This document shows, piece after piece, positions 1-64,000 of a stretch of DNA of 64,000 nucleotides. The notes under the pieces are model-generated. The model had not been told where the DNA came from and ran no database searches. It was given only the letters and a program-made list of their open reading frames with translations. This stretch comes from Bacteroidota bacterium. Its GTDB lineage: Bacteria > Bacteroidota > Bacteroidia > Chitinophagales > LD1. Position numbers and translations under genes: made by a program. Each line of letters begins with the position of its first letter. Position 1 is the first letter of the stretch. The DNA is taken from contig CANJVG010000003.1 of the NCBI GenBank assembly GCA_947478005.1, positions 6,696 to 70,695 on the forward strand, in the 5' to 3' direction.

Positions 1-181
1 CCTGGACATTCACCTTATTGCCCATGCGTATATAATGAACATCTCCACGAACAACAGCCTGAAACCAGATGCTGCAATCGTCCCCCGTTACTACATCGCC
101 TACTACAGTAGCATTTTCCGCAATAAAAGTATTGTTGCCGAATTTAGGTTCTATTCCTTTTACCGGAAGAATTAATGCCAT
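1..181 (-). CDS. Gamma carbonic anhydrase family (hexapeptide repeat) protein, N-terminal part; runs off window start
   Basis: Manual translation from ATG at 181: MALILPVKGIEPKFGNNTFIAENATVVGDVVTGDDCSIWFQAVVRGDVHYIRMGNKVNVQ, with the typical SIWF..VVRGDV..I..G..VNVQ motif. Confidence 0.9.
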   Translation of the reverse strand, partial: MALILPVKGIEPKFGNNTFIAENATVVGDVVTGDDCSIWFQAVVRGDVHYIRMGNKVNVQ

Positions 182-190
182 ACTGCAATT

Positions 191-1885
191 TTAAAACTTT
201 ACTTCTACATCCAAATCCCATCCACCTTTTAGCTGATAGTTATCTTTATAAGTGTATATCCTTTCTGCTTGTCTCTTGTTTTTAAAATCACCGGTATCCC
301 ATTCCCCGTTTTTATTCTCATCGTCAATCACCATGAATTTATAATTGCCCGCCAATATATTATCGACCGACACCTTACGTTCTCCGTTTCCGGTAAAATA
401 AAACTCCTTTACCAATTCATTATTTGCATTCAACAATCTGATTATGTAATATTTTTCGGGATGCTCTGTTTTGAGCGCAATATGAAGATTGCCGTAACTT
501 GTCTTTCCGTTTGTAGTAAACTGATAATTTATCTCTTTGTTCCACGTGCCCAAAAATCCTTGAAACATCGAGTCCGGAATTTGAAGCGTGTAATGCGTAT
601 TCTCTTTTCTGTCAAACTCAACCAAAATCGATTGCTTTGTTTTTTGATCTAAGACAAAAGTAGGGTTGACTATTTTAGTAGTCGAATCCTCGATAATCTG
701 AAGCTTCTTCTCTTCGTTTATCCTTGAAATGGGTCGGGTAAAATTTATTTTAAGCGCTCTATAAAGCTCTTGAATATTCGAATTAGTTCTCTTATTTGTA
801 TCCATTTTAGATACAGTTCCTTGATTTACAATGTCTAATGAATAGTGACTACTCTTCAGCAAACTATCCAGCTCAATGAAATGCAATTCCATCCTCAGCG
901 TATCAAATTGACTGTCATCAGCTGTGAGGAACATACTGTCAAATTTAGTATATGCCTTTGAGTACCAGTAGTTTATGGTGTCTTTTGAGTCGTTTAAGTA
1001 TGCAAAATCACCCTCCGTGTAAAAGCCCGCATCTAAATGAAAAGTCTTAATAGGCCGGTTATAATAGAACTGAAGAAATCCGGGGCTTATGGATTTTGAA
1101 TTATTCAAAGTGAGCTTTCTCTTGTCATCTTCAAATGCATAAAGATCCTGCGGTTTAGAAGTCGAGTCGGTAAGATCCAAAATAGAATCGGAGAAGGCAA
1201 TCAACTCGTTCGGCTGGTCGTAAAGGTAATTGTAGTTCGCATCCTTCAATCCGAAAATCTGATACCTGTTGGCTTTTATATTTTCAAATTTGAATAGGCC
1301 AGCCTTATCCGTTTTTGCGAAGTAGAGCGGCTTCGAATGCAGTATTCCATTTACAGAATCTGCGGGATATAGCGATACTACAATTCCTTCTTGGGGAAAA
1401 TTATCTTTTGCAAGCAACACTTTTCCGCTTATCTTTTGAGAGTCTATATAGTCTCCGGTAGAAAACACATAAGTGAAGTTGTTTGCTGTATTACCTTCAT
1501 TCAGATCCTTTATATCGTCTGCAAAGTTGATGGTATAAGTAGTGCTATCGCGCAGTTTACCTTTTAGATTTACGGTAATTGTCTTTCCCGAAACATGAAC
1601 AACCGGTTGCTTTTCGAGAGGCGGAGAAATAACTGTTTGGCCAAAACCCGTTTCCTTTAAATACTCGTTGAAGGTGATTCTAATTTTATCGGAGGTGAAG
1701 TGTAGTGCCTTATTTTGTGGGGAAATGCCCTTTACCTTTGGCGGCATTTCATCCTTTTTGCCACCTTGGGGTACGCTCTCATTTGCACAACCGAATTGAA
1801 TGATTGCGGCAATCAGCAGTCCCATCCAAATGACAATAGGACGAATCTTTAAGCCGTAATTTGCAATTGGTTCTTGGTAACTCAT
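191..1885 (-). CDS. Ig-like (Big_5-type) domain lipoprotein
   Basis: 564 aa; lipobox-like FGC followed by PQGG.KD..PP, I.ITFNEY and TYTINF motifs typical of this Bacteroidota family. Confidence 0.75.
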   Translation of the reverse strand: MSYQEPIANYGLKIRPIVIWMGLLIAAIIQFGCANESVPQGGKKDEMPPKVKGISPQNKALHFTSDKIRITFNEYLKETGFGQTVISPPLEKQPVVHVSGKTITVNLKGKLRDSTTYTINFADDIKDLNEGNTANNFTYVFSTGDYIDSQKISGKVLLAKDNFPQEGIVVSLYPADSVNGILHSKPLYFAKTDKAGLFKFENIKANRYQIFGLKDANYNYLYDQPNELIAFSDSILDLTDSTSKPQDLYAFEDDKRKLTLNNSKSISPGFLQFYYNRPIKTFHLDAGFYTEGDFAYLNDSKDTINYWYSKAYTKFDSMFLTADDSQFDTLRMELHFIELDSLLKSSHYSLDIVNQGTVSKMDTNKRTNSNIQELYRALKINFTRPISRINEEKKLQIIEDSTTKIVNPTFVLDQKTKQSILVEFDRKENTHYTLQIPDSMFQGFLGTWNKEINYQFTTNGKTSYGNLHIALKTEHPEKYYIIRLLNANNELVKEFYFTGNGERKVSVDNILAGNYKFMVIDDENKNGEWDTGDFKNKRQAERIYTYKDNYQLKGGWDLDVEVKF

Positions 1886-1888
1886 AGT

Positions 1889-3784
1889 TTATCTTCCCAT
1901 GTGCACCAGTAAGACCGAAACATCTGCAGGAGAAACTCCACTGATGCGGCTTGCCTGACCCAAGGAAGTAGGTTTTATTTTTGCCAGCTTTTGCCTCGCT
2001 TCTATGCTCAGCGACTTTAGCTTACTGTAATCATAATCGCCTTGTAGCTTTATGTCCTCCAGCTTGCCCATCTTCTGCACCAACTCCAGTTCTTTGTCGA
2101 TGTAGGCATCATATTTCATTTCTATTTCGGCCGACTCTATGATATCTTTATCGTGTCCCGAGAGGAAATCATCTGCGGCTTTTACTCCCTTACGGATGAT
2201 ATCCATATTAATCTGAGGACGCATCAATACCTTATCAAGCTTTACTTTTTGGTTCAACTCTGCGGTTCCCGCTTCGGTAAGAGTTGCATTTATTTCACTT
2301 GGCTCTACTCCATATTGGGTGAAGAATTCCCTGATTTCCTTCAGCGATTCCCTTTTTCGGTTAACCCGTTCAAGGCGTTCATCATCTGCCAGCCCGATGC
2401 TACGACCTAGCTCTGTAAGGCGCAAATCGGCATTATCCTGACGAAGCAGAATACGGAACTCTGCCCTACTCGTAAACATTCGATATGGCTCCTCGGTGCC
2501 CTTATTGGTGAGGTCATCTATCAATACACCTATGTAGGCATCGGAGCGCTTTAGAATAACAGGTTCCAACTCTTTGGCTGAGCGGCTGGCATTTATCCCC
2601 GCCATTAATCCCTGACAGGCGGCTTCTTCATAACCAGTGGTGCCGTTGATTTGTCCGGCAAAAAACAGGTTCTTTATCAACTTTGTTTCGAGGGTTAAGC
2701 CCAATTGAGTAGGGGGGAAGTAATCGTATTCAATAGCATAACCGGGACGGAACATCTTCATGTTTTCAAATCCAGCTATTTCCCGAAGGGCTTTGTGCTG
2801 AACATCCTCTGGTAGGGAGGTAGAAAAACCATTCACATAAATCTCTACCGTATTCCAACCTTCAGGCTCAACAAACAACTGATGTCTTTCTTTATCGGCA
2901 AAGCGGTCAATTTTATCCTCCACGCTTGGGCAATAACGAGGTCCTAACCCCTTTATTCTGCCAGAAAACATTGGGCTTTTATCAAACCCTGTTCTCAAAA
3001 TATCATGCACCTTCTGATTCGTATAGGTGATATGGCAACTCAGTTGCTTTGGCCTTTGGGTTTCGGTCTTGGAGCTTTCTTCAAACGGATTCATTCCCTT
3101 CTTAAAGGAGAACCCAGTTACTTCTTCATCCCCGAACTGTTCTTCCATTTTGGAATAATCCAGGCTTCTTCCATCCAATCTTGGGGGTGTTCCTGTCTTC
3201 ATTCTACCAGCTTCAAAGCCGAGTTCTACCAACTGTTCGGTGATTCCATGGGCGGCCTTCTCCCCAGCACGACCTCCGCCAAAGTTCTTTTCTCCGATAT
3301 GGATAAGTCCGTTGAGGAAGGTTCCGTTGGTTAATACCACGGATTTGGAAGGAATCTCTATCCCCATTGAAGTGCGGATTCCGCACACCTTTCCGCCCTT
3401 TATCAACAGCCCACCAACCATGTCCTGCCAGAAATCAACATTTTTAGTCTCTTCCAACATGTTTCTCCACACACTTGCGAACATCATTCTATCGTTCTGA
3501 GTGCGCGGACTCCACATTGCCGGGCCCTTACTTCGGTTCAACATTCTGAACTGCACCATGCTCTTATCGCTTACAATTCCGGAGTAGCCGCCCATGGCAT
3601 CTATTTCCCGAACTATCTGCCCTTTGGCAATTCCACCCATGGCCGGGTTACAACTCATTTGAGCAATGGTCTGCATATTCATGGTAACGAGGAGTACACT
3701 ACTGCCCATGTTGGCAGCAGCGGCAGCGGCTTCACAACCGGCATGACCCGCACCAACTACTATTACATCGTATTCCTTAAACAT
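1889..3784 (-). CDS. mnmG: tRNA uridine 5-carboxymethylaminomethyl modification enzyme MnmG (GidA)
   Basis: VVGAGHAGCEAA, MSCNPAMGG, GPRYCPSVEDK, AGQINGTTGYEEAA, EPYRMFTSRAE motifs. Confidence 0.99.
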   Translation of the reverse strand: MFKEYDVIVVGAGHAGCEAAAAAANMGSSVLLVTMNMQTIAQMSCNPAMGGIAKGQIVREIDAMGGYSGIVSDKSMVQFRMLNRSKGPAMWSPRTQNDRMMFASVWRNMLEETKNVDFWQDMVGGLLIKGGKVCGIRTSMGIEIPSKSVVLTNGTFLNGLIHIGEKNFGGGRAGEKAAHGITEQLVELGFEAGRMKTGTPPRLDGRSLDYSKMEEQFGDEEVTGFSFKKGMNPFEESSKTETQRPKQLSCHITYTNQKVHDILRTGFDKSPMFSGRIKGLGPRYCPSVEDKIDRFADKERHQLFVEPEGWNTVEIYVNGFSTSLPEDVQHKALREIAGFENMKMFRPGYAIEYDYFPPTQLGLTLETKLIKNLFFAGQINGTTGYEEAACQGLMAGINASRSAKELEPVILKRSDAYIGVLIDDLTNKGTEEPYRMFTSRAEFRILLRQDNADLRLTELGRSIGLADDERLERVNRKRESLKEIREFFTQYGVEPSEINATLTEAGTAELNQKVKLDKVLMRPQINMDIIRKGVKAADDFLSGHDKDIIESAEIEMKYDAYIDKELELVQKMGKLEDIKLQGDYDYSKLKSLSIEARQKLAKIKPTSLGQASRISGVSPADVSVLLVHMGR

Positions 3785-3840
3785 GCTGCAAATATATAGA
3801 TTAGTGATTAGTAGGATAGTGGCCCTCTCTCCATCCGAAT

Positions 3841-3856
3841 TGTGCCACGTGGAACT
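3841..3856. promoter_or_regulatory. parS-like site 1 (TGTGCCACGTGGAACT)
   Basis: 14/16 match to the palindrome TGTTCCACGTGGAACA; identical copy 72 bp downstream; next to mnmG. Confidence 0.65.
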
Positions 3857-3912
3857 GGGTTTCGTTTGTCGTCTTTCGTCTTTGGTTAATCGTTCAACAG
3901 CCCCTTCAATAA

Positions 3913-3928
3913 TGTGCCACGTGGAACT
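3913..3928. promoter_or_regulatory. parS-like site 2 (TGTGCCACGTGGAACT)
   Basis: Identical to the 16-mer at 3841-3856. Confidence 0.65.
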
Positions 3929-4034
3929 AAGTTGTTTCTTTTACCTTACGGGCTCCCTATTTGTTTAGATCATAGTCCCAAGAAGTCATCATTGAGTCGA
4001 TTTCCATTTTAAAGCACAAATAATTGACAATCAG

Positions 4035-4538
4035 CTATTTAGGCCCATTATTTACTTGTTTTGTCTTCTCCCTTTCATATTTCGCCAGCCAAACGTCTTC
4101 CATCTTCCGCATTTCGGCCTGCTGGGGCTTTGTTTTGTCTTTATATCCTAGCAAATGAAGAACCCCGTGGAATATGACACGGTGTAATTCGTCCATAAAT
4201 TCTGATTGACCGGGAAAGTCATTCGCTTTGGGCTTTGGGCTTTTAACTTTGAACTTCGCTGCGTTCTCCTTCACCCGGTCGATGCTTATGTAAATTTCAG
4301 CTTCCAACTCTTCCTCCGTTTGCACAAGGGGAAAGGTAATGATGTCGGTATAGTAATCGTGGTTGAGAAATTTTTTGTTGATGTCGAGCAGGTATTCATC
4401 AGAGCAGAAAATGAAGGAGAGGGAGACGATTTGATGATTTGACGATTCGGTGATTTGATGATTAATGAACCTGCGCAACGTCACCCGGTTTGGTAAGCTG
4501 AATTTTATATCGGCATTATGGAAGCTAATAGACATCAT
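4035..4538 (-). CDS. ybeY: rRNA maturation RNase YbeY
   Basis: LNHDYYTDIITF and HRVIFHGVLHLLGYKD metal-binding motifs. Confidence 0.97.
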   Translation of the reverse strand: MMSISFHNADIKFSLPNRVTLRRFINHQITESSNHQIVSLSFIFCSDEYLLDINKKFLNHDYYTDIITFPLVQTEEELEAEIYISIDRVKENAAKFKVKSPKPKANDFPGQSEFMDELHRVIFHGVLHLLGYKDKTKPQQAEMRKMEDVWLAKYEREKTKQVNNGPK

Positions 4539-4684
4539 ATTGATCTAGACCTGCTTTTCTTTTCAAAAATATTATTTCCTTCTGATTCTCTTGTTTGTAC
4601 GGGGATGACAAAATTAACATTGCCAGGAATTTGCTTCTATATTTGATGGTTCAATTTTAAACGAACCAAATAAAACAAGTAGTT

Positions 4685-7465
4685 ATGAATAGAATGTACT
4701 CTATTATTCTCGCTTTATGTGTTTTGCTAAGTGCCGGCAGAATGAGCGCACAAGAAATTACAAAAACAGAAATACCGGTTAGCGCAGTGAAGATTGTGAA
4801 CCTACAGGAGCGGGCAAATTATGAACTTGCCCATCCACGCGCAAAGCACAAGCGTTTCGTGGAACAAGGAGAGGATCGTGAAAAAGAATTTCGTTTTATT
4901 CCAAAACCCGTGGGGGCTGATGCCATTCATTTTGATTTGCCGGCACCAGAACATCAGCATCGCGCTGTTGTAAATTCTCCTGCTCCTTCAATTTCATTTA
5001 ACGGTACCCAGGATAACGGCACATTAATTCCTCCTGATATTAGAGGAGCTGTTGGTCCGGGCCATGTTATGGAAACAACGAATCAGGAATTTAAGATTTA
5101 CACCAAAGCAGGCTCATTAGTAAGTACGGTATCCATAACCACGTTTTTTGCTTCCACAGGAGGTAGCGGATACTTTGATCCGCATTTATTATATGATGCA
5201 ACCAACGGCCGTTGGTTAGTTTGCATTGATGGAAATGTCTCTAACGGTCACGGTGGTATGTTTGTAGGAGTTTCACAAACAAGCGACCCTACCGGAAGCT
5301 GGTATGTTTACTCTTTTGATGGAATTGGTAATTCAACCGATTTTCTTGATTACCCCTTAATGGGATACAACACAAATTGGGTAGTAATTACAGGCAACGA
5401 CTTTTTGGCTTCCGGTGCTGTAACCGGAAAAATTTATGTGATGAACCGAGCATCTATGTACAGCGGAAGCCTGGGAACCGTTTCAAGCTTTACGGATGCC
5501 AACGTTTTCTCTTTAGCCCCTGCTCAGACTTATGATGCTTCACAAACTACATTGTACATGGTGGAAGATTGGAATGGTAATTCGGGTGGAAGTGGTTTTG
5601 TAAGAATTGGAAGTATTACGGGAACCGCGAGCGCACCAGTTTACAATTCAGGAACAACAATTGGGGTAAGCCAACCATGGAGCGAAACTTCGGTAACAGC
5701 TCCTCAATCGGGAAGTACCAATAAAATTGAGTCAGGCGATACACGCATTGGCAATGCTGTTTACATTAATGGCTCATTGTGGTTCTGTCAAACAGTTTTT
5801 CTTCCAGCTACTTCTCCAACACGTGATGCCGTTCAGTGGTGGCAAGTAAATCCTGCAACACAAACGGTGCAACAATTTGGCCGGGTAGATGGCGGTTCCT
5901 CTACCGGAACATTTTATTTCTATCCAAGTATAGCAGTTAACAGCAGCGGTGATATGATGCTTGGTCATTGTCAATCGTCTAACTCTACTTTTGCCGGAGC
6001 TTCTTACTCAACCCGTGCAGCAGCAGATGCAGTTAACACAACCCAAACTCCTTATCTATACAAAGCCGGATTAGCAAGTTACTATAAAACCTTTAGCGGC
6101 ACGCGTAACCGCTGGGGTGACTACACCGGTGCTGCGGTTGACCCTTCTGACAATTCTTTTTGGAACGTGAGTGAGTGGGCAAACACGAGTAACAAGTGGG
6201 GAACCATAATTGCACGCGTAGCATTAACACCCGTTGTGCCTTGCACTGCTGTTACAGGTTTAACGACTTCCGCTGTTGCCAACAATTCCGCTACCTTTAA
6301 CTGGACCGCATCGAGTGGAGCAGTAAGCTACAATGTACAGTACCGAGCAGTTGGTGCTGCATCTTGGACTTCGGCTAATACAACGTCCACTTCCTATTCT
6401 GTTCTCGCCTTAACCGCTGGTAACAACTACGAGTGGCAGGTACAAACTGTATGCAGCACTGGAACTTCAGCTTATACTGCTTCTGCGACCTTTACCACAA
6501 CCGGAGTAGCGCCTTGCAACACACCGGCTTCTTTAAGTACTTCGGCCATTACCACCACCACAGCCACTTTTACATGGGGAGCTGTTACCGGTGCAGTAAG
6601 CTACGCTGTTAGATATAGAATTGTTGGTGCCGCCACGTGGAACTCGGGAACATCCACTACTACTTCTTATAGCGCTACCGGCCTAACCGCCACCAGCAAT
6701 TATGAATGGCAGGTTTCTACGGTTTGTTCAGCAAGCTCTTCGGCCTTCAGCAGTTCAGCTACTTTTGCTACCGCTACTCCATCTACCTGCAGCGATGTTT
6801 ATGAGTCGAACAATTCTTCGGGAACAGCCAAGACAGCACCGCTCAATGCTAACTTCAACGGTTTTATTACACCAAGCACCGATGTTGACTGGTTTAAGTT
6901 CACCACCGTTTCGCCTAACATAAAAGTGAAAGTTGACTTGACTACTTTGCCGGCAGATTATGACGTTAAATTGTATTCCTCAAACGCCAGCACGCAGTTG
7001 GGTATTTCACAAAATGGCGGTACCACCAGCGAACAGATTAAATACAACGCCACAGGCACAGGCACCTATTATGTTAAGGTTTACGGCTATGGCGGTGCTA
7101 CCAGCGCTTCTCTCTGCTATACTCTGCGCGTTTCTGTTGGTTCAACCGCTTGGGCACCTGAATATGCTACAGATGTAATTGCCAACGATAAGCCGGATAT
7201 CATAGAAGCAGAACCGGTCATGAAGGTTTTCCCTAACCCGGCCAAGGATAAAGTAACCGTGGAGTTTTTGAGCGATGTAAAGGCCAATGTGCGGCTGAAC
7301 ATTTATAACCTCAGCGGAGAAAAAGTATTGGGCAGCGAAGCCAATGCTGAAGAGGGGTTGAACACACAAACTTTGAACACCAACACACTTAGCAGTGGTG
7401 TTTATATTTTTGAAGTATATACCAATGGTGAAGCACAGCGCCAAAAGTTTACTATAGCCAAATAG
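4685..7465 (+). CDS. Secreted T9SS cargo protein: signal peptide, large unknown N-terminal domain, two FN3 domains, PPC-like domain, T9SS type A CTD
   Basis: Two FN3 repeats (W....GAVSY.V.YR..G...W; L.....YEWQV..VC); DVDWFKF/DYDVKLY/GTYYVKVYGY PPC-like motifs; C-terminal VFPNPAKD...LSSGVYI...QKFTI. Confidence 0.85.
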   Translation: MNRMYSIILALCVLLSAGRMSAQEITKTEIPVSAVKIVNLQERANYELAHPRAKHKRFVEQGEDREKEFRFIPKPVGADAIHFDLPAPEHQHRAVVNSPAPSISFNGTQDNGTLIPPDIRGAVGPGHVMETTNQEFKIYTKAGSLVSTVSITTFFASTGGSGYFDPHLLYDATNGRWLVCIDGNVSNGHGGMFVGVSQTSDPTGSWYVYSFDGIGNSTDFLDYPLMGYNTNWVVITGNDFLASGAVTGKIYVMNRASMYSGSLGTVSSFTDANVFSLAPAQTYDASQTTLYMVEDWNGNSGGSGFVRIGSITGTASAPVYNSGTTIGVSQPWSETSVTAPQSGSTNKIESGDTRIGNAVYINGSLWFCQTVFLPATSPTRDAVQWWQVNPATQTVQQFGRVDGGSSTGTFYFYPSIAVNSSGDMMLGHCQSSNSTFAGASYSTRAAADAVNTTQTPYLYKAGLASYYKTFSGTRNRWGDYTGAAVDPSDNSFWNVSEWANTSNKWGTIIARVALTPVVPCTAVTGLTTSAVANNSATFNWTASSGAVSYNVQYRAVGAASWTSANTTSTSYSVLALTAGNNYEWQVQTVCSTGTSAYTASATFTTTGVAPCNTPASLSTSAITTTTATFTWGAVTGAVSYAVRYRIVGAATWNSGTSTTTSYSATGLTATSNYEWQVSTVCSASSSAFSSSATFATATPSTCSDVYESNNSSGTAKTAPLNANFNGFITPSTDVDWFKFTTVSPNIKVKVDLTTLPADYDVKLYSSNASTQLGISQNGGTTSEQIKYNATGTGTYYVKVYGYGGATSASLCYTLRVSVGSTAWAPEYATDVIANDKPDIIEAEPVMKVFPNPAKDKVTVEFLSDVKANVRLNIYNLSGEKVLGSEANAEEGLNTQTLNTNTLSSGVYIFEVYTNGEAQRQKFTIAK

Positions 7466-7482
7466 AGCTCTCTTCATTAAAC

Positions 7483-7522
7483 ACAGAAGCCGCTTCCTCA
7501 ACAAGGAGCGGCTTCTGTTTTT
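7483..7522 (+). terminator. Intrinsic terminator after the T9SS cargo gene
   Basis: Stem ACAGAAGCCGCT/AGCGGCTTCTGT followed by a T run. Confidence 0.85.
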
Positions 7523-7540
7523 ATATCGAAATGGAATTAC

Positions 7541-7626
7541 AAAAAAAATGGCCGTCCACACACCCTATGAACGGCCAAGGGACACACCCTTAAAAAAACG
7601 GTAAACAGACACCACTCTGTTTACAT
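7541..7626 (-). ncRNA. Candidate small RNA (~85 nt)
   Basis: Minus-strand TATATTTG (-7 box) at 7638-7631, then hairpin GTAAACAGA/TCTGTTTAC, two copies of AGGGTGTGT, and terminal hairpin TGGCCGT/ACGGCCA plus a T8 run. Confidence 0.55.
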
Positions 7627-7902
7627 GATGCAAATATAGGGTAGCAGAACATTTAAATACAATGACTTTGGTCAGTTTAGGAAATTTTTGCAGTGGCCGT
7701 TGTTTATAATGGGTCGCACCCCTGCTATAAGAAACAAATAGGCATAAGGAAACCAACATAGAGTAGAGCCACCATTAAAATTTCCCTCCCACAACTTTAA
7801 TGCCGTTTTTTTTGCATGCCCGCTAATCATGTGCAAAATTTCTACCCTCCGAAATTTTAGCTAAAAATACATGCTCTCTACTTTTCATAAAAATAATCTT
7901 TT

Positions 7903-8112
7903 ATGAAAAAACCAGCATTCACTTCGCTAAGGAGAGACACGCTTCAGCTTTTTGCCAAAGACAATTCAGTTGAAACTATTGCTGCTCACTACGGCAAGAC
8001 CAAAAAGGCCATTTACAAGCGAATGGAAAAAGTGCACCAACATTTTGGGTGTACCAACTCCCTTACTGCCTACCGGTTGGCGCTACTGAGCAACAAGATG
8101 GAGTTGAAGTAA
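7903..8112 (+). CDS. Small stand-alone helix-turn-helix protein (LuxR C-terminal-like)
   Basis: 69 aa; TLQLFAKDNSVETIAAHYGKTKKAIYKRMEKVHQHFGCTN fits the LuxR/GerE-type HTH pattern; A-rich start context. Confidence 0.6.
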   Translation: MKKPAFTSLRRDTLQLFAKDNSVETIAAHYGKTKKAIYKRMEKVHQHFGCTNSLTAYRLALLSNKMELK

Positions 8113-8195
8113 GTTGCGCGGCTTCTTCTTGATGGAGCTACAGCGCTGCGCCTTTTCGGGGTAGTAATTTTACCCCTCGGAGAAGTCATGCCCCA

Positions 8196-8554
8196 TTCCG
8201 AGATTTGCCGACAGTTCTTTGTAACCATGATTTGGATTTCTGAAAGCCATTGTCGCTGTTCTGATAAGCCCTGTCGGCTTTCCGAAATGCGCTGTCGCAC
8301 TTCCGATGGGGCCGTACACCGGTGTACGGGCTTGTCAGAATGGTGTACGCCACTTATCAGAGTCGTGTACGGGGGCATCGGAAAGGTGTACGCGGGCATC
8401 GGAAAGGTGTACGCGGGCATCAGAACGGTGTACGCGGGCAGAAGATTGATGTACGCGACTCATCAGAACGGTGTACAGGGGTATGGGAACGATGCAGAGG
8501 CTTATCGGAAATGCGAATTTGTTTGTCAGAACGATGTACGGGGGCAGAAGAAGA
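8196..8554. repeat. Array A: 21-nt-period degenerate tandem array with two inverted arms
   Basis: TTCYGA at 8196, 8238, 8259, 8280, 8301; RTGTAC at 8322, 8343, 8365, 8386, 8407, 8428, 8449, 8471, 8534; palindromic centre CCGTACACC|GGTGTACGG at 8312-8329. Confidence 0.9.
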
Positions 8555-8613
8555 GCGAATGAGAGTAGAAAAACAATTTTTAAAACTTTTTATAAAACAA
8601 AACCAACAAAACA

Positions 8614-9555
8614 ATGGCACGTGATTATTCAAGTACCGATGAGTACATGGTAGAACGCAGCGAAACGCTGCAAGGATTATTTAGTGACGCAGGAAACCTT
8701 CCTGACTTTACTGCTTTTGACCCTAATCTGGATGCCGCTTTTGCAGCCCAATGGCAAACGGCTATAGATGCGGCTGTGGCAACAGTGAGTGGCGAAACGG
8801 TAGATGACCAGGTGGTTCAGCTAACACAGATAGTGGATGGTGCTATGAAGAACTGCAGGAAGAAATATATTGAAGTGAAATATTTTTTCAATCTGGCGTT
8901 TCCGGGCAATGTGGGTATTATGAAAGAAATGGGGTTGGATGATTATGTAACGGCACGCAACCGGCAAATGCGCATGGTTTTCTTTACCGAAAACCTGCAC
9001 GCTGCTGCTGAAAAAAATAAAGTTGCGTTGATAGCCGCAGGTTATTCGCAGCTTCGGATTGATGAAATAGAAACTTTCAGAGCGGCTTTACAAACCGCGA
9101 ACAAAAACCAAAACAAATTTTTGAAAGGAAGGCCAGTGTTGACGCAGGAGCGGGAGAAAATTTTCAATACCTGCTTTGGCTTTACGAATAGAGTTTGTGA
9201 TGCCGCGCTTTCGGTCTATTATGATGATGATGTGAAGGGTGGTTTGTTTGTGTTTGAACCTTCGGGCGGCAACAACAGTGAGTTTTTTGATGGTTTGATA
9301 GGAATGGGTGTAGAAAAACACGTGGATGATTTTACTTACAATGTAAACATCAAATTCATATTGACCAACACAGGAACTAACCCTCTTGAATTTCAACTCA
9401 AGGAAGCAGGCGTATTTGTGGGAAACATAGTAATGGTAGCTCCGGGTGCAACGGTTGAAAAAATGGCTACTGATTTTTTCACTTCGGGCGATAGTATATG
9501 GGTGCGCAACCCCGGCCCTGGCGATGGAAGCTATGAAATAGAAGAAACTACTTGA
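8614..9555 (+). CDS. Hypothetical cytoplasmic protein (helical N-terminal ~215 aa plus beta-rich C-terminal ~95 aa)
   Basis: 313-aa ORF with strong A-rich start context and its own terminator; no signal peptide or recognisable catalytic motif. Confidence 0.85.
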   Translation: MARDYSSTDEYMVERSETLQGLFSDAGNLPDFTAFDPNLDAAFAAQWQTAIDAAVATVSGETVDDQVVQLTQIVDGAMKNCRKKYIEVKYFFNLAFPGNVGIMKEMGLDDYVTARNRQMRMVFFTENLHAAAEKNKVALIAAGYSQLRIDEIETFRAALQTANKNQNKFLKGRPVLTQEREKIFNTCFGFTNRVCDAALSVYYDDDVKGGLFVFEPSGGNNSEFFDGLIGMGVEKHVDDFTYNVNIKFILTNTGTNPLEFQLKEAGVFVGNIVMVAPGATVEKMATDFFTSGDSIWVRNPGPGDGSYEIEETT

Positions 9556-9575
9556 AGGACACGGTAGTGGTTGAA

Positions 9576-9617
9576 ATAAAAACGGGGTAGCAGATGAACT
9601 GCTATCCCGTTTTTTAT
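9576..9617. terminator. Bidirectional intrinsic terminator
   Basis: AAAAACGGGGTAGCAG-ATGAA-CTGCTATCCCGTTTTT between convergent genes. Confidence 0.85.
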
Positions 9618-9626
9618 AGTAGATAC

Positions 9627-10097
9627 TTATTTCTTCTCCGCAGAATGCTGCACTACTTTTTCGTTTTGTGCTTTCAATCGTCTGCAAAGCGTTTTTATAA
9701 TTCCTTTCGCCACCTCTATTCGGCTTTCCATTAATTCATAAAAAGGTTCCTGGTCCATTTTCAGCAGCAAACATTCACTCACCGTAGTAGCACTTGCCGA
9801 GCGGGTTTCGGTATCGAGCAAAGCATACTCGCCAAAACACTCTCCTTCCTTCATTACCACAAAAGTGTGTTCGCCTTTGTGAATGCGCACCTGCCCTTTG
9901 AAGATGATATACATACACTGAGCTTCATCGCCTGCTTCAAAAATATTGGTATTGGCTTCAAAATCTTCTTCTTCCAAAAGCTCCGCCACTTCCGCCAAAA
10001 CTGTTTCAGGTGTTTCGTGAAAGATGGAGATAGACTTGAGCAAGAGAACTTTCTCTATAAGCAGCAATCGCTGTTCGTGATGAGTTGTGGTTGACAT
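9627..10097 (-). CDS. Cyclic nucleotide-binding domain protein
   Basis: IFEAGDEA..MYII.KG.V.I and GECFGEYALLD...RSASA cNMP-binding motifs. Confidence 0.92.
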   Translation of the reverse strand: MSTTTHHEQRLLLIEKVLLLKSISIFHETPETVLAEVAELLEEEDFEANTNIFEAGDEAQCMYIIFKGQVRIHKGEHTFVVMKEGECFGEYALLDTETRSASATTVSECLLLKMDQEPFYELMESRIEVAKGIIKTLCRRLKAQNEKVVQHSAEKK

Positions 10098-10100
10098 GTT

Positions 10101-12863
10101 TTAATTCATTTCTGCCAGCAATTTCCCGGCTGTTTCGTAAAGCAATATATCCTTATCGTTTTTGGCATTCTCTAACCATCTGCGCTTTTCGCTTCCTTTG
10201 TAAGAACCAAGCGAATACAGGGCAGCCGCCTTGGTCCAGCGATGGTAGTAGTGCTTTTGGCTGTTCAAAATATCGCTGATGATATTTTCATAGTTCAACT
10301 GTTCTTTGAACACCAATTGAAGACTGTTGCACTTCTCTTCAATGCTTCCCGAATCGAACAGTTTATTGAAAGGCAAAGACAAGTCTTTCGGTACTTCTAT
10401 TTCAATGACTTCTAACGCGTTGGCAATGCTTTCCTTCTTATTCATGCTGAAAGCATTTCGTGCCTTCATCATTTTCTCCCGATTATACACAAACGAAAAA
10501 AGCATCAGCAACTGGTCGCGAATTTCCAACAATTCCAGATGTAGTGCCTCCACCAATAATTTAGCCGAAGGGGTTTTCTCCATCTCGCGAATGGAGAAAA
10601 TTATCAAGGTAGCCGCAGCCAGGTGACGGTGCATTAAATCTATATGCTCCTTGAGGTGGTGCGGCTGACTTCTAAACTCACAGGCGTGAAGCGCGTGGAA
10701 AATATCGGTACGCTGCGCAGGCAGTTTCCATACCAATTCATCGAGAATCTTAGCGGCATTGGTGGTGCCTATTCTCCCACAGAGCAAAATCAGTTTCGAT
10801 TGTTGCTGACGAGAAAGAATATCGCTTGTCAGCGCCAGCTTGATTTCCTTCAAAGCCACATCACCCGCCCGATGCATGGCATCTATAACTGGCTTCTCAT
10901 GCTTGCGATGCAATAGAAAATTCATCAACGGCACCATCAGTTTTTCGTTCTTCACATTCCCTGCTGCATGAATGGCTGTGCGCACCACATGATGGTTGTG
11001 GTCTTCGAGTAAATGAATCAAGGGTTTGTAAAAAGAATGAACACCGAGTTCGCCAATAATTTCAGCTGCTATTTTTCTTTCCTCCCAATGCTCAGAGTCT
11101 ATCAGGTGCAACAACTTCTGCCCCGCCACTACTACCGCGCTGATTCCCCCGCTGGTCATTAAGCCAATAATGGCTGCCTTCATAATACGGTGGTCCTTAT
11201 CTTCCAGAAATTCATCAAAGTTTTCCAACTCATCGGGCAGCAACATGCATTTTGCTTTGATGGCTTCGGGTAACAAACGCGTGTTATGCTTATCGGCAAT
11301 AATAGCCTCTATCTGTGGCAGGGCCTCCGCAATTTTTTTTCTTTCCGCCAGTTGAATGGCCTCCATGCGCACTTCCACCTTTTCATGCTCGAAAGCTTTC
11401 AAAACCAGTGGCTCCATTTCTTCTGTGTATTGTTTCTCAATCAGATTGAGCACATAAATGGCCTCACCCGTTCCTCCGGAAGAAATCTTTTGCAACAAAA
11501 CCTCCCTTGTCTTTTCATCTTCCAAATCAATTTCCTGCCCAACAGAGTATCGCTTGTTCAACGCATGAATCAGCGTTTTTACATACTCCCGGTCCACTAA
11601 AAAAATCATCACCACCCAAACAATGAGTAGCGTAACCACCATATAACTTAGCTGAAATAAATCAACCTTTCCCGAAAGCTTGAGTAAAGTGAATAGCATG
11701 AATCCACTAAAGATAAGAGCGAAGGGGTCCATCACTCCTTTTACAATCGTGTGTCCCTTCAAGCGAAGGTTAGCAGATAGCGGCTGCATGAGTGACAGGA
11801 AAACAGGGTCCTGTAAACTGGTCTTCAAAACCTCTGTAATAATGGCCATCAATCCGAAAACATAAAGCACCAAGTGATGGTCGGGATGAAACAGCGACAA
11901 AACGATAATGCTGAAAAGGAAAACGAAGAGAATAACTGGGCTGATTAGGAGAGAACCCTTAATCCCGAGAATGTTACTAAGTCGGCCTGTTAGTATAAGG
12001 CGAATAAAAATCGCAAAGATTCTACCTCCGGCATAGAACATTGATATGAATGCTGCGAGCTCTCCATCGCTGTGCATTTCATGTTTTATCTCGGCATAAA
12101 ACGAGAAACTGATAATCGTTACACAGGTAATAACGATAAACGACAAAAGCGCCACGAGAGCAATCATTCTGTTGCCGAAAAATCCCTTCATCAACTCGCG
12201 CCAGTTCTCGGTAACAAAATCATGACTTGCGGCATGTGCATGTTCGTGCGCCACATGCACATCCATTTTGCCCGCCCTCTTTAATCGGAAATAAAAAATG
12301 AGTGAACAGAGAATCGAAATTCCCGCAATCACCAGCATGTTTTGGCTGCTGAACACTTTCACCAACAGCGGTACAGCCGAATAACCAAACAACTTCGCAG
12401 GAATATCTCCTGCACCAATCATTCCGAACAGGCGCTTGCTTTGGCGTATATCGAACTGCAAAGCCGCCAATCCCCAGAACTCTAGATTAGTAAGCAGATA
12501 AATAACGTAGTACCAACTAAGAAGAACAAAGAGATAGGAAGAACTGTTCTCCTCCGAAAACAGCGCGCGCAATAAAAAAATGCTGCCGGCTACAAAAACG
12601 ATAATCAGCGGCACGAGCTTTTTCATCGGCAGTGCATGCTCCACTTTACTGTAAACAAACCCCACCACTAATAAGAGAGTACCGGCAAACAAATAAACCT
12701 TGGGCAGCGCAAGAGCCTCAAAATGCTCAATGAAAAGCGCCAGCACTACGGCATTGAAAATGGCAACCCCTACTCCCTGAAAAAACTGTAGCCAGAAAAG
12801 ATTGGTAACCAGCCAGGCTTCATCTGTTCGAATGTTGAGTAATCGGAGAATACGGTTTTTCAT
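10101..12863 (-). CDS. NTT/TLC-like (ATP/ADP exchange-type) membrane transporter fused to HEAT repeats
   Basis: ~12 hydrophobic segments in the first ~425 aa with FW.LA...FDIRQSKRLFGMIG motif, then HEAT-like repeats (VEVRMEAI, EERKIAAEIIGELG, HHVVRTAIHAAG). Confidence 0.8.
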   Translation of the reverse strand: MKNRILRLLNIRTDEAWLVTNLFWLQFFQGVGVAIFNAVVLALFIEHFEALALPKVYLFAGTLLLVVGFVYSKVEHALPMKKLVPLIIVFVAGSIFLLRALFSEENSSSYLFVLLSWYYVIYLLTNLEFWGLAALQFDIRQSKRLFGMIGAGDIPAKLFGYSAVPLLVKVFSSQNMLVIAGISILCSLIFYFRLKRAGKMDVHVAHEHAHAASHDFVTENWRELMKGFFGNRMIALVALLSFIVITCVTIISFSFYAEIKHEMHSDGELAAFISMFYAGGRIFAIFIRLILTGRLSNILGIKGSLLISPVILFVFLFSIIVLSLFHPDHHLVLYVFGLMAIITEVLKTSLQDPVFLSLMQPLSANLRLKGHTIVKGVMDPFALIFSGFMLFTLLKLSGKVDLFQLSYMVVTLLIVWVVMIFLVDREYVKTLIHALNKRYSVGQEIDLEDEKTREVLLQKISSGGTGEAIYVLNLIEKQYTEEMEPLVLKAFEHEKVEVRMEAIQLAERKKIAEALPQIEAIIADKHNTRLLPEAIKAKCMLLPDELENFDEFLEDKDHRIMKAAIIGLMTSGGISAVVVAGQKLLHLIDSEHWEERKIAAEIIGELGVHSFYKPLIHLLEDHNHHVVRTAIHAAGNVKNEKLMVPLMNFLLHRKHEKPVIDAMHRAGDVALKEIKLALTSDILSRQQQSKLILLCGRIGTTNAAKILDELVWKLPAQRTDIFHALHACEFRSQPHHLKEHIDLMHRHLAAATLIIFSIREMEKTPSAKLLVEALHLELLEIRDQLLMLFSFVYNREKMMKARNAFSMNKKESIANALEVIEIEVPKDLSLPFNKLFDSGSIEEKCNSLQLVFKEQLNYENIISDILNSQKHYYHRWTKAAALYSLGSYKGSEKRRWLENAKNDKDILLYETAGKLLAEMN

Positions 12864-12917
12864 CGGCTGCCAGTGAGGTGGCTAATTTATAATTTTGGAG
12901 TGGTTGTTCGACATCTC

Positions 12918-13427
12918 TCAAATTTTCCTGGCCTCGAGCTTCCTTTTATAAAACTCCTTATCGGCTACATAAACTGTCTTGGTGAAGGTGGCATACACCT
13001 TACCATCTGCATCTTCGTACTTCAAAGGCAATTCAAAAATATATTCTCCCGTTTCCGCAGTTTTTTGCTTTACCAGCTCAATTAATTCATCGGTAATAAG
13101 GAAACGACAATTCACTTTATTCAAAATAGGCCGGACAAACTTAACGCTCGCTCCTTTATCCCACACCACATAGCCTTTGCCCAGCACCTCCATAAACAAC
13201 AACATAAAATAGGGGTCAACAGAAGAATAAATACTACCTCCGTAAACCGTTCCTACTCGGTTGCGCGTTCGAATATTTAATTTCAAGCTGACATGTAGCT
13301 CTTTAAAGTCCCCTGCAATGAATTCCACCTTGCATTCCGTGCACCAGATGCAGGGCCAAAAATTGAATACCCATCGCATATACTTCGACTTTTTCGATTC
13401 TGACCTTAGGGTTTCATACTGCTTCAT
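12918..13427 (-). CDS. Hotdog-fold thioesterase-like protein (DUF4442/YiiD-like)
   Basis: TRNRVGTVYGGSIYSSVDPYFM and YVVWDKGASVKFVRP motifs. Confidence 0.85.
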   Translation of the reverse strand: MKQYETLRSESKKSKYMRWVFNFWPCIWCTECKVEFIAGDFKELHVSLKLNIRTRNRVGTVYGGSIYSSVDPYFMLLFMEVLGKGYVVWDKGASVKFVRPILNKVNCRFLITDELIELVKQKTAETGEYIFELPLKYEDADGKVYATFTKTVYVADKEFYKRKLEARKI

Positions 13428-13478
13428 TCGATGGATATTTTGATTTTCTATTTTCGGCCGCGCTAAAAAACAAAGTCT

Positions 13479-14585
13479 ATGTCAAACCTGATTCGGGAAA
13501 AATATGCAAAGCTGTTGGTCAACTATTGTTTGGATGTAAAGAAGAACGATAAGGTTTACATTAACTCATCCTATCTTGCTGAACCGCTTTTACAGGAGGT
13601 GGCAAAGGAAGTTTACTTGGCTGGCGGAATTCCTGTTTTTAGTATCGAAATTCAGGGAGTAAATGATTTGGTTCTGCAGTATGGCGAAGAGAATCAGCTA
13701 TCCTGGGTTAATCCGATGAAGAAATACATCTTCGAAAACTTCGATTGCTATCTGAACATCCGCGCTCCTTTCGAAAAAGGAGACGATGAAAAAGAAGTGG
13801 CCGATGTTGCCAAATTCAAACTACACCAACATGCTCAACATGAAATCAACAAAATCTACTTCGAGCGGACGGGTAATGGAAGTATGCGCAGATGTCTTTG
13901 TCAATACCCCACACAAGCCGGAGCTGATGATGCACGAATGACAATGGCGGAATACGAAAATTTCGTTTACCAAAGTTGCAATTTGTTTGAAGAAAACCCG
14001 GTAGATAAGTGGCTGGAGGTTCGAAAAACGCAGCAAGTGTATGTGGACTATCTAAACAAAGTAGACAAGGTGCAATACCTTGGCAAGAACATTGACATTT
14101 CGTTTTCGGTGAAAGGAAGAACCTGGATTAACAGCGATGGACGGGCGAATATGCCGAGTGGAGAGGTTTTCTCGGCACCCATAGAAGACAGCGTAAACGG
14201 AAAAATTTATTTCAATTACCCAACTATCTATATGGGTAAGGATGTTGCCGGTGTAACGCTCGAGGTAAAGGATGGGGAAATCCTTTCCTGGAGCGCGGAG
14301 GAAGGAAATGATGTGCTTGATAAAGTTTTTGCGGTGGGGGGGGCGCGCAGATTCGGAGAGGTGGCCGTTGGCACCAATTACAATATACAACGGACGTCCA
14401 GAAATATACTGTTCGATGAAAAAATTGGCGGTAGTATTCACATGGCTGTTGGTCAAAGCTACAAACAGTGCGGAGGGAAAAATGAATCTACTGTTCACTG
14501 GGATATGATTACCGATATGAAAAACGGTGGACAGATCCTTGCCGATGGTGTAAAGATTTATGAAAACGGCTTCTTTTTGATTTAA
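13479..14585 (+). CDS. Aminopeptidase, M29 (AmpS/AmpT) family
   Basis: NMPSGEVFSAP, GEVAVGTN, ILFDEKIGGSIHMAVG and STVHWDMI motifs. Confidence 0.95.
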   Translation: MSNLIREKYAKLLVNYCLDVKKNDKVYINSSYLAEPLLQEVAKEVYLAGGIPVFSIEIQGVNDLVLQYGEENQLSWVNPMKKYIFENFDCYLNIRAPFEKGDDEKEVADVAKFKLHQHAQHEINKIYFERTGNGSMRRCLCQYPTQAGADDARMTMAEYENFVYQSCNLFEENPVDKWLEVRKTQQVYVDYLNKVDKVQYLGKNIDISFSVKGRTWINSDGRANMPSGEVFSAPIEDSVNGKIYFNYPTIYMGKDVAGVTLEVKDGEILSWSAEEGNDVLDKVFAVGGARRFGEVAVGTNYNIQRTSRNILFDEKIGGSIHMAVGQSYKQCGGKNESTVHWDMITDMKNGGQILADGVKIYENGFFLI

Positions 14586-14600
14586 TACCCACGATAAATC

Positions 14601-15794
14601 ATGCCCGAAAAAAATGCGCTTGCCGCGATTGATGCTGCAGGCTTTGCCCGCGAACTGAAACTGCTTCGTGCTGAAATAGATGCAAATATTGGAGAAGAAG
14701 ATTTTCGTCACCTCAAGAAAATAGAGTGGTGGGGCAGAATCTGTTCTATCCTTGGCTACGCCACGGCACCAATATTTCCAAATCCTTTATCCGCATTCTT
14801 AATCAGTCAGGGTAATACCGCCCGCTGGACTATTATGATGCACCATATTGGGCACAAAGGCTATGACAAAGTATCCTGTCCTGAACGATATAAAAGCACG
14901 GGCTTCGCTGTAGGTAAACGAAGGTTTATTGATTGGTTCGACTGGATGCATCCTGAGGCATGGAAACATGAGCACAACGTTTTACACCATTACCACACCG
15001 GAGAAGTTTCAGACCCTGATCTAGTAGAACGCAATGTTGAATTAATCCGAACTGCGCGCATACCGGTATTCATGAAATACTTCGCAGTCCTGTTCTTCAT
15101 GTGCACCTGGAAGTTTACTTACTACGCACCAAATACCTTCTGGATATTTCAAAAGAACCGCGATAAGAAAGCAAGAATAAAGAATGAAGTTAAAGAGAAC
15201 GGCAACTTCCCTGGTTCGGAATTGCTTCTTCCCTTTAGTAAACAAGCACTTGAATTCTGGGCACAGTGCATGCTTCCGTACATACTTATTCGTTTCATAG
15301 CGCTTCCACTTTTGTTTCTTCCTTTCGGAACAACTGCTTGCCTTTATGTTTTGTTTAACTCCCTACTTGCCGAATTGATTACCAATATTCATACGTTCAT
15401 GATCATTGCCCCCAACCATGCGGGGGATGATGTGTTTAGATATGAAACACGGACCCGTGACCTGAATGAATTTTATATACGCCAGGTTGCTGGCAGCGTA
15501 AACTATCCTTGTGGAAACGACAGGGTTGATTTTATGCACGGTTGGTTGAACTACCAAATAGAGCATCACTTATTCCCTGATTTGCCGCTACTAAAATATC
15601 AGCAATATCAGCCGCGAGTAAAGCAACTTTGTGAAAAATATGAAGTGCCATACGTGCAACAAAATGTTTTTGTGCGCATGAAAAAACTTACAGAAATAAT
15701 GGTGGGTAAAAAATCTATGCTTTCCATTACTTCGATTTCAGCAAAGGAATCGGTTGAAGCACACAGCAATTTGGTAGCCACACAACCACTTTAA
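14601..15794 (+). CDS. Membrane fatty acid desaturase
   Basis: His boxes HHIGH, HNVLHH and QIEHHLFP plus hydrophobic segments. Confidence 0.92.
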   Translation: MPEKNALAAIDAAGFARELKLLRAEIDANIGEEDFRHLKKIEWWGRICSILGYATAPIFPNPLSAFLISQGNTARWTIMMHHIGHKGYDKVSCPERYKSTGFAVGKRRFIDWFDWMHPEAWKHEHNVLHHYHTGEVSDPDLVERNVELIRTARIPVFMKYFAVLFFMCTWKFTYYAPNTFWIFQKNRDKKARIKNEVKENGNFPGSELLLPFSKQALEFWAQCMLPYILIRFIALPLLFLPFGTTACLYVLFNSLLAELITNIHTFMIIAPNHAGDDVFRYETRTRDLNEFYIRQVAGSVNYPCGNDRVDFMHGWLNYQIEHHLFPDLPLLKYQQYQPRVKQLCEKYEVPYVQQNVFVRMKKLTEIMVGKKSMLSITSISAKESVEAHSNLVATQPL

Positions 15795-15812
15795 GAGACA
15801 ATCTATCTTACA

Positions 15813-16169
15813 CTACTCAATCGAGGTTTCCGTCCACTCATTAAAGAGTTCGTTGATGAAAATATTTTCCTCTTCTGTAATCTTCTTGTCTGCCTTTGCC
15901 AGTTTAATGGCATATTGTATCAATTCATTTCTTTCCTCCTCTGTGCTATCTTCATAAAAGTCGGCCATACAGCTTTGGAAATGCACCATGTAGTCCTCTT
16001 GTTTTAATGCACTGAGGAATTCTGTTTCCTTATCTAAATTAACCCGGAGGGGGAACTCCTTCTCCAGCCAGTCCTCTATAACCAAATCCTCTTTTGCATC
16101 AAATATTCCATCCACCGCAGACAATATCATAAGTATATGATAACCCGCAATTGCCTTGTTCTTTTTCAT
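15813..16169 (-). CDS. TerB-like family protein
   Basis: ILSAVDG.F...E and LAKADKKITEEE TerB-type duplicated motif. Confidence 0.8.
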   Translation of the reverse strand: MKKNKAIAGYHILMILSAVDGIFDAKEDLVIEDWLEKEFPLRVNLDKETEFLSALKQEDYMVHFQSCMADFYEDSTEEERNELIQYAIKLAKADKKITEEENIFINELFNEWTETSIE

Positions 16170-16235
16170 GTTGTTCTGTTTTCGCTCTAATAAATGTACA
16201 AATCTTTTTGACTTCCAAAAACCTCTTTTTAAAGT

Positions 16236-17234
16236 TTATCGATATTGTTCCAGCATTTGCTCAGCACTTTTTCGCATTTGCTCAGCTAACTTATCCGGTT
16301 TGAGAACTTTTACATTTTCCCCATAACTCAAAAGTTGCATTTTCAATTCGTGATTGATCACCAAGTATAAAGAAACCCTAACCTCAGATTTTGTTTCCTT
16401 CAAAATTAACTGCGAGTGATGAATGGGAATTGTCTTAATATACTTCCCCTGTAACGGCAAAAATGAAAGAACAACTTTCTCAGGCTTTCCCTCTCCCAGT
16501 GTGACACCGACAACGTTTTTAAAAAAATTCTTCTTATCCAGTTTTGTTTCATCGAATACCTCATTTGTAATTTGCATATCCTGAATTCTATCCAGGGCGA
16601 ACGTGAGAATCTTCTGCTCCCTTTTGTTTATTCGCTTTCCAATAACATACCAATAGTCCTTTGATTCTCGAATTAGATAGGGCTCCAAAAAATTCTCTGA
16701 AACATCTTCGCTTCCATGCTTTTGGTAAGTAAACCTTAAAACCCTTCTATCCGAAATTGCCTTTAAAATCAGTTCAACGAATTCTATCCCTTTAATAATA
16801 AAAGGGGTATCCAACTGTATGTAGTCACTTTCTCCACGTGCTTCTTTATTAAGCTTAACAGTAGATGCAATTTTTTTTATCGCCTCCTCAAATTCCTTTA
16901 TAGCCGGTAAATGTTTAAACTGATCGAGAATACTGATAGCAAAATCCAAACCATGCAGTTCATCTGCGGTCACCGGCAAATTGCTGATGGAATAATCGGG
17001 GTCACTATAGTGATAGCTTTTATCTGACTTATTATAAACAATAGGCGCATTGAAGTTCAATTGTTGATTCTGGCGCATCTCCTGCAAATCCAACTGCACC
17101 GTACGTTTCGAAATTTGTCTATCGAGTTTTTCGCTTAAATACCAAATCAACTCTTCAAGATGCGGGTACGGCTTTTTGCGAAGCCGGGCATCAATCAAAC
17201 GGTAACGGCTATAGGCATCTTTATTCAGAGACAT
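16236..17234 (-). CDS. WYL-domain transcriptional regulator (wHTH-WYL-WCX)
   Basis: NKDAYSRYRLID, ISKRTVQLDLQEM HTH, EPYLIRE...WYVIG, TFALDRI, PIHHSQ; start moved to ATG at 17234. Confidence 0.95.
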   Translation of the reverse strand: MSLNKDAYSRYRLIDARLRKKPYPHLEELIWYLSEKLDRQISKRTVQLDLQEMRQNQQLNFNAPIVYNKSDKSYHYSDPDYSISNLPVTADELHGLDFAISILDQFKHLPAIKEFEEAIKKIASTVKLNKEARGESDYIQLDTPFIIKGIEFVELILKAISDRRVLRFTYQKHGSEDVSENFLEPYLIRESKDYWYVIGKRINKREQKILTFALDRIQDMQITNEVFDETKLDKKNFFKNVVGVTLGEGKPEKVVLSFLPLQGKYIKTIPIHHSQLILKETKSEVRVSLYLVINHELKMQLLSYGENVKVLKPDKLAEQMRKSAEQMLEQYR

Positions 17235-17278
17235 TAGAAGAAACAGATTTTGCTGCAAGTTGAAATTATTTTTTGAGC

Positions 17279-17295
17279 GCGCAAATAGGTTGCGC
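17279..17295. promoter_or_regulatory. Palindromic operator GCGCAA-N5-TTGCGC, probable WYL regulator site
   Basis: Perfect 6-5-6 dyad in the 101-bp gap between divergent genes, just upstream of a -7-like CATGTTTG. Confidence 0.65.
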
Positions 17296-17335
17296 ACTGT
17301 CGGCCCATGTTTGCACTATCATAAAAACAACGAGC

Positions 17336-17752
17336 ATGATAACCACTCCAAATTCCAACTTTACCAAACACGAAATCTATGTAAACGAAATTGTGTTCTA
17401 CTCACCAAAAAACATTTCACTCATAGGCTTTATCCACCACGGTGCAAAATTTCTGAAAACAGAATTTGTCATCACCCGTAAAAACCTACAAATGCTTTTG
17501 AGTCAAACCAAAACGGGAATAGAAATTCTGTGGCGTATTGAAAACCTTTTTGTACAGCCACACGAAGTGCCTGCAACGATTAACCTGCTTGACCTGTTTG
17601 GCATTACTCAGGTTTTTGGAGCCAATCAAATTGAGCTGGATCCTTCGTTTTACACCGTCCAAACCAAGTTAGCAATTCCAGACGAAGGTCATAAACTATT
17701 CTTTATAGAACGTGTAATTCCCTTTTCCCCTTCACCCAAAGCAGCCCTTTAA
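17336..17752 (+). CDS. Hypothetical protein (138 aa)
   Basis: ORF divergent from the WYL gene; start placed at ATG 17336 after an A-rich leader; no recognisable motif. Confidence 0.75.
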   Translation: MITTPNSNFTKHEIYVNEIVFYSPKNISLIGFIHHGAKFLKTEFVITRKNLQMLLSQTKTGIEILWRIENLFVQPHEVPATINLLDLFGITQVFGANQIELDPSFYTVQTKLAIPDEGHKLFFIERVIPFSPSPKAAL

Positions 17753-17778
17753 AAATAGGAATTTTAAAAATCATCATC

Positions 17779-17976
17779 ATGAATAATTTCAAATACAACC
17801 TAATCAGCGGACCTAAAAAAACTGTATCCGATTATCTGCAATCGTTGAATAATGACGATCTGCAAACCATTTACAGTTCCTCGTTTTTCTACTCCTTAAA
17901 AATGCCGGATCTGATTAAAAAAATGCAAGACGAATTGCTTAAGCGAAACATAAACCCGCAACCGCAGTTGTTCTAA
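17779..17976 (+). CDS. Small hypothetical protein (65 aa)
   Basis: ATG with A-rich leader 26 bp after the previous stop; followed by a terminator. Confidence 0.6.
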   Translation: MNNFKYNLISGPKKTVSDYLQSLNNDDLQTIYSSSFFYSLKMPDLIKKMQDELLKRNINPQPQLF

Positions 17977-17994
17977 CTCCTTTTTGTTGCCTTC

Positions 17995-18026
17995 AAGCCC
18001 CGCGTATTAGTGTGCGTGGGGCTTTT
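17995..18026 (+). terminator. Intrinsic terminator
   Basis: AAGCCCCGCG...CGTGGGGCTTTT hairpin with T run between convergent genes. Confidence 0.75.
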
Positions 18027-19255
18027 TACATTTTCAACTTTCTCATTTTGGGAGCTAAAACAAAGGTGCCCGTTACTACTAACAAGGTCATACATCCCCC
18101 AAAGATTACAGACGGAACTGTTCCCATCAATTTCGCGGCAAGTCCACTCTCGAACGCACCTATTTCGTTGCTTGATGCTATAAATATTTGATTAACTGCA
18201 CTTACTCTTCCTCTCATACTATCCGGAGTCATAGTTTGCAAAATAGTTTGCCTTATTACTACACTCACATTATCAAAGGCTCCTGTAAGAAATAGCATAG
18301 AGAAAGAAAGTGCAAAGCTTTCTGACAGAGCAAAGCCTATAGTTGCCAATCCAAAACCAGTTACTGCAATAAGCAAATTTTTTCCAGCATTCTGTGTTGG
18401 TGAATTATGGGCAAGAAAAAAGCCCATTACAACACTGCCTAAAAATGGTGAGGCCCTTAATATTCCCAAACCTTCGGGGCCGACATATAATATATCATGG
18501 GCGAAAACAGGAAGTAGAGCAACCGCTCCTCCGAATAAGACAGCAAACAAATCAAGGGAAATCGCAGACAACATTTCCTGTTTATTGAAAACGAACCGCA
18601 AACCAGCAGTTAGTGATTGATAGAGTGTTTCAACTTTTTCCTTTGGTGGGGTTTCTTGTATCGGCACACGCAGGAAAACGAAAAATGAAATTACCATAAG
18701 CACTACAGCTAAAGAAAAAGCAAATTCCACATTAGTTAGGCCATAAATAATCCCCCCCAATGCCGGTCCCAGAACCGCTGCCGTTTGCCATGTATTACTC
18801 CCCCAAGTCGCGGCATTCGAATAAAGTTCCCGTGGAATTAGTTGCGGAAAGATACTTTGATAGGAAGGGGCCATAAAGCCACGTATAATTCCGCTAATAC
18901 CAATGATTATGTAAATGGGTAATGGGCCGTAAAGCTTAAAAAGCGTGGCCTCTCCACTCAAGATTATGCCAATTAGTGAAAAGCATATGGCAATTCCAAG
19001 AATAGTCCTTCGTGCAATTTTATATCTATTGAACAAGTCTGCTGCATGACCACCGTAAATCGAGGTGACGATGAACGGCAAAGCTTCACTCAATCCCAGC
19101 AAACCCAATGCAAGCTTATCGTGTGTAAGTTCATATATCTTCCACGCGATAATTGTTTCCGCCATCTGCACAGCAAACGTTAGCATAAAACGAGATAGCT
19201 GAAAATCTCTAAACGCGGCTATTCTTAATGCCGCATAAGCATCCTTTTTCACCAT
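18026..19255 (-). CDS. MFS transporter (EntS/MFS_3-like)
   Basis: ~12 TM segments; GHAADLFNR, LDLFAVLFGG and TPDSMRGRV motifs. Confidence 0.93.
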   Translation of the reverse strand: MVKKDAYAALRIAAFRDFQLSRFMLTFAVQMAETIIAWKIYELTHDKLALGLLGLSEALPFIVTSIYGGHAADLFNRYKIARRTILGIAICFSLIGIILSGEATLFKLYGPLPIYIIIGISGIIRGFMAPSYQSIFPQLIPRELYSNAATWGSNTWQTAAVLGPALGGIIYGLTNVEFAFSLAVVLMVISFFVFLRVPIQETPPKEKVETLYQSLTAGLRFVFNKQEMLSAISLDLFAVLFGGAVALLPVFAHDILYVGPEGLGILRASPFLGSVVMGFFLAHNSPTQNAGKNLLIAVTGFGLATIGFALSESFALSFSMLFLTGAFDNVSVVIRQTILQTMTPDSMRGRVSAVNQIFIASSNEIGAFESGLAAKLMGTVPSVIFGGCMTLLVVTGTFVLAPKMRKLKM

Positions 19256-19264
19256 ATTATTTTT

Positions 19265-20068
19265 CTATGCTTTTGCTCTCTGACGCACAGCCTCGAATAA
19301 AAGGATTCCTGCACTTACACTAACATTAAGTGAATCTATTTCGCCTAACATTGGAATTTTTATTTTTTGCTCTGCAGCATTCAGCCATTCTTTACTAAGT
19401 CCGGTTGCTTCAGTACCTACAATAATAGCGGCAGCGAATTTAAAGTCTTGCTCGTAATGAAATTTTGTTGCCTCCAACTCCGCAGCATAGGTAGCAATGC
19501 CCTTCTCTCTTAAAAAATCAATCGCCTGCTCTGTTTCACAAACAGCAATGTGATTTGTAAAAACGGTTCCTACACTTGACCGAATAACATTGGGATTAAA
19601 CAAATCGGTTTTTGCATCAGTAATAATAATTGCGTCAACTCCTGCAGCATCACAAGTCCGCAGCATAGCCCCCAGATTCCCTGGTTTTTCTACGGCTTCT
19701 ATTACCAAAATCAAAGGATTCTTTCCAAAGACAAGATTGTCTAAATTGAGTTTTTGTGGTATTGCCGTGGCAATAATACCCTCGGTTGAATCACGGTAAG
19801 CTAATGAGCGATAAACTTCGGTCGAAATTTTCGTGGCCAGAGTAGTATCTCCCGGCTTTGTCAACTCGCTTAATCGGTACTCTTTTGATTCTTTGAATAA
19901 TTCCTCACATAAAAAAAGAGAATTGATTTTGTATCCGGCTCTCTTCGCCAAAACTATTTCGCGGAGCCCCTCTATTAAAATCAAATTCTGCTCTCTCCGT
20001 TCACTGGCCTTTTCGAGTTTCCGTAGATTTTTAATTGTCGGGTTTTGAAGACTGGTGATTCTTTCCAT
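19265..20068 (-). CDS. TrmH/SpoU family RNA methyltransferase
   Basis: ITSLQNP, EKPGNLGAMLRT, GTEATGLS, IPMLGEIDSLNVSVS motifs. Confidence 0.95.
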   Translation of the reverse strand: MERITSLQNPTIKNLRKLEKASERREQNLILIEGLREIVLAKRAGYKINSLFLCEELFKESKEYRLSELTKPGDTTLATKISTEVYRSLAYRDSTEGIIATAIPQKLNLDNLVFGKNPLILVIEAVEKPGNLGAMLRTCDAAGVDAIIITDAKTDLFNPNVIRSSVGTVFTNHIAVCETEQAIDFLREKGIATYAAELEATKFHYEQDFKFAAAIIVGTEATGLSKEWLNAAEQKIKIPMLGEIDSLNVSVSAGILLFEAVRQRAKA

Positions 20069-20109
20069 CGGGCACAAATCTATTAGTTATTATTATTTTG
20101 CGCATCAGA

Positions 20110-21132
20110 ATGACAGTCAATAATCAGCCTAAAATTTCTTTCTACCACTACAACGAAAAAGAATGTTTGTTCGAGGAAAGCGCGATGCTAAATTCTTGTG
20201 CAGAACAAGAAACAGAACATCACGTAAACTGGCTAAACATCGTAGGTATTCAAAACAATGTGGTTGTGCATTCTGCAGCCGACCTTTATAAAATCCATCC
20301 ATTAGTAGTAGAGGATATTCTACATGCCAATCAAAGAGCCAAGTTGGAAGATTATGGCGATATGATTTATGTAGTGCTTCGAATGTTTGTGTTGATAGAT
20401 GGCGAAGTCACCGACCAACAGGTGAGTATGGTTCTTAGAGATAATCTCCTTATCACCTTTAGAGATTCGGATTACGGGATATTTAAAAAAATGGTTGGGG
20501 ATAAGCTCGTTTCGGGTGCGGGCAACCTTCGTAAAAAGGGTGAGGATTATCTCCTTTATTCTATTCTTGATGTCATAATAGACCAATACTATTTGGTACT
20601 AGAACACGTAAGCAGCCAAATTGAACACCTTGAGCATGAAGTATTCCAGAATCCCCAAAACGAACACTTACTTAGATTGCAACGGCTGAAAGGCGAGGTG
20701 CTCTATTTACGGAGGCACATCTTGCCTGTTCGCGATTTAATTCAGAATCTTTCACGTTTTGAAGTAAGTTATTTCGATGCTGACAACAAATACTATTTAC
20801 GTGATTTGCAGGACCATGCCACCCGCAACTCAGATGAATTGGATTTTCAACGCGATCAATTAAGTGGCTTAATGGATCTATACTATTCCCTACAAAACCA
20901 CAAGATGAATAATGTGATGAAAACCCTTACTGGGGTTTCATTTGTTTTGCTTCCCTTAAATTTTTTAGCCAGCTTATACGGCATGAACTTTAGCCATATA
21001 CCTCATACTGATGATGAGAATGGTTTCTGGGAGGTTGTTACTGTTATGGCCTTTATCGCGGTTATTCTTACCTATTTTGCCTTCAAGCGAAATTGGCTCT
21101 CTATTCAAGATTTTGATAAAGATATCGAATGA
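20110..21132 (+). CDS. corA: Magnesium/cobalt transporter CorA
   Basis: IHPLVVEDI, QRAKLEDY, MNNVMKTLT and YGMNF signature with two C-terminal TM helices. Confidence 0.95.
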   Translation: MTVNNQPKISFYHYNEKECLFEESAMLNSCAEQETEHHVNWLNIVGIQNNVVVHSAADLYKIHPLVVEDILHANQRAKLEDYGDMIYVVLRMFVLIDGEVTDQQVSMVLRDNLLITFRDSDYGIFKKMVGDKLVSGAGNLRKKGEDYLLYSILDVIIDQYYLVLEHVSSQIEHLEHEVFQNPQNEHLLRLQRLKGEVLYLRRHILPVRDLIQNLSRFEVSYFDADNKYYLRDLQDHATRNSDELDFQRDQLSGLMDLYYSLQNHKMNNVMKTLTGVSFVLLPLNFLASLYGMNFSHIPHTDDENGFWEVVTVMAFIAVILTYFAFKRNWLSIQDFDKDIE

Positions 21133-21704
21133 AAATTGGTCTCTTTTTCGGCTCGTTCAACCCAATACATAATGGTCATTTAATTATAGCCAACTATGTA
21201 TGTGAAACTACAGACCTAGATAAAGTATGGTTGGTGGTTAGCCCTCACAACCCACTAAAGCAAAAAGAGTCCTTGTTGCGCGAACAAGATCGCCTTCATT
21301 TGATAAACCTAGCCATAGAAGACAATAAAAACCTAAAAGCTTCCAATATTGAGTTTAAACTACCAAAGCCCAGTTATACTATTGATACACTTACTTACCT
21401 GAAAGAAAAGTACCCACAACACGTCTTTTCTTTAATAATGGGTAGTGATAATTTAGAAACACTGCATAAATGGAAAAACTTCGAACTTATTCTTCAGAAC
21501 TACCCTATCTACGTATATAACCGAGAGGGTTCGGCAAAGAATCCCTTTCCAAACAAACCGAATATTCACTTTCTGCACTTCCCATTTCTTGATATTTCTG
21601 CCACTTTTATTCGAGTAAACCTAAAAAAGGGTACTTCCATGCAGTACTTTCTACCAGATCCTGTTTGGAAATACATTGATGAAATGCACTTGTATAAAGT
21701 ATAA
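21129..21704 (+). CDS. nadD: Nicotinate-nucleotide adenylyltransferase
   Basis: GLFFGSFNPIHNGH, PSYTIDTL, MGSDN, WKN, ISATFIR motifs. Confidence 0.97.
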   Translation: MKIGLFFGSFNPIHNGHLIIANYVCETTDLDKVWLVVSPHNPLKQKESLLREQDRLHLINLAIEDNKNLKASNIEFKLPKPSYTIDTLTYLKEKYPQHVFSLIMGSDNLETLHKWKNFELILQNYPIYVYNREGSAKNPFPNKPNIHFLHFPFLDISATFIRVNLKKGTSMQYFLPDPVWKYIDEMHLYKV

Positions 21705-21710
21705 CAAGCG

Positions 21711-22111
21711 TTTTCCACACTGCCCGTTGAAATTATCCCTTTAAACCGTTGGTAAGTCTGCAAGAACTAAATTTTGAGGTCCGATTAAAAAACACATGTC
21801 CTCTTTTACGATCCCCTGCGATGTTAAACCGGTAGTTAATCCACAGGACTATCCACAGCATGTGGATTCAAAGTTATCCCTTTTCCTGTGTCAACATCGG
21901 TGTCCACAGCATGTGTATAAGCAGCCAGATTTCAATGATATCAAGGGTTCTGAACTTACAGGCCATGTTGATTCCTGCCTATTTCATTTTAGTAATGAGG
22001 ATTTCTAATTTTAGAGAAAGAAGTTTGTATAACAATTAACACAGCTAATAATAAGGGTTATAGATTTTATTTAATCATTTATAATTAATACAGGATGTTG
22101 ATTGTGTAAAA
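21711..22111. other. Putative chromosomal replication origin (oriC)
   Basis: Perfect TTWTNCACA boxes at 21711, 21912 (rev) and 22103 (rev); 1-mismatch boxes at 21837, 21849 and 22024 (rev); box pair followed by GC-TAATAATAA and an AT-rich tract. Confidence 0.7.
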
Positions 22112-22206
22112 AACAAGTTTTTACAGTAACCTGATTTTTTGTTTTTACGTATATAATCAAAAGGTTTGCCCAACAATAAGAAAACCAATTGCAGCGTTAT
22201 CTGTTT

Positions 22207-22992
22207 ATGAAAGGAATGAAACCGTTTTTACTCTTACTTGTTTTCGGAATAACCTCTGCATTTATGCCGGGTAGTTTTTCTTTTGAGGACATGCAAAAGA
22301 ATTACGAGAGGGTTAATGATGCCTATTCGCGCAAAGAGGAATACTTTAAAATGAAATGTCGCTCTAAAGAAATTCCGGAAGAAACTTTTGGAAATATGTT
22401 TTTAAGAGTTTTTAAGCAGGAAGCTATAATGGAAGTTTGGGTTCAGAAACCTGACGGGAAGTATGTGAAGTTTAATGAGTTTAGCATTTATGCTATGTCG
22501 GGCGTGTTGGGACCAAAAAGGGTACAGGGAGATTGTCAGGTACCAGAGGGGTATTACTACATCAACGATTTTAATCCTGTAAGCAATTATCATTTATCGC
22601 TTGGAATCAATTATCCTAATGAATCGGATTTACGTTTAAGTACTGCAGCTCATAAGGGTGGAGATATTTATATTCACGGAGGACAGGCGAGTGCCGGATG
22701 TATGGCTATGAGTAACTATTATATAGAGGACATCTATATTTATGCCGTGAAGGCCAGAAACCAGGGAGAATACAAAATACCGGTTCAGGTTTTTCCTTTC
22801 AAACCTACAGATGCTAATATGGATTATTACTCCCGCCTGCGAGAGTTCAGTAAAAACGGAAAGCTTTGGAAGAATATGCAACAGGGTTACACCATGTTTG
22901 AAAAAACCAAACGTTTACTGGAAGTTTATGTCGGCTATGACGGATACTACAGATTCATTGATCCTGCTTCCGTTTCTGCTTCGGCAAAATAA
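22207..22992 (+). CDS. L,D-transpeptidase family protein (YkuD/YafK-like)
   Basis: GPKRVQGD.QVPEG.Y, YHLSLGINYPN and IYIHGG..SAGC catalytic motif; N-terminal signal sequence. Confidence 0.92.
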   Translation: MKGMKPFLLLLVFGITSAFMPGSFSFEDMQKNYERVNDAYSRKEEYFKMKCRSKEIPEETFGNMFLRVFKQEAIMEVWVQKPDGKYVKFNEFSIYAMSGVLGPKRVQGDCQVPEGYYYINDFNPVSNYHLSLGINYPNESDLRLSTAAHKGGDIYIHGGQASAGCMAMSNYYIEDIYIYAVKARNQGEYKIPVQVFPFKPTDANMDYYSRLREFSKNGKLWKNMQQGYTMFEKTKRLLEVYVGYDGYYRFIDPASVSASAK

Positions 22993-23029
22993 ACATACCA
23001 ACTCTTATCCCTTCTTTTAGTTTCGCGGC

Positions 23030-23668
23030 ATGAAGATTCTCAAAAGGTTTTTATTGTTCGTGGTCGCCTTTGCGGTGTTTTGTGTAGCCTATTATCAAAT
23101 TTGGTTTTTGCGCCAGCCAGCTAGAAATATTCCTAACAGCAATTCGGTTTTTGTTGCACCTGCCAATGGAAAAATCGTGTCGGTAAGGAAGTGGAATACA
23201 GAAAGCCTGATGGAGCTGAAAGGAGAATTGGGAGTTATCAAGGTGTGGACAAAAGATGTGGATACTGCAGGAACTATAATATCCATTCAGATGGACCCGA
23301 TGAACGTGCATTACCAGCGCGCACCGATGGAAGGAAAGGTGGTGAGTGAAAAATATACCAAGGGAAGTTTTAATAATGCTGTGGTGATGAGTAACGAATA
23401 CGGAATTCGTTTTGAGAATGAGCACAATGAGTTTTTACTGGAGACCACTACCGGAAAGAGATATAAGGTGATTCAGATTTCGGGTTTCTTAGCCAGAAGA
23501 ATTGTGGACTATACCAAACCAAATCAAACAGTTAAACAAGGGGATGTTATTGGTTTAATAAAACTGGGCAGTCAGGTAACGGTTATTTTGCCACATGATG
23601 TGACGGTGGTAGCAAAGACCGGAGAAGTAACGATTGACGGTGAAACCGTGATTGCTACAGTGAATTAG
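23030..23668 (+). CDS. psd: Phosphatidylserine decarboxylase family protein
   Basis: VAPANGKI, NVHYQRAP..G, QISGFLARRI and KLGSQV self-cleavage motif. Confidence 0.88.
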   Translation: MKILKRFLLFVVAFAVFCVAYYQIWFLRQPARNIPNSNSVFVAPANGKIVSVRKWNTESLMELKGELGVIKVWTKDVDTAGTIISIQMDPMNVHYQRAPMEGKVVSEKYTKGSFNNAVVMSNEYGIRFENEHNEFLLETTTGKRYKVIQISGFLARRIVDYTKPNQTVKQGDVIGLIKLGSQVTVILPHDVTVVAKTGEVTIDGETVIATVN

Positions 23669-24557
23669 GTTTTCGGCTCCAATAAAAAGCCAGGGCACCA
23701 CCACTTACCAGGTGCCAAACACCCCAACTGGCGGCAACGATAGCCATACCTCCCATACCATTGAAGAAAGTGAAGATTAAAATTAAACCAAGACCGGCAT
23801 TCTGAACTCCGGTTTCGATGGTTATGGTTTTGATATCACGAAAATGCAATTGCATCAGTTTAGCAAATAGTAAACCACCACTTAACGCTACAGCATTGTG
23901 AATGACAACCAAGGGCATGATAGTGGTGAAGTAGGCGATAAAGATTTTTGCATTGCCGGCAAACGCAGCAATTAGGAAAACTGCAAAAGCCAGCAAAGAA
24001 AATTTCTTCATCACCTTGCTTAGCTTTTCTGCCAGAGCTGGTTTTGCGTAATTTAAAGAGATGCCTACCACGAGCGGAATGCCAATAACGAAAACAATTG
24101 TTTGAAACACATCGAAGATATCGAGGTGAATTGTTTTGAGCAGAGCGGCTGTTTCGGGATTTAGACCACCATACAACGAAAAGTTGAAGGGAGTCATAAC
24201 GATGGCGAGGACATGCGAAACTGAAGTAAGCCCAACCGCCAGCGCAGTGTTTCCTTTTGCGAGGTGAGTGAACATATTACTCATGTTGCCACCGGGGCAG
24301 GCGCCTACGAGAATCATTCCAAGAGCGATGGACGGTGGCGGATGCAGAATGGTAACAAGACCAAAGGTGAGAAGCGGCAACAAAAGAAAGTGAGCGCTGA
24401 GACCCACGAAGGTTGACTTCTTGTTTTTCACCAACAAAACAAAATCTTCTTTCCTGAGCTCGAGCGCAATGCCGAATAGAATCAGCCCAATGATGATGTT
24501 GAGTATCATCAGGCCATTGGGGCTGAAAGAAATTTTGAGGGTGTCGAGTTCGTTCAT
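23655..24557 (-). CDS. Bile acid:sodium symporter (BASS) family protein
   Basis: ACPGGNMSN, AKGNTALAV and IETGVQNAGLG motifs. Confidence 0.93.
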   Translation of the reverse strand: MNELDTLKISFSPNGLMILNIIIGLILFGIALELRKEDFVLLVKNKKSTFVGLSAHFLLLPLLTFGLVTILHPPPSIALGMILVGACPGGNMSNMFTHLAKGNTALAVGLTSVSHVLAIVMTPFNFSLYGGLNPETAALLKTIHLDIFDVFQTIVFVIGIPLVVGISLNYAKPALAEKLSKVMKKFSLLAFAVFLIAAFAGNAKIFIAYFTTIMPLVVIHNAVALSGGLLFAKLMQLHFRDIKTITIETGVQNAGLGLILIFTFFNGMGGMAIVAASWGVWHLVSGGALAFYWSRKPNSL

Positions 24558-24567
24558 GCTTTATAGG

Positions 24568-25614
24568 TCATGCACTCCAGCAAACCAAAATCTCGCGTTC
24601 GCCTTCATAGGGCAGACGACCATGGGAAGTGCTGAAATTATCAACGGCTATTACATCGTTTTTCTTCCACGGCAGGATGACCATGTTTTTCCAAATCACT
24701 TCTTCAATGTGTTGCATGTAGCTATCGGGCACCGGTGTGTTATCGCCAAATAGCACGTTCATGCTTTGGTCGATAGGCTTGGTGTGCAGCGATTTTATTT
24801 TCACCATGGCCGCAATCAATGTTTTCCAGAAAAATGTTTTGGTGCGCTGTTGCCGCGCATGAATGAATTTATATTCCACCGGTGCGCTGGCCGGGTGAAA
24901 CACCTGCGAGTGATTGAACCAAACAGTTTCACCCGTCACCGGATGCTTGATAGTAGCGGGAGTAAGATGAGTCAGGCGTAGATTATCATCCTTCATCCAC
25001 TTAAAATCAATTTCCTGTTCGCGACATTGTTTTTCTACTTCGGCTTTATCGTTGGTATGAAAAATCTCGTTCCACTTTTTTAGTTGAAACAGATTGAAGG
25101 GATTGTTTATGGCAGGGTTCGAATAGTTGCGCACCGTCAACACACCCTTCTTATCAAACTCATCGCGAATTTTCGGATTCATATCGGCATACACTTTCCG
25201 GAAATTGCACAGGGGCGATTCACCACCATAGGAAGGTTCCACGTGGCAATAAAAAAAGATGCTGATGGGCGGGTGCTTCACATAGGTCATTTCGCAATGT
25301 TGCGGAATGGGGTAGTAGCCCGGCAGCTCGCTGGCGGTGTAAACGAAATTGGTATCCTTTACAATATTGCGCGGTGAGGTGCCGTAGTAATCGTTGCGCA
25401 GGCGATTGTCCACCTGCATCGAAACATCTTCAAAGGCCTTGGGTGTATCAATATCGAACCCGCGAAAGAGAATAGCCCCATGCTGAAAAAACTTTTTCTC
25501 CAGCTCGGCTTTGTTGCTCTGCATCCACTGCAATAACTCTTGTTTGGAATTGCCGCTTCCATTCGGCTCAATGATGAGCGGAAGCTGTTGCGCGTTGACG
25601 AAGGATTGTTTCAT
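24568..25614 (-). CDS. TauD/TfdA family Fe(II)/2-oxoglutarate dioxygenase (SyrP-like)
   Basis: HGAILFRGF, IPQHCEMTY (HxE), HPVTGETVWFNH, DN....HGR.PY.G.R motifs. Confidence 0.92.
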   Translation of the reverse strand: MKQSFVNAQQLPLIIEPNGSGNSKQELLQWMQSNKAELEKKFFQHGAILFRGFDIDTPKAFEDVSMQVDNRLRNDYYGTSPRNIVKDTNFVYTASELPGYYPIPQHCEMTYVKHPPISIFFYCHVEPSYGGESPLCNFRKVYADMNPKIRDEFDKKGVLTVRNYSNPAINNPFNLFQLKKWNEIFHTNDKAEVEKQCREQEIDFKWMKDDNLRLTHLTPATIKHPVTGETVWFNHSQVFHPASAPVEYKFIHARQQRTKTFFWKTLIAAMVKIKSLHTKPIDQSMNVLFGDNTPVPDSYMQHIEEVIWKNMVILPWKKNDVIAVDNFSTSHGRLPYEGEREILVCWSA

Positions 25615-26058
25615 TTTAATTGGCTACTTGGCAAATTAGCGGATTAATTATGAATACTTCATCAACCGCCCCTCGCTTTTAATTATAACGAACGATTTCC
25701 GTCTGCCAAGCTCTGCATAATCATCGTTTGCTTGGTTCACAAATTCTTCCATCACTTCTTCTTAAAGTTCGCCACGTCAATAATAGAGGGTGCGTTCAAC
25801 GCGATGAAGTGCCCCAACTCTTCATGCCTCCCTTTAATGTCTTTCATCAAGTCTGTGAATTTAGCCGGATAGCCTTTTGGCAATGCAACGAAGACAGGCT
25901 ATCTTTCCATTAAGTCTCTCTCAGGAAGACAAAATCAAGTCATTTACTTATTAAAGTAAGTTATATACGTATGAAATTATTTTATTTTCTAGAAAAAGTA
26001 AAGTAGTTCAATGAGAATGTAACTAATTTTTATATGAAAATAGATTTAAGTTTTATGA

Positions 26059-26113
26059 AACCCACTAATTTACTTACAAAAGTTAGGAACTTTCATGAGT
26101 AAATTAGTGGGTT
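26059..26113. repeat. Perfect 16-bp inverted repeat with 23-bp spacer
   Basis: AACCCACTAATTTACT (26059-26074) and AGTAAATTAGTGGGTT (26098-26113), followed by TACATTTG at 26118-26125. Confidence 0.85.
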
Positions 26114-26326
26114 CTGCTACATTTGTGAAGCCTTAGGTTCAATAGACACAGACTTAGAGCATACTTTTGAATACTTTGTGTAAAAAAAGTGGCACTTTGA
26201 GCAATAAAACAGCAACTTAGTTCCGAAGAAGAGGCAGAAAAGGGAAAAGGAGACAGAAACAAAGCAAGCGGAAGATAACTCCGTAGAAAAGGGAGATCTT
26301 ATCGGCTAAATAAAAGGAGGTGAACC

Positions 26327-27046
26327 TTAGTAATAGCTGTAGGAAGTAGAATCAACCAATTCACCCTTGGCATTGTAGCCTACCTTTAGCTTCACAGCGT
26401 TTTTTTCATCCATCTGATAGTGATAGACAATATGAAAAGTATCGCTCGAAGTAGTTACGGCCGCCAAACCAACCGATTCCTTTAGCAGATATTTTGACTC
26501 GGGCCCCAGAAAGCCTAGCCCCGTGTTTGTGTTGGAAATGGTATTGGGTTTGTCAGTAAAGTAAGAATAGGAAACGATACTCTGCGGCTTGCCCTTTTCG
26601 TCAATCGAAGTGGTGTTCTTCAGATTATCGCCCGACCAGGTGTAATATGTCTGCCTCATCGGTTTACCACCCACATAGTTGGCCAACAGCGTTAACCGGC
26701 CCCGGGAATCATACATGCATTTATTATACATGATTCGTTCTATGTTGGCAGAAATAAGAATGACTAAGTTTTTATTATTCAGAAAGAACGTATCCTTCTT
26801 TACCTTGCTTTTTGGCGAACTGAAAAACTGCTTCACCACCAGGGTATCTATATATTCAAAAACGGTTTTCTCCCCTCTCGAACTCTGCACCTGCAGCAAT
26901 CTGCCCAGCGAATCATATTTATAATCATCCGAGATTCCGGTTCTAAGATTCACGCTTCGTTTTATCAAAGGTGTTTTGCTTTCGGTGCTTTGAAAAGCCA
27001 ATAACAAGAGGGAAAGAAAAAGAAATAGACTACTCAGCAATTTCAT
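26327..27046 (-). CDS. Exported hypothetical protein with YD-like beta repeats
   Basis: Signal peptide MKLLSSLFLFLSLLLLAF; YKYDSLGRL and MYDSRGRL repeats. Confidence 0.75.
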   Translation of the reverse strand: MKLLSSLFLFLSLLLLAFQSTESKTPLIKRSVNLRTGISDDYKYDSLGRLLQVQSSRGEKTVFEYIDTLVVKQFFSSPKSKVKKDTFFLNNKNLVILISANIERIMYNKCMYDSRGRLTLLANYVGGKPMRQTYYTWSGDNLKNTTSIDEKGKPQSIVSYSYFTDKPNTISNTNTGLGFLGPESKYLLKESVGLAAVTTSSDTFHIVYHYQMDEKNAVKLKVGYNAKGELVDSTSYSYY

Positions 27047-27210
27047 AACACAATGATTTTTAGTTGGTGAATGGAAGTAAAAATAAAAAAACGAAAACCT
27101 GCCCGTCAAAAAAAACGAAAGTCTGCCTTAACAAAACTCCGCAGCGCCCCCAATGAAAACCTTTGCCCTTTCCACATTTTCTAATAGTTTTGTCCTCTAA
27201 ATTTTTAATC

Positions 27211-27441
27211 ATGCAAGTTCAATATGCCATCTTTGGCTTAGGCACTCCGGAAGTAATTGTAATTGTGGTAGTCATCCTCATATTTTTTGGAGGCAAAAGA
27301 ATACCGGAGTTAATGCGTGGTATAGGTCAGGGAGTGCGCGAATTCAACGCAGCCAAATCCAACATCAAGACCGAAATTGAAGAGGGCATGAAAGATAAAC
27401 CAGCTCCAGCCAAAGAGCCGGTAGAAGAAAAAAAGGCCTAA
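27211..27441 (+). CDS. tatA: Twin-arginine translocase TatA/TatE subunit
   Basis: LGTPEVIVIVVVILIFFGGKRIPELMRGIGQGVREF. Confidence 0.95.
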   Translation: MQVQYAIFGLGTPEVIVIVVVILIFFGGKRIPELMRGIGQGVREFNAAKSNIKTEIEEGMKDKPAPAKEPVEEKKA

Positions 27442-27495
27442 TCACTACTCCAGTTTAAATCCTTAGAAGTATCAATTTTCAAAAAACAAATTGAG

Positions 27496-28938
27496 GTGGC
27501 AGAGTTGTCTAAAAAAACCATTCAACAAATTCAGGTTGATTTAAAATCGGGAAACACCAGTTGCGAAACCCTGGTGAGCGACTATTTGCAAAAGATAGAA
27601 GCCAACAAACACCTCAACGCCTACCTCGAGGTTTTTGGTGAAGAAGCAAAGGAGAGAGCGAAAGAACTCGACAAAAAATTGGCCGAAGGCAAGCCCACCG
27701 GAAAACTCTTCGGCTGTGTGATTGCCATTAAAGATAACATCTGTTACAAACAACATAAGGTTTCTGCGGGGTCCAAAATTTTGGAAGGATTCACCTCGCT
27801 TTATAGCTCTACGGTGGTAGAAAGATTACTGGCAGAAGATGCCATCATCATAGGCCGCACCAATTGCGATGAGTTTGCAATGGGTTCCAGCAACGAAAAC
27901 TCTGCTTACGGCAATGTGTTGAATGCGCAGGATAACTCCCGCGTTCCGGGTGGTTCATCGGGTGGCAGTGCCGTGGTGGTACAGGCAGGTTTATGCCAGG
28001 CTTCATTAGGTTCCGATACCGGAGGCTCCATTCGTCAGCCCGCAGCCTTTTGTGGTTTGGTGGGATTAAAACCCACTTATGGCAGAGTGTCGCGCTATGG
28101 ATTAATTGCCTATGCCTCTTCCTTCGACCAAATAGGTCCTTTCACACACAATGTTGAAGATGCAGCATTGCTGATGGAAATAATTTCAGGCAAAGACAAT
28201 TACGATTCCACTTCTTCTTCCGAAAAAGTTCCGGCTTACTCAGCCGAATTAAGCTTTGAGAAAAAAGCGCGCATAGCCGTTTTCCCAACCACGCTGCAAA
28301 GCGATGGATTGAACGCGGAAGTAAAAGCTACGGTAGAAAACATCCTGAGCGATTTAAAAAACGAAGGACACACCGTAGAGGAAGTAGGCTTCGACCTGCT
28401 CGAATATTTAATATCCACCTACTACGTCCTCACCACAGCCGAAGCATCCAGCAATCTGGCCCGCTTCGATGGTGTTCACTATGGCTACCGTTCAAAAAAC
28501 GCCAATGAGATGGACCCGGTTTACAAACGTTCACGCACCGAAGGCTTTGGCAAAGAAGTAAAGAACCGAATCATGCTCGGCACCTTTGTGCTTAGTTCAG
28601 GTTATTACGATGCCTACTATTCCCGCGCTCAAAAAGTGCGCAGAATCTTGACCGATAAAATCCGTGGCATCTTTAAAGAATACGATTTCATCCTGATGCC
28701 CACTTCACCAACCGTTGCTTTTAAATTTGGTGAGAAGACAGATAATCCCGTAGAAATGTATCTGGCAGATATTTATACCGTGCTCGCCAACCTCACCGGC
28801 ATTCCGGCCATTTCTTTGCCTTTGGCAGAAGATAAAAACGGCTTGCCGATAGGTGTGCAGATACTGGCCGATAAGTTTCAGGAAAGCCAATTACTTGCGT
28901 TTTCTGAAAAAATGATGCATATTGAATCTTCTAAATAG
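27496..28938 (+). CDS. gatA: Asp/Glu-tRNA amidotransferase subunit A
   Basis: IKDNI, NCDEFAMGSS, PGGSSGGS, GSDTGGSIRQPA, LARFDGVHYG, EVKNRIMLG. Confidence 0.97.
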   Translation: MAELSKKTIQQIQVDLKSGNTSCETLVSDYLQKIEANKHLNAYLEVFGEEAKERAKELDKKLAEGKPTGKLFGCVIAIKDNICYKQHKVSAGSKILEGFTSLYSSTVVERLLAEDAIIIGRTNCDEFAMGSSNENSAYGNVLNAQDNSRVPGGSSGGSAVVVQAGLCQASLGSDTGGSIRQPAAFCGLVGLKPTYGRVSRYGLIAYASSFDQIGPFTHNVEDAALLMEIISGKDNYDSTSSSEKVPAYSAELSFEKKARIAVFPTTLQSDGLNAEVKATVENILSDLKNEGHTVEEVGFDLLEYLISTYYVLTTAEASSNLARFDGVHYGYRSKNANEMDPVYKRSRTEGFGKEVKNRIMLGTFVLSSGYYDAYYSRAQKVRRILTDKIRGIFKEYDFILMPTSPTVAFKFGEKTDNPVEMYLADIYTVLANLTGIPAISLPLAEDKNGLPIGVQILADKFQESQLLAFSEKMMHIESSK

Positions 28939-29113
28939 ACAATTCAACAATTCACTCTTAGTAAACAAAACCCCCAAGCCGCTGCCTATCGCACCTTTCT
29001 ACTCTTGAAAATTTACATTAGCAACCAATAGTTCACAGTTATCAGTCGACAGATAGCCGCAGAAAAAACTGCACTACTTTCAACAGGTAATTGTTTGCCA
29101 TTAACTAAAGAGA

Positions 29114-29710
29114 ATGATAGCGTACCTAAGCGGTAAAATTACTTTCAAAAGCCCTACCCATATTTTTCTGGAAACAGGAGGTATTGGCTACATGGTTAAA
29201 ATAAGCCTGAACACCTACGAGCGTATTCAACATCTGGAAAGTTGTCAGTTACACACCTCGTTAATTGTAAAAATCGAAAACCAATCGGTAAGCGGTTTCG
29301 ACCTCTACGGCTTTTTTGATGAAACCGAAAAAGATTTATTTGAGAAATTAATTTCAGTTTCAGGTGTTGGCGCAGCCACTGCACGCGTAATGCTGTCTTC
29401 TTTCAAACCCGATGAAATAAAAAATGCCATTCTTTCTGAGAACGAAGTGATGATCCAAAGCATCAAGGGCATTGGGCCAAAATCGGCCAAACGAATCATT
29501 CTGGAACTGAAAGACAAGGTTGGAAAAATGGCGGGCGATACAATTTTGTTAGCCACTCCGAACAATACAATGAAGGAGGACGCGTTATTTGCGCTCCTTG
29601 CTCTTGGTTTCAATAAGCAGGCGGCCGAAAAGGTAATTGCGAAACTGCAAAGCAGCAGTAGCAGCTGGACGGTAGAAGGATTAATTAAAGAAGCATTAAA
29701 ACTGTTGTAA
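29114..29710 (+). CDS. ruvA: Holliday junction branch migration protein RuvA
   Basis: MIAYLSG, LYGF, LISVSGVG and IKGIGPKSAKRIILELKDK motifs. Confidence 0.97.
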   Translation: MIAYLSGKITFKSPTHIFLETGGIGYMVKISLNTYERIQHLESCQLHTSLIVKIENQSVSGFDLYGFFDETEKDLFEKLISVSGVGAATARVMLSSFKPDEIKNAILSENEVMIQSIKGIGPKSAKRIILELKDKVGKMAGDTILLATPNNTMKEDALFALLALGFNKQAAEKVIAKLQSSSSSWTVEGLIKEALKLL

Positions 29711-29717
29711 GAAGCGA

Positions 29718-32700
29718 GTGAAGGTTAGGCAAAAAATATTCAGTAGTGTTATAGCGGTTTCGTGCGTGGGCATTTTATACATGTCCAATGCTGAAAAGAA
29801 CATTTCCCGGTTCCGCTATTTGCTTCCCGAAATTCCCGCACCGCTCATCGAGCCCGATTCTCCTTCCCTGAAATATCCCATCAAAGATCGGGAAGGTGAT
29901 TTTGTAACCGATAAATCGAAGGACCCTTTTTATTTGAAAGACCCTCCTGTCATTAAGCAGGATGTGGAGTACGACCCAAAATCGGGAATGTATGTGGTAA
30001 CCGAGAAAGTAGGGGGGCAGAATATCAAGCCGCCCATGTACATGACCTATGACGATTACCTCAAGTACACCGAAAAGCAGGAACGCGAGGCATACATTAA
30101 AGACCGTCAGCAGGCCATCAACTTAGTAGAAGATAAAAGTATTGTTCCGCCTATCCAGGTCAAGAAACAATTCTTCGACAAATTGTTCGGAGGTAGTAAA
30201 ATCGAAATTAAGCCACAGGGAAATGTCGATATGACCCTTGGTGGCAACACACAAACAACGGCCAATCCAAATATTCCTATTCGAAACAGAAAGACCGGAG
30301 GCTTCGATTTTGATATGAACATCAACATCAACGTCATTGGAAAAATCGGAGATAAGCTTCAGTTAGGAGTAAAATACAACACTCAGTCAGGCTTTGATTT
30401 CGACAATCAGGTTAAGCTCGGCTACACCGGTGACGAAGATGACATCATCAAAGTAATTGAAGCGGGTAATGTTTCACTTCCCCTGCAAACCCGATTGATT
30501 TCCGGTAGCCAGACTTTATTTGGATTAAAAACTCAATTACAGTTCGGAAGACTTACATGGACCACCGTTATTTCCCAACAGAAATCGAAGAAGGAAACAA
30601 TGCTCATCGAAAACGGAGCACAAAAACAAAATTTCGAAATCCGTTCAGACCAATATGAGGAAAACAAACACTTTTTCTTAGCCCAGTATTTCCGCAACAC
30701 TTACGACCAGGCACTATCGGCCCTACCAAACATAAAATCAGTAGTAAACATAACCCGAATTGAAGTTTGGGCAACCAACCGAAATGGAACTACGCAAAAT
30801 GTGCGTGATGTAGTTGGCTTTAACGACTTAGGAGAATTCGCACCCTACTCCACCTCCATTCAACCCATTGGATTCGATACAAAGCCCGATCAAAATTCTA
30901 ATAACCTATACGGACGACTTGTTGGCAGCCCAACCACACGTTTTGTAAACAACGTAGTAGCCGATTTGCAGGGAAATCTTCAGCTTCAGCAAGGACAGGA
31001 TTTTGAAAAAACCTATGCCCGTAAGTTGAACGACAACGAGTATATCGTCAATAAACAGTTAGGGTATATCTCGCTAAACTCACAACTCAATCCAAATGAA
31101 GTTCTCGCGGTTGCTTTTCAATATGAATACAACGGTGCCGTTTTTCAGGTCGGTGAATTCGGTAGTCAGGTACCGCCAGATTCCAACTCCACTTCAAAAG
31201 TTCTCTATCTCAAATTGTTGAAAGGAACAACCGTGCGTCCGGCACTACCTATCTGGAATTTGATGATGAAAAACATTTACTCCCTTGGAGCCTACAATGT
31301 GAGTAATGAAGATTTCAGATTAGATGTGTACTACAACGACCCGGGCAGCGGGCCTAAACGCTATATGCCCAAAGGCTGTTTGCAAGGCAAACCGCTCATC
31401 AGCGTTTTAAACCTCGACAATCTGAACATGAACAACGACCCTCAACCGGACGGCTTGTTTGACTTTGTGCCCGGAACAACCATTATCACACAAAACGGGC
31501 GCTTGATTTTTCCGGTTGTAGAGCCCTTCGGAAATAATTTAAGAACTGCCTTTACAAGTTGTGGAAGCCCCCCAACACTGATTAACCAGTATGTCTACGA
31601 CCAACTTTACGATTCAACAAAATTTATCGCGCAACAGTTTCCTGAGTATAACCGCTTTGTAATAAAGGGCCAATATAAAGGAGCCAACAATCGTGAAATT
31701 TCTCTCGGTGCCGGAAATGTTCCCCGGGGCTCTGTCGTAGTTACAGCCGGAGGGCAAAAGTTGGTAGAGGGTTCAGATTTTACTGTTGATTATAATCTCG
31801 GCAGGGTTACGGTTATCAATCAGGGAATTCTCAATTCTGGCCAGCAGATAAAAGTAGATTACGAAAACAATAATCTTTTTGCTACCCAGGTTCGTTCCAT
31901 GTATGGTACGAGGTTGGATTATCGCATCAGTAGCAAATTCAATATTGGCGCTACGGTCATGCATCTTTCCGAAAGACCGTTTACACAAAAAGTAAATGTA
32001 GGCGATGACCCTATCAGCAACACCATCATGGGGGCCGATATAAAATATGAAACCAATGCACCTTGGTTGACCAAAGCCCTAGACAAACTCCCGATTTACG
32101 CGACCAAAGAAATGTCCACCATTTCAACCTATGCCGAAATGGCCTACTTAAAACCTGGCCATTCAAAAGCTATCAACGGAGCCGACAAACAAGGACAGGT
32201 TTACGTAGATGACTTTGAAGGAACAAGCAGCGGCTATGATTTAAAAACACCTTCTACAAGTTGGAAACTCGCCTCTACTCCGCGCAACTCTACCGATGCA
32301 AGTGGCCGCGTTATGTTTCCGGAAGCCAGTTTGATAAACGATGAACGTTATGGATACAACCGCGCTAAGATTGCCTGGTATCGTATCGACAATTCTTTTT
32401 TTAATTCGAATAATTCTCCCGGTGTTGTTTATAACAACCCAGATACAAAGACCAATATCAAAAGCCATTATGTTCGCTTAATTCCTACTCAGGAAGTTTT
32501 CCCTAACCGTCCAAACCAAACGCTCGACCAAAACATTTACACGTTCGACCTTTCCTTTTTTCCTCGTGATAGAGGTCCTTACAATTATGAGTGGAACAAT
32601 AATCCAACAGTCGGAATTTCTCAGGGTATTAATAATGACGGTAGCTTAAAATCACCCCAAACTCGTTGGGCTGGTGTAATGCGCAGTATCGACAATAATG

Positions 32701-35700
32701 ATTTGGAAGCGCAGAACGTAGAGTATATCGAGTTCTGGATGATGGACCCGTTCCTCTACAATGTAAATCCTGCGGGCGGAAAATTGTTTTTCAACCTCGG
32801 AAATATTTCAGAAGACATTTTGCGCGATTCGCGTATGAGTTACGAAAATGGAATTTATGCCGATACCAGTTTACTTGACCGGACTTCGTGGGGACGTGTT
32901 CCAAAACAACCGGCACTTGTAGATGCCTTTGATGTGGATCAAAATTTACGAGCGCAACAGGATGTCGGCTTTGATGGCATGGGTGATGCTGAAGAAAGAG
33001 ATAGAAAATCTATCTTCTTAAACAATGTGCAGGCAAGCGTAAATGCGTCCGTATTCACCAAATTGCAAAATGACCCCTCCAGCGATAATTACCAATATTT
33101 TAAAGACGAAAATATCTATGGTAACGAGCCAAGTATTTTAAAGCGCTACGAAGGCTTTTGCGGAATTGAAGGAAACTCACCGGTGCAAACCAATAGCGTT
33201 TCCTCCACTGCCCAAACCAACTTGCCCGATAAGGAAGATTTAAATAAAGACAACACACTAAACGAAAACGAAGAGTACTTTCAATACGAAGTTGACCTTA
33301 CGCGAAACACAATGGATGTAGGCCAGAATCCTTACATCATTTCAAAGGTTGATGGACAAACAGACGCAAATGGCGTGCAGGCTCATTGGTATCAATTCAG
33401 AATACCAATAAAGGAATACGCTTCTCGGGTAGGTCAAATCCCCGATTTTAAATCCATTCAATTCATGCGTATGTTCATGACCGGTTGGCAGGATACCAAT
33501 GTGGTTCTACGTTTTGCCACCTTAGAGTTGAGAAGAAATCAATGGCGCACCTACAATCTCAATATCAACGACCCTTGCGATGGGCTTGGAACCGATTTGC
33601 CGGGCTCAAGCTTAAATGTGGCCTCGGTAGGCATTGAAGAACATAGCGCAAAAACTCCGGTGAATTATGTATTGCCTCCAGACATTGAAAGAACACAGGC
33701 ACTCGGTTCACAAACCAATCAGTTCGTTCAACAGAACGAGCAGTCGCTTGCCCTTAAAGTTTGCGACCTGAAAGATTGTTCCAGAAGAGCGGTCTTCAAA
33801 AACATTACCCTCGATGTCAGAAGATACAAGCGCTTGAAAATGTACATTCATGCCAATAACATAGATGGGCAAATCGGAGTTAAAGACAGCGATGTAACGG
33901 CCTTTATCCGTGTAGGCTCTGACTTTAAAGATAACTACTACGAATATGAGGTGCCGCTCAAAATTACCGCAGCCGGCAAATACGACAACAATAGCACTAC
34001 CGACCGTCAAATTGTTTGGCCTTCAGAAAACTCCATCGACCTGGTATTGCAGGATTTCATTGCACTGAAAGAAAAGAGAAACTTAATTCCGGGTTGGAAC
34101 CGCACAAATGTTTATACCGAAAAAGTCGATGGACGATTGCGAAGTATAGTCGGCAACCCCGACATTGGTTCCATCAAAACAATAATGTTAGGTATCCATA
34201 ACCCTACCAAAGGCGACCCAAACAATCCTCTTGGTGGAGATGGTGATGATGGCCGCGAAAAATGTGTCGAAGTTTGGTTCGATGAATTGCGCGTTTCCGG
34301 TTTCGAAGAAAGCGGAGGGGCCGCTGCACTTGCTACCGTCAATGTGAAGTTAGCCGACTTGGGTAACATAAGCTTAGGTGGAAGCATGCACACCAAGGGC
34401 TTCGGGCAAGTCGAGCAAAAAATCGACCAGCGCTATAAAGACAATTTGTATAAGTATGATTTCGCCACCAATATTGAGGCAGGCAAACTTTTACCCGAAA
34501 AGGCCGGAATCAGAATTCCTTTTTATGCCAACTATTCCCAACAATTCAGCACTCCCGAATTCGACCCATATCAGTTCGATATTCCAACCAAGGACTACAT
34601 GAAAGCTTTGAGGGAAGTGGTAGGGAAAGATTCCGCCCGTCATTATTTGCGGCAAATCCAAACCATCAACACCACGCGCGGTTACAACTTCAGCAATGTG
34701 CGCGTTGTGCCGCAAACCAAAGCGAAGAAACCACACATCTATGACCCCGGCAATTTCAATTTTACCTACGCTTATCGCGAACAATTACTGAGCGACCCTT
34801 ATGTCGAAAAGAACTCCAAGAAAAACTGGTCGGGTATAATAGGCTGGAGCTTTGCGCCTCAATCAAAAGACTTCGCGCCTTTCAAAAAACTCATTCGCAC
34901 AAAATCAAAGTGGGCAGACATTATCAAAGATTTCAGCTTTAATCCTATGCCTTCCACCATGTCGTTCACCACCGATTTAAATCGCGATTTCACCGAAATA
35001 AAACTGCGTTCTTTGGGCGAAGTTGATTTTGCCATTCCGCCAACCTACAGCAAAAATTTCCGTTGGAACCGCAGCTACGTCTTCAAATACAATCCGTTCA
35101 AATCCCTTAGTATAGATTACAGTGCTACCGACAACGCGCGTATTGATGAACCTTACGGCCACATCGATACCAAGGAAAAGAAACAGGAAGTTTGGAGCAA
35201 CATTGGCAATGGAGGACGTAACACCAACTACAATCAGCAGTTGGCCGTCAACTATACAATCCCTATAAACAAATTGCCCATTTTCGATTTCATAACCGCT
35301 ACAGTCGGTTATGCGGCTACCTATAATTGGACGGCCTTGCCTTGGCAAAAAGATTCAGCCAGTGGCAAATTAGTGCAGAACTCCTTGGGCAACATTATTA
35401 ATAACACCCAAAACGACCGCGGCAAAGTAGACCTGAACTTCAAAAAGCTTTATGACAAAGTTCCCTTCCTCAAAGCCTACAACGCACCAAATCCGAATGC
35501 AGGTGATAAAAAAGAAAATGATAAAAAGCGCGAAGCGATAAAAAAAGCACGCGCAAAAATCAAAGAAGAAATTGTAAAGCTGAAAGAGAAAAAAGTGACC
35601 TTGACAGCAGAGCTAGACAAAGCAAAAGACGAATTGAAAAACGATACCGTTAAGCAGAACAAACAGAAACTGGATATTGCCAAGGCAAAAGAAGAACTCA

Positions 35701-37388
35701 AACAGAATCGCGCGGCCATCAAGGGCAAAAGAGGCGAACTGATGAAAACCTTTGCAAAAGAAAAACGCAAAACAGCGAAAGATGAATTGGCTGCTTTAAA
35801 AGCAACGCGCATCAAGCTGAAAGAAGATTTAAAAACAGCAAAGAAGGGAAGGGAAATCGTAAAAATAAAGAAAGAACTTACTGCCGTTAAAAACAACACC
35901 ATTCTTAAGAAAACTGATTTAGACAATAAGCAACCTCCGCCAAATTCCCTTATTTCTATAGTGCTTCGCCCTTTGCTCTCGTTGAAAAAAGTGACGATTG
36001 AATACAAAGAAAACAAATCAACCACCTTGCCAGGCTTCACGGGTTACTCGCGCTTGTTAGGGGTCGACTACAAAACAAAATCTCCCGATTATGGTTTCGC
36101 CTTCGGCAATCAACCAGGCGACCGTCTGTTCAACAAAAAAGCAGATGATTTCAGTCGCGATAGTTGGTTAGATAAAGCGGCTGCCAGTGGATGGATTACA
36201 AAAGACACCTTGCTCAATCAGAAGTTCACACAAATGCGCTCGCAGCGAATAGACGCTACCGCTACATTAGAACCTTGGCCCGATTTAAAAATCGACTTGA
36301 CCCTATTTAGCGACCACTCCGTAAATCATTCCGAATACGCCAAGTATATCAATGATGCCAGCGGCAATCCGGTCTTCTCCCATCTCAACCCAACCGAAAC
36401 GGGCTCTTACAGCATTTCCTATTTACCGGCCAAGACCATGTTCGCCAAAATTGAAAAAGACGGTAACTCAGAAATCTATACACAATTTGAAAAGAATCGC
36501 GAAATAATTTCGAAACGATTGGGAACCGGCTCCTATATCAATCCAAGCGACTCAAGTCATACTCCTAACAATTCATACACCGAAGGTTATGGTCCCAAAT
36601 CGCAGGATGTCCTCATTCCCGCTTTCCTCGCGGCTTACAATGGTAAAGATGCAAGCAAAGTGGGCTTGAATCCGTTCAAAGCATTCCCTATGCCCAACTG
36701 GAGAATCTCCTACAATGGTTTAAGCAAGTTCAAATGGGCGCAGAATATCTTCACCAATTTCACCATCACCCACGGCTACAACTCTACACTTACTATCAAT
36801 AGCTTTTCAACCAACTTAGATTACACCCAAAGCGTACGCAACTCGGGCTCCAACCATACCGACACGCTCAACGGCAACTACTTCCCTCTTTACAACATGC
36901 CAAGCATTGTTCTCAACGAGCAACTCTCGCCATTGTTAGGGGTTGACATGACGTTCAAAAACAATGTAACCTGCAAGGTTGACTACAAACAAAGCCGCAC
37001 TCAAACCATGAACTTTGCCGATTATCAATTGGTCGAAATGCAATCAAAACAATTGACTGTAGGCGCTGGCTATAAAATAAAAGGACTTAAGCTGCCGATA
37101 AAAATCAAAGGCAAAAAAATCCGCCTCGACAATGATTTGAATTTCAAATTCGATTTCAGCTACCGCGACAATGTAACCATCAATCACCGAATCGACCAGG
37201 GCGTTCCGCAAATCACCTCCGGCTCGCGCACCATCACTATTCAACCATCCATAGATTACGTGGTGAGCAAGCGCCTAAACATCCGTCTCTTCTTCGACCA
37301 AACGCGTACTATCCCTAAAATCTCCTCGGGTTTCCCGACTACCAATACCCGTGGGGGAATTACCCTGCGTTTCTCGCTGGCTGATTAA
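29718..37388 (+). CDS. sprA: Type IX secretion system translocon SprA
   Basis: 2556 aa; FGGSKIEIKPQG, IEAGNVSLPL, NVEYIEFWMMDPF, NLGNISEDILRD, VWFDELR; follows ruvA as is common in Bacteroidota. Confidence 0.96.
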   Translation: MKVRQKIFSSVIAVSCVGILYMSNAEKNISRFRYLLPEIPAPLIEPDSPSLKYPIKDREGDFVTDKSKDPFYLKDPPVIKQDVEYDPKSGMYVVTEKVGGQNIKPPMYMTYDDYLKYTEKQEREAYIKDRQQAINLVEDKSIVPPIQVKKQFFDKLFGGSKIEIKPQGNVDMTLGGNTQTTANPNIPIRNRKTGGFDFDMNININVIGKIGDKLQLGVKYNTQSGFDFDNQVKLGYTGDEDDIIKVIEAGNVSLPLQTRLISGSQTLFGLKTQLQFGRLTWTTVISQQKSKKETMLIENGAQKQNFEIRSDQYEENKHFFLAQYFRNTYDQALSALPNIKSVVNITRIEVWATNRNGTTQNVRDVVGFNDLGEFAPYSTSIQPIGFDTKPDQNSNNLYGRLVGSPTTRFVNNVVADLQGNLQLQQGQDFEKTYARKLNDNEYIVNKQLGYISLNSQLNPNEVLAVAFQYEYNGAVFQVGEFGSQVPPDSNSTSKVLYLKLLKGTTVRPALPIWNLMMKNIYSLGAYNVSNEDFRLDVYYNDPGSGPKRYMPKGCLQGKPLISVLNLDNLNMNNDPQPDGLFDFVPGTTIITQNGRLIFPVVEPFGNNLRTAFTSCGSPPTLINQYVYDQLYDSTKFIAQQFPEYNRFVIKGQYKGANNREISLGAGNVPRGSVVVTAGGQKLVEGSDFTVDYNLGRVTVINQGILNSGQQIKVDYENNNLFATQVRSMYGTRLDYRISSKFNIGATVMHLSERPFTQKVNVGDDPISNTIMGADIKYETNAPWLTKALDKLPIYATKEMSTISTYAEMAYLKPGHSKAINGADKQGQVYVDDFEGTSSGYDLKTPSTSWKLASTPRNSTDASGRVMFPEASLINDERYGYNRAKIAWYRIDNSFFNSNNSPGVVYNNPDTKTNIKSHYVRLIPTQEVFPNRPNQTLDQNIYTFDLSFFPRDRGPYNYEWNNNPTVGISQGINNDGSLKSPQTRWAGVMRSIDNNDLEAQNVEYIEFWMMDPFLYNVNPAGGKLFFNLGNISEDILRDSRMSYENGIYADTSLLDRTSWGRVPKQPALVDAFDVDQNLRAQQDVGFDGMGDAEERDRKSIFLNNVQASVNASVFTKLQNDPSSDNYQYFKDENIYGNEPSILKRYEGFCGIEGNSPVQTNSVSSTAQTNLPDKEDLNKDNTLNENEEYFQYEVDLTRNTMDVGQNPYIISKVDGQTDANGVQAHWYQFRIPIKEYASRVGQIPDFKSIQFMRMFMTGWQDTNVVLRFATLELRRNQWRTYNLNINDPCDGLGTDLPGSSLNVASVGIEEHSAKTPVNYVLPPDIERTQALGSQTNQFVQQNEQSLALKVCDLKDCSRRAVFKNITLDVRRYKRLKMYIHANNIDGQIGVKDSDVTAFIRVGSDFKDNYYEYEVPLKITAAGKYDNNSTTDRQIVWPSENSIDLVLQDFIALKEKRNLIPGWNRTNVYTEKVDGRLRSIVGNPDIGSIKTIMLGIHNPTKGDPNNPLGGDGDDGREKCVEVWFDELRVSGFEESGGAAALATVNVKLADLGNISLGGSMHTKGFGQVEQKIDQRYKDNLYKYDFATNIEAGKLLPEKAGIRIPFYANYSQQFSTPEFDPYQFDIPTKDYMKALREVVGKDSARHYLRQIQTINTTRGYNFSNVRVVPQTKAKKPHIYDPGNFNFTYAYREQLLSDPYVEKNSKKNWSGIIGWSFAPQSKDFAPFKKLIRTKSKWADIIKDFSFNPMPSTMSFTTDLNRDFTEIKLRSLGEVDFAIPPTYSKNFRWNRSYVFKYNPFKSLSIDYSATDNARIDEPYGHIDTKEKKQEVWSNIGNGGRNTNYNQQLAVNYTIPINKLPIFDFITATVGYAATYNWTALPWQKDSASGKLVQNSLGNIINNTQNDRGKVDLNFKKLYDKVPFLKAYNAPNPNAGDKKENDKKREAIKKARAKIKEEIVKLKEKKVTLTAELDKAKDELKNDTVKQNKQKLDIAKAKEELKQNRAAIKGKRGELMKTFAKEKRKTAKDELAALKATRIKLKEDLKTAKKGREIVKIKKELTAVKNNTILKKTDLDNKQPPPNSLISIVLRPLLSLKKVTIEYKENKSTTLPGFTGYSRLLGVDYKTKSPDYGFAFGNQPGDRLFNKKADDFSRDSWLDKAAASGWITKDTLLNQKFTQMRSQRIDATATLEPWPDLKIDLTLFSDHSVNHSEYAKYINDASGNPVFSHLNPTETGSYSISYLPAKTMFAKIEKDGNSEIYTQFEKNREIISKRLGTGSYINPSDSSHTPNNSYTEGYGPKSQDVLIPAFLAAYNGKDASKVGLNPFKAFPMPNWRISYNGLSKFKWAQNIFTNFTITHGYNSTLTINSFSTNLDYTQSVRNSGSNHTDTLNGNYFPLYNMPSIVLNEQLSPLLGVDMTFKNNVTCKVDYKQSRTQTMNFADYQLVEMQSKQLTVGAGYKIKGLKLPIKIKGKKIRLDNDLNFKFDFSYRDNVTINHRIDQGVPQITSGSRTITIQPSIDYVVSKRLNIRLFFDQTRTIPKISSGFPTTNTRGGITLRFSLAD

Positions 37389-37414
37389 TTTTTTGGCAAC
37401 TTTTTTCGAAACAA

Positions 37415-37718
37415 TTCGAGCGTTTAATGCCTCTTTCGAACCGCTAAATGCCGATTTCGGAGTGCTATTTCTTTGCTTTGGGGAGAGATTAAGCGGCTTT
37501 GAAGCGGTACGAAGCTATCTTTTTGCCCTGTAAAGAAAGAACTTAGCCCCCCAAAACAAAAACCCAGCACCCCGAAGCTAAAACTTAGTCGCCCAAAGAC
37601 GCAATCTAGCACTACAAAGACGCAAATTAGTCAAGTAAAGACGCATTGCAGCACTACGAAGACGCTTTGCAGGGGTGCGAAGCCACGTTGCAGGGGGTAA
37701 AAATGCCTTTTTAGCACT
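37415..37718. repeat. Array B: 21-nt-period degenerate tandem array with two inverted arms
   Basis: Right arm RAAR at 37532, 37553, 37574, 37595, 37616, 37637, 37658, 37679, 37700; left arm TTYG at 37435, 37456, 37477, 37498; left TTCGGAGTGCTA is the reverse complement of a right-type unit (cf. CAGCACCCCGAA, TAGCACTACAAA). Confidence 0.85.
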
Positions 37719-37854
37719 TTTTTGCGGTTTTTGCCCAAAACAAGATTCAGTCTATTTTCTTCTACCCAAATGGTTAAAGAATCAAAACTGTATAAATTTC
37801 AATCAACATAAATTCGTAGAAAAGTCGTTAGTAGAATAGAACCCCACAAACCAA

Positions 37855-40827
37855 ATGTTTCCTTGTTTCGCGCAGATGCTTTTACGAGTTACAAATTTCA
37901 AATCACTAATTGGTGCGCCCCGCATTTGGGTTTGTCTCGTGTCTTGTGTCTTGTGTCTTGTGTCAAGCTCCCAAAATCCCGATTTCGTGAACTGGAAAAC
38001 CGACAAGGCTTGCATCGCCTGGGTTGATTCGGTTTACAAGCAACTTTCGGTAGAAGAAAAAATCGGGCAGTTCTTCATGCTGCCGGCCTACACCGAGGGA
38101 AAATCCTACAACATGGATTCCGTATTGCTCTGGATGAAACAAGGAAAAGCCGGAGGAGTAATTTTTTTTAAAGGAAAACCCGAAGCAGAAGCCGAATGGA
38201 CCAATAAAATTCAGGACTCCACCAAGGTCAAAAGTTTTATTGCCATTGATGGCGAATGGGGATTGGCCATGCGCATTGATTCAACGATTTCGTTTCCGCA
38301 TCAAATTGCACTCGGAGCGGTGGCCGACAATAAATTGATTTATGAAATGGGCCGCGAGATTGGTCGCGAGTGCAAGCGCATTGGAATCAACATCAACTTT
38401 GCTCCCGATGTGGATGTCAACAACAATCCGAACAACCCCGTTATCAATGACCGAAGTTTTGGCGAAGACAAATACAAAGTAGCGCTCAAGGGCATTGAAT
38501 ATTCCAATGGTATGCAGGATGAAGGTGTGCTCGCTTGCGCCAAACATTTTCCGGGACATGGTGATGTAAATACTGATTCACATTTCGATTTGCCGCTGAT
38601 AACAAAAAGCGCAGCAGCTTTTGATTCGCTGGAATTTTATCCTTTCAAAATTCTTTTCAAAAATAATGTGGGCAGTGCTATGGTTGCTCACCTCAATGTG
38701 CCCGCTTTAGATTCCACCAACACACCCGCTTCGCTTTCCTATCGTATTGCCACAAACTATTTGCACGACACACTTGGATTCAATGGCTTAGTTTTTTCCG
38801 ATGCATTGAACATGAAAGGCGTTGCCAAATACTACAAGCCGGGCACCGTTGATTCGATGGCCTTCATGGCGGGCTGCGACATTCTGGTGTTCAGCGAAGA
38901 TGCTTCGAAAGGAATTGAAAAAATAAAAGCCTCTGTTGACAGCGAATGTATTTCGCTGTATGAACTGGAGTTGCGTGTAAAAAAAGTGCTGGCTTACAAA
39001 TACAAACTTGGTTTGAATAAACCGCAGCACGTTAACCTCGAAAACCTGCGCGATGATTTGAATAACGCTAAAGCAAAAATGCTTCGCCAGCAATTATTCG
39101 AACGGGCCATTACTATAGCGGCTAATCAGAACAACCTTTTGCCATTTAAGGATTGGAACTATCGAAAAGTGGCTTCGCTTTCTATTGGCAACAACGGCAC
39201 TTCGCAGTTTCAACAGCACATCAATAATTTTGAAGAACTAGATTTTTTCAATCAGCCATTGGAGCACAACGAAAGCACCTTTACTTCTTTGCTCGATACG
39301 CTTGCTACCTACGATTTAGTGATTGTTGACTTGCATGGTATGATTCGCGCAGCGGGCAAGAATTATAATGTTACGGAGGAAACCAGAAAGTTTGTAGAAG
39401 CCCTTACCGGGCGAACAAAAGTAGTGTTGTGTGTATTCGGAAACCCTTATTCCCTGAAATACTTCGAATACATTCCGTGGATTGTGGAAGCTTATGAAGA
39501 TAATGATGCCACCAACCTTGCAGCAGCGAATGCATTGTTCGGTTCGGAAAGGGTTTCGGGGAAGTTGCCCGTTACTGCATCCGCAACTTTTCCAGCAGGT
39601 AGCGGCTTTGTAACAGACAGTATTTATCGTTTAAAAATTACATCGCCTGAAGAAGTTGGAATTCAAACTGCTGCTCTGAAAAAAGTGGACGACATTATTC
39701 AACATGGAATTGAGAACAAGGCCTTTCCGGGCTGTCAGTTGTTAGTCGCTAAGGACGGCAAGGTGATTTGGAATAAAAGCTACGGCACAAAATTTTATGA
39801 GTTGCCAGATGACAAGGTGAAGCCTGCTGATTTGTATGACATTGCTTCCATTACAAAGGTTGCTGCGACAACCTTATCGGTGATGAAATTATGCGAGCAG
39901 AAGAAAATCAATCTTGATAAAACAGTTGGTGATTATCTCGATTTACCCAAAGATGGCACCATCAAGAATCTGAAACTAAAAGATGTGCTTACGCATCAGG
40001 CCGGTCTGAAAGCATTCTTTATGTTCTACAAAAACACAATTGACAGCAACTTCGAAAAGTATTATCGCAGAAAAGCAGATTCTACTTTCTCAGTGCGTGT
40101 AGCCGATTCACTTTTTATCCGCAATGACTATCCTGATACGATGTGGAGCATTATCAATCACTCTGCAGTAGATGAGCACCCCAAATATGTTTACAGCGAT
40201 AATGACTTCTACATTCTTCAAAAAGTTGTAGAGAAAGTATCGGGCAAAAAACTGGATGCTTTTGTAAATGATAATTTCTATCGGCCAATGGGCTTAACCC
40301 GAATTGGTTTTAAGCCGTTGGATAAGTATCCGTACGAAAGAATAATGCCTACCGAAAATGATTCTGCTTTTCGCAAGCAAGTGGTTCGTGGTTATGTACA
40401 CGACCCGGGTTCAGCCATGTATGGAGGTGTTGCAGGACATGCCGGAGTTTTCAGCAATGCTTTTGATTTAGCTGCTCTCTTTCAAATGTTGCTGAACAAC
40501 GGAACTTACAACAGAAAAAGATTTTTGGATTCATGTACGATTCACAACTTCACTTCCCGCCAATCAAAAATTTCGCGCAGAGGTTATGGCTTTGACAAGC
40601 CCGAACCGGATGTGAGCAAGCCTTCACCTTGCTATGATGGTGTTCCTCTTTCTGCTTTCGGGCATACGGGCTTTACAGGCACCTGTGTTTGGAGCGACCC
40701 CGAAAACAACCTCACCTATATTTTCCTGAGCAATCGGGTCTACCCAAATGCCGAAAACAACCAGTTGGTGAAGATGAATATCCGCACCGATCTGCAGGAA
40801 GTGATTTATAAAGCGATTGGGAAGTAA
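37855..40827 (+). CDS. GH3 beta-N-acetylglucosaminidase fused to a beta-lactamase-like serine hydrolase; exact start uncertain
   Basis: IDGEWGL, KHFPGHG and FSDALNM (NagZ-type GH3); ASITK (SxxK), YVYSD, GHTGFTGT in the C-terminal domain. Confidence 0.93.
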   Translation: MFPCFAQMLLRVTNFKSLIGAPRIWVCLVSCVLCLVSSSQNPDFVNWKTDKACIAWVDSVYKQLSVEEKIGQFFMLPAYTEGKSYNMDSVLLWMKQGKAGGVIFFKGKPEAEAEWTNKIQDSTKVKSFIAIDGEWGLAMRIDSTISFPHQIALGAVADNKLIYEMGREIGRECKRIGININFAPDVDVNNNPNNPVINDRSFGEDKYKVALKGIEYSNGMQDEGVLACAKHFPGHGDVNTDSHFDLPLITKSAAAFDSLEFYPFKILFKNNVGSAMVAHLNVPALDSTNTPASLSYRIATNYLHDTLGFNGLVFSDALNMKGVAKYYKPGTVDSMAFMAGCDILVFSEDASKGIEKIKASVDSECISLYELELRVKKVLAYKYKLGLNKPQHVNLENLRDDLNNAKAKMLRQQLFERAITIAANQNNLLPFKDWNYRKVASLSIGNNGTSQFQQHINNFEELDFFNQPLEHNESTFTSLLDTLATYDLVIVDLHGMIRAAGKNYNVTEETRKFVEALTGRTKVVLCVFGNPYSLKYFEYIPWIVEAYEDNDATNLAAANALFGSERVSGKLPVTASATFPAGSGFVTDSIYRLKITSPEEVGIQTAALKKVDDIIQHGIENKAFPGCQLLVAKDGKVIWNKSYGTKFYELPDDKVKPADLYDIASITKVAATTLSVMKLCEQKKINLDKTVGDYLDLPKDGTIKNLKLKDVLTHQAGLKAFFMFYKNTIDSNFEKYYRRKADSTFSVRVADSLFIRNDYPDTMWSIINHSAVDEHPKYVYSDNDFYILQKVVEKVSGKKLDAFVNDNFYRPMGLTRIGFKPLDKYPYERIMPTENDSAFRKQVVRGYVHDPGSAMYGGVAGHAGVFSNAFDLAALFQMLLNNGTYNRKRFLDSCTIHNFTSRQSKISRRGYGFDKPEPDVSKPSPCYDGVPLSAFGHTGFTGTCVWSDPENNLTYIFLSNRVYPNAENNQLVKMNIRTDLQEVIYKAIGK

Positions 40828-40882
40828 ACTTCTCTTCTTACAATCTGTTTACATTCGCTTCGTCTTAAATCAAAAGCTGAAA

Positions 40883-42031
40883 ATGAAAATCGGAATTGTA
40901 TGTTATCCCACTTATGGTGGAAGCGGTGTAGTGGCTACCGAATTAGGAAAGGCCCTTGCCAACAAAGGTCATCAGGTTCATTTTATTACTTATCAGGAGC
41001 CTGTTCGGCTTGATTCTTTTCACGAAAATATTTTTTACCATGAAGTGTCGGCATTAGATTATCCGCTATTTCAATATCAGCCTTATGAAAGCGCGCTGGC
41101 GAGTAAAATTGTAGATGTAGCAAAGTTTGAAAAGCTCGATATTTTGCATGTACATTATGCTATCCCTCATGCGTCTTCTGCTTTAATAGCGCGAAGTATT
41201 TTGAAGGAAAATGGATTTAATCTTCCATTTGTAACCACTTTGCACGGTACGGACATTACGCTCATAGGCAAGGACCCCGGCTACAAACCTGTGGTGGAAT
41301 ATTCCATCAACCATAGCGATGGTATTACCTCGGTTTCACAAAGTTTGAAGGATGATACCTACCGTAATTTCAACATTACCCGCGACATTGAAGTGATTCC
41401 CAATTTCATTGATTTTGCCCGATTCAAGAAAACAGATAAAGACCATTTCAAGAAAGCCATTGCACCAAACGGAGAAAAAATTCTGACCCACGTTTCTAAC
41501 TTTCGCAAAGTAAAGAGGGTAGAAGATGTGGTATTGATGTTTGATTTAGTGCGTAAGAAAGTTCCTTCTAAACTTTTTCTGGTGGGTGACGGACCCGAGA
41601 GAATGGGCATTGAAATGCTCTGTCGTAGCCTTGGTAATTGCGAAGATGTTCGTTTTTTAGGTAAGCAAGATGCTGTAGAGGAGCTATTGGCCGTTTCTGA
41701 TTTATTCATTTTGCCTTCCGAAACTGAAAGTTTTGGATTAGCGGCTTTGGAAGCTATGGCGGTGGAAGTGCCGGTTATTTCTTCCAATGCCGGTGGAATT
41801 CCCGAAATAAATATTCAGGGCAAAACGGGTTTTATGAGCAATGTGGGCGACTTTGAAGACATGGCTAAGAACGCCATATACATTTTGGAAGATGAAACCA
41901 GGCTCAAAGAATTTAAGAAAGCTGCCCTTGCACACGCCAAAACCTTCGACATTGTAAATGTTCTTCCCCAATATGAAGCTTACTACAACAAAGTCATCAG
42001 CTTCTACAACGATTTGGACTTCGTGATTTAA
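40883..42031 (+). CDS. bshA: N-acetyl-alpha-D-glucosaminyl L-malate synthase
   Basis: MKIGIVCYPTYGGSGVVATELG, HVHYAIPHA, TTLHGTDIT, ESFGLAALEAM. Confidence 0.96.
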   Translation: MKIGIVCYPTYGGSGVVATELGKALANKGHQVHFITYQEPVRLDSFHENIFYHEVSALDYPLFQYQPYESALASKIVDVAKFEKLDILHVHYAIPHASSALIARSILKENGFNLPFVTTLHGTDITLIGKDPGYKPVVEYSINHSDGITSVSQSLKDDTYRNFNITRDIEVIPNFIDFARFKKTDKDHFKKAIAPNGEKILTHVSNFRKVKRVEDVVLMFDLVRKKVPSKLFLVGDGPERMGIEMLCRSLGNCEDVRFLGKQDAVEELLAVSDLFILPSETESFGLAALEAMAVEVPVISSNAGGIPEINIQGKTGFMSNVGDFEDMAKNAIYILEDETRLKEFKKAALAHAKTFDIVNVLPQYEAYYNKVISFYNDLDFVI

Positions 42032-42208
42032 TCATTTATTGCCCCATATTCGTTTAGCGTGTGCCATTCGACACAATCTGCTGGTTAAATAGCTTGTTTT
42101 TCAGCTTTTCGTTGCAGCGAATAATGAATCTAATGAATTGAAGGGTCGGGAGACGGCTTCAGATTAACGGTCCCGCGAAGACAGCCATTATCCAAAACAA
42201 CTATCCCC

Positions 42209-42242
42209 AAAAAAAGTCCGCCCCATTTGTATGAAGCGGACT
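42209..42242 (-). terminator. Intrinsic terminator after the sigma factor gene
   Basis: Minus strand AGTCCGC...GCGGACT followed by a T run. Confidence 0.7.
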
Positions 42243-42263
42243 GTAACAAAAACAATGAAAAAC

Positions 42264-42851
42264 TTATAGCTCGCGTAGAGACACCTGCTGCTCTTCCATC
42301 AACTTGCGCAGCGTTATCAGTGCATAGCGCATTCTTCCCAGGCAGGTATTAAGGGGAGTATTTGTATATTCTGAAACTTCCTTAAAACTGAAGTTGAAAA
42401 AATGACGAAGAATAACCACCTCCTTTTGTTCTTCAGGCAATTGCTCCATCAAATCTTTCAATTTGGTTTCAAACTTCTCCAACTGAACGTGCTCGTTCAT
42501 AGGCGTTTCCTCAAACTTCATGTATTTAAAAACGTCATCACCTTCGCTGGTTACAATTCCCGGATTACGTTTCAGCTTACGGAAATGGTCAATACATAGG
42601 TTATAGGCAATACGGGCGACCCAAGGCGCAAACTTTCCTTCTTCGTTATACTTTCCCCTGCGGAGATAGTCTATCGCCTTGATATAGGTTTCCTGAAAAA
42701 TATCTTCGGCCAGATAATTGTCCTTTACCATCAGGTAAATAGACGTGTAAATTTTGTCCTTGTGACGAATAATTAATCGTTCAAGGGCAAGTTCGTTGCC
42801 GGCAAGATACTGGTCTACCAGTTCCTGATCGCTCATTAGTTGAGTGCGCAT
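42264..42851 (-). CDS. ECF-type RNA polymerase sigma-70 factor
   Basis: AEDIFQETYIK, W..RIAYNLCIDHFRK, LPEEQKEVVILRH, NTCLGRMRYAL. Confidence 0.95.
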   Translation of the reverse strand: MRTQLMSDQELVDQYLAGNELALERLIIRHKDKIYTSIYLMVKDNYLAEDIFQETYIKAIDYLRRGKYNEEGKFAPWVARIAYNLCIDHFRKLKRNPGIVTSEGDDVFKYMKFEETPMNEHVQLEKFETKLKDLMEQLPEEQKEVVILRHFFNFSFKEVSEYTNTPLNTCLGRMRYALITLRKLMEEQQVSLREL

Positions 42852-43150
42852 GGTTTTACGTTTTAGAGTGAAAAAAACGTAGAGATGTTTAGATAGGCAG
42901 TTTCTGTTTTAGTTTTTCAATATCGATTGACCACACTATTTTTTTTGTTCATTAGCCAAAAGCCTTAGCCCATGGACAAATAGTAGCAGTAAATGGTAAA
43001 TCAGAGTAGAATTAGCCGATATTGAAACAGAATTTTAATAGAATAAAAAGCCCTAAAAATTAACTTTGCAAATCTTGAAAAACGGAAAGTAGAAGTAGAT
43101 TGCTATAGGACTTGTTTTGATTATTGTAATTCGAATATAAAAAAACAAAA

Positions 43151-45952
43151 TTGAAATCACCAAATAAATTTTCGGCCAGCGAAAAAAAAATATTTATCAA
43201 AGGCGCCCGCGTTCACAATTTGAAGAACGTAGATGTCGAATTGCCGAAGAACAAATTCATCGTTATCACCGGTGTTTCCGGCTCCGGCAAATCCTCCCTC
43301 ACCATTGATACCTTGTTTGCCGAAGGCCAAAGGCGCTATGTCGAATCCCTCTCTTCCTATGCTCGCCAGTTTCTCAATCGAATGGATAAACCTGATGTAG
43401 ACTATATCAAAGGCCTTTGTCCTGCCATCGCCATAGAACAAAAAGTATCTACCAAAACAACACGCTCCACCGTTGGCTCGCTTACAGAACTATACGATTA
43501 CCTGCGCCTTTTGTTCGCGCGCATCGGCAAAACCTATTCGCCCAAAACAGGAGAGCTGGTGATTAAGCACGAAGTAAAAGATGTGGTTGATTTTATTTTC
43601 AAACTAAGCGAGGACGAAAAAGTCTTCATCTACTTTGAAGACAAAGTGCAGAAAGCTTTTGGAGATGATTTGAAACTGCTTTTGCAAAAAGGATTTACCA
43701 GAGTAAAGTTTGGGGATGAAGTGGCAAAGATTGAAGAGTTGCTGGAAGACAAGGATGCATTGAAGAAGAAACAGACTTCGATAAAGGTATTGGTGGACCG
43801 TTTAGTAGTGAAGCATGATGACGAAGATTTAATATCAAGAGCAGCTGACTCGGTTCAAACAGCATTCAGCGAAGGGCATGGCGATTGTGTAATTGAATAT
43901 GGCGGGGATAAATCAAAAATGTTCTCCAATAGATTTGAGGCAGATGGAATTTCCTTCGAAGAACCGTCTCCCGATTTTTTCAACTTCAATAATCCTTACG
44001 GTGCCTGCAAAACTTGCGAAGGCTTTGGAACGGTAATGGGCTTGGATGAAGATTTAATTTTCCCTGAAAAAGAATTATCCATTTATGAAGGCGCTGTTGC
44101 ACCCTGGAAAAGCGAAAAGATGCAGGAGTGGGCAGAGCCATTAATCAAAAAAGGAATTCTGTTCGACTTCCCAATCCATCGAGCCTACAAAGACCTGGAT
44201 GAAAAAGACAAACAGTTGTTATGGGACGGCAACAAATACTTTAAAGGGCTGCATGACTTTTTTAAACATTTAGAAGAGCAGAGTTATAAAATTCAATACC
44301 GTGTTATGCTTTCGCGCTTTCGCGGAAAAACAACCTGCCCCGATTGTAAGGGCTCGCGCATTCGTAAAGACTCACAGTATGTAAAAATTCAGGACAAGCA
44401 TATCGCTCAGCTAATGCTGTTGCCAATAAAAGACCTGCACGCTTTTTTCAAAACAATCAGCCTGACAGAGCAGCAAGCCGAAATCGGCAAACGCATTCTC
44501 CTCGAAATAAACTCACGCTTGCAAACTATGATGGACGTAGGCTTAGGTTATCTGTCTTTAAACCGTTTATCCAATTCGCTTTCCGGAGGCGAAACACAGC
44601 GCATCAATCTCACTCGCTCTATCGGCAGTAACCTTACTTCTTCACTTTATATTTTAGATGAACCAAGTGTGGGTTTGCATCAACGAGACACAGAGAGATT
44701 AATAAAAGTTTTGAAAAATCTTCGCGACTTAGGCAACACGGTGGTGATTGTAGAACACGATGAAGATATAATGAAAGCCAGTGACCACATTGTAGATATG
44801 GGCCCCGAAGCAGGAATCTTTGGAGGCGAAGTAATGTTCAACGGAGTGTCGAAAGATTTGCTGAAATCAAAAACACTCACAGCAAAATATCTCAATGGCG
44901 AAATGGAAATTGCCTATAGCCGTAAAAGAAGAAAGCCATCTAACTGGATAGAGATTATCAGCGCCAGCCAAAACAATTTGAAAAGCATTGATGTAAAAAT
45001 TCCACTTGGAGCCTTAACGGTGGTGAGCGGAGTAAGCGGTTCCGGCAAAACAACTTTGATAAAGAAGATTCTGTATCCCGCATTGATGCGAATGTTCGAT
45101 AGTGCTGCTGAAAAGCCAGGAACCTTCCGCGAACTGAAAGGCGACATGCGAAGAATTACTGCGGTGGAAATGATTGACCAGAACCCTTTAGGAAGAAGTT
45201 CTCGTTCTAATCCTGTTACCTACGTAAAATCCTATGATGGTATTCGCGAGTTGTTTGCACGCATGCAGCTTTCCAAGATACGCGGCTACTTGCCGAAAGA
45301 TTTTTCCTTCAACGTAGAAGGCGGTCGCTGCGAAACATGTAAGGGAGATGGAGAGGTAATTGTAGAAATGCAGTTCCTGGCCGATGTTCATTTGAAATGC
45401 GAAACTTGCAATGGAAAAAAATTCAAAGAAGAAGTCTTAGAAGTTCAGTTTAAGGGAAAAAACATTTACGAGGTTTTGGAATTGAGCGTTGACGAATCAC
45501 TCGATTTCTTCCAAGGAGACGAAAGTATTGTCACTAAACTTCTGCCTTTACAAAAAGTAGGTTTGGGATATGTAAAGTTGGGACAATCGAGTTCTACGTT
45601 GAGCGGTGGCGAAGCGCAGAGGGTAAAGTTGGCTTCCTTTCTAAGCAAAGGAGTTGCACCCAATCCAATCCTTTTCATTTTTGATGAACCAACAACGGGA
45701 TTGCATTTCCATGACATCAACAAACTTGTTTCTTCCTTCAATCAATTGATAGAAGTAGGTCATTCGGTAATTGTAATCGAACATAACATGGACGTAATAA
45801 AATGTGCTGACTGGCTGATAGATTTAGGCCCAGAGGGAGGCGATGAGGGTGGCAACCTGGTATATCAGGGTGCACCGGAAGGCATACTTTCCGAAAAATC
45901 TTCCTATACTGCACATTACCTAAAGGAAAAATTGAACAAAGAATTAAATTGA
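43151..45952 (+). CDS. uvrA: Excinuclease ABC subunit A
   Basis: Two Walker A motifs (GVSGSGKS/T), LSGGE signatures, CxxC zinc fingers, EGQRRYVESLS. Confidence 0.98.
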   Translation: MKSPNKFSASEKKIFIKGARVHNLKNVDVELPKNKFIVITGVSGSGKSSLTIDTLFAEGQRRYVESLSSYARQFLNRMDKPDVDYIKGLCPAIAIEQKVSTKTTRSTVGSLTELYDYLRLLFARIGKTYSPKTGELVIKHEVKDVVDFIFKLSEDEKVFIYFEDKVQKAFGDDLKLLLQKGFTRVKFGDEVAKIEELLEDKDALKKKQTSIKVLVDRLVVKHDDEDLISRAADSVQTAFSEGHGDCVIEYGGDKSKMFSNRFEADGISFEEPSPDFFNFNNPYGACKTCEGFGTVMGLDEDLIFPEKELSIYEGAVAPWKSEKMQEWAEPLIKKGILFDFPIHRAYKDLDEKDKQLLWDGNKYFKGLHDFFKHLEEQSYKIQYRVMLSRFRGKTTCPDCKGSRIRKDSQYVKIQDKHIAQLMLLPIKDLHAFFKTISLTEQQAEIGKRILLEINSRLQTMMDVGLGYLSLNRLSNSLSGGETQRINLTRSIGSNLTSSLYILDEPSVGLHQRDTERLIKVLKNLRDLGNTVVIVEHDEDIMKASDHIVDMGPEAGIFGGEVMFNGVSKDLLKSKTLTAKYLNGEMEIAYSRKRRKPSNWIEIISASQNNLKSIDVKIPLGALTVVSGVSGSGKTTLIKKILYPALMRMFDSAAEKPGTFRELKGDMRRITAVEMIDQNPLGRSSRSNPVTYVKSYDGIRELFARMQLSKIRGYLPKDFSFNVEGGRCETCKGDGEVIVEMQFLADVHLKCETCNGKKFKEEVLEVQFKGKNIYEVLELSVDESLDFFQGDESIVTKLLPLQKVGLGYVKLGQSSSTLSGGEAQRVKLASFLSKGVAPNPILFIFDEPTTGLHFHDINKLVSSFNQLIEVGHSVIVIEHNMDVIKCADWLIDLGPEGGDEGGNLVYQGAPEGILSEKSSYTAHYLKEKLNKELN

Positions 45953-45961
45953 TTTTCCTTA

Positions 45962-47002
45962 TTGCAAAAGCATAACGTGAAACGGAGAATACTTAGTTTG
46001 TTGCTTATATTTTTTGCTTGTGCGCATTTGAGCGGGCAGAGCTTTTATGGAGTTGTAAAAAAGGCAGACAGCCTTTCCTCACCTATCTTCCAGGCACAAG
46101 TTGAAGTAATGGAATTGGATAAACCAGCCAATATCTACAAAACCTATTTTGACGGAGGATACAAATTCAACGTCAGTAAAAACCGGACTTACACTATTAA
46201 AGTTTCTTATCCGGGCTATATCGATACAATTTTTACAGTGCAAACCGATAAAGCAGGAAAGCCATTTCCTCCAAACCTGATAGTGAGATTAATGAAGGAC
46301 GGCATGCGGTTAATGGGGAAAATAAGAAGTAGAGAAGAAGAGTTTCCCATTAAAGAAGCCACGATTATTCTAAAGAACGTAATGACAAAGGAGGAATTTT
46401 CCATTACAACAGGCATTGACGGAGCTTATAATTTCAAACTCGAGTATGAAACCAATTACAAGGTCTCTATTGACAAGCGCTCCACTGGAATACTCAACCA
46501 TTTTAAAGACACCAGCTTTTATGTTTCTACCATTGGCTTCAATCTTCCACTTGACTATAAGCTGGATATTTTCCTTGACCCGATTCTAAATCCTGACCCT
46601 GAATTGATAGATCGATATAACTCTATAAAACAACCTTTTCTCGCAAACACAAATCCTACTTCTAAAGAAAAACAAGAAAGGATTTCAAAAGCAAAGGGCT
46701 CTGCTGATAAAATGGAAATCAAACAACCATTTGTTCAGGAAGCGAGTACAAAAGAAGCAGATAACACGGTTTCTAAAATGCAAGAGCAGTTAGAGAAAAC
46801 AAAAAGAGAATTAGAAGAACTTAAGAAATTGAATGAAAGCATAAAGAAAAATTCAGGTGGAATCTCTCAGCCTACATCAAACAGGAAAAAGAAAAAGGAA
46901 GATGCTAATCTGGAAGTAGTTATCATCCGTGATGAGCCTGTGAGAAAAGGAACGAAAGAAACAGATAAAATTAGAGGCGTTCAGGATTCTATACCAAGGT
47001 GA
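45962..47002 (+). CDS. Exported hypothetical protein with two carboxypeptidase-regulatory-like beta domains and a charged C-terminal tail
   Basis: Signal peptide; repeated T..DG.Y.F.....Y.I/V pattern; C-terminal EQLEKTKRELEELKKL coiled-coil-like segment. Confidence 0.7.
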   Translation: MQKHNVKRRILSLLLIFFACAHLSGQSFYGVVKKADSLSSPIFQAQVEVMELDKPANIYKTYFDGGYKFNVSKNRTYTIKVSYPGYIDTIFTVQTDKAGKPFPPNLIVRLMKDGMRLMGKIRSREEEFPIKEATIILKNVMTKEEFSITTGIDGAYNFKLEYETNYKVSIDKRSTGILNHFKDTSFYVSTIGFNLPLDYKLDIFLDPILNPDPELIDRYNSIKQPFLANTNPTSKEKQERISKAKGSADKMEIKQPFVQEASTKEADNTVSKMQEQLEKTKRELEELKKLNESIKKNSGGISQPTSNRKKKKEDANLEVVIIRDEPVRKGTKETDKIRGVQDSIPR

Positions 47003-47005
47003 AAA

Positions 47006-47605
47006 CTATTTCCACTCAAAAGTCTTAATCATCTGCTGTAAATCAGCTTTTACAAAACTAAGAACCGGACTCATGCTATCTGCATTGGGTTGGCTATAGA
47101 AATAAAGAGCTCCGCGAATGAAGTGACGATTGGTATCGGTTAAAAAAAACTGAACATTGCTTGCCGCATCGCCTCCTAAGTCATAAAGAATGCCACCTAC
47201 CCCATGCGCATTATCAACTTTAATCTCATCAATGTAATTTGCCTTTTTTGTGTGTTTAAAGGCCATCTTGTGTGCGTCTTCTACCAAATGCTCTAAACTC
47301 ATAGAGTCGTTAATATCCTTATATGTTAAATTGATAACACCGTTGAGCGTTGGGAAATAAATATTGAGCCAGCATTGATCGCTTCGAAGTCTTTCGCCAA
47401 AATAAGTTGTGTCTCGTGATACCTTGGTATAAACCGGCTTCTCGAATTTAAATGGACACTCCTGTGGGTCATACAATTCATACTTTCTATCGGGAAAGAT
47501 TACACGGGGATATGCTTTTTGTTTAGGCGTATAATCACCATGGCAAGAGGACAAAATCACTGAACAGAGAGCGCACCATACAGAAAAAAAACGCCTATGC
47601 TTCAT
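47006..47605 (-). CDS. gldD: Gliding motility lipoprotein GldD
   Basis: Lipobox LSSC, PK.KAYPR, CPFKFE.P, AASNVQFFLTD..HFIRGALYF. Confidence 0.95.
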   Translation of the reverse strand: MKHRRFFSVWCALCSVILSSCHGDYTPKQKAYPRVIFPDRKYELYDPQECPFKFEKPVYTKVSRDTTYFGERLRSDQCWLNIYFPTLNGVINLTYKDINDSMSLEHLVEDAHKMAFKHTKKANYIDEIKVDNAHGVGGILYDLGGDAASNVQFFLTDTNRHFIRGALYFYSQPNADSMSPVLSFVKADLQQMIKTFEWK

Positions 47606-48947
47606 TTGTGATTTTTACCTTTTCAATTCTGTTTTTCAATACAGATATAATGGTGAACTTATAATTCAGTAATTTCATTTCCTCCCCGTTTTTAGGAATA
47701 CGACCTACTATTTCAAGTATCAGGCCGGCTATAGTTTCTGATTCACCCCTTAGTTCGTCAAAGGTAACTATGGGCATCTCCATTAAATGGCATACATCTA
47801 CTAATGGGGTGCTGCCATTAAATAGAAAATTGCGGTCATCAATTTTTTTAAATCCGGTTTCTGTTGCTTCATCAAACTCATCAGTGATGTCTCCAACAAC
47901 CTCTTCAACAATATCCTCAAGAGTAATTATTCCAGCTGTGCCACCAAATTCATCGGCTACAATCGCCAAGTGCTTTCTGTTCTGTTGAATTTCACGTAGC
48001 AGATCATCTATTTTCTTTGTTTCCGGAACGAAGAAGGGTTCGCGAACTAAACTCTGCCAGCCAAATTTTATATCCTGATTCAAGTGTTCAATCAAATCCT
48101 TGATGTTTAACACCCCAACCATATTATCGGGAGTCTCTTTATAAACAGGATATCGGGAATACCCGTGCTCTCGGACGAAACCCATTAACTCCACAAAGTT
48201 GTAATCATAATCTATAGAAATCATAACTGAACGAGGGCGCATAACCTGTTTAACGGTAATATTCCCAAAATGAACAATCCCTTTAAGCAGTTTCGCATCT
48301 TGCTTAGATTCCTTCTTCTCTACCGTTATTTCAATCGCTTTGTTTATCTCTTCTATGTCAATTTCAGCATTGTATTTTTTCAACCTCCTTTCCAGAAATT
48401 GTGTGCCGCCCACTAACACAAAATTTACAGGTTGAAAAATTTTTATGAGCAGATTAAAAACACCACTCATGGCACGTGCAATTTTTACTTTGTTATAAGT
48501 AGCATATACTTTTGGAGTAGCTTCCCCGAAGAGCACGAGGAAGAAGGTAACGACAAGCACGTTCCAAAGAAACTCAATTGCATAGGCAGGCAAGATAAAT
48601 TCTCCAATTGCATAATCGTGAAAGTTGAACATCTTCTTGGTAACAAAGTAAGAAGTAACGACTACACCAATGTTAACCAGATTGTTGCTGATAAGAATGG
48701 TTGAAAGAAGATACCGCGGCTTATCTAAAAGTTTCCCTACTCGATTATCGGCAGGGTCTTCGCTTTCGCGAAGCGCATCCACCTCAACATGGCTCAAAGA
48801 GAAATACGCTATTTCGCTGGCCGACATTACTGCCGAGCAAATAATCAATAGTAAAATAATAAAGTTCGCTATAAAAACAGCAGTAGTTGGCGCGTTGACA
48901 AACGACTGCAAAAAGACAAAGTGTGAGCTACTAAAATCAGCGTCCAA
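47595..48947 (-). CDS. gldE: Gliding motility-associated protein GldE (CNNM-CBS-CorC)
   Basis: SASEIAYFSL, FGEATPK, YSRYPVY, DEFGGTAGIITLEDIVEEVVG; adjacent to gldD. Confidence 0.93.
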   Translation of the reverse strand: MDADFSSSHFVFLQSFVNAPTTAVFIANFIILLLIICSAVMSASEIAYFSLSHVEVDALRESEDPADNRVGKLLDKPRYLLSTILISNNLVNIGVVVTSYFVTKKMFNFHDYAIGEFILPAYAIEFLWNVLVVTFFLVLFGEATPKVYATYNKVKIARAMSGVFNLLIKIFQPVNFVLVGGTQFLERRLKKYNAEIDIEEINKAIEITVEKKESKQDAKLLKGIVHFGNITVKQVMRPRSVMISIDYDYNFVELMGFVREHGYSRYPVYKETPDNMVGVLNIKDLIEHLNQDIKFGWQSLVREPFFVPETKKIDDLLREIQQNRKHLAIVADEFGGTAGIITLEDIVEEVVGDITDEFDEATETGFKKIDDRNFLFNGSTPLVDVCHLMEMPIVTFDELRGESETIAGLILEIVGRIPKNGEEMKLLNYKFTIISVLKNRIEKVKITNEA

Positions 48948-48960
48948 TGGTTATGGTTTA

Positions 48961-49000
48961 GAAAGAAAGAATCCCGCTTTTATAAGGCGGGATTCAAAAA
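48961..49000 (-). terminator. Hairpin/terminator after ssb
   Basis: GAATCCCGC/GCGGGATTC 9-bp stem with a T-rich tail on the minus strand. Confidence 0.75.
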
Positions 49001-49013
49001 TCAATTTTGAAAT

Positions 49014-49454
49014 TTAGAATGGCAAATCATCATCTGGTGCAGAAGTATTAGCAGGCGCTTCTTCGCGAACAGGAGAATTTGAATTAGATGTGGGTGCAGA
49101 ATAACTTCCGCCACCACCGGAATCTTTTTTACTGTCTAACATTTTAAATCCTTCGCAAACGACTTCTGTTACATAGCGCTTGTTACCGTCTTTGTCATCA
49201 TAAGAGCGTGTTTTTATTTTACCTTCTACATGAATCAAGCTGCCCTTTTTCAAGTACTTTTCGGCTACCTCCGCTAACTTTGGAGTAGGGATTTTCACAT
49301 TGTGCCAATCAGTTTGCTCTACCTTGTTACCTTGCTTGTCTTTGTAACTATCATCTGTAGCAACGGTGAATTCTGCAATCGCGCCACCGTTTTCGAAATG
49401 TTTTACTACAGGGTCTTTGCCCAATCTGCCTATAAGAAATACTTTGTTAACCAT
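49014..49454 (-). CDS. ssb: Single-stranded DNA-binding protein
   Basis: VNKVFLIGRLGKDP, TDWHNV, EGKIKTRSY and acidic DDDLPF tail. Confidence 0.98.
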   Translation of the reverse strand: MVNKVFLIGRLGKDPVVKHFENGGAIAEFTVATDDSYKDKQGNKVEQTDWHNVKIPTPKLAEVAEKYLKKGSLIHVEGKIKTRSYDDKDGNKRYVTEVVCEGFKMLDSKKDSGGGGSYSAPTSNSNSPVREEAPANTSAPDDDLPF

Positions 49455-49490
49455 AGCTATAAATTTTATGTGTTTGAAATAATGGGAATA

Positions 49491-50552
49491 CTAAAGTAAG
49501 GACTTTTCAAATAAAAACAAATGAATTGTTTTTGGTAAGGCTAATTGAGCGAGCGCCTTAATCTTAACTAGCCTTGCTTTTTCTATTTGTAAAGCGCGAA
49601 TATCCTTTACCACAAGATGAATAAACCGAAAATGAATTTTCTGATGCGAGAGCAGTTGAATAATTTCTTTTGAGCTCGATTCAATTTTAAAGTCTTCTGT
49701 TTTGAGGAATTTCAAAAGGGTGTTCTTCAAATTCTTCGTCAACGGCTTTTCTGTTTCAATCAGCGGTAGTTCATAGAGGCTTTTCCAGATGTCGCTATCG
49801 GTTCGCTTTTGAATGAAGATTTCTTTCTCGTTTTTAATCACCAGGTAATTGAAGTAGCGATTTCTGATTTTGGTTTTCTTTTCTCGATACGGGAGCACAT
49901 CAATCGTCCCTTCTTTTTTTGCCACACATATTTTGTTCAATGGGCAAACCTCACATTTCGGATTTGGAGGCACACACACGGTGCCTCCAAAATCCATAAT
50001 AGCCTGATTGTAAATGGCAGGATTCTTTTCATCCAAAACCTCTTGTGCAAGCTGGGCAAATTCTTTCTTCCCTTCGGTAATATCGAAAGCAGTTTCTACG
50101 CCAAACACACGCGATAAAACACGAATAACGTTTCCATCTACCACGGCTTTTTTTTCGCTAAAGGCAAACGAAGCAATTGCCGCAGCGGTATAATCACCCA
50201 CACCCCTCAGCTTCTTCAATCCATCGAAGGTGTTTGGAAATATTCCTTTGTAATTCTGCTGAATGTTCTTGGCTGTTTCGTGCAGGTTTCGTGCGCGGGA
50301 GTAATAACCCAACCCCTGCCAAAGCCGCATTACTTCATCTTCTTTTGCCAGTGCCAGATGTTTTACGCTCGGATATTTTTCCTTAAACCGAAGAAAATAA
50401 GGAAGCCCCTGCTCTACTCGCGTTTGTTGCAAAATAATTTCACTCAGCCAGATGTAATAGGGATTCTTTTCTCCCTTCCAGGGCATCTCGCGCCTGTTCT
50501 CTTCTTCGTTCCATTGCAATAAAAGAGCAGCAAATTTTTTCTTGCTGTTCAT
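49491..50552 (-). CDS. mutY: A/G-specific adenine glycosylase
   Basis: WLSEIILQQTRV, WQGLGYYSRARN, GVGDYTA, VVDGNV and C-x6-C-x2-C-x5-C Fe-S cluster motif. Confidence 0.98.
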   Translation of the reverse strand: MNSKKKFAALLLQWNEEENRREMPWKGEKNPYYIWLSEIILQQTRVEQGLPYFLRFKEKYPSVKHLALAKEDEVMRLWQGLGYYSRARNLHETAKNIQQNYKGIFPNTFDGLKKLRGVGDYTAAAIASFAFSEKKAVVDGNVIRVLSRVFGVETAFDITEGKKEFAQLAQEVLDEKNPAIYNQAIMDFGGTVCVPPNPKCEVCPLNKICVAKKEGTIDVLPYREKKTKIRNRYFNYLVIKNEKEIFIQKRTDSDIWKSLYELPLIETEKPLTKNLKNTLLKFLKTEDFKIESSSKEIIQLLSHQKIHFRFIHLVVKDIRALQIEKARLVKIKALAQLALPKTIHLFLFEKSLL

Positions 50553-51641
50553 CTATGGAATGGTGTAGTTGATTTGTGTGGTGGCGTTAGTGGTGCTGTG
50601 CTCTGGCAAGGTGAATGTTGTAGGGGTGGCACTAAGCCAATCGCCATGATAATTGTAGATGTTTCCATCCGTATCATACATGGCATAGAGATAATAAGTG
50701 CCAGGGTGCATGTAGTTGAAAGTGAAGTCATGGTCGTTGGAAGGAAGGCTGACATAGCGCGAACGACATTTCAGGTTAATGGTGATGCCGGAGAACAATG
50801 GCTGTGTAGTAATCATCAACAGCACCTTTTTATTCGGATTGGGTGAATGAGTTCCGTCAAAAGAATAGCTGATAGTTGCTTTGCCAAGGTAAGGTTGCTG
50901 CGCTTCGGTATATGGGTCGGCACCGGTGGTAGAATAAAAAATAGATTCAGGTTGACCGGTGAAGGAAGGGGAGAAATCTTTTGTCAAAGTTTTTTGTGGG
51001 AAATTAAAATGACTTACTGCATTGGCGCAGGAAGTAAGGTCTTGCAAACCTGCGCTCCAACTCATGTGCAAAACAGGAGCTGTCAATGAATTCAGTTTGT
51101 TGGTGTATGACCTAAGGGTCATACTATCGCCTTTAAAAATCACCTCGCTGTAGGCGCGGTTTCTGCCCTTCACTATTTCCGAGAAGAGGTAATACGATTG
51201 CGCACTCGTTTCCGAAACACTGTCGGCCAGCAAATAGGAAACCCTTGTAAACCCCGCAAAGCCGCCACCGTTTCTGAAACATACTTTGTAGCTGCCGTTG
51301 TATTTGGCAATGAAGAAAGACATGTGTATGTCGTTCAGACTGTCCAATTCATTCTTCGATGAAATCTGATTTTCAGAAATCGGTCTGAAATCTACAATCC
51401 ATTCGGGATAGCTACCGAGCCCCGTGGTAGAAGTAACAGGTCCATCCCAGATTCCTTTTATCTTACTCAACAAGCCAAAACCCAGGGTGTTGTCGAGGGT
51501 GTAAATGGTGGTGTCAACGGGTATTTGGGTGGTATCTACAGGAGGAGTGACGTTAGGGTTGGGTTTGTCTTTGCACGAGTTGGCAAAGAAAGCGAACACA
51601 AATACCGACAGCAGAATCGCAAGGACCGAATATTTTTTCAT
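50553..51641 (-). CDS. Hypothetical lipoprotein
   Basis: 362 aa; lipoprotein signal ending ANSC followed by a Pro/Thr-rich linker. Confidence 0.8.
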   Translation of the reverse strand: MKKYSVLAILLSVFVFAFFANSCKDKPNPNVTPPVDTTQIPVDTTIYTLDNTLGFGLLSKIKGIWDGPVTSTTGLGSYPEWIVDFRPISENQISSKNELDSLNDIHMSFFIAKYNGSYKVCFRNGGGFAGFTRVSYLLADSVSETSAQSYYLFSEIVKGRNRAYSEVIFKGDSMTLRSYTNKLNSLTAPVLHMSWSAGLQDLTSCANAVSHFNFPQKTLTKDFSPSFTGQPESIFYSTTGADPYTEAQQPYLGKATISYSFDGTHSPNPNKKVLLMITTQPLFSGITINLKCRSRYVSLPSNDHDFTFNYMHPGTYYLYAMYDTDGNIYNYHGDWLSATPTTFTLPEHSTTNATTQINYTIP

Positions 51642-51761
51642 GACTTGATTTTAATGCCACAAAGCTATGAACTATGAAGAAAGTTTTTGTTTGAAAGAAT
51701 ATTTTTCACCTTTATGCATATTTTTCAATTTACCATTGTATAACTAAACCAACCGTGGACC

Positions 51762-52076
51762 ATGAGAAAAGTTGACATTGTTTCTAAAATAGCCGATGTA
51801 ACAGGAGTGCCGAAAACAGATGTATTGATTACCCTGGAGGCATTTTTTAAGGAAGTTAAAAACCAGGTGAAAACCGGAGAGAGCGTTTATGTACGGGGCT
51901 TCGGAAGTTTTGTGCCCAAACTGCGGGCAGAGAAAATAGGCCGCATTATTTCGCGCAAAGAATCTTGCGTTATTCCTGCTCATTATATTCCGGCCTTCAA
52001 ACCTGCCCAGATTTTTGTGGATCAGGTGAAGAAGAATTTTAAGCCGGGGGATGAGAAAAAGGAGGAGCGGGCATAG
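51762..52076 (+). CDS. HU/IHF family DNA-binding protein
   Basis: GESVYVRGFGSF, RAEKIGR, IPAFKP. Confidence 0.95.
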   Translation: MRKVDIVSKIADVTGVPKTDVLITLEAFFKEVKNQVKTGESVYVRGFGSFVPKLRAEKIGRIISRKESCVIPAHYIPAFKPAQIFVDQVKKNFKPGDEKKEERA

Positions 52077-52105
52077 CAGTAGTTTTTCTGCTGTTACAAT
52101 AGACG

Positions 52106-52131
52106 CGCCTGTGTTTCGAAATACAGGCGCT
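52106..52131 (+). terminator. Hairpin after the HU gene, possible terminator
   Basis: GCGCCTGTGTTTCGAAATACAGGCGC stem-loop; U tail is weak. Confidence 0.55.
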
Positions 52132-52186
52132 GTATCTTTATCCAAAAGCCAGCAACAAATCAAAAGTAATTGCTCACCTGCTCGGT

Positions 52187-52251
52187 GAACAGGATATGAA
52201 AAGTCAAGAGCCGAAGAATTTCTTCGGCTCTTGACTTTTCATATCCTGTTC
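52187..52251. repeat. 65-bp palindrome: perfect 32-bp arms around a 1-nt centre
   Basis: GAACAGGATATGAAAAGTCAAGAGCCGAAGAA-T-TTCTTCGGCTCTTGACTTTTCATATCCTGTTC. Confidence 0.95.
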
Positions 52252-52283
52252 TGAATTTATTCCGATATTTGGTTTTTTAACAC

Positions 52284-52776
52284 GTTTAGTGTTCCCCATC
52301 CCGAATTTAATGAATCCGGACTCGAATTGAACGGAGCTGGAGGCGAGATAAACCACACTTTACCTACATTGAATTACCGAAGACCCACATTGAATCAGTA
52401 AAGACTTAAATTGAATTAGTAAAGACATAGATTGAACAAGTAAATACTTACATTGTATTAGCAAATACTGACGTTTTATAAGTAGTTACCTAAGTTTTGT
52501 TAGGTAAACATGACATAAGACAAGCTTAACCTTGAAAAAAACAAGTATTTGCCTTGATTGTATCATGTTTTACCTTCATTGTTCAAGTTCAAATGACCTC
52601 TGACCTCATTCAATGAGGTTCTGGGGCTATTCAATGGACATTTTGGACTATACAAACAGGTTAAACAGCCATTCTTACAGCCTCCGAACCTGTTCAATTG
52701 AATTCTGGCTTTGTTCAAACAGAGTCTGTTGCCATTCAAGCCAAATCCCGAGTTCTTCAACCCAATGAACCCATAA
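52284..52776. repeat. Array C: 21-nt-period degenerate tandem array with two inverted arms
   Basis: Left arm ATTGAA at 52326, 52368, 52389, 52410, 52431 (variants at 52305, 52452); right arm TTCAA at 52588, 52609, 52630, 52693, 52714, 52735, 52756 (variants at 52651, 52672). Confidence 0.88.
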
Positions 52777-52915
52777 ATTTTATGAAGCCACTTGCTTCGG
52801 ACTGCTTTGTAGAATACGGACAATCTCTATTCCCATTTAATTAAGTTTGTTTACTGTGAAGCGGATGACCGCCTCCGTCATTTCCACTTAACATTAAACC
52901 CGCAACTTGCGCCCT

Positions 52916-53710
52916 ATGAGTGAACGAAAACGAAAAGTAAAGGTGGTTGTCATCTCCGATATTCATTTGGGTTTTGTGGGTTGTCGCGCCAAAGAGCTCA
53001 ATAAATATTTAAAAAGTGTGGAGCCCGAAATACTCATTATCAATGGCGATTTCATCGACATCTGGCAGTTTCGTACCTACTATTTTCCCAAGTCACACTC
53101 CAAGGTATTGCAGCGCGTGTTCAAATTTATTTCGGAGGGCGTGAAGGTTTATTACCTCACCGGCAACCACGATGAAATGTTGCGCAGATACAGCGGGTTG
53201 AATTTGGGCAATCTGGAATTGGAGGACAAATTGGTGCTGGATTTGGATGGGAAAAAGCATTGGTTTTTTCACGGAGATATTTTTGATGTGACCATGCAGG
53301 GCTCGCGGTGGCTCGCCAAGTTAGGGACCACGGGCTACGAACTCTTAATTCTAATCAACAAACTCGTCAACTTTTTTCTCACGCTTTTTGGCCGCCAAAT
53401 ATCTTCCTTTTCGCAACAGGTAAAATTTGCCAGCAAGCGCGGTATTAAGAAATTGCACAACCACGAAACCACCGCTGCCGAAATTGCTTTGGACCAAGGC
53501 TATGATGTGGTCATAAACGGGCACGTTCATTTGCCCTGCATTAAAGAAATCAAAACCGAACGCGGCAGCGTGCTCTATTTAAACAGTGGTGATTGGGTAG
53601 AAAACATGACGGCCCTGGAATACAATAATGGCGAATGGAAGTTGGTTTGGTATAAGAATCTGATTTTCCCCGAAACATGGCTAAAGGTAGAAGAAGAAGA
53701 TTTGCCATAG
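52916..53710 (+). CDS. lpxH: UDP-2,3-diacylglucosamine hydrolase-like metallophosphoesterase
   Basis: SDIHLG, NGDFID, GNHDE, HGD, GHVH and YLNSGDWVE motifs. Confidence 0.85.
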   Translation: MSERKRKVKVVVISDIHLGFVGCRAKELNKYLKSVEPEILIINGDFIDIWQFRTYYFPKSHSKVLQRVFKFISEGVKVYYLTGNHDEMLRRYSGLNLGNLELEDKLVLDLDGKKHWFFHGDIFDVTMQGSRWLAKLGTTGYELLILINKLVNFFLTLFGRQISSFSQQVKFASKRGIKKLHNHETTAAEIALDQGYDVVINGHVHLPCIKEIKTERGSVLYLNSGDWVENMTALEYNNGEWKLVWYKNLIFPETWLKVEEEDLP

Positions 53711-53832
53711 TAGTAGATTCGTGATTAGTTGATTGGAAAATCGGTGGATTAGTAAATACAATTTAGGAAACTAAAGGCTGTTTGTATTTACTGATTTACA
53801 AGTCCACTAATCTCTAATCCACCAATCACTAT
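53711..53832. repeat. Inverted array of degenerate 7-8-nt repeats
   Basis: Left GATTAGT/GATTGG-type units, right ACTAATC/CCAATC-type units, inner stem AGTAAATACAA/TTGTATTTACT. Confidence 0.75.
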
Positions 53833-53885
53833 TTGTTTATTTCGAAATTCTTCTACTTTCATTTTTTTAACTATTAGCCCCGCCC

Positions 53886-56285
53886 ATGAAAAAACTCTAC
53901 GCTGTAATTTTTGTCACCACATTTTTTCTCCAATCTCTATCTGCCCAAAACGGTGAACTCTCCGGCTTAGTTAAAGAATCAGACAATGGTGAGACGGTTA
54001 GTTCCGTAGCCGTTAAATATGGTAAAGGCAAAGGCGTGATAACCGATGCCGTGGGCAAATATGTTCTGTCGCTGCCCGCAGGCGAATATGAAATTTCCTT
54101 TAGTGCCATCGGTTACAAAACCCAAAAGCATAAAATAACTCTGGTTGCAGGCGACAAACAAAAGCTCGATATCAAGTTAAATTCAGACGTTTTTAAGTTG
54201 AATGAAGTGGTGTCCGTTAGCCAATATAAAAAGAATGCGGCTAAAGAAACTGTTTCGACCAGTGTAATTGGTAGGGATCAGATTAAGAACACAAACAGCA
54301 ATGACCTAGGCGAAGTGGTCAATAAAACATCGGGTGTGCTGGTGCAGGACGGGCAGATTTCTATTCGCGGAGGAAGCTCTTATTCGTATGGAGTTGGTTC
54401 GCGCACAGCGGTGCTTACCGATGGTTTATCGCTAAGCAGTGCCGATTTGGGTCAAACACAAAACACTTTTGTTCCATTAGAAAATGTAAAACAAGTAGAG
54501 GTTATTAAAGGAGCATCTTCGGTTATTTATGGCTCTTCAGCATTGAATGGTGTGATCAACGTTATCACCGATTGGCCAAAGGAATCGGAACCCCGAACGG
54601 AGATAGAAACCAATGCCGGAGTTTCTGATCAACCAATAGACCCACGCAAGAAGTGGTGGGGTTCATCTCCACCGTTTTTGGGCAGCATCAATATTAATCA
54701 CCAACGCAGAATCAAAGATTTGCAACTGGTGGTGGGTGCCAACATTTCCTATAACAGCAGTTTTTTGCAAGGCGATAACAGCTGGCGGTTGCGAGCTATG
54801 TTTAAAACACGGTACATAGACCCGAAGCATGTAGGTATTACTTATGGCGTAAACGGTAGTGTTCAATTAGAGCGCGCTGACCAATTTTTTATTTCCAGCG
54901 ATTTAGATTCGGGAGCTTTGAGGCCTGCTGCTTCTTCAAGTAGCGATTACAACAAGATTACCATTGATCCGCATTTTAATTACAGCAACCCCAAGGGGCA
55001 CAACTACAAACTCAATGTCCGCTACATGAATATTTTCCGGAAGGGAAACGGATCAGATATAGATGCAGTGAGCCATTCTATGATTATCGACAATCAATAT
55101 CAATATCGGTTTAGAAAAGATTTGTTGATCGTTACGGCCGGTGTTCCGTTTTCTTTCGGCTATTCGCAAAGCAATCTTTATTCAAGGAGCGGTCCTCACT
55201 TTAATTTTAACTGGGCCCTTTATACCCAAGTGGAATTCAATTATAAGGTGCTGTCGCTACAGGGTGGTTTTCGCTATGAAATAGCCGGTTTAGATACACT
55301 AATGAACTATGGCCTTCCGACCACCATAAAAAACAAGCAAGTAGGCCTTCCTGTTTTCAGAGCCGGCATGAATATTCAGGCAAGCAAGTCAACAAATATC
55401 CGGCTAAGTTGGGGGCAGGGTTATCGCATACCTACCATTGCCGAAAAATATTTGGCCGCTCAATTTACAGGCATTGTAAACATTGTGCCTAACGATACCC
55501 TTAAAACCGAAACCGGCTGGAATTTTGAATTTGGCATACAACAGGGTGTACAGATTAAAAACTGGAAATTAGGCGTTGACTTTGCCTTCTTTTGGCAGGA
55601 GAGTAAAAACTTTATTGAGTATAATGTGGGGATATGGGACAATAAATATTCCAATGGCGACACCATTCTTCCCAAATCTTTTGAGGCCTTTCCCGGAAAG
55701 CTTTTAGGCCCTAAGCCTGTTAATATCGAAAACTCGCGTACTGCTGGCTATGAAATCGGATTAATGAGCAGTGGCAAAATTGGTCCTGTTGGTTTGAGGA
55801 TTAACGCAGGCTACACCTACAATTTTCCTACCAGAAAGGATGGTGACACTGGCAGTATAGGTTACAGTACGAAGCAATTCTTGCATGATATGTTTGCCTT
55901 TAACAGCAAGCGCGTGGATTCTGCTACTAAGCAATATATATTGGGCTATCGCATCCGCCACTTAGTGCGTGCAGATATTGAAATTTCCTTTTGGAAAGCA
56001 TACCTGGGCGCTACCTTCTATTATGCGTCCACCCCTGAAAAGGTACCAAAATTTTTTAAAGATGTTTCCAATGCTATATTCCACGATGAGAATGCTGTAG
56101 ACAAATACTTAGCCAGTCGCGGCAATGGCGATTTTGCTATTGATTTGCGAGCAGGAATAAAATTTACAGACCGTTTTACGATGGGGTTTATTGTCAAGAA
56201 TGTGACCAACAATCTCTACTCGCTCAGACCTGGTCGGCCAGAGCCATTGCGAAACTATACCTTCCAGTTTAGGTATAACTTTTAA
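53886..56285 (+). CDS. TonB-dependent receptor
   Basis: Signal peptide, N-terminal extension, plug motif VEVIKGASSVIYGSSALNGVINVIT, C-terminal Phe (FRYNF). Confidence 0.95.
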   Translation: MKKLYAVIFVTTFFLQSLSAQNGELSGLVKESDNGETVSSVAVKYGKGKGVITDAVGKYVLSLPAGEYEISFSAIGYKTQKHKITLVAGDKQKLDIKLNSDVFKLNEVVSVSQYKKNAAKETVSTSVIGRDQIKNTNSNDLGEVVNKTSGVLVQDGQISIRGGSSYSYGVGSRTAVLTDGLSLSSADLGQTQNTFVPLENVKQVEVIKGASSVIYGSSALNGVINVITDWPKESEPRTEIETNAGVSDQPIDPRKKWWGSSPPFLGSININHQRRIKDLQLVVGANISYNSSFLQGDNSWRLRAMFKTRYIDPKHVGITYGVNGSVQLERADQFFISSDLDSGALRPAASSSSDYNKITIDPHFNYSNPKGHNYKLNVRYMNIFRKGNGSDIDAVSHSMIIDNQYQYRFRKDLLIVTAGVPFSFGYSQSNLYSRSGPHFNFNWALYTQVEFNYKVLSLQGGFRYEIAGLDTLMNYGLPTTIKNKQVGLPVFRAGMNIQASKSTNIRLSWGQGYRIPTIAEKYLAAQFTGIVNIVPNDTLKTETGWNFEFGIQQGVQIKNWKLGVDFAFFWQESKNFIEYNVGIWDNKYSNGDTILPKSFEAFPGKLLGPKPVNIENSRTAGYEIGLMSSGKIGPVGLRINAGYTYNFPTRKDGDTGSIGYSTKQFLHDMFAFNSKRVDSATKQYILGYRIRHLVRADIEISFWKAYLGATFYYASTPEKVPKFFKDVSNAIFHDENAVDKYLASRGNGDFAIDLRAGIKFTDRFTMGFIVKNVTNNLYSLRPGRPEPLRNYTFQFRYNF

Positions 56286-56349
56286 GTTCAGGTAATCCGC
56301 TTTATCTGCAGAATTTCTAAGCGGAAGAAAATATTTGCGATAATCCGCT

Positions 56350-57459
56350 GTGGTCTATCGCATATTTTCACCTTTGCGCCTCAAATTTTTGCCTGTGTCA
56401 AAATTCACTTGGTTCCTTTTAGCTCTGGTAGTATTAGTAGCTGGCATTCTGGTTTACAACAAAGTGCTTCACCCAAAAGAAGTGGCTGCCCCAATGGGCA
56501 AGGGCGGTCCTCCCAAAGATATTTCGGTGAGCGTATTTATTGTGCGGGCAAAAAATTTAGAGAACGGAATAGTGGCCTCTGGCACCCTGCTGGCAAATGA
56601 AGAAGTGGAGTTGCACCCCGAAGCATCTGGAAAAATTACTGCGCTGAACCTGAACGAAGGCACAGCCGTTGCGAAAGGCACTTTGCTCATAAAGCTTTTT
56701 GATGCCGACCTGCAGGCTCAACTCAAAAAACTTTCGCTTCAAAGAGAAGCAGCTAAAAAAACCGAAACGCGATTAAAACAATTATTGACTATCAGTGGTA
56801 TTGGTCAACAGGAATATGACAATGCAGTGACTCAACTGAATAATATTAAAGCCGACATGGACCTGACCCAGGCACAAATCTCGAAGACAGAAGTGCGCGC
56901 TCCGTTTAACGGAGTGGTGGGTTTAAAGAATGTAAGTATAGGCGCTTATGTCTCACCAAGCACTTCTATCGCTACCTTGCAACAGATAGACCCGCTCAAA
57001 ATTGACTTTACTGTTCCTGAAAAGTATTCTTCTTCAGTTGGAAAGGGAGATGTGATAAAATTTTCGGTTGATGGTTCATCCGAAACATTCACGGGGAAGG
57101 TTTTTGCTATTGAACCCAAGATAGATGAAGCTACACGCAGTATAAAGGTGCGGGCGTTGGTAAGTAACTCAAAAACAAAATTATTCCCCGGTGCTTTCGC
57201 CAAAATTGATTTAGGATTAAAGAGCGTAACCGGTGCATTGATGGTTCCCACGCAGTGCATTATTCCTGAAGCACGGAACAAGAAATTGATCGTAGTGAGA
57301 GATGGCAAAGCGAAATTTGTGGTGGTAGAAACCGGAGTGCGCAATGAATCTTCCATACAAATTACCAGCGGAATAGAAGCGGGCGATACAATAGTGGCTA
57401 CAGCTCTGATGTATGTGAAACCTGATGGAGGAGTGAAGGTGGTAAAAGTGATTGAATAA
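56350..57459 (+). CDS. RND efflux periplasmic adaptor (MFP); true start may be ~45 nt downstream
   Basis: N-terminal TM anchor, EASGKI, VRAPFNGVVG, IDEATRSIKVRA, L.VPTQCI. Confidence 0.95.
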   Translation: MVYRIFSPLRLKFLPVSKFTWFLLALVVLVAGILVYNKVLHPKEVAAPMGKGGPPKDISVSVFIVRAKNLENGIVASGTLLANEEVELHPEASGKITALNLNEGTAVAKGTLLIKLFDADLQAQLKKLSLQREAAKKTETRLKQLLTISGIGQQEYDNAVTQLNNIKADMDLTQAQISKTEVRAPFNGVVGLKNVSIGAYVSPSTSIATLQQIDPLKIDFTVPEKYSSSVGKGDVIKFSVDGSSETFTGKVFAIEPKIDEATRSIKVRALVSNSKTKLFPGAFAKIDLGLKSVTGALMVPTQCIIPEARNKKLIVVRDGKAKFVVVETGVRNESSIQITSGIEAGDTIVATALMYVKPDGGVKVVKVIE

Positions 57460-57462
57460 AAA

Positions 57463-60400
57463 ATGAGTTTACCCGGTTTAAGTTTAAAGCGTCCTGTCCT
57501 GGCCATTGTCATGAGCATTGTTATTGTGCTCTTTGGTGCCATTGGCTATAAGTTTTTGGGTGTGCGCGAATATCCGAGTATTGACCCTCCGGTTATTACG
57601 GTGCGCACCAACTACACCGGTGCCAATGCCGATGTAATAGAATCGCAAATTACCGAGCCACTCGAAAAAGCCATTAATGGAGTAGAGGGCATCCGCACCA
57701 TTTCTTCGTCCAGCAATCAAGGCTCTTCTATTATAACTGTGGAGTTTAATCTTGGTGCAAATCTCGAAGCCGCCGCCAATGATGTGCGCGATAAAGTTTC
57801 ACAGGGTATTCGATTGCTGCCGCAGGATATTGATGCACCCCCGGTGGTTACCAAAGCCGATGCGAACAGCGATGCTATCATAAGCATGACGGTGCAGAGC
57901 AACACCCGCAACCAATTGCAGGTGAGTGACTATGCTTCGAATGTATTGCTCGAAAAGCTGCAAACTATTCCGGGTGTGAGCACGGTGCAGATTTGGGGCG
58001 AGAAAAAGTATGCCATGCGTTTGTGGGTTGACCCACTGAAACTCTCAGCTTACTCGCTTTCGTTTACTGATATTCAAAATGCACTGACCAAAGAAAATGT
58101 GGAGCTTCCAGCAGGTAAGGTATATGGTAATAACACAGAGTTAACTGTAAAAACGTTCGGCAGATTGACGACTGAGAGTGATTTTGAAAACCTGATAATA
58201 AAGAGTGGCGATAATCAAATCATTCGTTTGCGCGATGTAGCTAATGTGGTGCTTGGCCCCGAAAACGAAGAAACTGTTTTGAAAGAAAGCGGAGTGCCGA
58301 TGGTGGCACTTGCCATCACTCCGCAGCCCGGCAGCAACTATGTAGAAATAGCCGATGAGTTTTACAAACGCTACGAACAGATAAAGAAGGAAGTGCCCGA
58401 GGATATTAAACTCGACATTGCCCTCGACCAAACTGTTTTTGTAAAGCGTTCGATTACCGAAGTAGGTGAAACATTGGCCATTGCGTTTGCTTTGGTGGTG
58501 ATTATCATCTTCCTGTTTTTCCGCGACTGGCTCATTGCCATTCGTCCCTTGATTGATATTCCTGTTTCATTGATTGGTGCGTTCTTCATTATGTATATGG
58601 CGGGGTTCACTATAAATGTACTCACGCTCTTAGCTATTGTATTGGCTACAGGATTGGTGGTGGACGATGGAATCGTAGTGACCGAAAATATTTTCAAAAA
58701 GCTGGAAGCCGGGTTAGATAAACACCGGGCGGCTAAGGAAGGTAGCGAAGAAATTTTCTTTGCGGTGATTGCCACATCTATCACACTGGCGGTGGTTTTT
58801 CTTCCCATCATTTTCTTACAGGGTTTTGTTGGCAGTTTGTTTCGCGAGTTTGGAATTGTAGTAGCGGGGGCGGTTTTGATTTCCGCTTTTGTATCACTTA
58901 CACTTACTCCTGTGCTGAACGTGTTGCTGACCCGAAAGGAAAACAAGCGCACCTGGTTCTACGAAAAGACGGAACCGTTTTACGTAGCTCTCGATAACGG
59001 TTATCGTGAATCGTTGCAGACATTTATGAAGCGCAGATGGCTGGCATTTCCTATTTTGATTGCTTGTGCAGGATTTATCTTTTTGATTGGAAAAAGTTTG
59101 CCAAGCGAATTGGCGCCTATGGAAGACCGCGGAGCTTTTCGCTTAAGCGTGAGCACGCCCGAGGGAACGTCTTACGATTATATGAATCGTTACATGGATA
59201 AACTGGTGCACTTTGCGATGGATTCGGTGCCCGAAGCAAAAATTGTGTTGAGTGTAACATCTCCTAACTTTGCAGGAAGTGGCGCGGTAAATACAGGCTT
59301 TGTTCGTATGCGTTTAAGCGAACCTGATGAACGCATACGTTCGCAAAACGATGTGGCGCAATATGTAGCAAAGAACTCAGGGCGATTTAATGAAGGCAAG
59401 GTTTTCCCTATTCAGGATCAAACTATTTCTACCGGAGGTGGTGCGCGCTTTGGTTTGCCGGTGCAGTTTGTCATTCAGAATTTGAACTTCGAGAAGATAC
59501 GCGAGGTGTTGCCTAAGTTTTTGGAAGAGGCGAATAAGAACCCAACGTTTCAGGGGGTGGATGTGAATTTGAAATTCAACAAACCCGAACTGCAGATTGA
59601 AATAAACCGATTGAAAGCAAATGACCTTGGGGTTAGTGTTTTAGATATTTCAACCACGCTTCAATTGGCATTGAGCGGAAGACGATTGGGTTACTTTATC
59701 ATGAACGGTAAACAATACCAGGTGATAGGGCAGGTGGATAGAGAAAACCGCGATGAGCCGCTTGATTTGAAAACGTTTTTTGTGCGCAACAACAAGGGCG
59801 CTTTGATTCAGCTCGACAACCTGGTGACTATTACCGAGCAGAGTAATCCTCCGCAGCTTTATCACTTCGACCGCTATAAAAGCGCTACTGTTTCTGCGGG
59901 CCTTGCTCCGGGTAAAACAGTAGGTGATGGGGTGCTGGCGATGGAAGAAATTTCGAAAAAGGTGTTGGATGAATCATTCAACACGGCACTTACCGGTGCT
60001 TCGCGCGATTTCAAGGAAAGTTCTTCGAACATTGGCTTTGCATTTGTCCTCGCGCTGATACTTATCTTCTTAATTCTGGCAGCACAGTTCGAAAGTTTTG
60101 TGGACCCGCTGATTATCATGTTCACGGTTCCATTGGCTATTGCGGGTGCCTTGCTGAGCTTGTGGATGTTTAATCAAACACTGAACATCTTCTCACAAAT
60201 CGGCATCATCATGTTGATTGGCTTGGTGACCAAGAACGGGATTTTGATTGTAGAGTTCGCGAACAAAAAACGCGAGGCTGGTGAAGAGAAATTAGAAGCG
60301 GTGATAGATGCAGCCGCGCTTCGCTTGCGCCCTATTCTGATGACGAGTTTGGCTACTGCGTTGGGTGCCTTGCCTATTGCCCTGGCGCTGGGTGCAGGAG

Positions 60401-60525
60401 CATCGAGCCGCGTATCGTTGGGTATTGTGGTAATAGGCGGCCTCATGTTCTCGCTGATACTTACCCTGTATGTTATCCCTTCTATGTATTCCTATCTTTC
60501 AAGAACCAAGAAACATGCTGAATAG
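57463..60525 (+). CDS. RND efflux permease (AcrB/MdtB-like)
   Basis: KRPVLA, GLVVDDGIVVTENI, GLVTKNGILIVEFA, RLRPILMT. Confidence 0.97.
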   Translation: MSLPGLSLKRPVLAIVMSIVIVLFGAIGYKFLGVREYPSIDPPVITVRTNYTGANADVIESQITEPLEKAINGVEGIRTISSSSNQGSSIITVEFNLGANLEAAANDVRDKVSQGIRLLPQDIDAPPVVTKADANSDAIISMTVQSNTRNQLQVSDYASNVLLEKLQTIPGVSTVQIWGEKKYAMRLWVDPLKLSAYSLSFTDIQNALTKENVELPAGKVYGNNTELTVKTFGRLTTESDFENLIIKSGDNQIIRLRDVANVVLGPENEETVLKESGVPMVALAITPQPGSNYVEIADEFYKRYEQIKKEVPEDIKLDIALDQTVFVKRSITEVGETLAIAFALVVIIIFLFFRDWLIAIRPLIDIPVSLIGAFFIMYMAGFTINVLTLLAIVLATGLVVDDGIVVTENIFKKLEAGLDKHRAAKEGSEEIFFAVIATSITLAVVFLPIIFLQGFVGSLFREFGIVVAGAVLISAFVSLTLTPVLNVLLTRKENKRTWFYEKTEPFYVALDNGYRESLQTFMKRRWLAFPILIACAGFIFLIGKSLPSELAPMEDRGAFRLSVSTPEGTSYDYMNRYMDKLVHFAMDSVPEAKIVLSVTSPNFAGSGAVNTGFVRMRLSEPDERIRSQNDVAQYVAKNSGRFNEGKVFPIQDQTISTGGGARFGLPVQFVIQNLNFEKIREVLPKFLEEANKNPTFQGVDVNLKFNKPELQIEINRLKANDLGVSVLDISTTLQLALSGRRLGYFIMNGKQYQVIGQVDRENRDEPLDLKTFFVRNNKGALIQLDNLVTITEQSNPPQLYHFDRYKSATVSAGLAPGKTVGDGVLAMEEISKKVLDESFNTALTGASRDFKESSSNIGFAFVLALILIFLILAAQFESFVDPLIIMFTVPLAIAGALLSLWMFNQTLNIFSQIGIIMLIGLVTKNGILIVEFANKKREAGEEKLEAVIDAAALRLRPILMTSLATALGALPIALALGAGASSRVSLGIVVIGGLMFSLILTLYVIPSMYSYLSRTKKHAE

Positions 60526-61819
60526 AATCGGAATCGCGTTTATGTTTCTTTTATGCCTGGTGGTGCTGGCGCCATCCAAAGCAGCGGCACAGGAAACCCT
60601 CACGATTGAGCAGGCCATTGAATTGGCGATGAAGAATAACTACGATATTCAAATAGCGAAGAACGATGCGGAGATTGCCGCGCGAAACAATTCGGTGGGC
60701 AATGCCGGCATGTTGCCGAAGATAAACGGAACGTTGAGCGACAACTACACGCTGAATAATCTGAACCAAAAATTTACGAACGGTACCGAGATAGACAAAA
60801 ACAATGTGACCGGCAATAATCTGACTGCCGGTGTGGCTCTTAACTGGACTTTGTTTGATGGGCTGAAAATGTTTGCGACCAAGGGCAAGCTGAAGCGACT
60901 GGCGGAGATTGGCGAGTTGCAGTTTAAGGATGAAATGCAGACGGTGGTGGCTAACGTGTTGAATGCATACTATGACGTGGTGCGTGCGCAGCAACAGTTG
61001 AAGGCCATTGATGAAGCCATCCGCATTTCGAACGAACGGGTGAAGCTCGCGGACATGAAATTTCAGGTGGGCAGTTCGAGCAAGGTTGATTTGCTGCAGG
61101 CCAAAGTGGATTTGAATGAACAGAAAAGCAATTTGCTTTCGCAACGGAAAACGGTGGAACAGCGCAAGGCTGATTTAAACACGTTGCTGTCGCGCAATGC
61201 CGAAACTGATTTTTCGGTAACCGATTCGATTCCTTTCAACGAACCAAAAATCTCTACGGAGTTAGACAAGAACTTCCAACTGCAGGCGGCTATGAAGAAT
61301 ATGGAGGTGGCGAAGTTTGCGAAGAGGGAAGCCTTCTCACAGTTTCTTCCAAACCTGAACGGCAATGTAGGTTACAGTTACAATCGCGCCAACAGCACGG
61401 CCGGTTTTTCGTTGTTCAATCAGTCGTATGGATTGAATGCCGGCTTTAGTTTAAACGTTCCGCTGTTCAACGGGCGGAACACCATTCGCCAAAATAAAAT
61501 TGCTTCTATTCAAATTCTTTCCTCGCAGTTCAATCTCGAGAAGGTGCGGTTTCAGATTAAGCTGAACAACTACAGAGCGATTAAAGAGTTGGCCAAAGCT
61601 AAAGAGCAGTTGACCTTGGAAACAGAAAATATTTCCCTGGCCGATGAGAATCAAAAAATTGCGTTGGAGCGTTTTCGATTGGCACAGTCCACGGCTATTG
61701 AACTTCGCGAAGCGCAAATCAGTTTTGTGAATGCCCAAACGCGGCTGGTGAACGCGCGCTATGATGCCAAAGCTGCAGAGACAGAACTGCTGCGCCTGCA
61801 GGGCGAGTTGGTGAAATAA
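60515..61819 (+). CDS. TolC family outer membrane efflux protein
   Basis: LTIEQAIELAMKNN, LNWTLFDG, VPLFNG motifs; third gene of the RND operon. Confidence 0.95.
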   Translation: MLNRIGIAFMFLLCLVVLAPSKAAAQETLTIEQAIELAMKNNYDIQIAKNDAEIAARNNSVGNAGMLPKINGTLSDNYTLNNLNQKFTNGTEIDKNNVTGNNLTAGVALNWTLFDGLKMFATKGKLKRLAEIGELQFKDEMQTVVANVLNAYYDVVRAQQQLKAIDEAIRISNERVKLADMKFQVGSSSKVDLLQAKVDLNEQKSNLLSQRKTVEQRKADLNTLLSRNAETDFSVTDSIPFNEPKISTELDKNFQLQAAMKNMEVAKFAKREAFSQFLPNLNGNVGYSYNRANSTAGFSLFNQSYGLNAGFSLNVPLFNGRNTIRQNKIASIQILSSQFNLEKVRFQIKLNNYRAIKELAKAKEQLTLETENISLADENQKIALERFRLAQSTAIELREAQISFVNAQTRLVNARYDAKAAETELLRLQGELVK

Positions 61820-61893
61820 AGTCTTACGGCATTCCAGCCGCCTCTCCATTCATGGTGCTGTCATTTTAATCCTAACTTTATCCAAATTCTAAA

Positions 61894-62298
61894 ATGAAAA
61901 AATCAGCCATCCTTCTTGCCTGTCTGTTGTTCTTTGCCAAAGCGCATAGCCAAACCGCTCTGTTCTTTTGCGCTTATGTAAACGAATCGGGCAATTGTTT
62001 TATGAACAACAACCAATTTATTGCTTCGCCCGACAGCACTGTCCAACGGATTTTTATGCAGGCGGAAGACCCCCGGACTTTTTCGGGCACCTCCAAGGTG
62101 ATTTTCAAAGTTTATACGGTGGGTAAAAACGGGGTGGAAACTTATGACAGCTCCTCCGAACAAAACGTGCAGAACGATTGGATTTTTGCCTGGACGCCCT
62201 ATAGCTTCAAAGCGCCCGGCACCTATAAGGTGAAAGTCTTCAACGACCGAAACCAATTGCTTTGCGAAAAAGGGCTGACGTTTTTTGCGGGGAAATAA
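61894..62298 (+). CDS. Exported hypothetical protein (single beta-sandwich-like domain)
   Basis: Signal peptide ending AHS-Q; PGTYKVKVFN motif. Confidence 0.75.
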   Translation: MKKSAILLACLLFFAKAHSQTALFFCAYVNESGNCFMNNNQFIASPDSTVQRIFMQAEDPRTFSGTSKVIFKVYTVGKNGVETYDSSSEQNVQNDWIFAWTPYSFKAPGTYKVKVFNDRNQLLCEKGLTFFAGK

Positions 62299-62300
62299 GT

Positions 62301-62464
62301 TGGGGTTCCCGCGAGGCGCGGTCGCGCTTTCCGTTCCGCTCTTTTTTTGCTGTATTTTGTCCTCCGCTGGCGGAGGTGGCTCGCTGCTCTGAGCGAGACG
62401 GAGGTGGATGTATTAGTCTTTCTCTCCCAGCAAAAAAAGGAGCTCCACTACAATCGCTAACCCG
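62301..62464. repeat. Structured GC-rich intergenic element with a nested REP-like unit
   Basis: Outer 12-bp stem CTTTTTTTGCTG (62341-62352)/CAGCAAAAAAAG (62428-62439) enclosing hairpins CCTCCGCTGGCGGAGG and CTCGC..GCGAG. Confidence 0.65.
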
Positions 62465-62531
62465 ACCTGTCCCGCTTGGGGTTTCCTTTAACTGCGTGCT
62501 GGCGGGAAAAAAAACAGCCAACAAGGAATAT

Positions 62532-63065
62532 TTATTCTACCAGAAATTTAGCCTTATATCCTTGTTTGTTCCATTCGTTACAAATAGCTTCTAAGTTTTC
62601 CTTTTGTTGGGATCCATCCGCTATAAATTTGTATCTGTAATGAGTATTATGAACGTATAAATCAAACCTGCACTCGAAAATATTTGTCAAGAAGACAATC
62701 ATTGATTCACCAGGGTAGAAAGATTGTTGAAAAATGTTGAGGTATTGAATCTCTTCTATTCGAAAGGTTTTATCGCTTTCATTCTTTAGATTAACGATAA
62801 TCCTGTCATCTACCAGTGAGAAAGTGCCTAATATATTGTGAACCTTTGTCTTCGTTTTATAAACAGAATATGCAAGCACTGAAACAAAAGCAATTGGAAG
62901 CACAATGGCCAGAACAGTAAACATCTCATCACGTATCCAATGCGGTATGAAATGCATAACTAAGAATACTAAGCTTGGTGGTATATATCCGATGAGCACT
63001 AGACCGTCCCCACCTTTTATATCAGGCGGCTCAATAATTTTCCCCTGAAATTCTCTCCAACTCAT
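62532..63065 (-). CDS. Hypothetical membrane protein (two TM helices plus soluble domain)
   Basis: 177-aa ORF with two hydrophobic segments; visibly AT-richer than its neighbours. Confidence 0.7.
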   Translation of the reverse strand: MSWREFQGKIIEPPDIKGGDGLVLIGYIPPSLVFLVMHFIPHWIRDEMFTVLAIVLPIAFVSVLAYSVYKTKTKVHNILGTFSLVDDRIIVNLKNESDKTFRIEEIQYLNIFQQSFYPGESMIVFLTNIFECRFDLYVHNTHYRYKFIADGSQQKENLEAICNEWNKQGYKAKFLVE

Positions 63066-63256
63066 GATGCATTATTCTCCCTCAAACCTAAAACTTTCCT
63101 TCAATCCCCCAACCTCCTCTTAATCTCCTCCACACTCATTCCTTTCAGTTTCTTTTCGAGATTAAACGTTGCCTTTTTTTCTCGGCAGGGTCTCTGCCTC
63201 AGGACCCTGCGTTCTGTAAGGTATATCTAACCTTCCCCCCGTATTTCCCTCGGCCT

Positions 63257-63450
63257 TGAGGATTTGGGCGTTAAAAAAATCATGGAAGAAACCGTTAAGA
63301 ACTGCACACTGTTTGAGCGCAACCAACACTTTCAATTTGCGACCAAACCTCATGCGCGAGTTTGTGCAGTTTAGGTTTCTGTAATGATTTTTAGCCCAAA
63401 GCCTCACAGCCTTGAACTTTTGGTTCTTTTGGTTCAAGCCAAAAGAACAA
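63257..63450. repeat. Large stem-loop intergenic element with terminal hairpin
   Basis: TGAGG.TTTGGGC..AAAAATCAT..AGAAACC pairs with GGTTTCT..ATGATTTTT.GCCCAAA.CCTCA; inner AACTGCACA/TGTGCAGTT; then GTTCTTTTGG-TTCAAG-CCAAAAGAAC. Confidence 0.7.
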
Positions 63451-63470
63451 CCATTTTAACAATCAACCCA

Positions 63471-63640
63471 AAACAAACCTCCCCAGCCCAAAACAAACCC
63501 GAACTCCCGCTAAACAAACCCGAATTGCACCCGAACAAACCAGAATTGCCATCAAACAAACCATAACCCCGCATAAAAAAACCCGAATTCCGGTAAAACA
63601 AACCAGAACTCGGGTTAAATAAACCTAAGCGGGGTGTTTC
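63471..63640. repeat. Array D: 21-nt-period degenerate tandem array (single orientation)
   Basis: AAACC at 63495, 63516, 63537, 63558, 63579, 63600, 63621 (and 63475); consensus about AACAAACCMGAAYTNCNNNNN. Confidence 0.9.
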
Positions 63641-63724
63641 TCTTTACACCTCCGCCAATTTCGTAAACTTCAACTTACTATGCCGTTGTTGGTCGCCTGA
63701 CCAACAAGCCGTTAAAAGCTTACC

Positions 63725-64000
63725 TCACAAAAAGTATTTCTTATACCAATATTGAAACACCAGCAGGCCCCAAACCGTGGCATGAGCATCGCCCGGATTG
63801 TTGCTGAACAGTTTTTGTTTCAGGCTTTCGATTTGAGCGGGGTTGAAAATGTTTTGCTCTTCAATAAATTTTTTGGACAGCAGCTCTTCTTCAATTAAAG
63901 AACGCAAACCGGTTTTCATCCACTTCAACAGCGGCACCTCAAACCCGTGTTTTGGGCGGGTGAATATTTCATCGGGCAAATCTTTTCTGAAAGCATCTTT
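63725..64000 (-). CDS. asnB: Asparagine synthase (glutamine-hydrolysing) family, C-terminal end; starts beyond window
   Basis: KDAFRKDLPDEIFTRPKHGFEVPLLKW...VWGLLVFQYW typical C-terminus. Confidence 0.85.
   Translation of the reverse strand, partial: KDAFRKDLPDEIFTRPKHGFEVPLLKWMKTGLRSLIEEELLSKKFIEEQNIFNPAQIESLKQKLFSNNPGDAHATVWGLLVFQYWYKKYFL

Follow-up and report, generated by a model that had tools for sequence, protein, structure and literature searches.

The four intergenic arrays A–D of this freshwater bacterium belong to a genome-wide class of non-coding tandem repeats with about 200 members, in which the unit is 21 or 42 bp long and the sequence is specific to each array. The window, which is the whole stretch of 64,000 nt that was analysed, thus contains four of the 211 regions of period 21, 42 or 63 found in a genome of 3.99 Mb, where such regions cover 1.8% of the DNA. 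We give a probability of about 40% to the reading that selection maintains the period of the arrays, which would serve as helically phased DNA platforms for a putative binding protein.

Arrays A–D in the window

All 27 rows with a period above 16 reported by TRF in the window had a period of 21 or 42, and such periods were returned at each of the four arrays, as the original prediction of a shared 21-nt period had claimed. Self-match at lag 21 was 0.51 for array A, 0.56 for B, 0.53 for C and 0.64 for D, with lags that are not multiples of 21 scoring about 0.30–0.33 in arrays A–C. In all four arrays only 4–6 nt of each unit are conserved, slips of 1 nt are seen in the 21-nt register and the units abut without spacers, in agreement with the earlier description of them as not CRISPR-like.

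The left arm of array A (8196..8320, minus strand) carries about 5–6 degenerate 21-nt units with TTCYGA, the reverse complement of the right-arm core TCRGAA, and TRF detected a period of 21 at 8237-8298. The right arm (8321..8554, plus strand) has about 11 units of 21 nt with the cores GTGTAC and TCRGAA (TRF rows of period 21 at 8321-8434 and 8365-8476; score 131 over 8321-8476), and the array ends 60 nt before the ATG of a downstream orphan gene encoding 313 aa (8614..9555, plus strand). A near-perfect palindrome lies at the centre of array A. Its palindrome statistic reached 0.50 over 105 nt, with a maximum of 0.44 in 200 shuffles, and the inverted match over 84 nt was 0.56 (z 5.9), with a direct match of 0.40.

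Array B lies between sprA and a gene with a GH3/beta-lactamase domain. It has a left arm of weak 21-nt units with a CTTTS core (37415..37516, minus strand) and a right arm of 21/42-nt units with a RAAGAC core (37517..37718, plus strand); four TRF rows, of periods 21 and 42, fall at 37545-37696. The palindrome statistic was 0.49 with its centre near 37516 (shuffle maximum 0.44) and the inverted match was 0.52 (z 4.0). In array C the left arm (52284..52469, plus strand) has the core ATTGAAT and five clear units at 52365-52469 (TRF period 21, 5.0 copies, score 105), and the right arm (52542..52776, minus strand; TRF row at 52542-52589), upstream of a metallophosphatase gene, has the reverse complement ATTCAAT. 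A palindrome test anchored at the centre of array C was not significant; the inverted match over 84 nt was 0.57 (z 5.4), and two 49-nt arms (52367-52415 and 52588-52636) are 71% complementary. Array D (63471..63640, plus strand) is a single arm of about eight 21-nt units in one orientation with the core AAACAAACC (TRF period 21 at 63491-63625, 6.4 copies). It lies upstream of an orphan ORF of 177 aa (62532-63065, minus strand) with no Pfam match and no paralogue in the genome. Arrays B and C showed no differences in metagenome contigs from independent runs (two runs for B).

Opposed arms, as proposed earlier, are therefore genuine in A and C, and those of B are weaker. As a rule they did not hold: only 7 of 198 arrays, A and C among them, had an inverted match of at least 0.55 together with a direct match below 0.45 over 84 nt, so two arms are not a general design.

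A genome-wide class with a locked period

The same periods dominated the whole genome. When sliding windows of 126 nt with a self-match of at least 55% were collected at lags 4–69, lag 21 yielded 139 regions, lag 42 yielded 198 and lag 63 yielded 125, versus at most 23 at any remaining lag, where the larger counts belonged to multiples of 9 in collagen-like genes. Intergenic regions free of arrays gave a flat self-match of about 0.27 at every lag. Of the 423 tandem repeats that TRF reported genome-wide, 242 had a period of 21 nt or a multiple of it, which bears out the suggestion that one common constraint fixes the geometry independently of sequence. Arrays of period 21 (77), 42 (100), 63 (28) and 84 (18) stood against seven of period 20 and three of period 22. 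The dominant period is 42, built of two differentiated 21-nt halves.

After 66 low-score ORFs inside arrays had been discarded, 198 of the 211 regions were intergenic. Arrays occur at about 5 per 100 kb in contigs of all size classes, and their size is narrowly distributed (11–22 units from the 10th to the 90th percentile). They are also spaced more evenly than random intergenic regions, the coefficient of variation of the distance between arrays being 0.56 versus 0.83–0.88 (sd 0.07–0.08). Every kind of intergenic region contains arrays, with 35 of the 198 in convergent ones, and genome-wide no strand or orientation bias relative to genes was detected. Many arrays adjoin ordinary housekeeping genes.

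Unit sequence, drift and non-coding nature

Different cores and a divergence of adjacent units, seen in A–D as had been described, are general properties of the class. Consensus units had a median best cyclic identity of 18/42, equal to that of shuffled units, and at a threshold of at least 30/42 identity 91 of 163 were singletons, the remaining 72 clustering with at least one other unit. Within arrays, similarity drops with distance, being 0.61 at lag 42 and 0.45 at lag 210. The largest sequence family has eight members that share a 42-nt unit, a leader of about 90 nt and a tail of about 170 nt; no inverted ends were established by eye for this family, and no target duplications were established. 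Dispersed array copies with a common leader and tail are expected of a mobile, possibly selfish element, which speaks against the platform reading. Arrays A–D fall outside the five largest sequence families of the genome. A motif similar to an IS5 end, TTTTGCAAAGG, was counted 12 times versus once for a control, and only one of the 12 occurrences is near an array.

Conserved columns of the units cluster in contiguous blocks (autocorrelation 0.15 at shift 1). Within the units of 115 arrays, conservation did not follow a 3-nt period, and an origin from decayed heptad-repeat protein genes fails, as had been expected. Dyad symmetry over the whole unit exceeded the 99th percentile of shuffles in 39 of 127 consensus units of 42 nt, about a third of them being palindromic, and was significant in only 1 of 36 units of 21 nt.

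Linked orphan genes and arrays in related genomes

For the 313-aa protein encoded downstream of array A, AF2 (pLDDT 88.8) predicted an N-terminal domain made of helices and, at the C terminus, a small jelly roll; neither Pfam nor PHROG gave a match, and fold matches were weak and partial only. Its gene belongs to a family of six paralogues, four of which have an array upstream. Homologues in two of the other genomes compared (G014 and G008) have arrays upstream too, and the family was found in three of three array-positive and none of two array-negative genomes. Across the orphan paralogue families of the present genome (G000), the members adjoining an array numbered 7/8, 7/9, 7/10, 6/8, 5/6, 5/6, 4/4 and 4/6. 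None of the orphan families scanned had a Pfam match. A search for DUF6261 (PF19775) gave no match in G000 and likewise none in control genomes, so it is a weak search.

We inspected the upstream regions of 19 homologues from G002, G008, G014, G015, G021 and G028. Clear arrays spaced at 21/42 nt were observed in 16, weak ones in two and none in one. The 19 include homologues from two other families of the order, where arrays were present in four of four cases at a protein identity of 26–30%. The arrays upstream of homologues in other genomes are unrelated in sequence to those of G000. In samples of 60–400 kb from related genomes, each of three orphan families was found in 4–5 of six array-positive genomes and in none of five array-negative ones. 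This link between arrays and gene families outlasts complete sequence turnover, which argues for a function and singles out the promoters of interest.

One pair of orthologous arrays (G008 C9:37475-37786 and G000 C25:23644-23888) lies directly upstream of the -33/-7 promoter of the same gene. Between these related species the period has been kept, in further agreement with a constraint on geometry, and the units differ along the whole array; by eye they resemble the adjacent -33 promoter region. The distribution among congeners is patchy, one genus including both array-bearing and array-free genomes. No array was found upstream of the gene orthologous to that at array C in five of five congeners, which marks a number of arrays at least as young and dispensable, and one congener had no arrays in the 200 kb sampled, from which it follows that the array system is not essential. 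A 1.2-kb segment comprising an array and a gene is present in G008 and missing from the collinear site in G000.

Proposed phased DNA platforms and alternative explanations

Since 21 bp corresponds to two turns of B-DNA, we suggest that the arrays are cis-acting DNA elements in which selection may act on the period and not on the sequence. The short core of each unit would then face the same side of the helix, and with all cores on one face an array of 230–460 bp would form a helically phased, intrinsically curved platform beside core promoters. One or more lineage-specific DNA-binding proteins would most likely coat the platform cooperatively and might set the activity or topology of neighbouring genes. 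One candidate for such a protein is a small helix-turn-helix and coiled-coil family which, within the genus, is confined to genomes that bear arrays. Sequence turnover would proceed inside each array by local duplication and unequal exchange, as in concerted evolution, and two-armed arrays, A, B and C among them, could stem from occasional inverted duplications. Whole arrays had a predicted ratio of end-to-end distance to contour length of 0.78 versus 0.91 for shuffled sequences, as calculated with wedge-angle parameters. Curvature was retained (0.76) when the same column permutation was applied to every unit, so the period alone accounts for the predicted curvature. The predicted bend of real units was no greater than that of shuffled ones (percentile 0.50–0.54), which gives no sign of selection for extra curvature. 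Against the platform reading, it is difficult to imagine one sequence-specific protein binding arrays that each have a different core, and the absence of orientation bias together with the arrays in convergent regions counts against a purely promoter-linked role. The lack of array C in five congeners, the congener sampled without arrays and the origin of the co-occurrence data in related genomes and samples of 60–400 kb weigh on the same side.

The arrays could also be selfish or neutral minisatellites carried in MITE-like elements of the BrickBuilt type, an explanation that we judge doubtful. An ancestral element with internal 21-nt repeats would have spread through intergenic DNA with no function for the cell; unequal exchange would preserve its unit length by descent, so that the period would reflect ancestry instead of selection, and each copy would homogenise its own sequence. 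The eight-member family with its leader and tail and the 72 of 163 units that cluster are what this predicts, as are the lack of strand bias, the decay of similarity within arrays, the patchy distribution with array C missing in all five relatives and the segment present only in G008. Precedents with leader, tail and IS5-type ends are described in Porphyromonas gingivalis, namely BrickBuilt (23 nt) and PgRS (41 nt) (the minisatellite sections of PMC4596501). Weighing against it are the 91 singletons, the failure to establish terminal inverted repeats or target duplications, a spacing more even than random, the narrow length range and the attachment of arrays to the same orphan families, which has outlasted divergence at the family level with the sequence fully replaced. 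Bacteria usually show a deletion bias, and the arrays have nevertheless been maintained at 1.8% of this streamlined genome of 4 Mb. The same size of 20-21 nt is moreover reported from unrelated phyla in passages of PMC8161180, so descent cannot explain the size.

An origin in mutation itself seems unlikely to us. Replication, repair or recombination machinery would duplicate DNA in 21-nt steps, sometimes switching strand, and create arrays de novo whose product is not selected. Intergenic repeats of fewer than 2.6 copies are already biased in this direction, with 36 of period 21, 24 of period 42 and 14 of period 63 and only 0–5 at each period of 17–20 and 22–25, but these rows may be remnants of old, diverged arrays instead of births. 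Two-armed arrays with a near-perfect central palindrome, as in A, look like products of a strand switch, most arrays are without a relative elsewhere in the genome, and the orthologous units resemble the neighbouring promoter region. We know of no bacterial machinery with a 21-nt step, however, and the lack of arrays in congeners that presumably share the core replication and repair genes would be left unexplained, as would the conserved linkage to particular gene families and the even spacing. Quite improbable, in our view, is a function at the RNA level, in which arrays transcribed as 5' leaders or separate ncRNAs would act as hairpin strings, long fold-backs, sponges or sources of small RNAs. 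Hairpin strings would form from the 42-nt units with dyad symmetry, and array A folds back with a z of -3.46; BrickBuilt is active as a promoter in either direction (PMC4596501, in its part on this element), and 52-nt repeats of Bacillus coagulans are transcribed (as noted in passages of PMC8161180 and PMC8625621). The folding z was only -1.5 for B, -2.4 for C and -2.6 for D, so that a long fold-back RNA, put forward earlier, is not supported as the unifying feature. Dyad symmetry is all but absent from the 21-nt units, no Rfam family matched at the arrays, strand bias relative to genes is lacking and it is hard to see what a period set by the DNA helical repeat would mean for RNA.

The platform reading can be extended to a larger picture, which we consider unlikely as a whole. 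Arrays and co-travelling orphan families would together be one undescribed accessory system of Chitinophagales, possibly of the wider Bacteroidota, in which a protein ruler two helical turns long builds or reads the arrays. The resulting chromatin-like platforms would control accessory genes and split the chromosome into domains of about 12–14 kb, and the package would be gained and lost together between close relatives. Repeats of locked period and variable sequence are called enigmatic by the very authors who catalogued them, and the present genome, with its roughly 200 arrays, is a dense case. Because array-bearing and array-free genomes occur in one genus, comparative genomics can seek co-travelling genes, and several orphan families already fit. 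The even spacing and a predicted curvature that depends on period alone amount to a physical hypothesis. Any protein that did bind the arrays would represent a novel type of chromatin or regulatory component in bacteria.

Comparison with known systems

CRISPR arrays, in which unique spacers of similar length part the conserved repeats, were rejected, given abutting units of which only 4–6 nt are conserved. LytTR regulators bind 9-bp direct repeats at a spacing of 21 bp, in 2–3 copies. Their period fits, but the arrays have 11–22 units and the genome has four LytTR matches versus about 200 arrays, so the analogy drawn in the original prediction is not upheld. Plasmid iterons and centromeres are likewise phased tandem sites with a sequence of their own in each system and a common geometry: the iterons of R6K and pSC101 are 22 bp long, sopC of F has 12 units of 43 bp that contain a dyad, and the two iteron arms of parC of R1 flank a promoter, the array lying beside the gene served. 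Such arrays number one or a few per replicon, with the reader (Rep, ParB or ParR) encoded next door. The present arrays do not fit this description, with neighbours in which no Rep, ParB or ParR domains were detected and with about 200 arrays per chromosome. REP/BIME elements of Proteobacteria are intergenic, often palindromic tandem units, sometimes alternating in orientation, for which roles in nucleoid structure and mRNA stability have been proposed. Their sequence is conserved genome-wide without a period lock across unrelated sequences, whereas the reverse is the case here.

Within the same phylum, the minisatellite elements BrickBuilt (23-nt units) and PgRS/MITE464 (41-nt units) of P. 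gingivalis have, in the sections of PMC4596501 that describe them, imperfect repeats that span about two or four turns of the helix, some positions being conserved and others variable, in 1–23 units and in all types of intergenic region. BrickBuilt is one sequence family of 19 copies that makes up 0.44% of its genome and has IS5-type inverted ends (same sections of PMC4596501). A comparable leader and tail were found here in the one eight-member family, elsewhere in the genome. The present arrays differ in being about 200 in number, mostly unrelated in sequence and of period 21/42 and not 23/41; with 91 of 163 units singletons and a largest family of eight, a single sequence family of the BrickBuilt type is ruled out.

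The array class itself is already in print, and together with the BrickBuilt and PgRS relatives this overturns the earlier statement that no named element fits. Subirana and Messeguer described bacterial tandem repeats of 20-21 nt with "constant size, variable sequence" (PMC8161180, citing J Bacteriol 2020, 202:e00229-20). In the passages of PMC8161180 on this class, the repeats are non-coding and species-specific, each of them containing a short conserved stretch, and only some species of a group have them; the authors note that 21 nt equals two helical turns and propose a protein polymerising on DNA or small RNAs. The examples in those passages come from Firmicutes, Bacillus among them, and Cyanobacteria and Actinobacteria are also named; no relevant passage on Bacteroidetes or flavobacteria was found in the published accounts searched. 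All of the published likenesses recur here: a length of 20-21 nt common to many arrays of one genome, a sequence that differs between arrays, no protein coding, and a short core conserved in each of arrays that are specific to a species, as seen in the cores of A–D and in the lack of array C in congeners. Beyond the features given in those passages, the present arrays have a dominant period of 42 made of two 21-nt halves, palindromic units in about a third of the 42-nt cases, even spacing and a linkage to orphan families. New here are the genome-by-genome co-occurrence of arrays with multi-copy orphan gene families, the arrays of unrelated sequence upstream of 16 of the 19 homologues examined elsewhere, and an orthologous array that has retained its period through replacement of its sequence.

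A 21-nt period recurs in intergenic DNA throughout the genome

Tandem Repeats Finder (TRF) reported a period of 21 or 42 for each of the 21-nt arrays described in the original prediction, namely array A (8196–8554), array B (37415–37718), array C (52284–52776) and array D (63471–63640), and all rows for the window whose period exceeds 16 had a period of 21 or 42. The period is thus real. Self-match at lag 21 was 0.51–0.64 in arrays A–D, and at lags other than multiples of 21 arrays A–C gave values of approximately 0.30–0.33. The whole of G000, the genome holding the window (3.99 Mb in 230 contigs, 42.4% G+C), was scanned at every lag from 4 to 69 by counting 126-nt windows with a self-match of at least 55%. 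In this lag autocorrelation, which had been proposed as a check, lags 21, 42 and 63 stood out with 139, 198 and 125 regions, respectively, versus at most 23 at any other lag; the larger of these other counts fell on multiples of 9, in collagen-like genes. The merged lag-21/42/63 set comprised 211 regions (median 332 bp) that together make up 72.7 kb, 1.8% of the genome. An independent TRF run on G000 gave 423 non-redundant repeats, the period of 242 being a multiple of 21, and the self-match of array-free intergenic DNA was flat at all lags. The feature noticed in the window is correct, real and striking.

The gene caller used was crude. It placed 67 short ORFs mostly within arrays, and 66 of these (scores 8–30) were dropped as artefacts of periodic sequence while one (score 93) was kept. 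Once the 66 ORFs were removed, 198 of the 211 period regions of G000 were intergenic, the remaining 13 lying within real repeat proteins. An origin in heptad-repeat genes, against which the original prediction had set its own reading, was rejected because unit conservation in 115 arrays had no 3-nt periodicity and the 66 intra-array ORFs scored low. The array contexts in G000 were tandem (95), divergent (48), convergent (35) or contig ends (20), at a density of about 5 per 100 kb in all contig size classes. There was no strand bias of arrays relative to the downstream gene in G000, the −33 motif TTTG was not enriched (304 TTTG vs 270 CAAA), and the strict Bacteroidetes promoter pattern had 3 matches in the window vs 3.1 expected. 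LytTR paralogues, to which an analogy had been drawn, were rejected as readers of the arrays, since the whole of G000 has only four.

Several other features were recorded in the same searches. The commonest short periods in G000 were 7 (19 arrays) and 14 (18 arrays), and a heptanucleotide repeat (TGTCTTG × 4.6) lies at window 37933–37964, in the stretch that separates array B from the probable GH3 start. Collagen-like Gly-X-Y repeat genes (e.g. contig positions C1:67047–67304, C1:69363–69653 and C18:23567–24468) produced signals at lags 9, 18, 27 and 63 and were the main coding regions caught by the period scan. No Rfam families or tRNAs were found at arrays. The window has a single Rfam match, the Flavo-1 RNA motif (RF01705; 62316–62466, minus strand; 48.7 bits vs a gathering score of 42), situated directly downstream of a 177-aa orphan ORF (62532–63065, minus strand) that array D precedes.

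Units share a period and not a sequence

Mean self-match in G000 was 0.57 at lag 42 and 0.46 at lag 21, which indicates that the commonest design is a 42-nt unit of two differentiated 21-nt halves. Dyad symmetry of the whole unit exceeded the 99th percentile of shuffles in 39 of 127 42-nt consensus units and in 1 of 36 21-nt units. Conserved columns formed contiguous blocks in 115 arrays, with no signal of a second conservation peak or of two half-sites 10–11 bp apart in the unit. A/T phasing at 10.5 bp was not detected within 21-nt units; the strongest A/T sub-harmonic was 7 nt, in 42-nt units, yet identity at lags 7, 14 and 28 was barely raised. The claim of a shared period without shared sequence was upheld: the median best cyclic identity among 163 consensus units of G000 equalled that of shuffled units, and at a threshold of 30 of 42 or better 91 of them were singletons, the largest family having eight members. 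The drift between neighbouring units that the original prediction described was evident as a fall in similarity within arrays from 0.61 at lag 42 to 0.45 at lag 210, a decay that fits local duplication and short-range exchange.

Opposed arms had been described for arrays A, B and C. A centre-anchored palindrome statistic gave significant values for A and B, and the arms of array C comprised 49 nt with 71% complementarity. Inverted matches of at least 0.55 over 84 nt were found in 96 of the 198 arrays of G000. The same segments also matched directly in all but seven of these 96, which points to palindromic units rather than two arms; A and C are among the seven genome-wide. The arms are real in A and C and weaker in B; at 7 of 198 arrays, two arms occur only now and then in the class and are not its general plan. 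Consensus-based calling scored only 3 of 183 arrays as two-armed and missed A–C because their arms are too diverged.

Arrays in related genomes and metagenomes

Other genomes of the class were covered by samples, so that a count of zero describes the sample and does not mean absence. Within the genus, arrays were detected in G008 (11 in 400 kb), G014 (3 in 120 kb), G015 (2 in 133 kb) and G002 (1 in 79 kb), and the sampled parts of G012 (200 kb), G004 (120 kb), G009 (100 kb) and G013 (74 kb) gave none. G021 and G028, each from another family of the order, contained 4 arrays in 200 kb and 2 in 60 kb, respectively. None was found in the 80 kb sampled from G022 or in the 80 kb sampled from each of ten genomes that belong to other families within the class.

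In 5 of 5 congeners the orthologue of the metallophosphatase gene lacked a counterpart of array C upstream. The gene after sprA, on the far side of array B, is not the same in most relatives, and sprA of G008 is followed by an unrelated 42-nt array. The one orthologous pair found (G008 C9:37475–37786 and G000 C25:23644–23888) adjoins the same conserved −33/−7 promoter and the same gene, and both members keep the 21/42 register while their units differ along the whole array. The pair is a case of concerted evolution in which the period was kept. Arrays as synteny breakpoints were rejected, as 2 of 12 array-spanning pairs were collinear between G008 and G000 vs 36 of 129 others, which is no clear difference. 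A 1.2-kb segment of G008 (C7:11055–12230), which carries a 42-nt array and a gene for a 170-aa protein that begins like a signal peptide, is missing at the otherwise collinear G000 C17:12722–12731; copies of the motif GNTTTTGCAARG flank it, and both copies are in G000 too.

Arrays B and C had 0 differences in contigs of independent metagenome runs from another study, and no unit-number variation was seen in contigs of runs X3 and X6. One contig joint of run X8 skips 67 nt within array B at a depth of 5.3, too weak to count. Since B and C are identical across runs, the arrays are not hypervariable within this population.

Arrays adjoin orphan gene families

Several multi-copy families of G000 without a Pfam match had almost all of their members beside arrays (7 of 8, 7 of 9, 7 of 10, 6 of 8, 5 of 6, 5 of 6, 4 of 4 and 4 of 6), the last being the family of the 313-aa gene (8614–9555, plus strand) that follows array A. 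Homologues of this family with 21/42 arrays upstream were found in G014 (two) and G008 (one); three more matches could not be judged, as one lay at the end of a contig and the other two were partial and of low complexity. Three further orphan families provided 20 upstream regions from G002, G008, G014, G015, G021 and G028, of which one was too short. Clear 21/42-spaced arrays were present in 16 of the 19 used, weak ones in two and none in one, and the 16 included 4 of 4 homologues from two other families of the order (protein identity 26–30%). Each of the three families occurred in 4 or 5 of 6 array-positive genomes and 0 of 5 array-negative ones, as sampled, a co-occurrence that serves as a lead rather than as statistical evidence because the genomes are related and the samples small. 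DUF6261 (PF19775) had no match in G000, a weak negative since the control genomes had none either.

The 313-aa protein is confidently predicted (pLDDT 88.8) to consist of a helical domain followed by a small jelly-roll, neither of which hints at function. In fold searches the C-terminal jelly-roll matched cupins, PirA and Ena subunits only weakly; the helical domain had no fold match, ESM Atlas returned only hypothetical Bacteroidota clusters, and PHROGs gave nothing useful. Another family, of 134 aa (G000 C116:4477–4881 and paralogues), shows a weak HTH of the Cro/C1 type and, at the C-terminus, a leucine-zipper-like helix. Five of its six paralogues lie beside arrays, and within the genus it was found in array-bearing genomes only, as sampled. 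An A/C-rich leader (TTTTTAAnC ... AAAACCAAT ... ATGGC) is shared by the upstream regions of approximately 25 orphan genes, e.g. at window 8555–8613, and in many orphan genes linked to arrays it lies between the array end and the start codon. A loose form of this pattern had 113 matches, 17 with an array at most 200 nt upstream, and is enriched, not diagnostic.

Possible origins of the constant period

Array length is narrowly distributed (10th–90th percentile, 11–22 units). On G000 contigs with at least two arrays the distance between arrays (median 12.2 kb, n = 67) had a CV of 0.56, compared with 0.83–0.88 (sd 0.07–0.08) for intergenic regions drawn at random with the number per contig kept; the lowest null CV in 400 draws was 0.56–0.67, depending on the null used. 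Curvature was predicted with two dinucleotide wedge models. In these models the bend per unit was 13–17 degrees, not above that of shuffled units, with no sign of selection for extra curvature within units. In whole arrays the predicted curvature nonetheless far exceeds that of their shuffled counterparts (end-to-end/contour 0.78 vs 0.91 in one model and 0.87 vs 0.94 in the other), and this survived the same column permutation in every unit, so that it would follow from the period whatever the sequence. We favour, at a probability of roughly 40% and on indirect evidence, selection on the period through a phased, probably protein-coated DNA platform.

The period could also have been inherited in a mobile minisatellite, which we regard as somewhat unlikely. 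The eight-member family is a composite element with dispersed copies, in which ∼90 nt of conserved leader and ∼170 nt of tail flank a tandem array of 42-nt units (G000 C11:50375–50833 and C4:45232–45746, with copies on C149, C157, C165, C5, C6 and C9), and a gene reading away begins directly past the leader in six of the eight copies. An IS5-like end motif, the 11-mer TTTTGCAAAGG, has 12 sites in G000 (including C1:3437–3447 and window 35749–35759) vs one for the reversed control, and 1 of the 12 is beside an array; it resembles the IS5-type end given for ISNme1 in PMC4596501. A mutational process with a step of 21 nt strikes us as distinctly doubtful. An RNA role of the arrays seems very unlikely; predicted folding is only modestly better than for shuffles (z = −3.5, −1.5, −2.4 and −2.6 for A, B, C and D), which gives little to the idea of a fold-back RNA.

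Comparison with known repeats

Our search of the literature on 21-bp arrays in Bacteroidetes yielded nothing beyond BrickBuilt; the supplements of the J Bacteriol 2020 paper may list Bacteroidota cases. Constant-size variable-sequence repeats of 20–21 nt are described in PMC8161180; they do not code for protein, are specific to a species and conserve a short sequence in each repeat, and they occur in individual species of many groups. Its authors point out that 21 nt is two helical turns, and suggest that a protein polymerises on the DNA or that small RNAs are involved. In P. gingivalis, of the same phylum, PMC4596501 describes PgRS, with 41-nt repeats, and BrickBuilt, with 23-nt repeats, a leader and a tail in 19 copies that are always intergenic and have promoter activity in both directions. 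The eight-member element of G000 is of the BrickBuilt kind, and G000 as a whole adds a new and dense case to a class of repeats that is catalogued yet unexplained.
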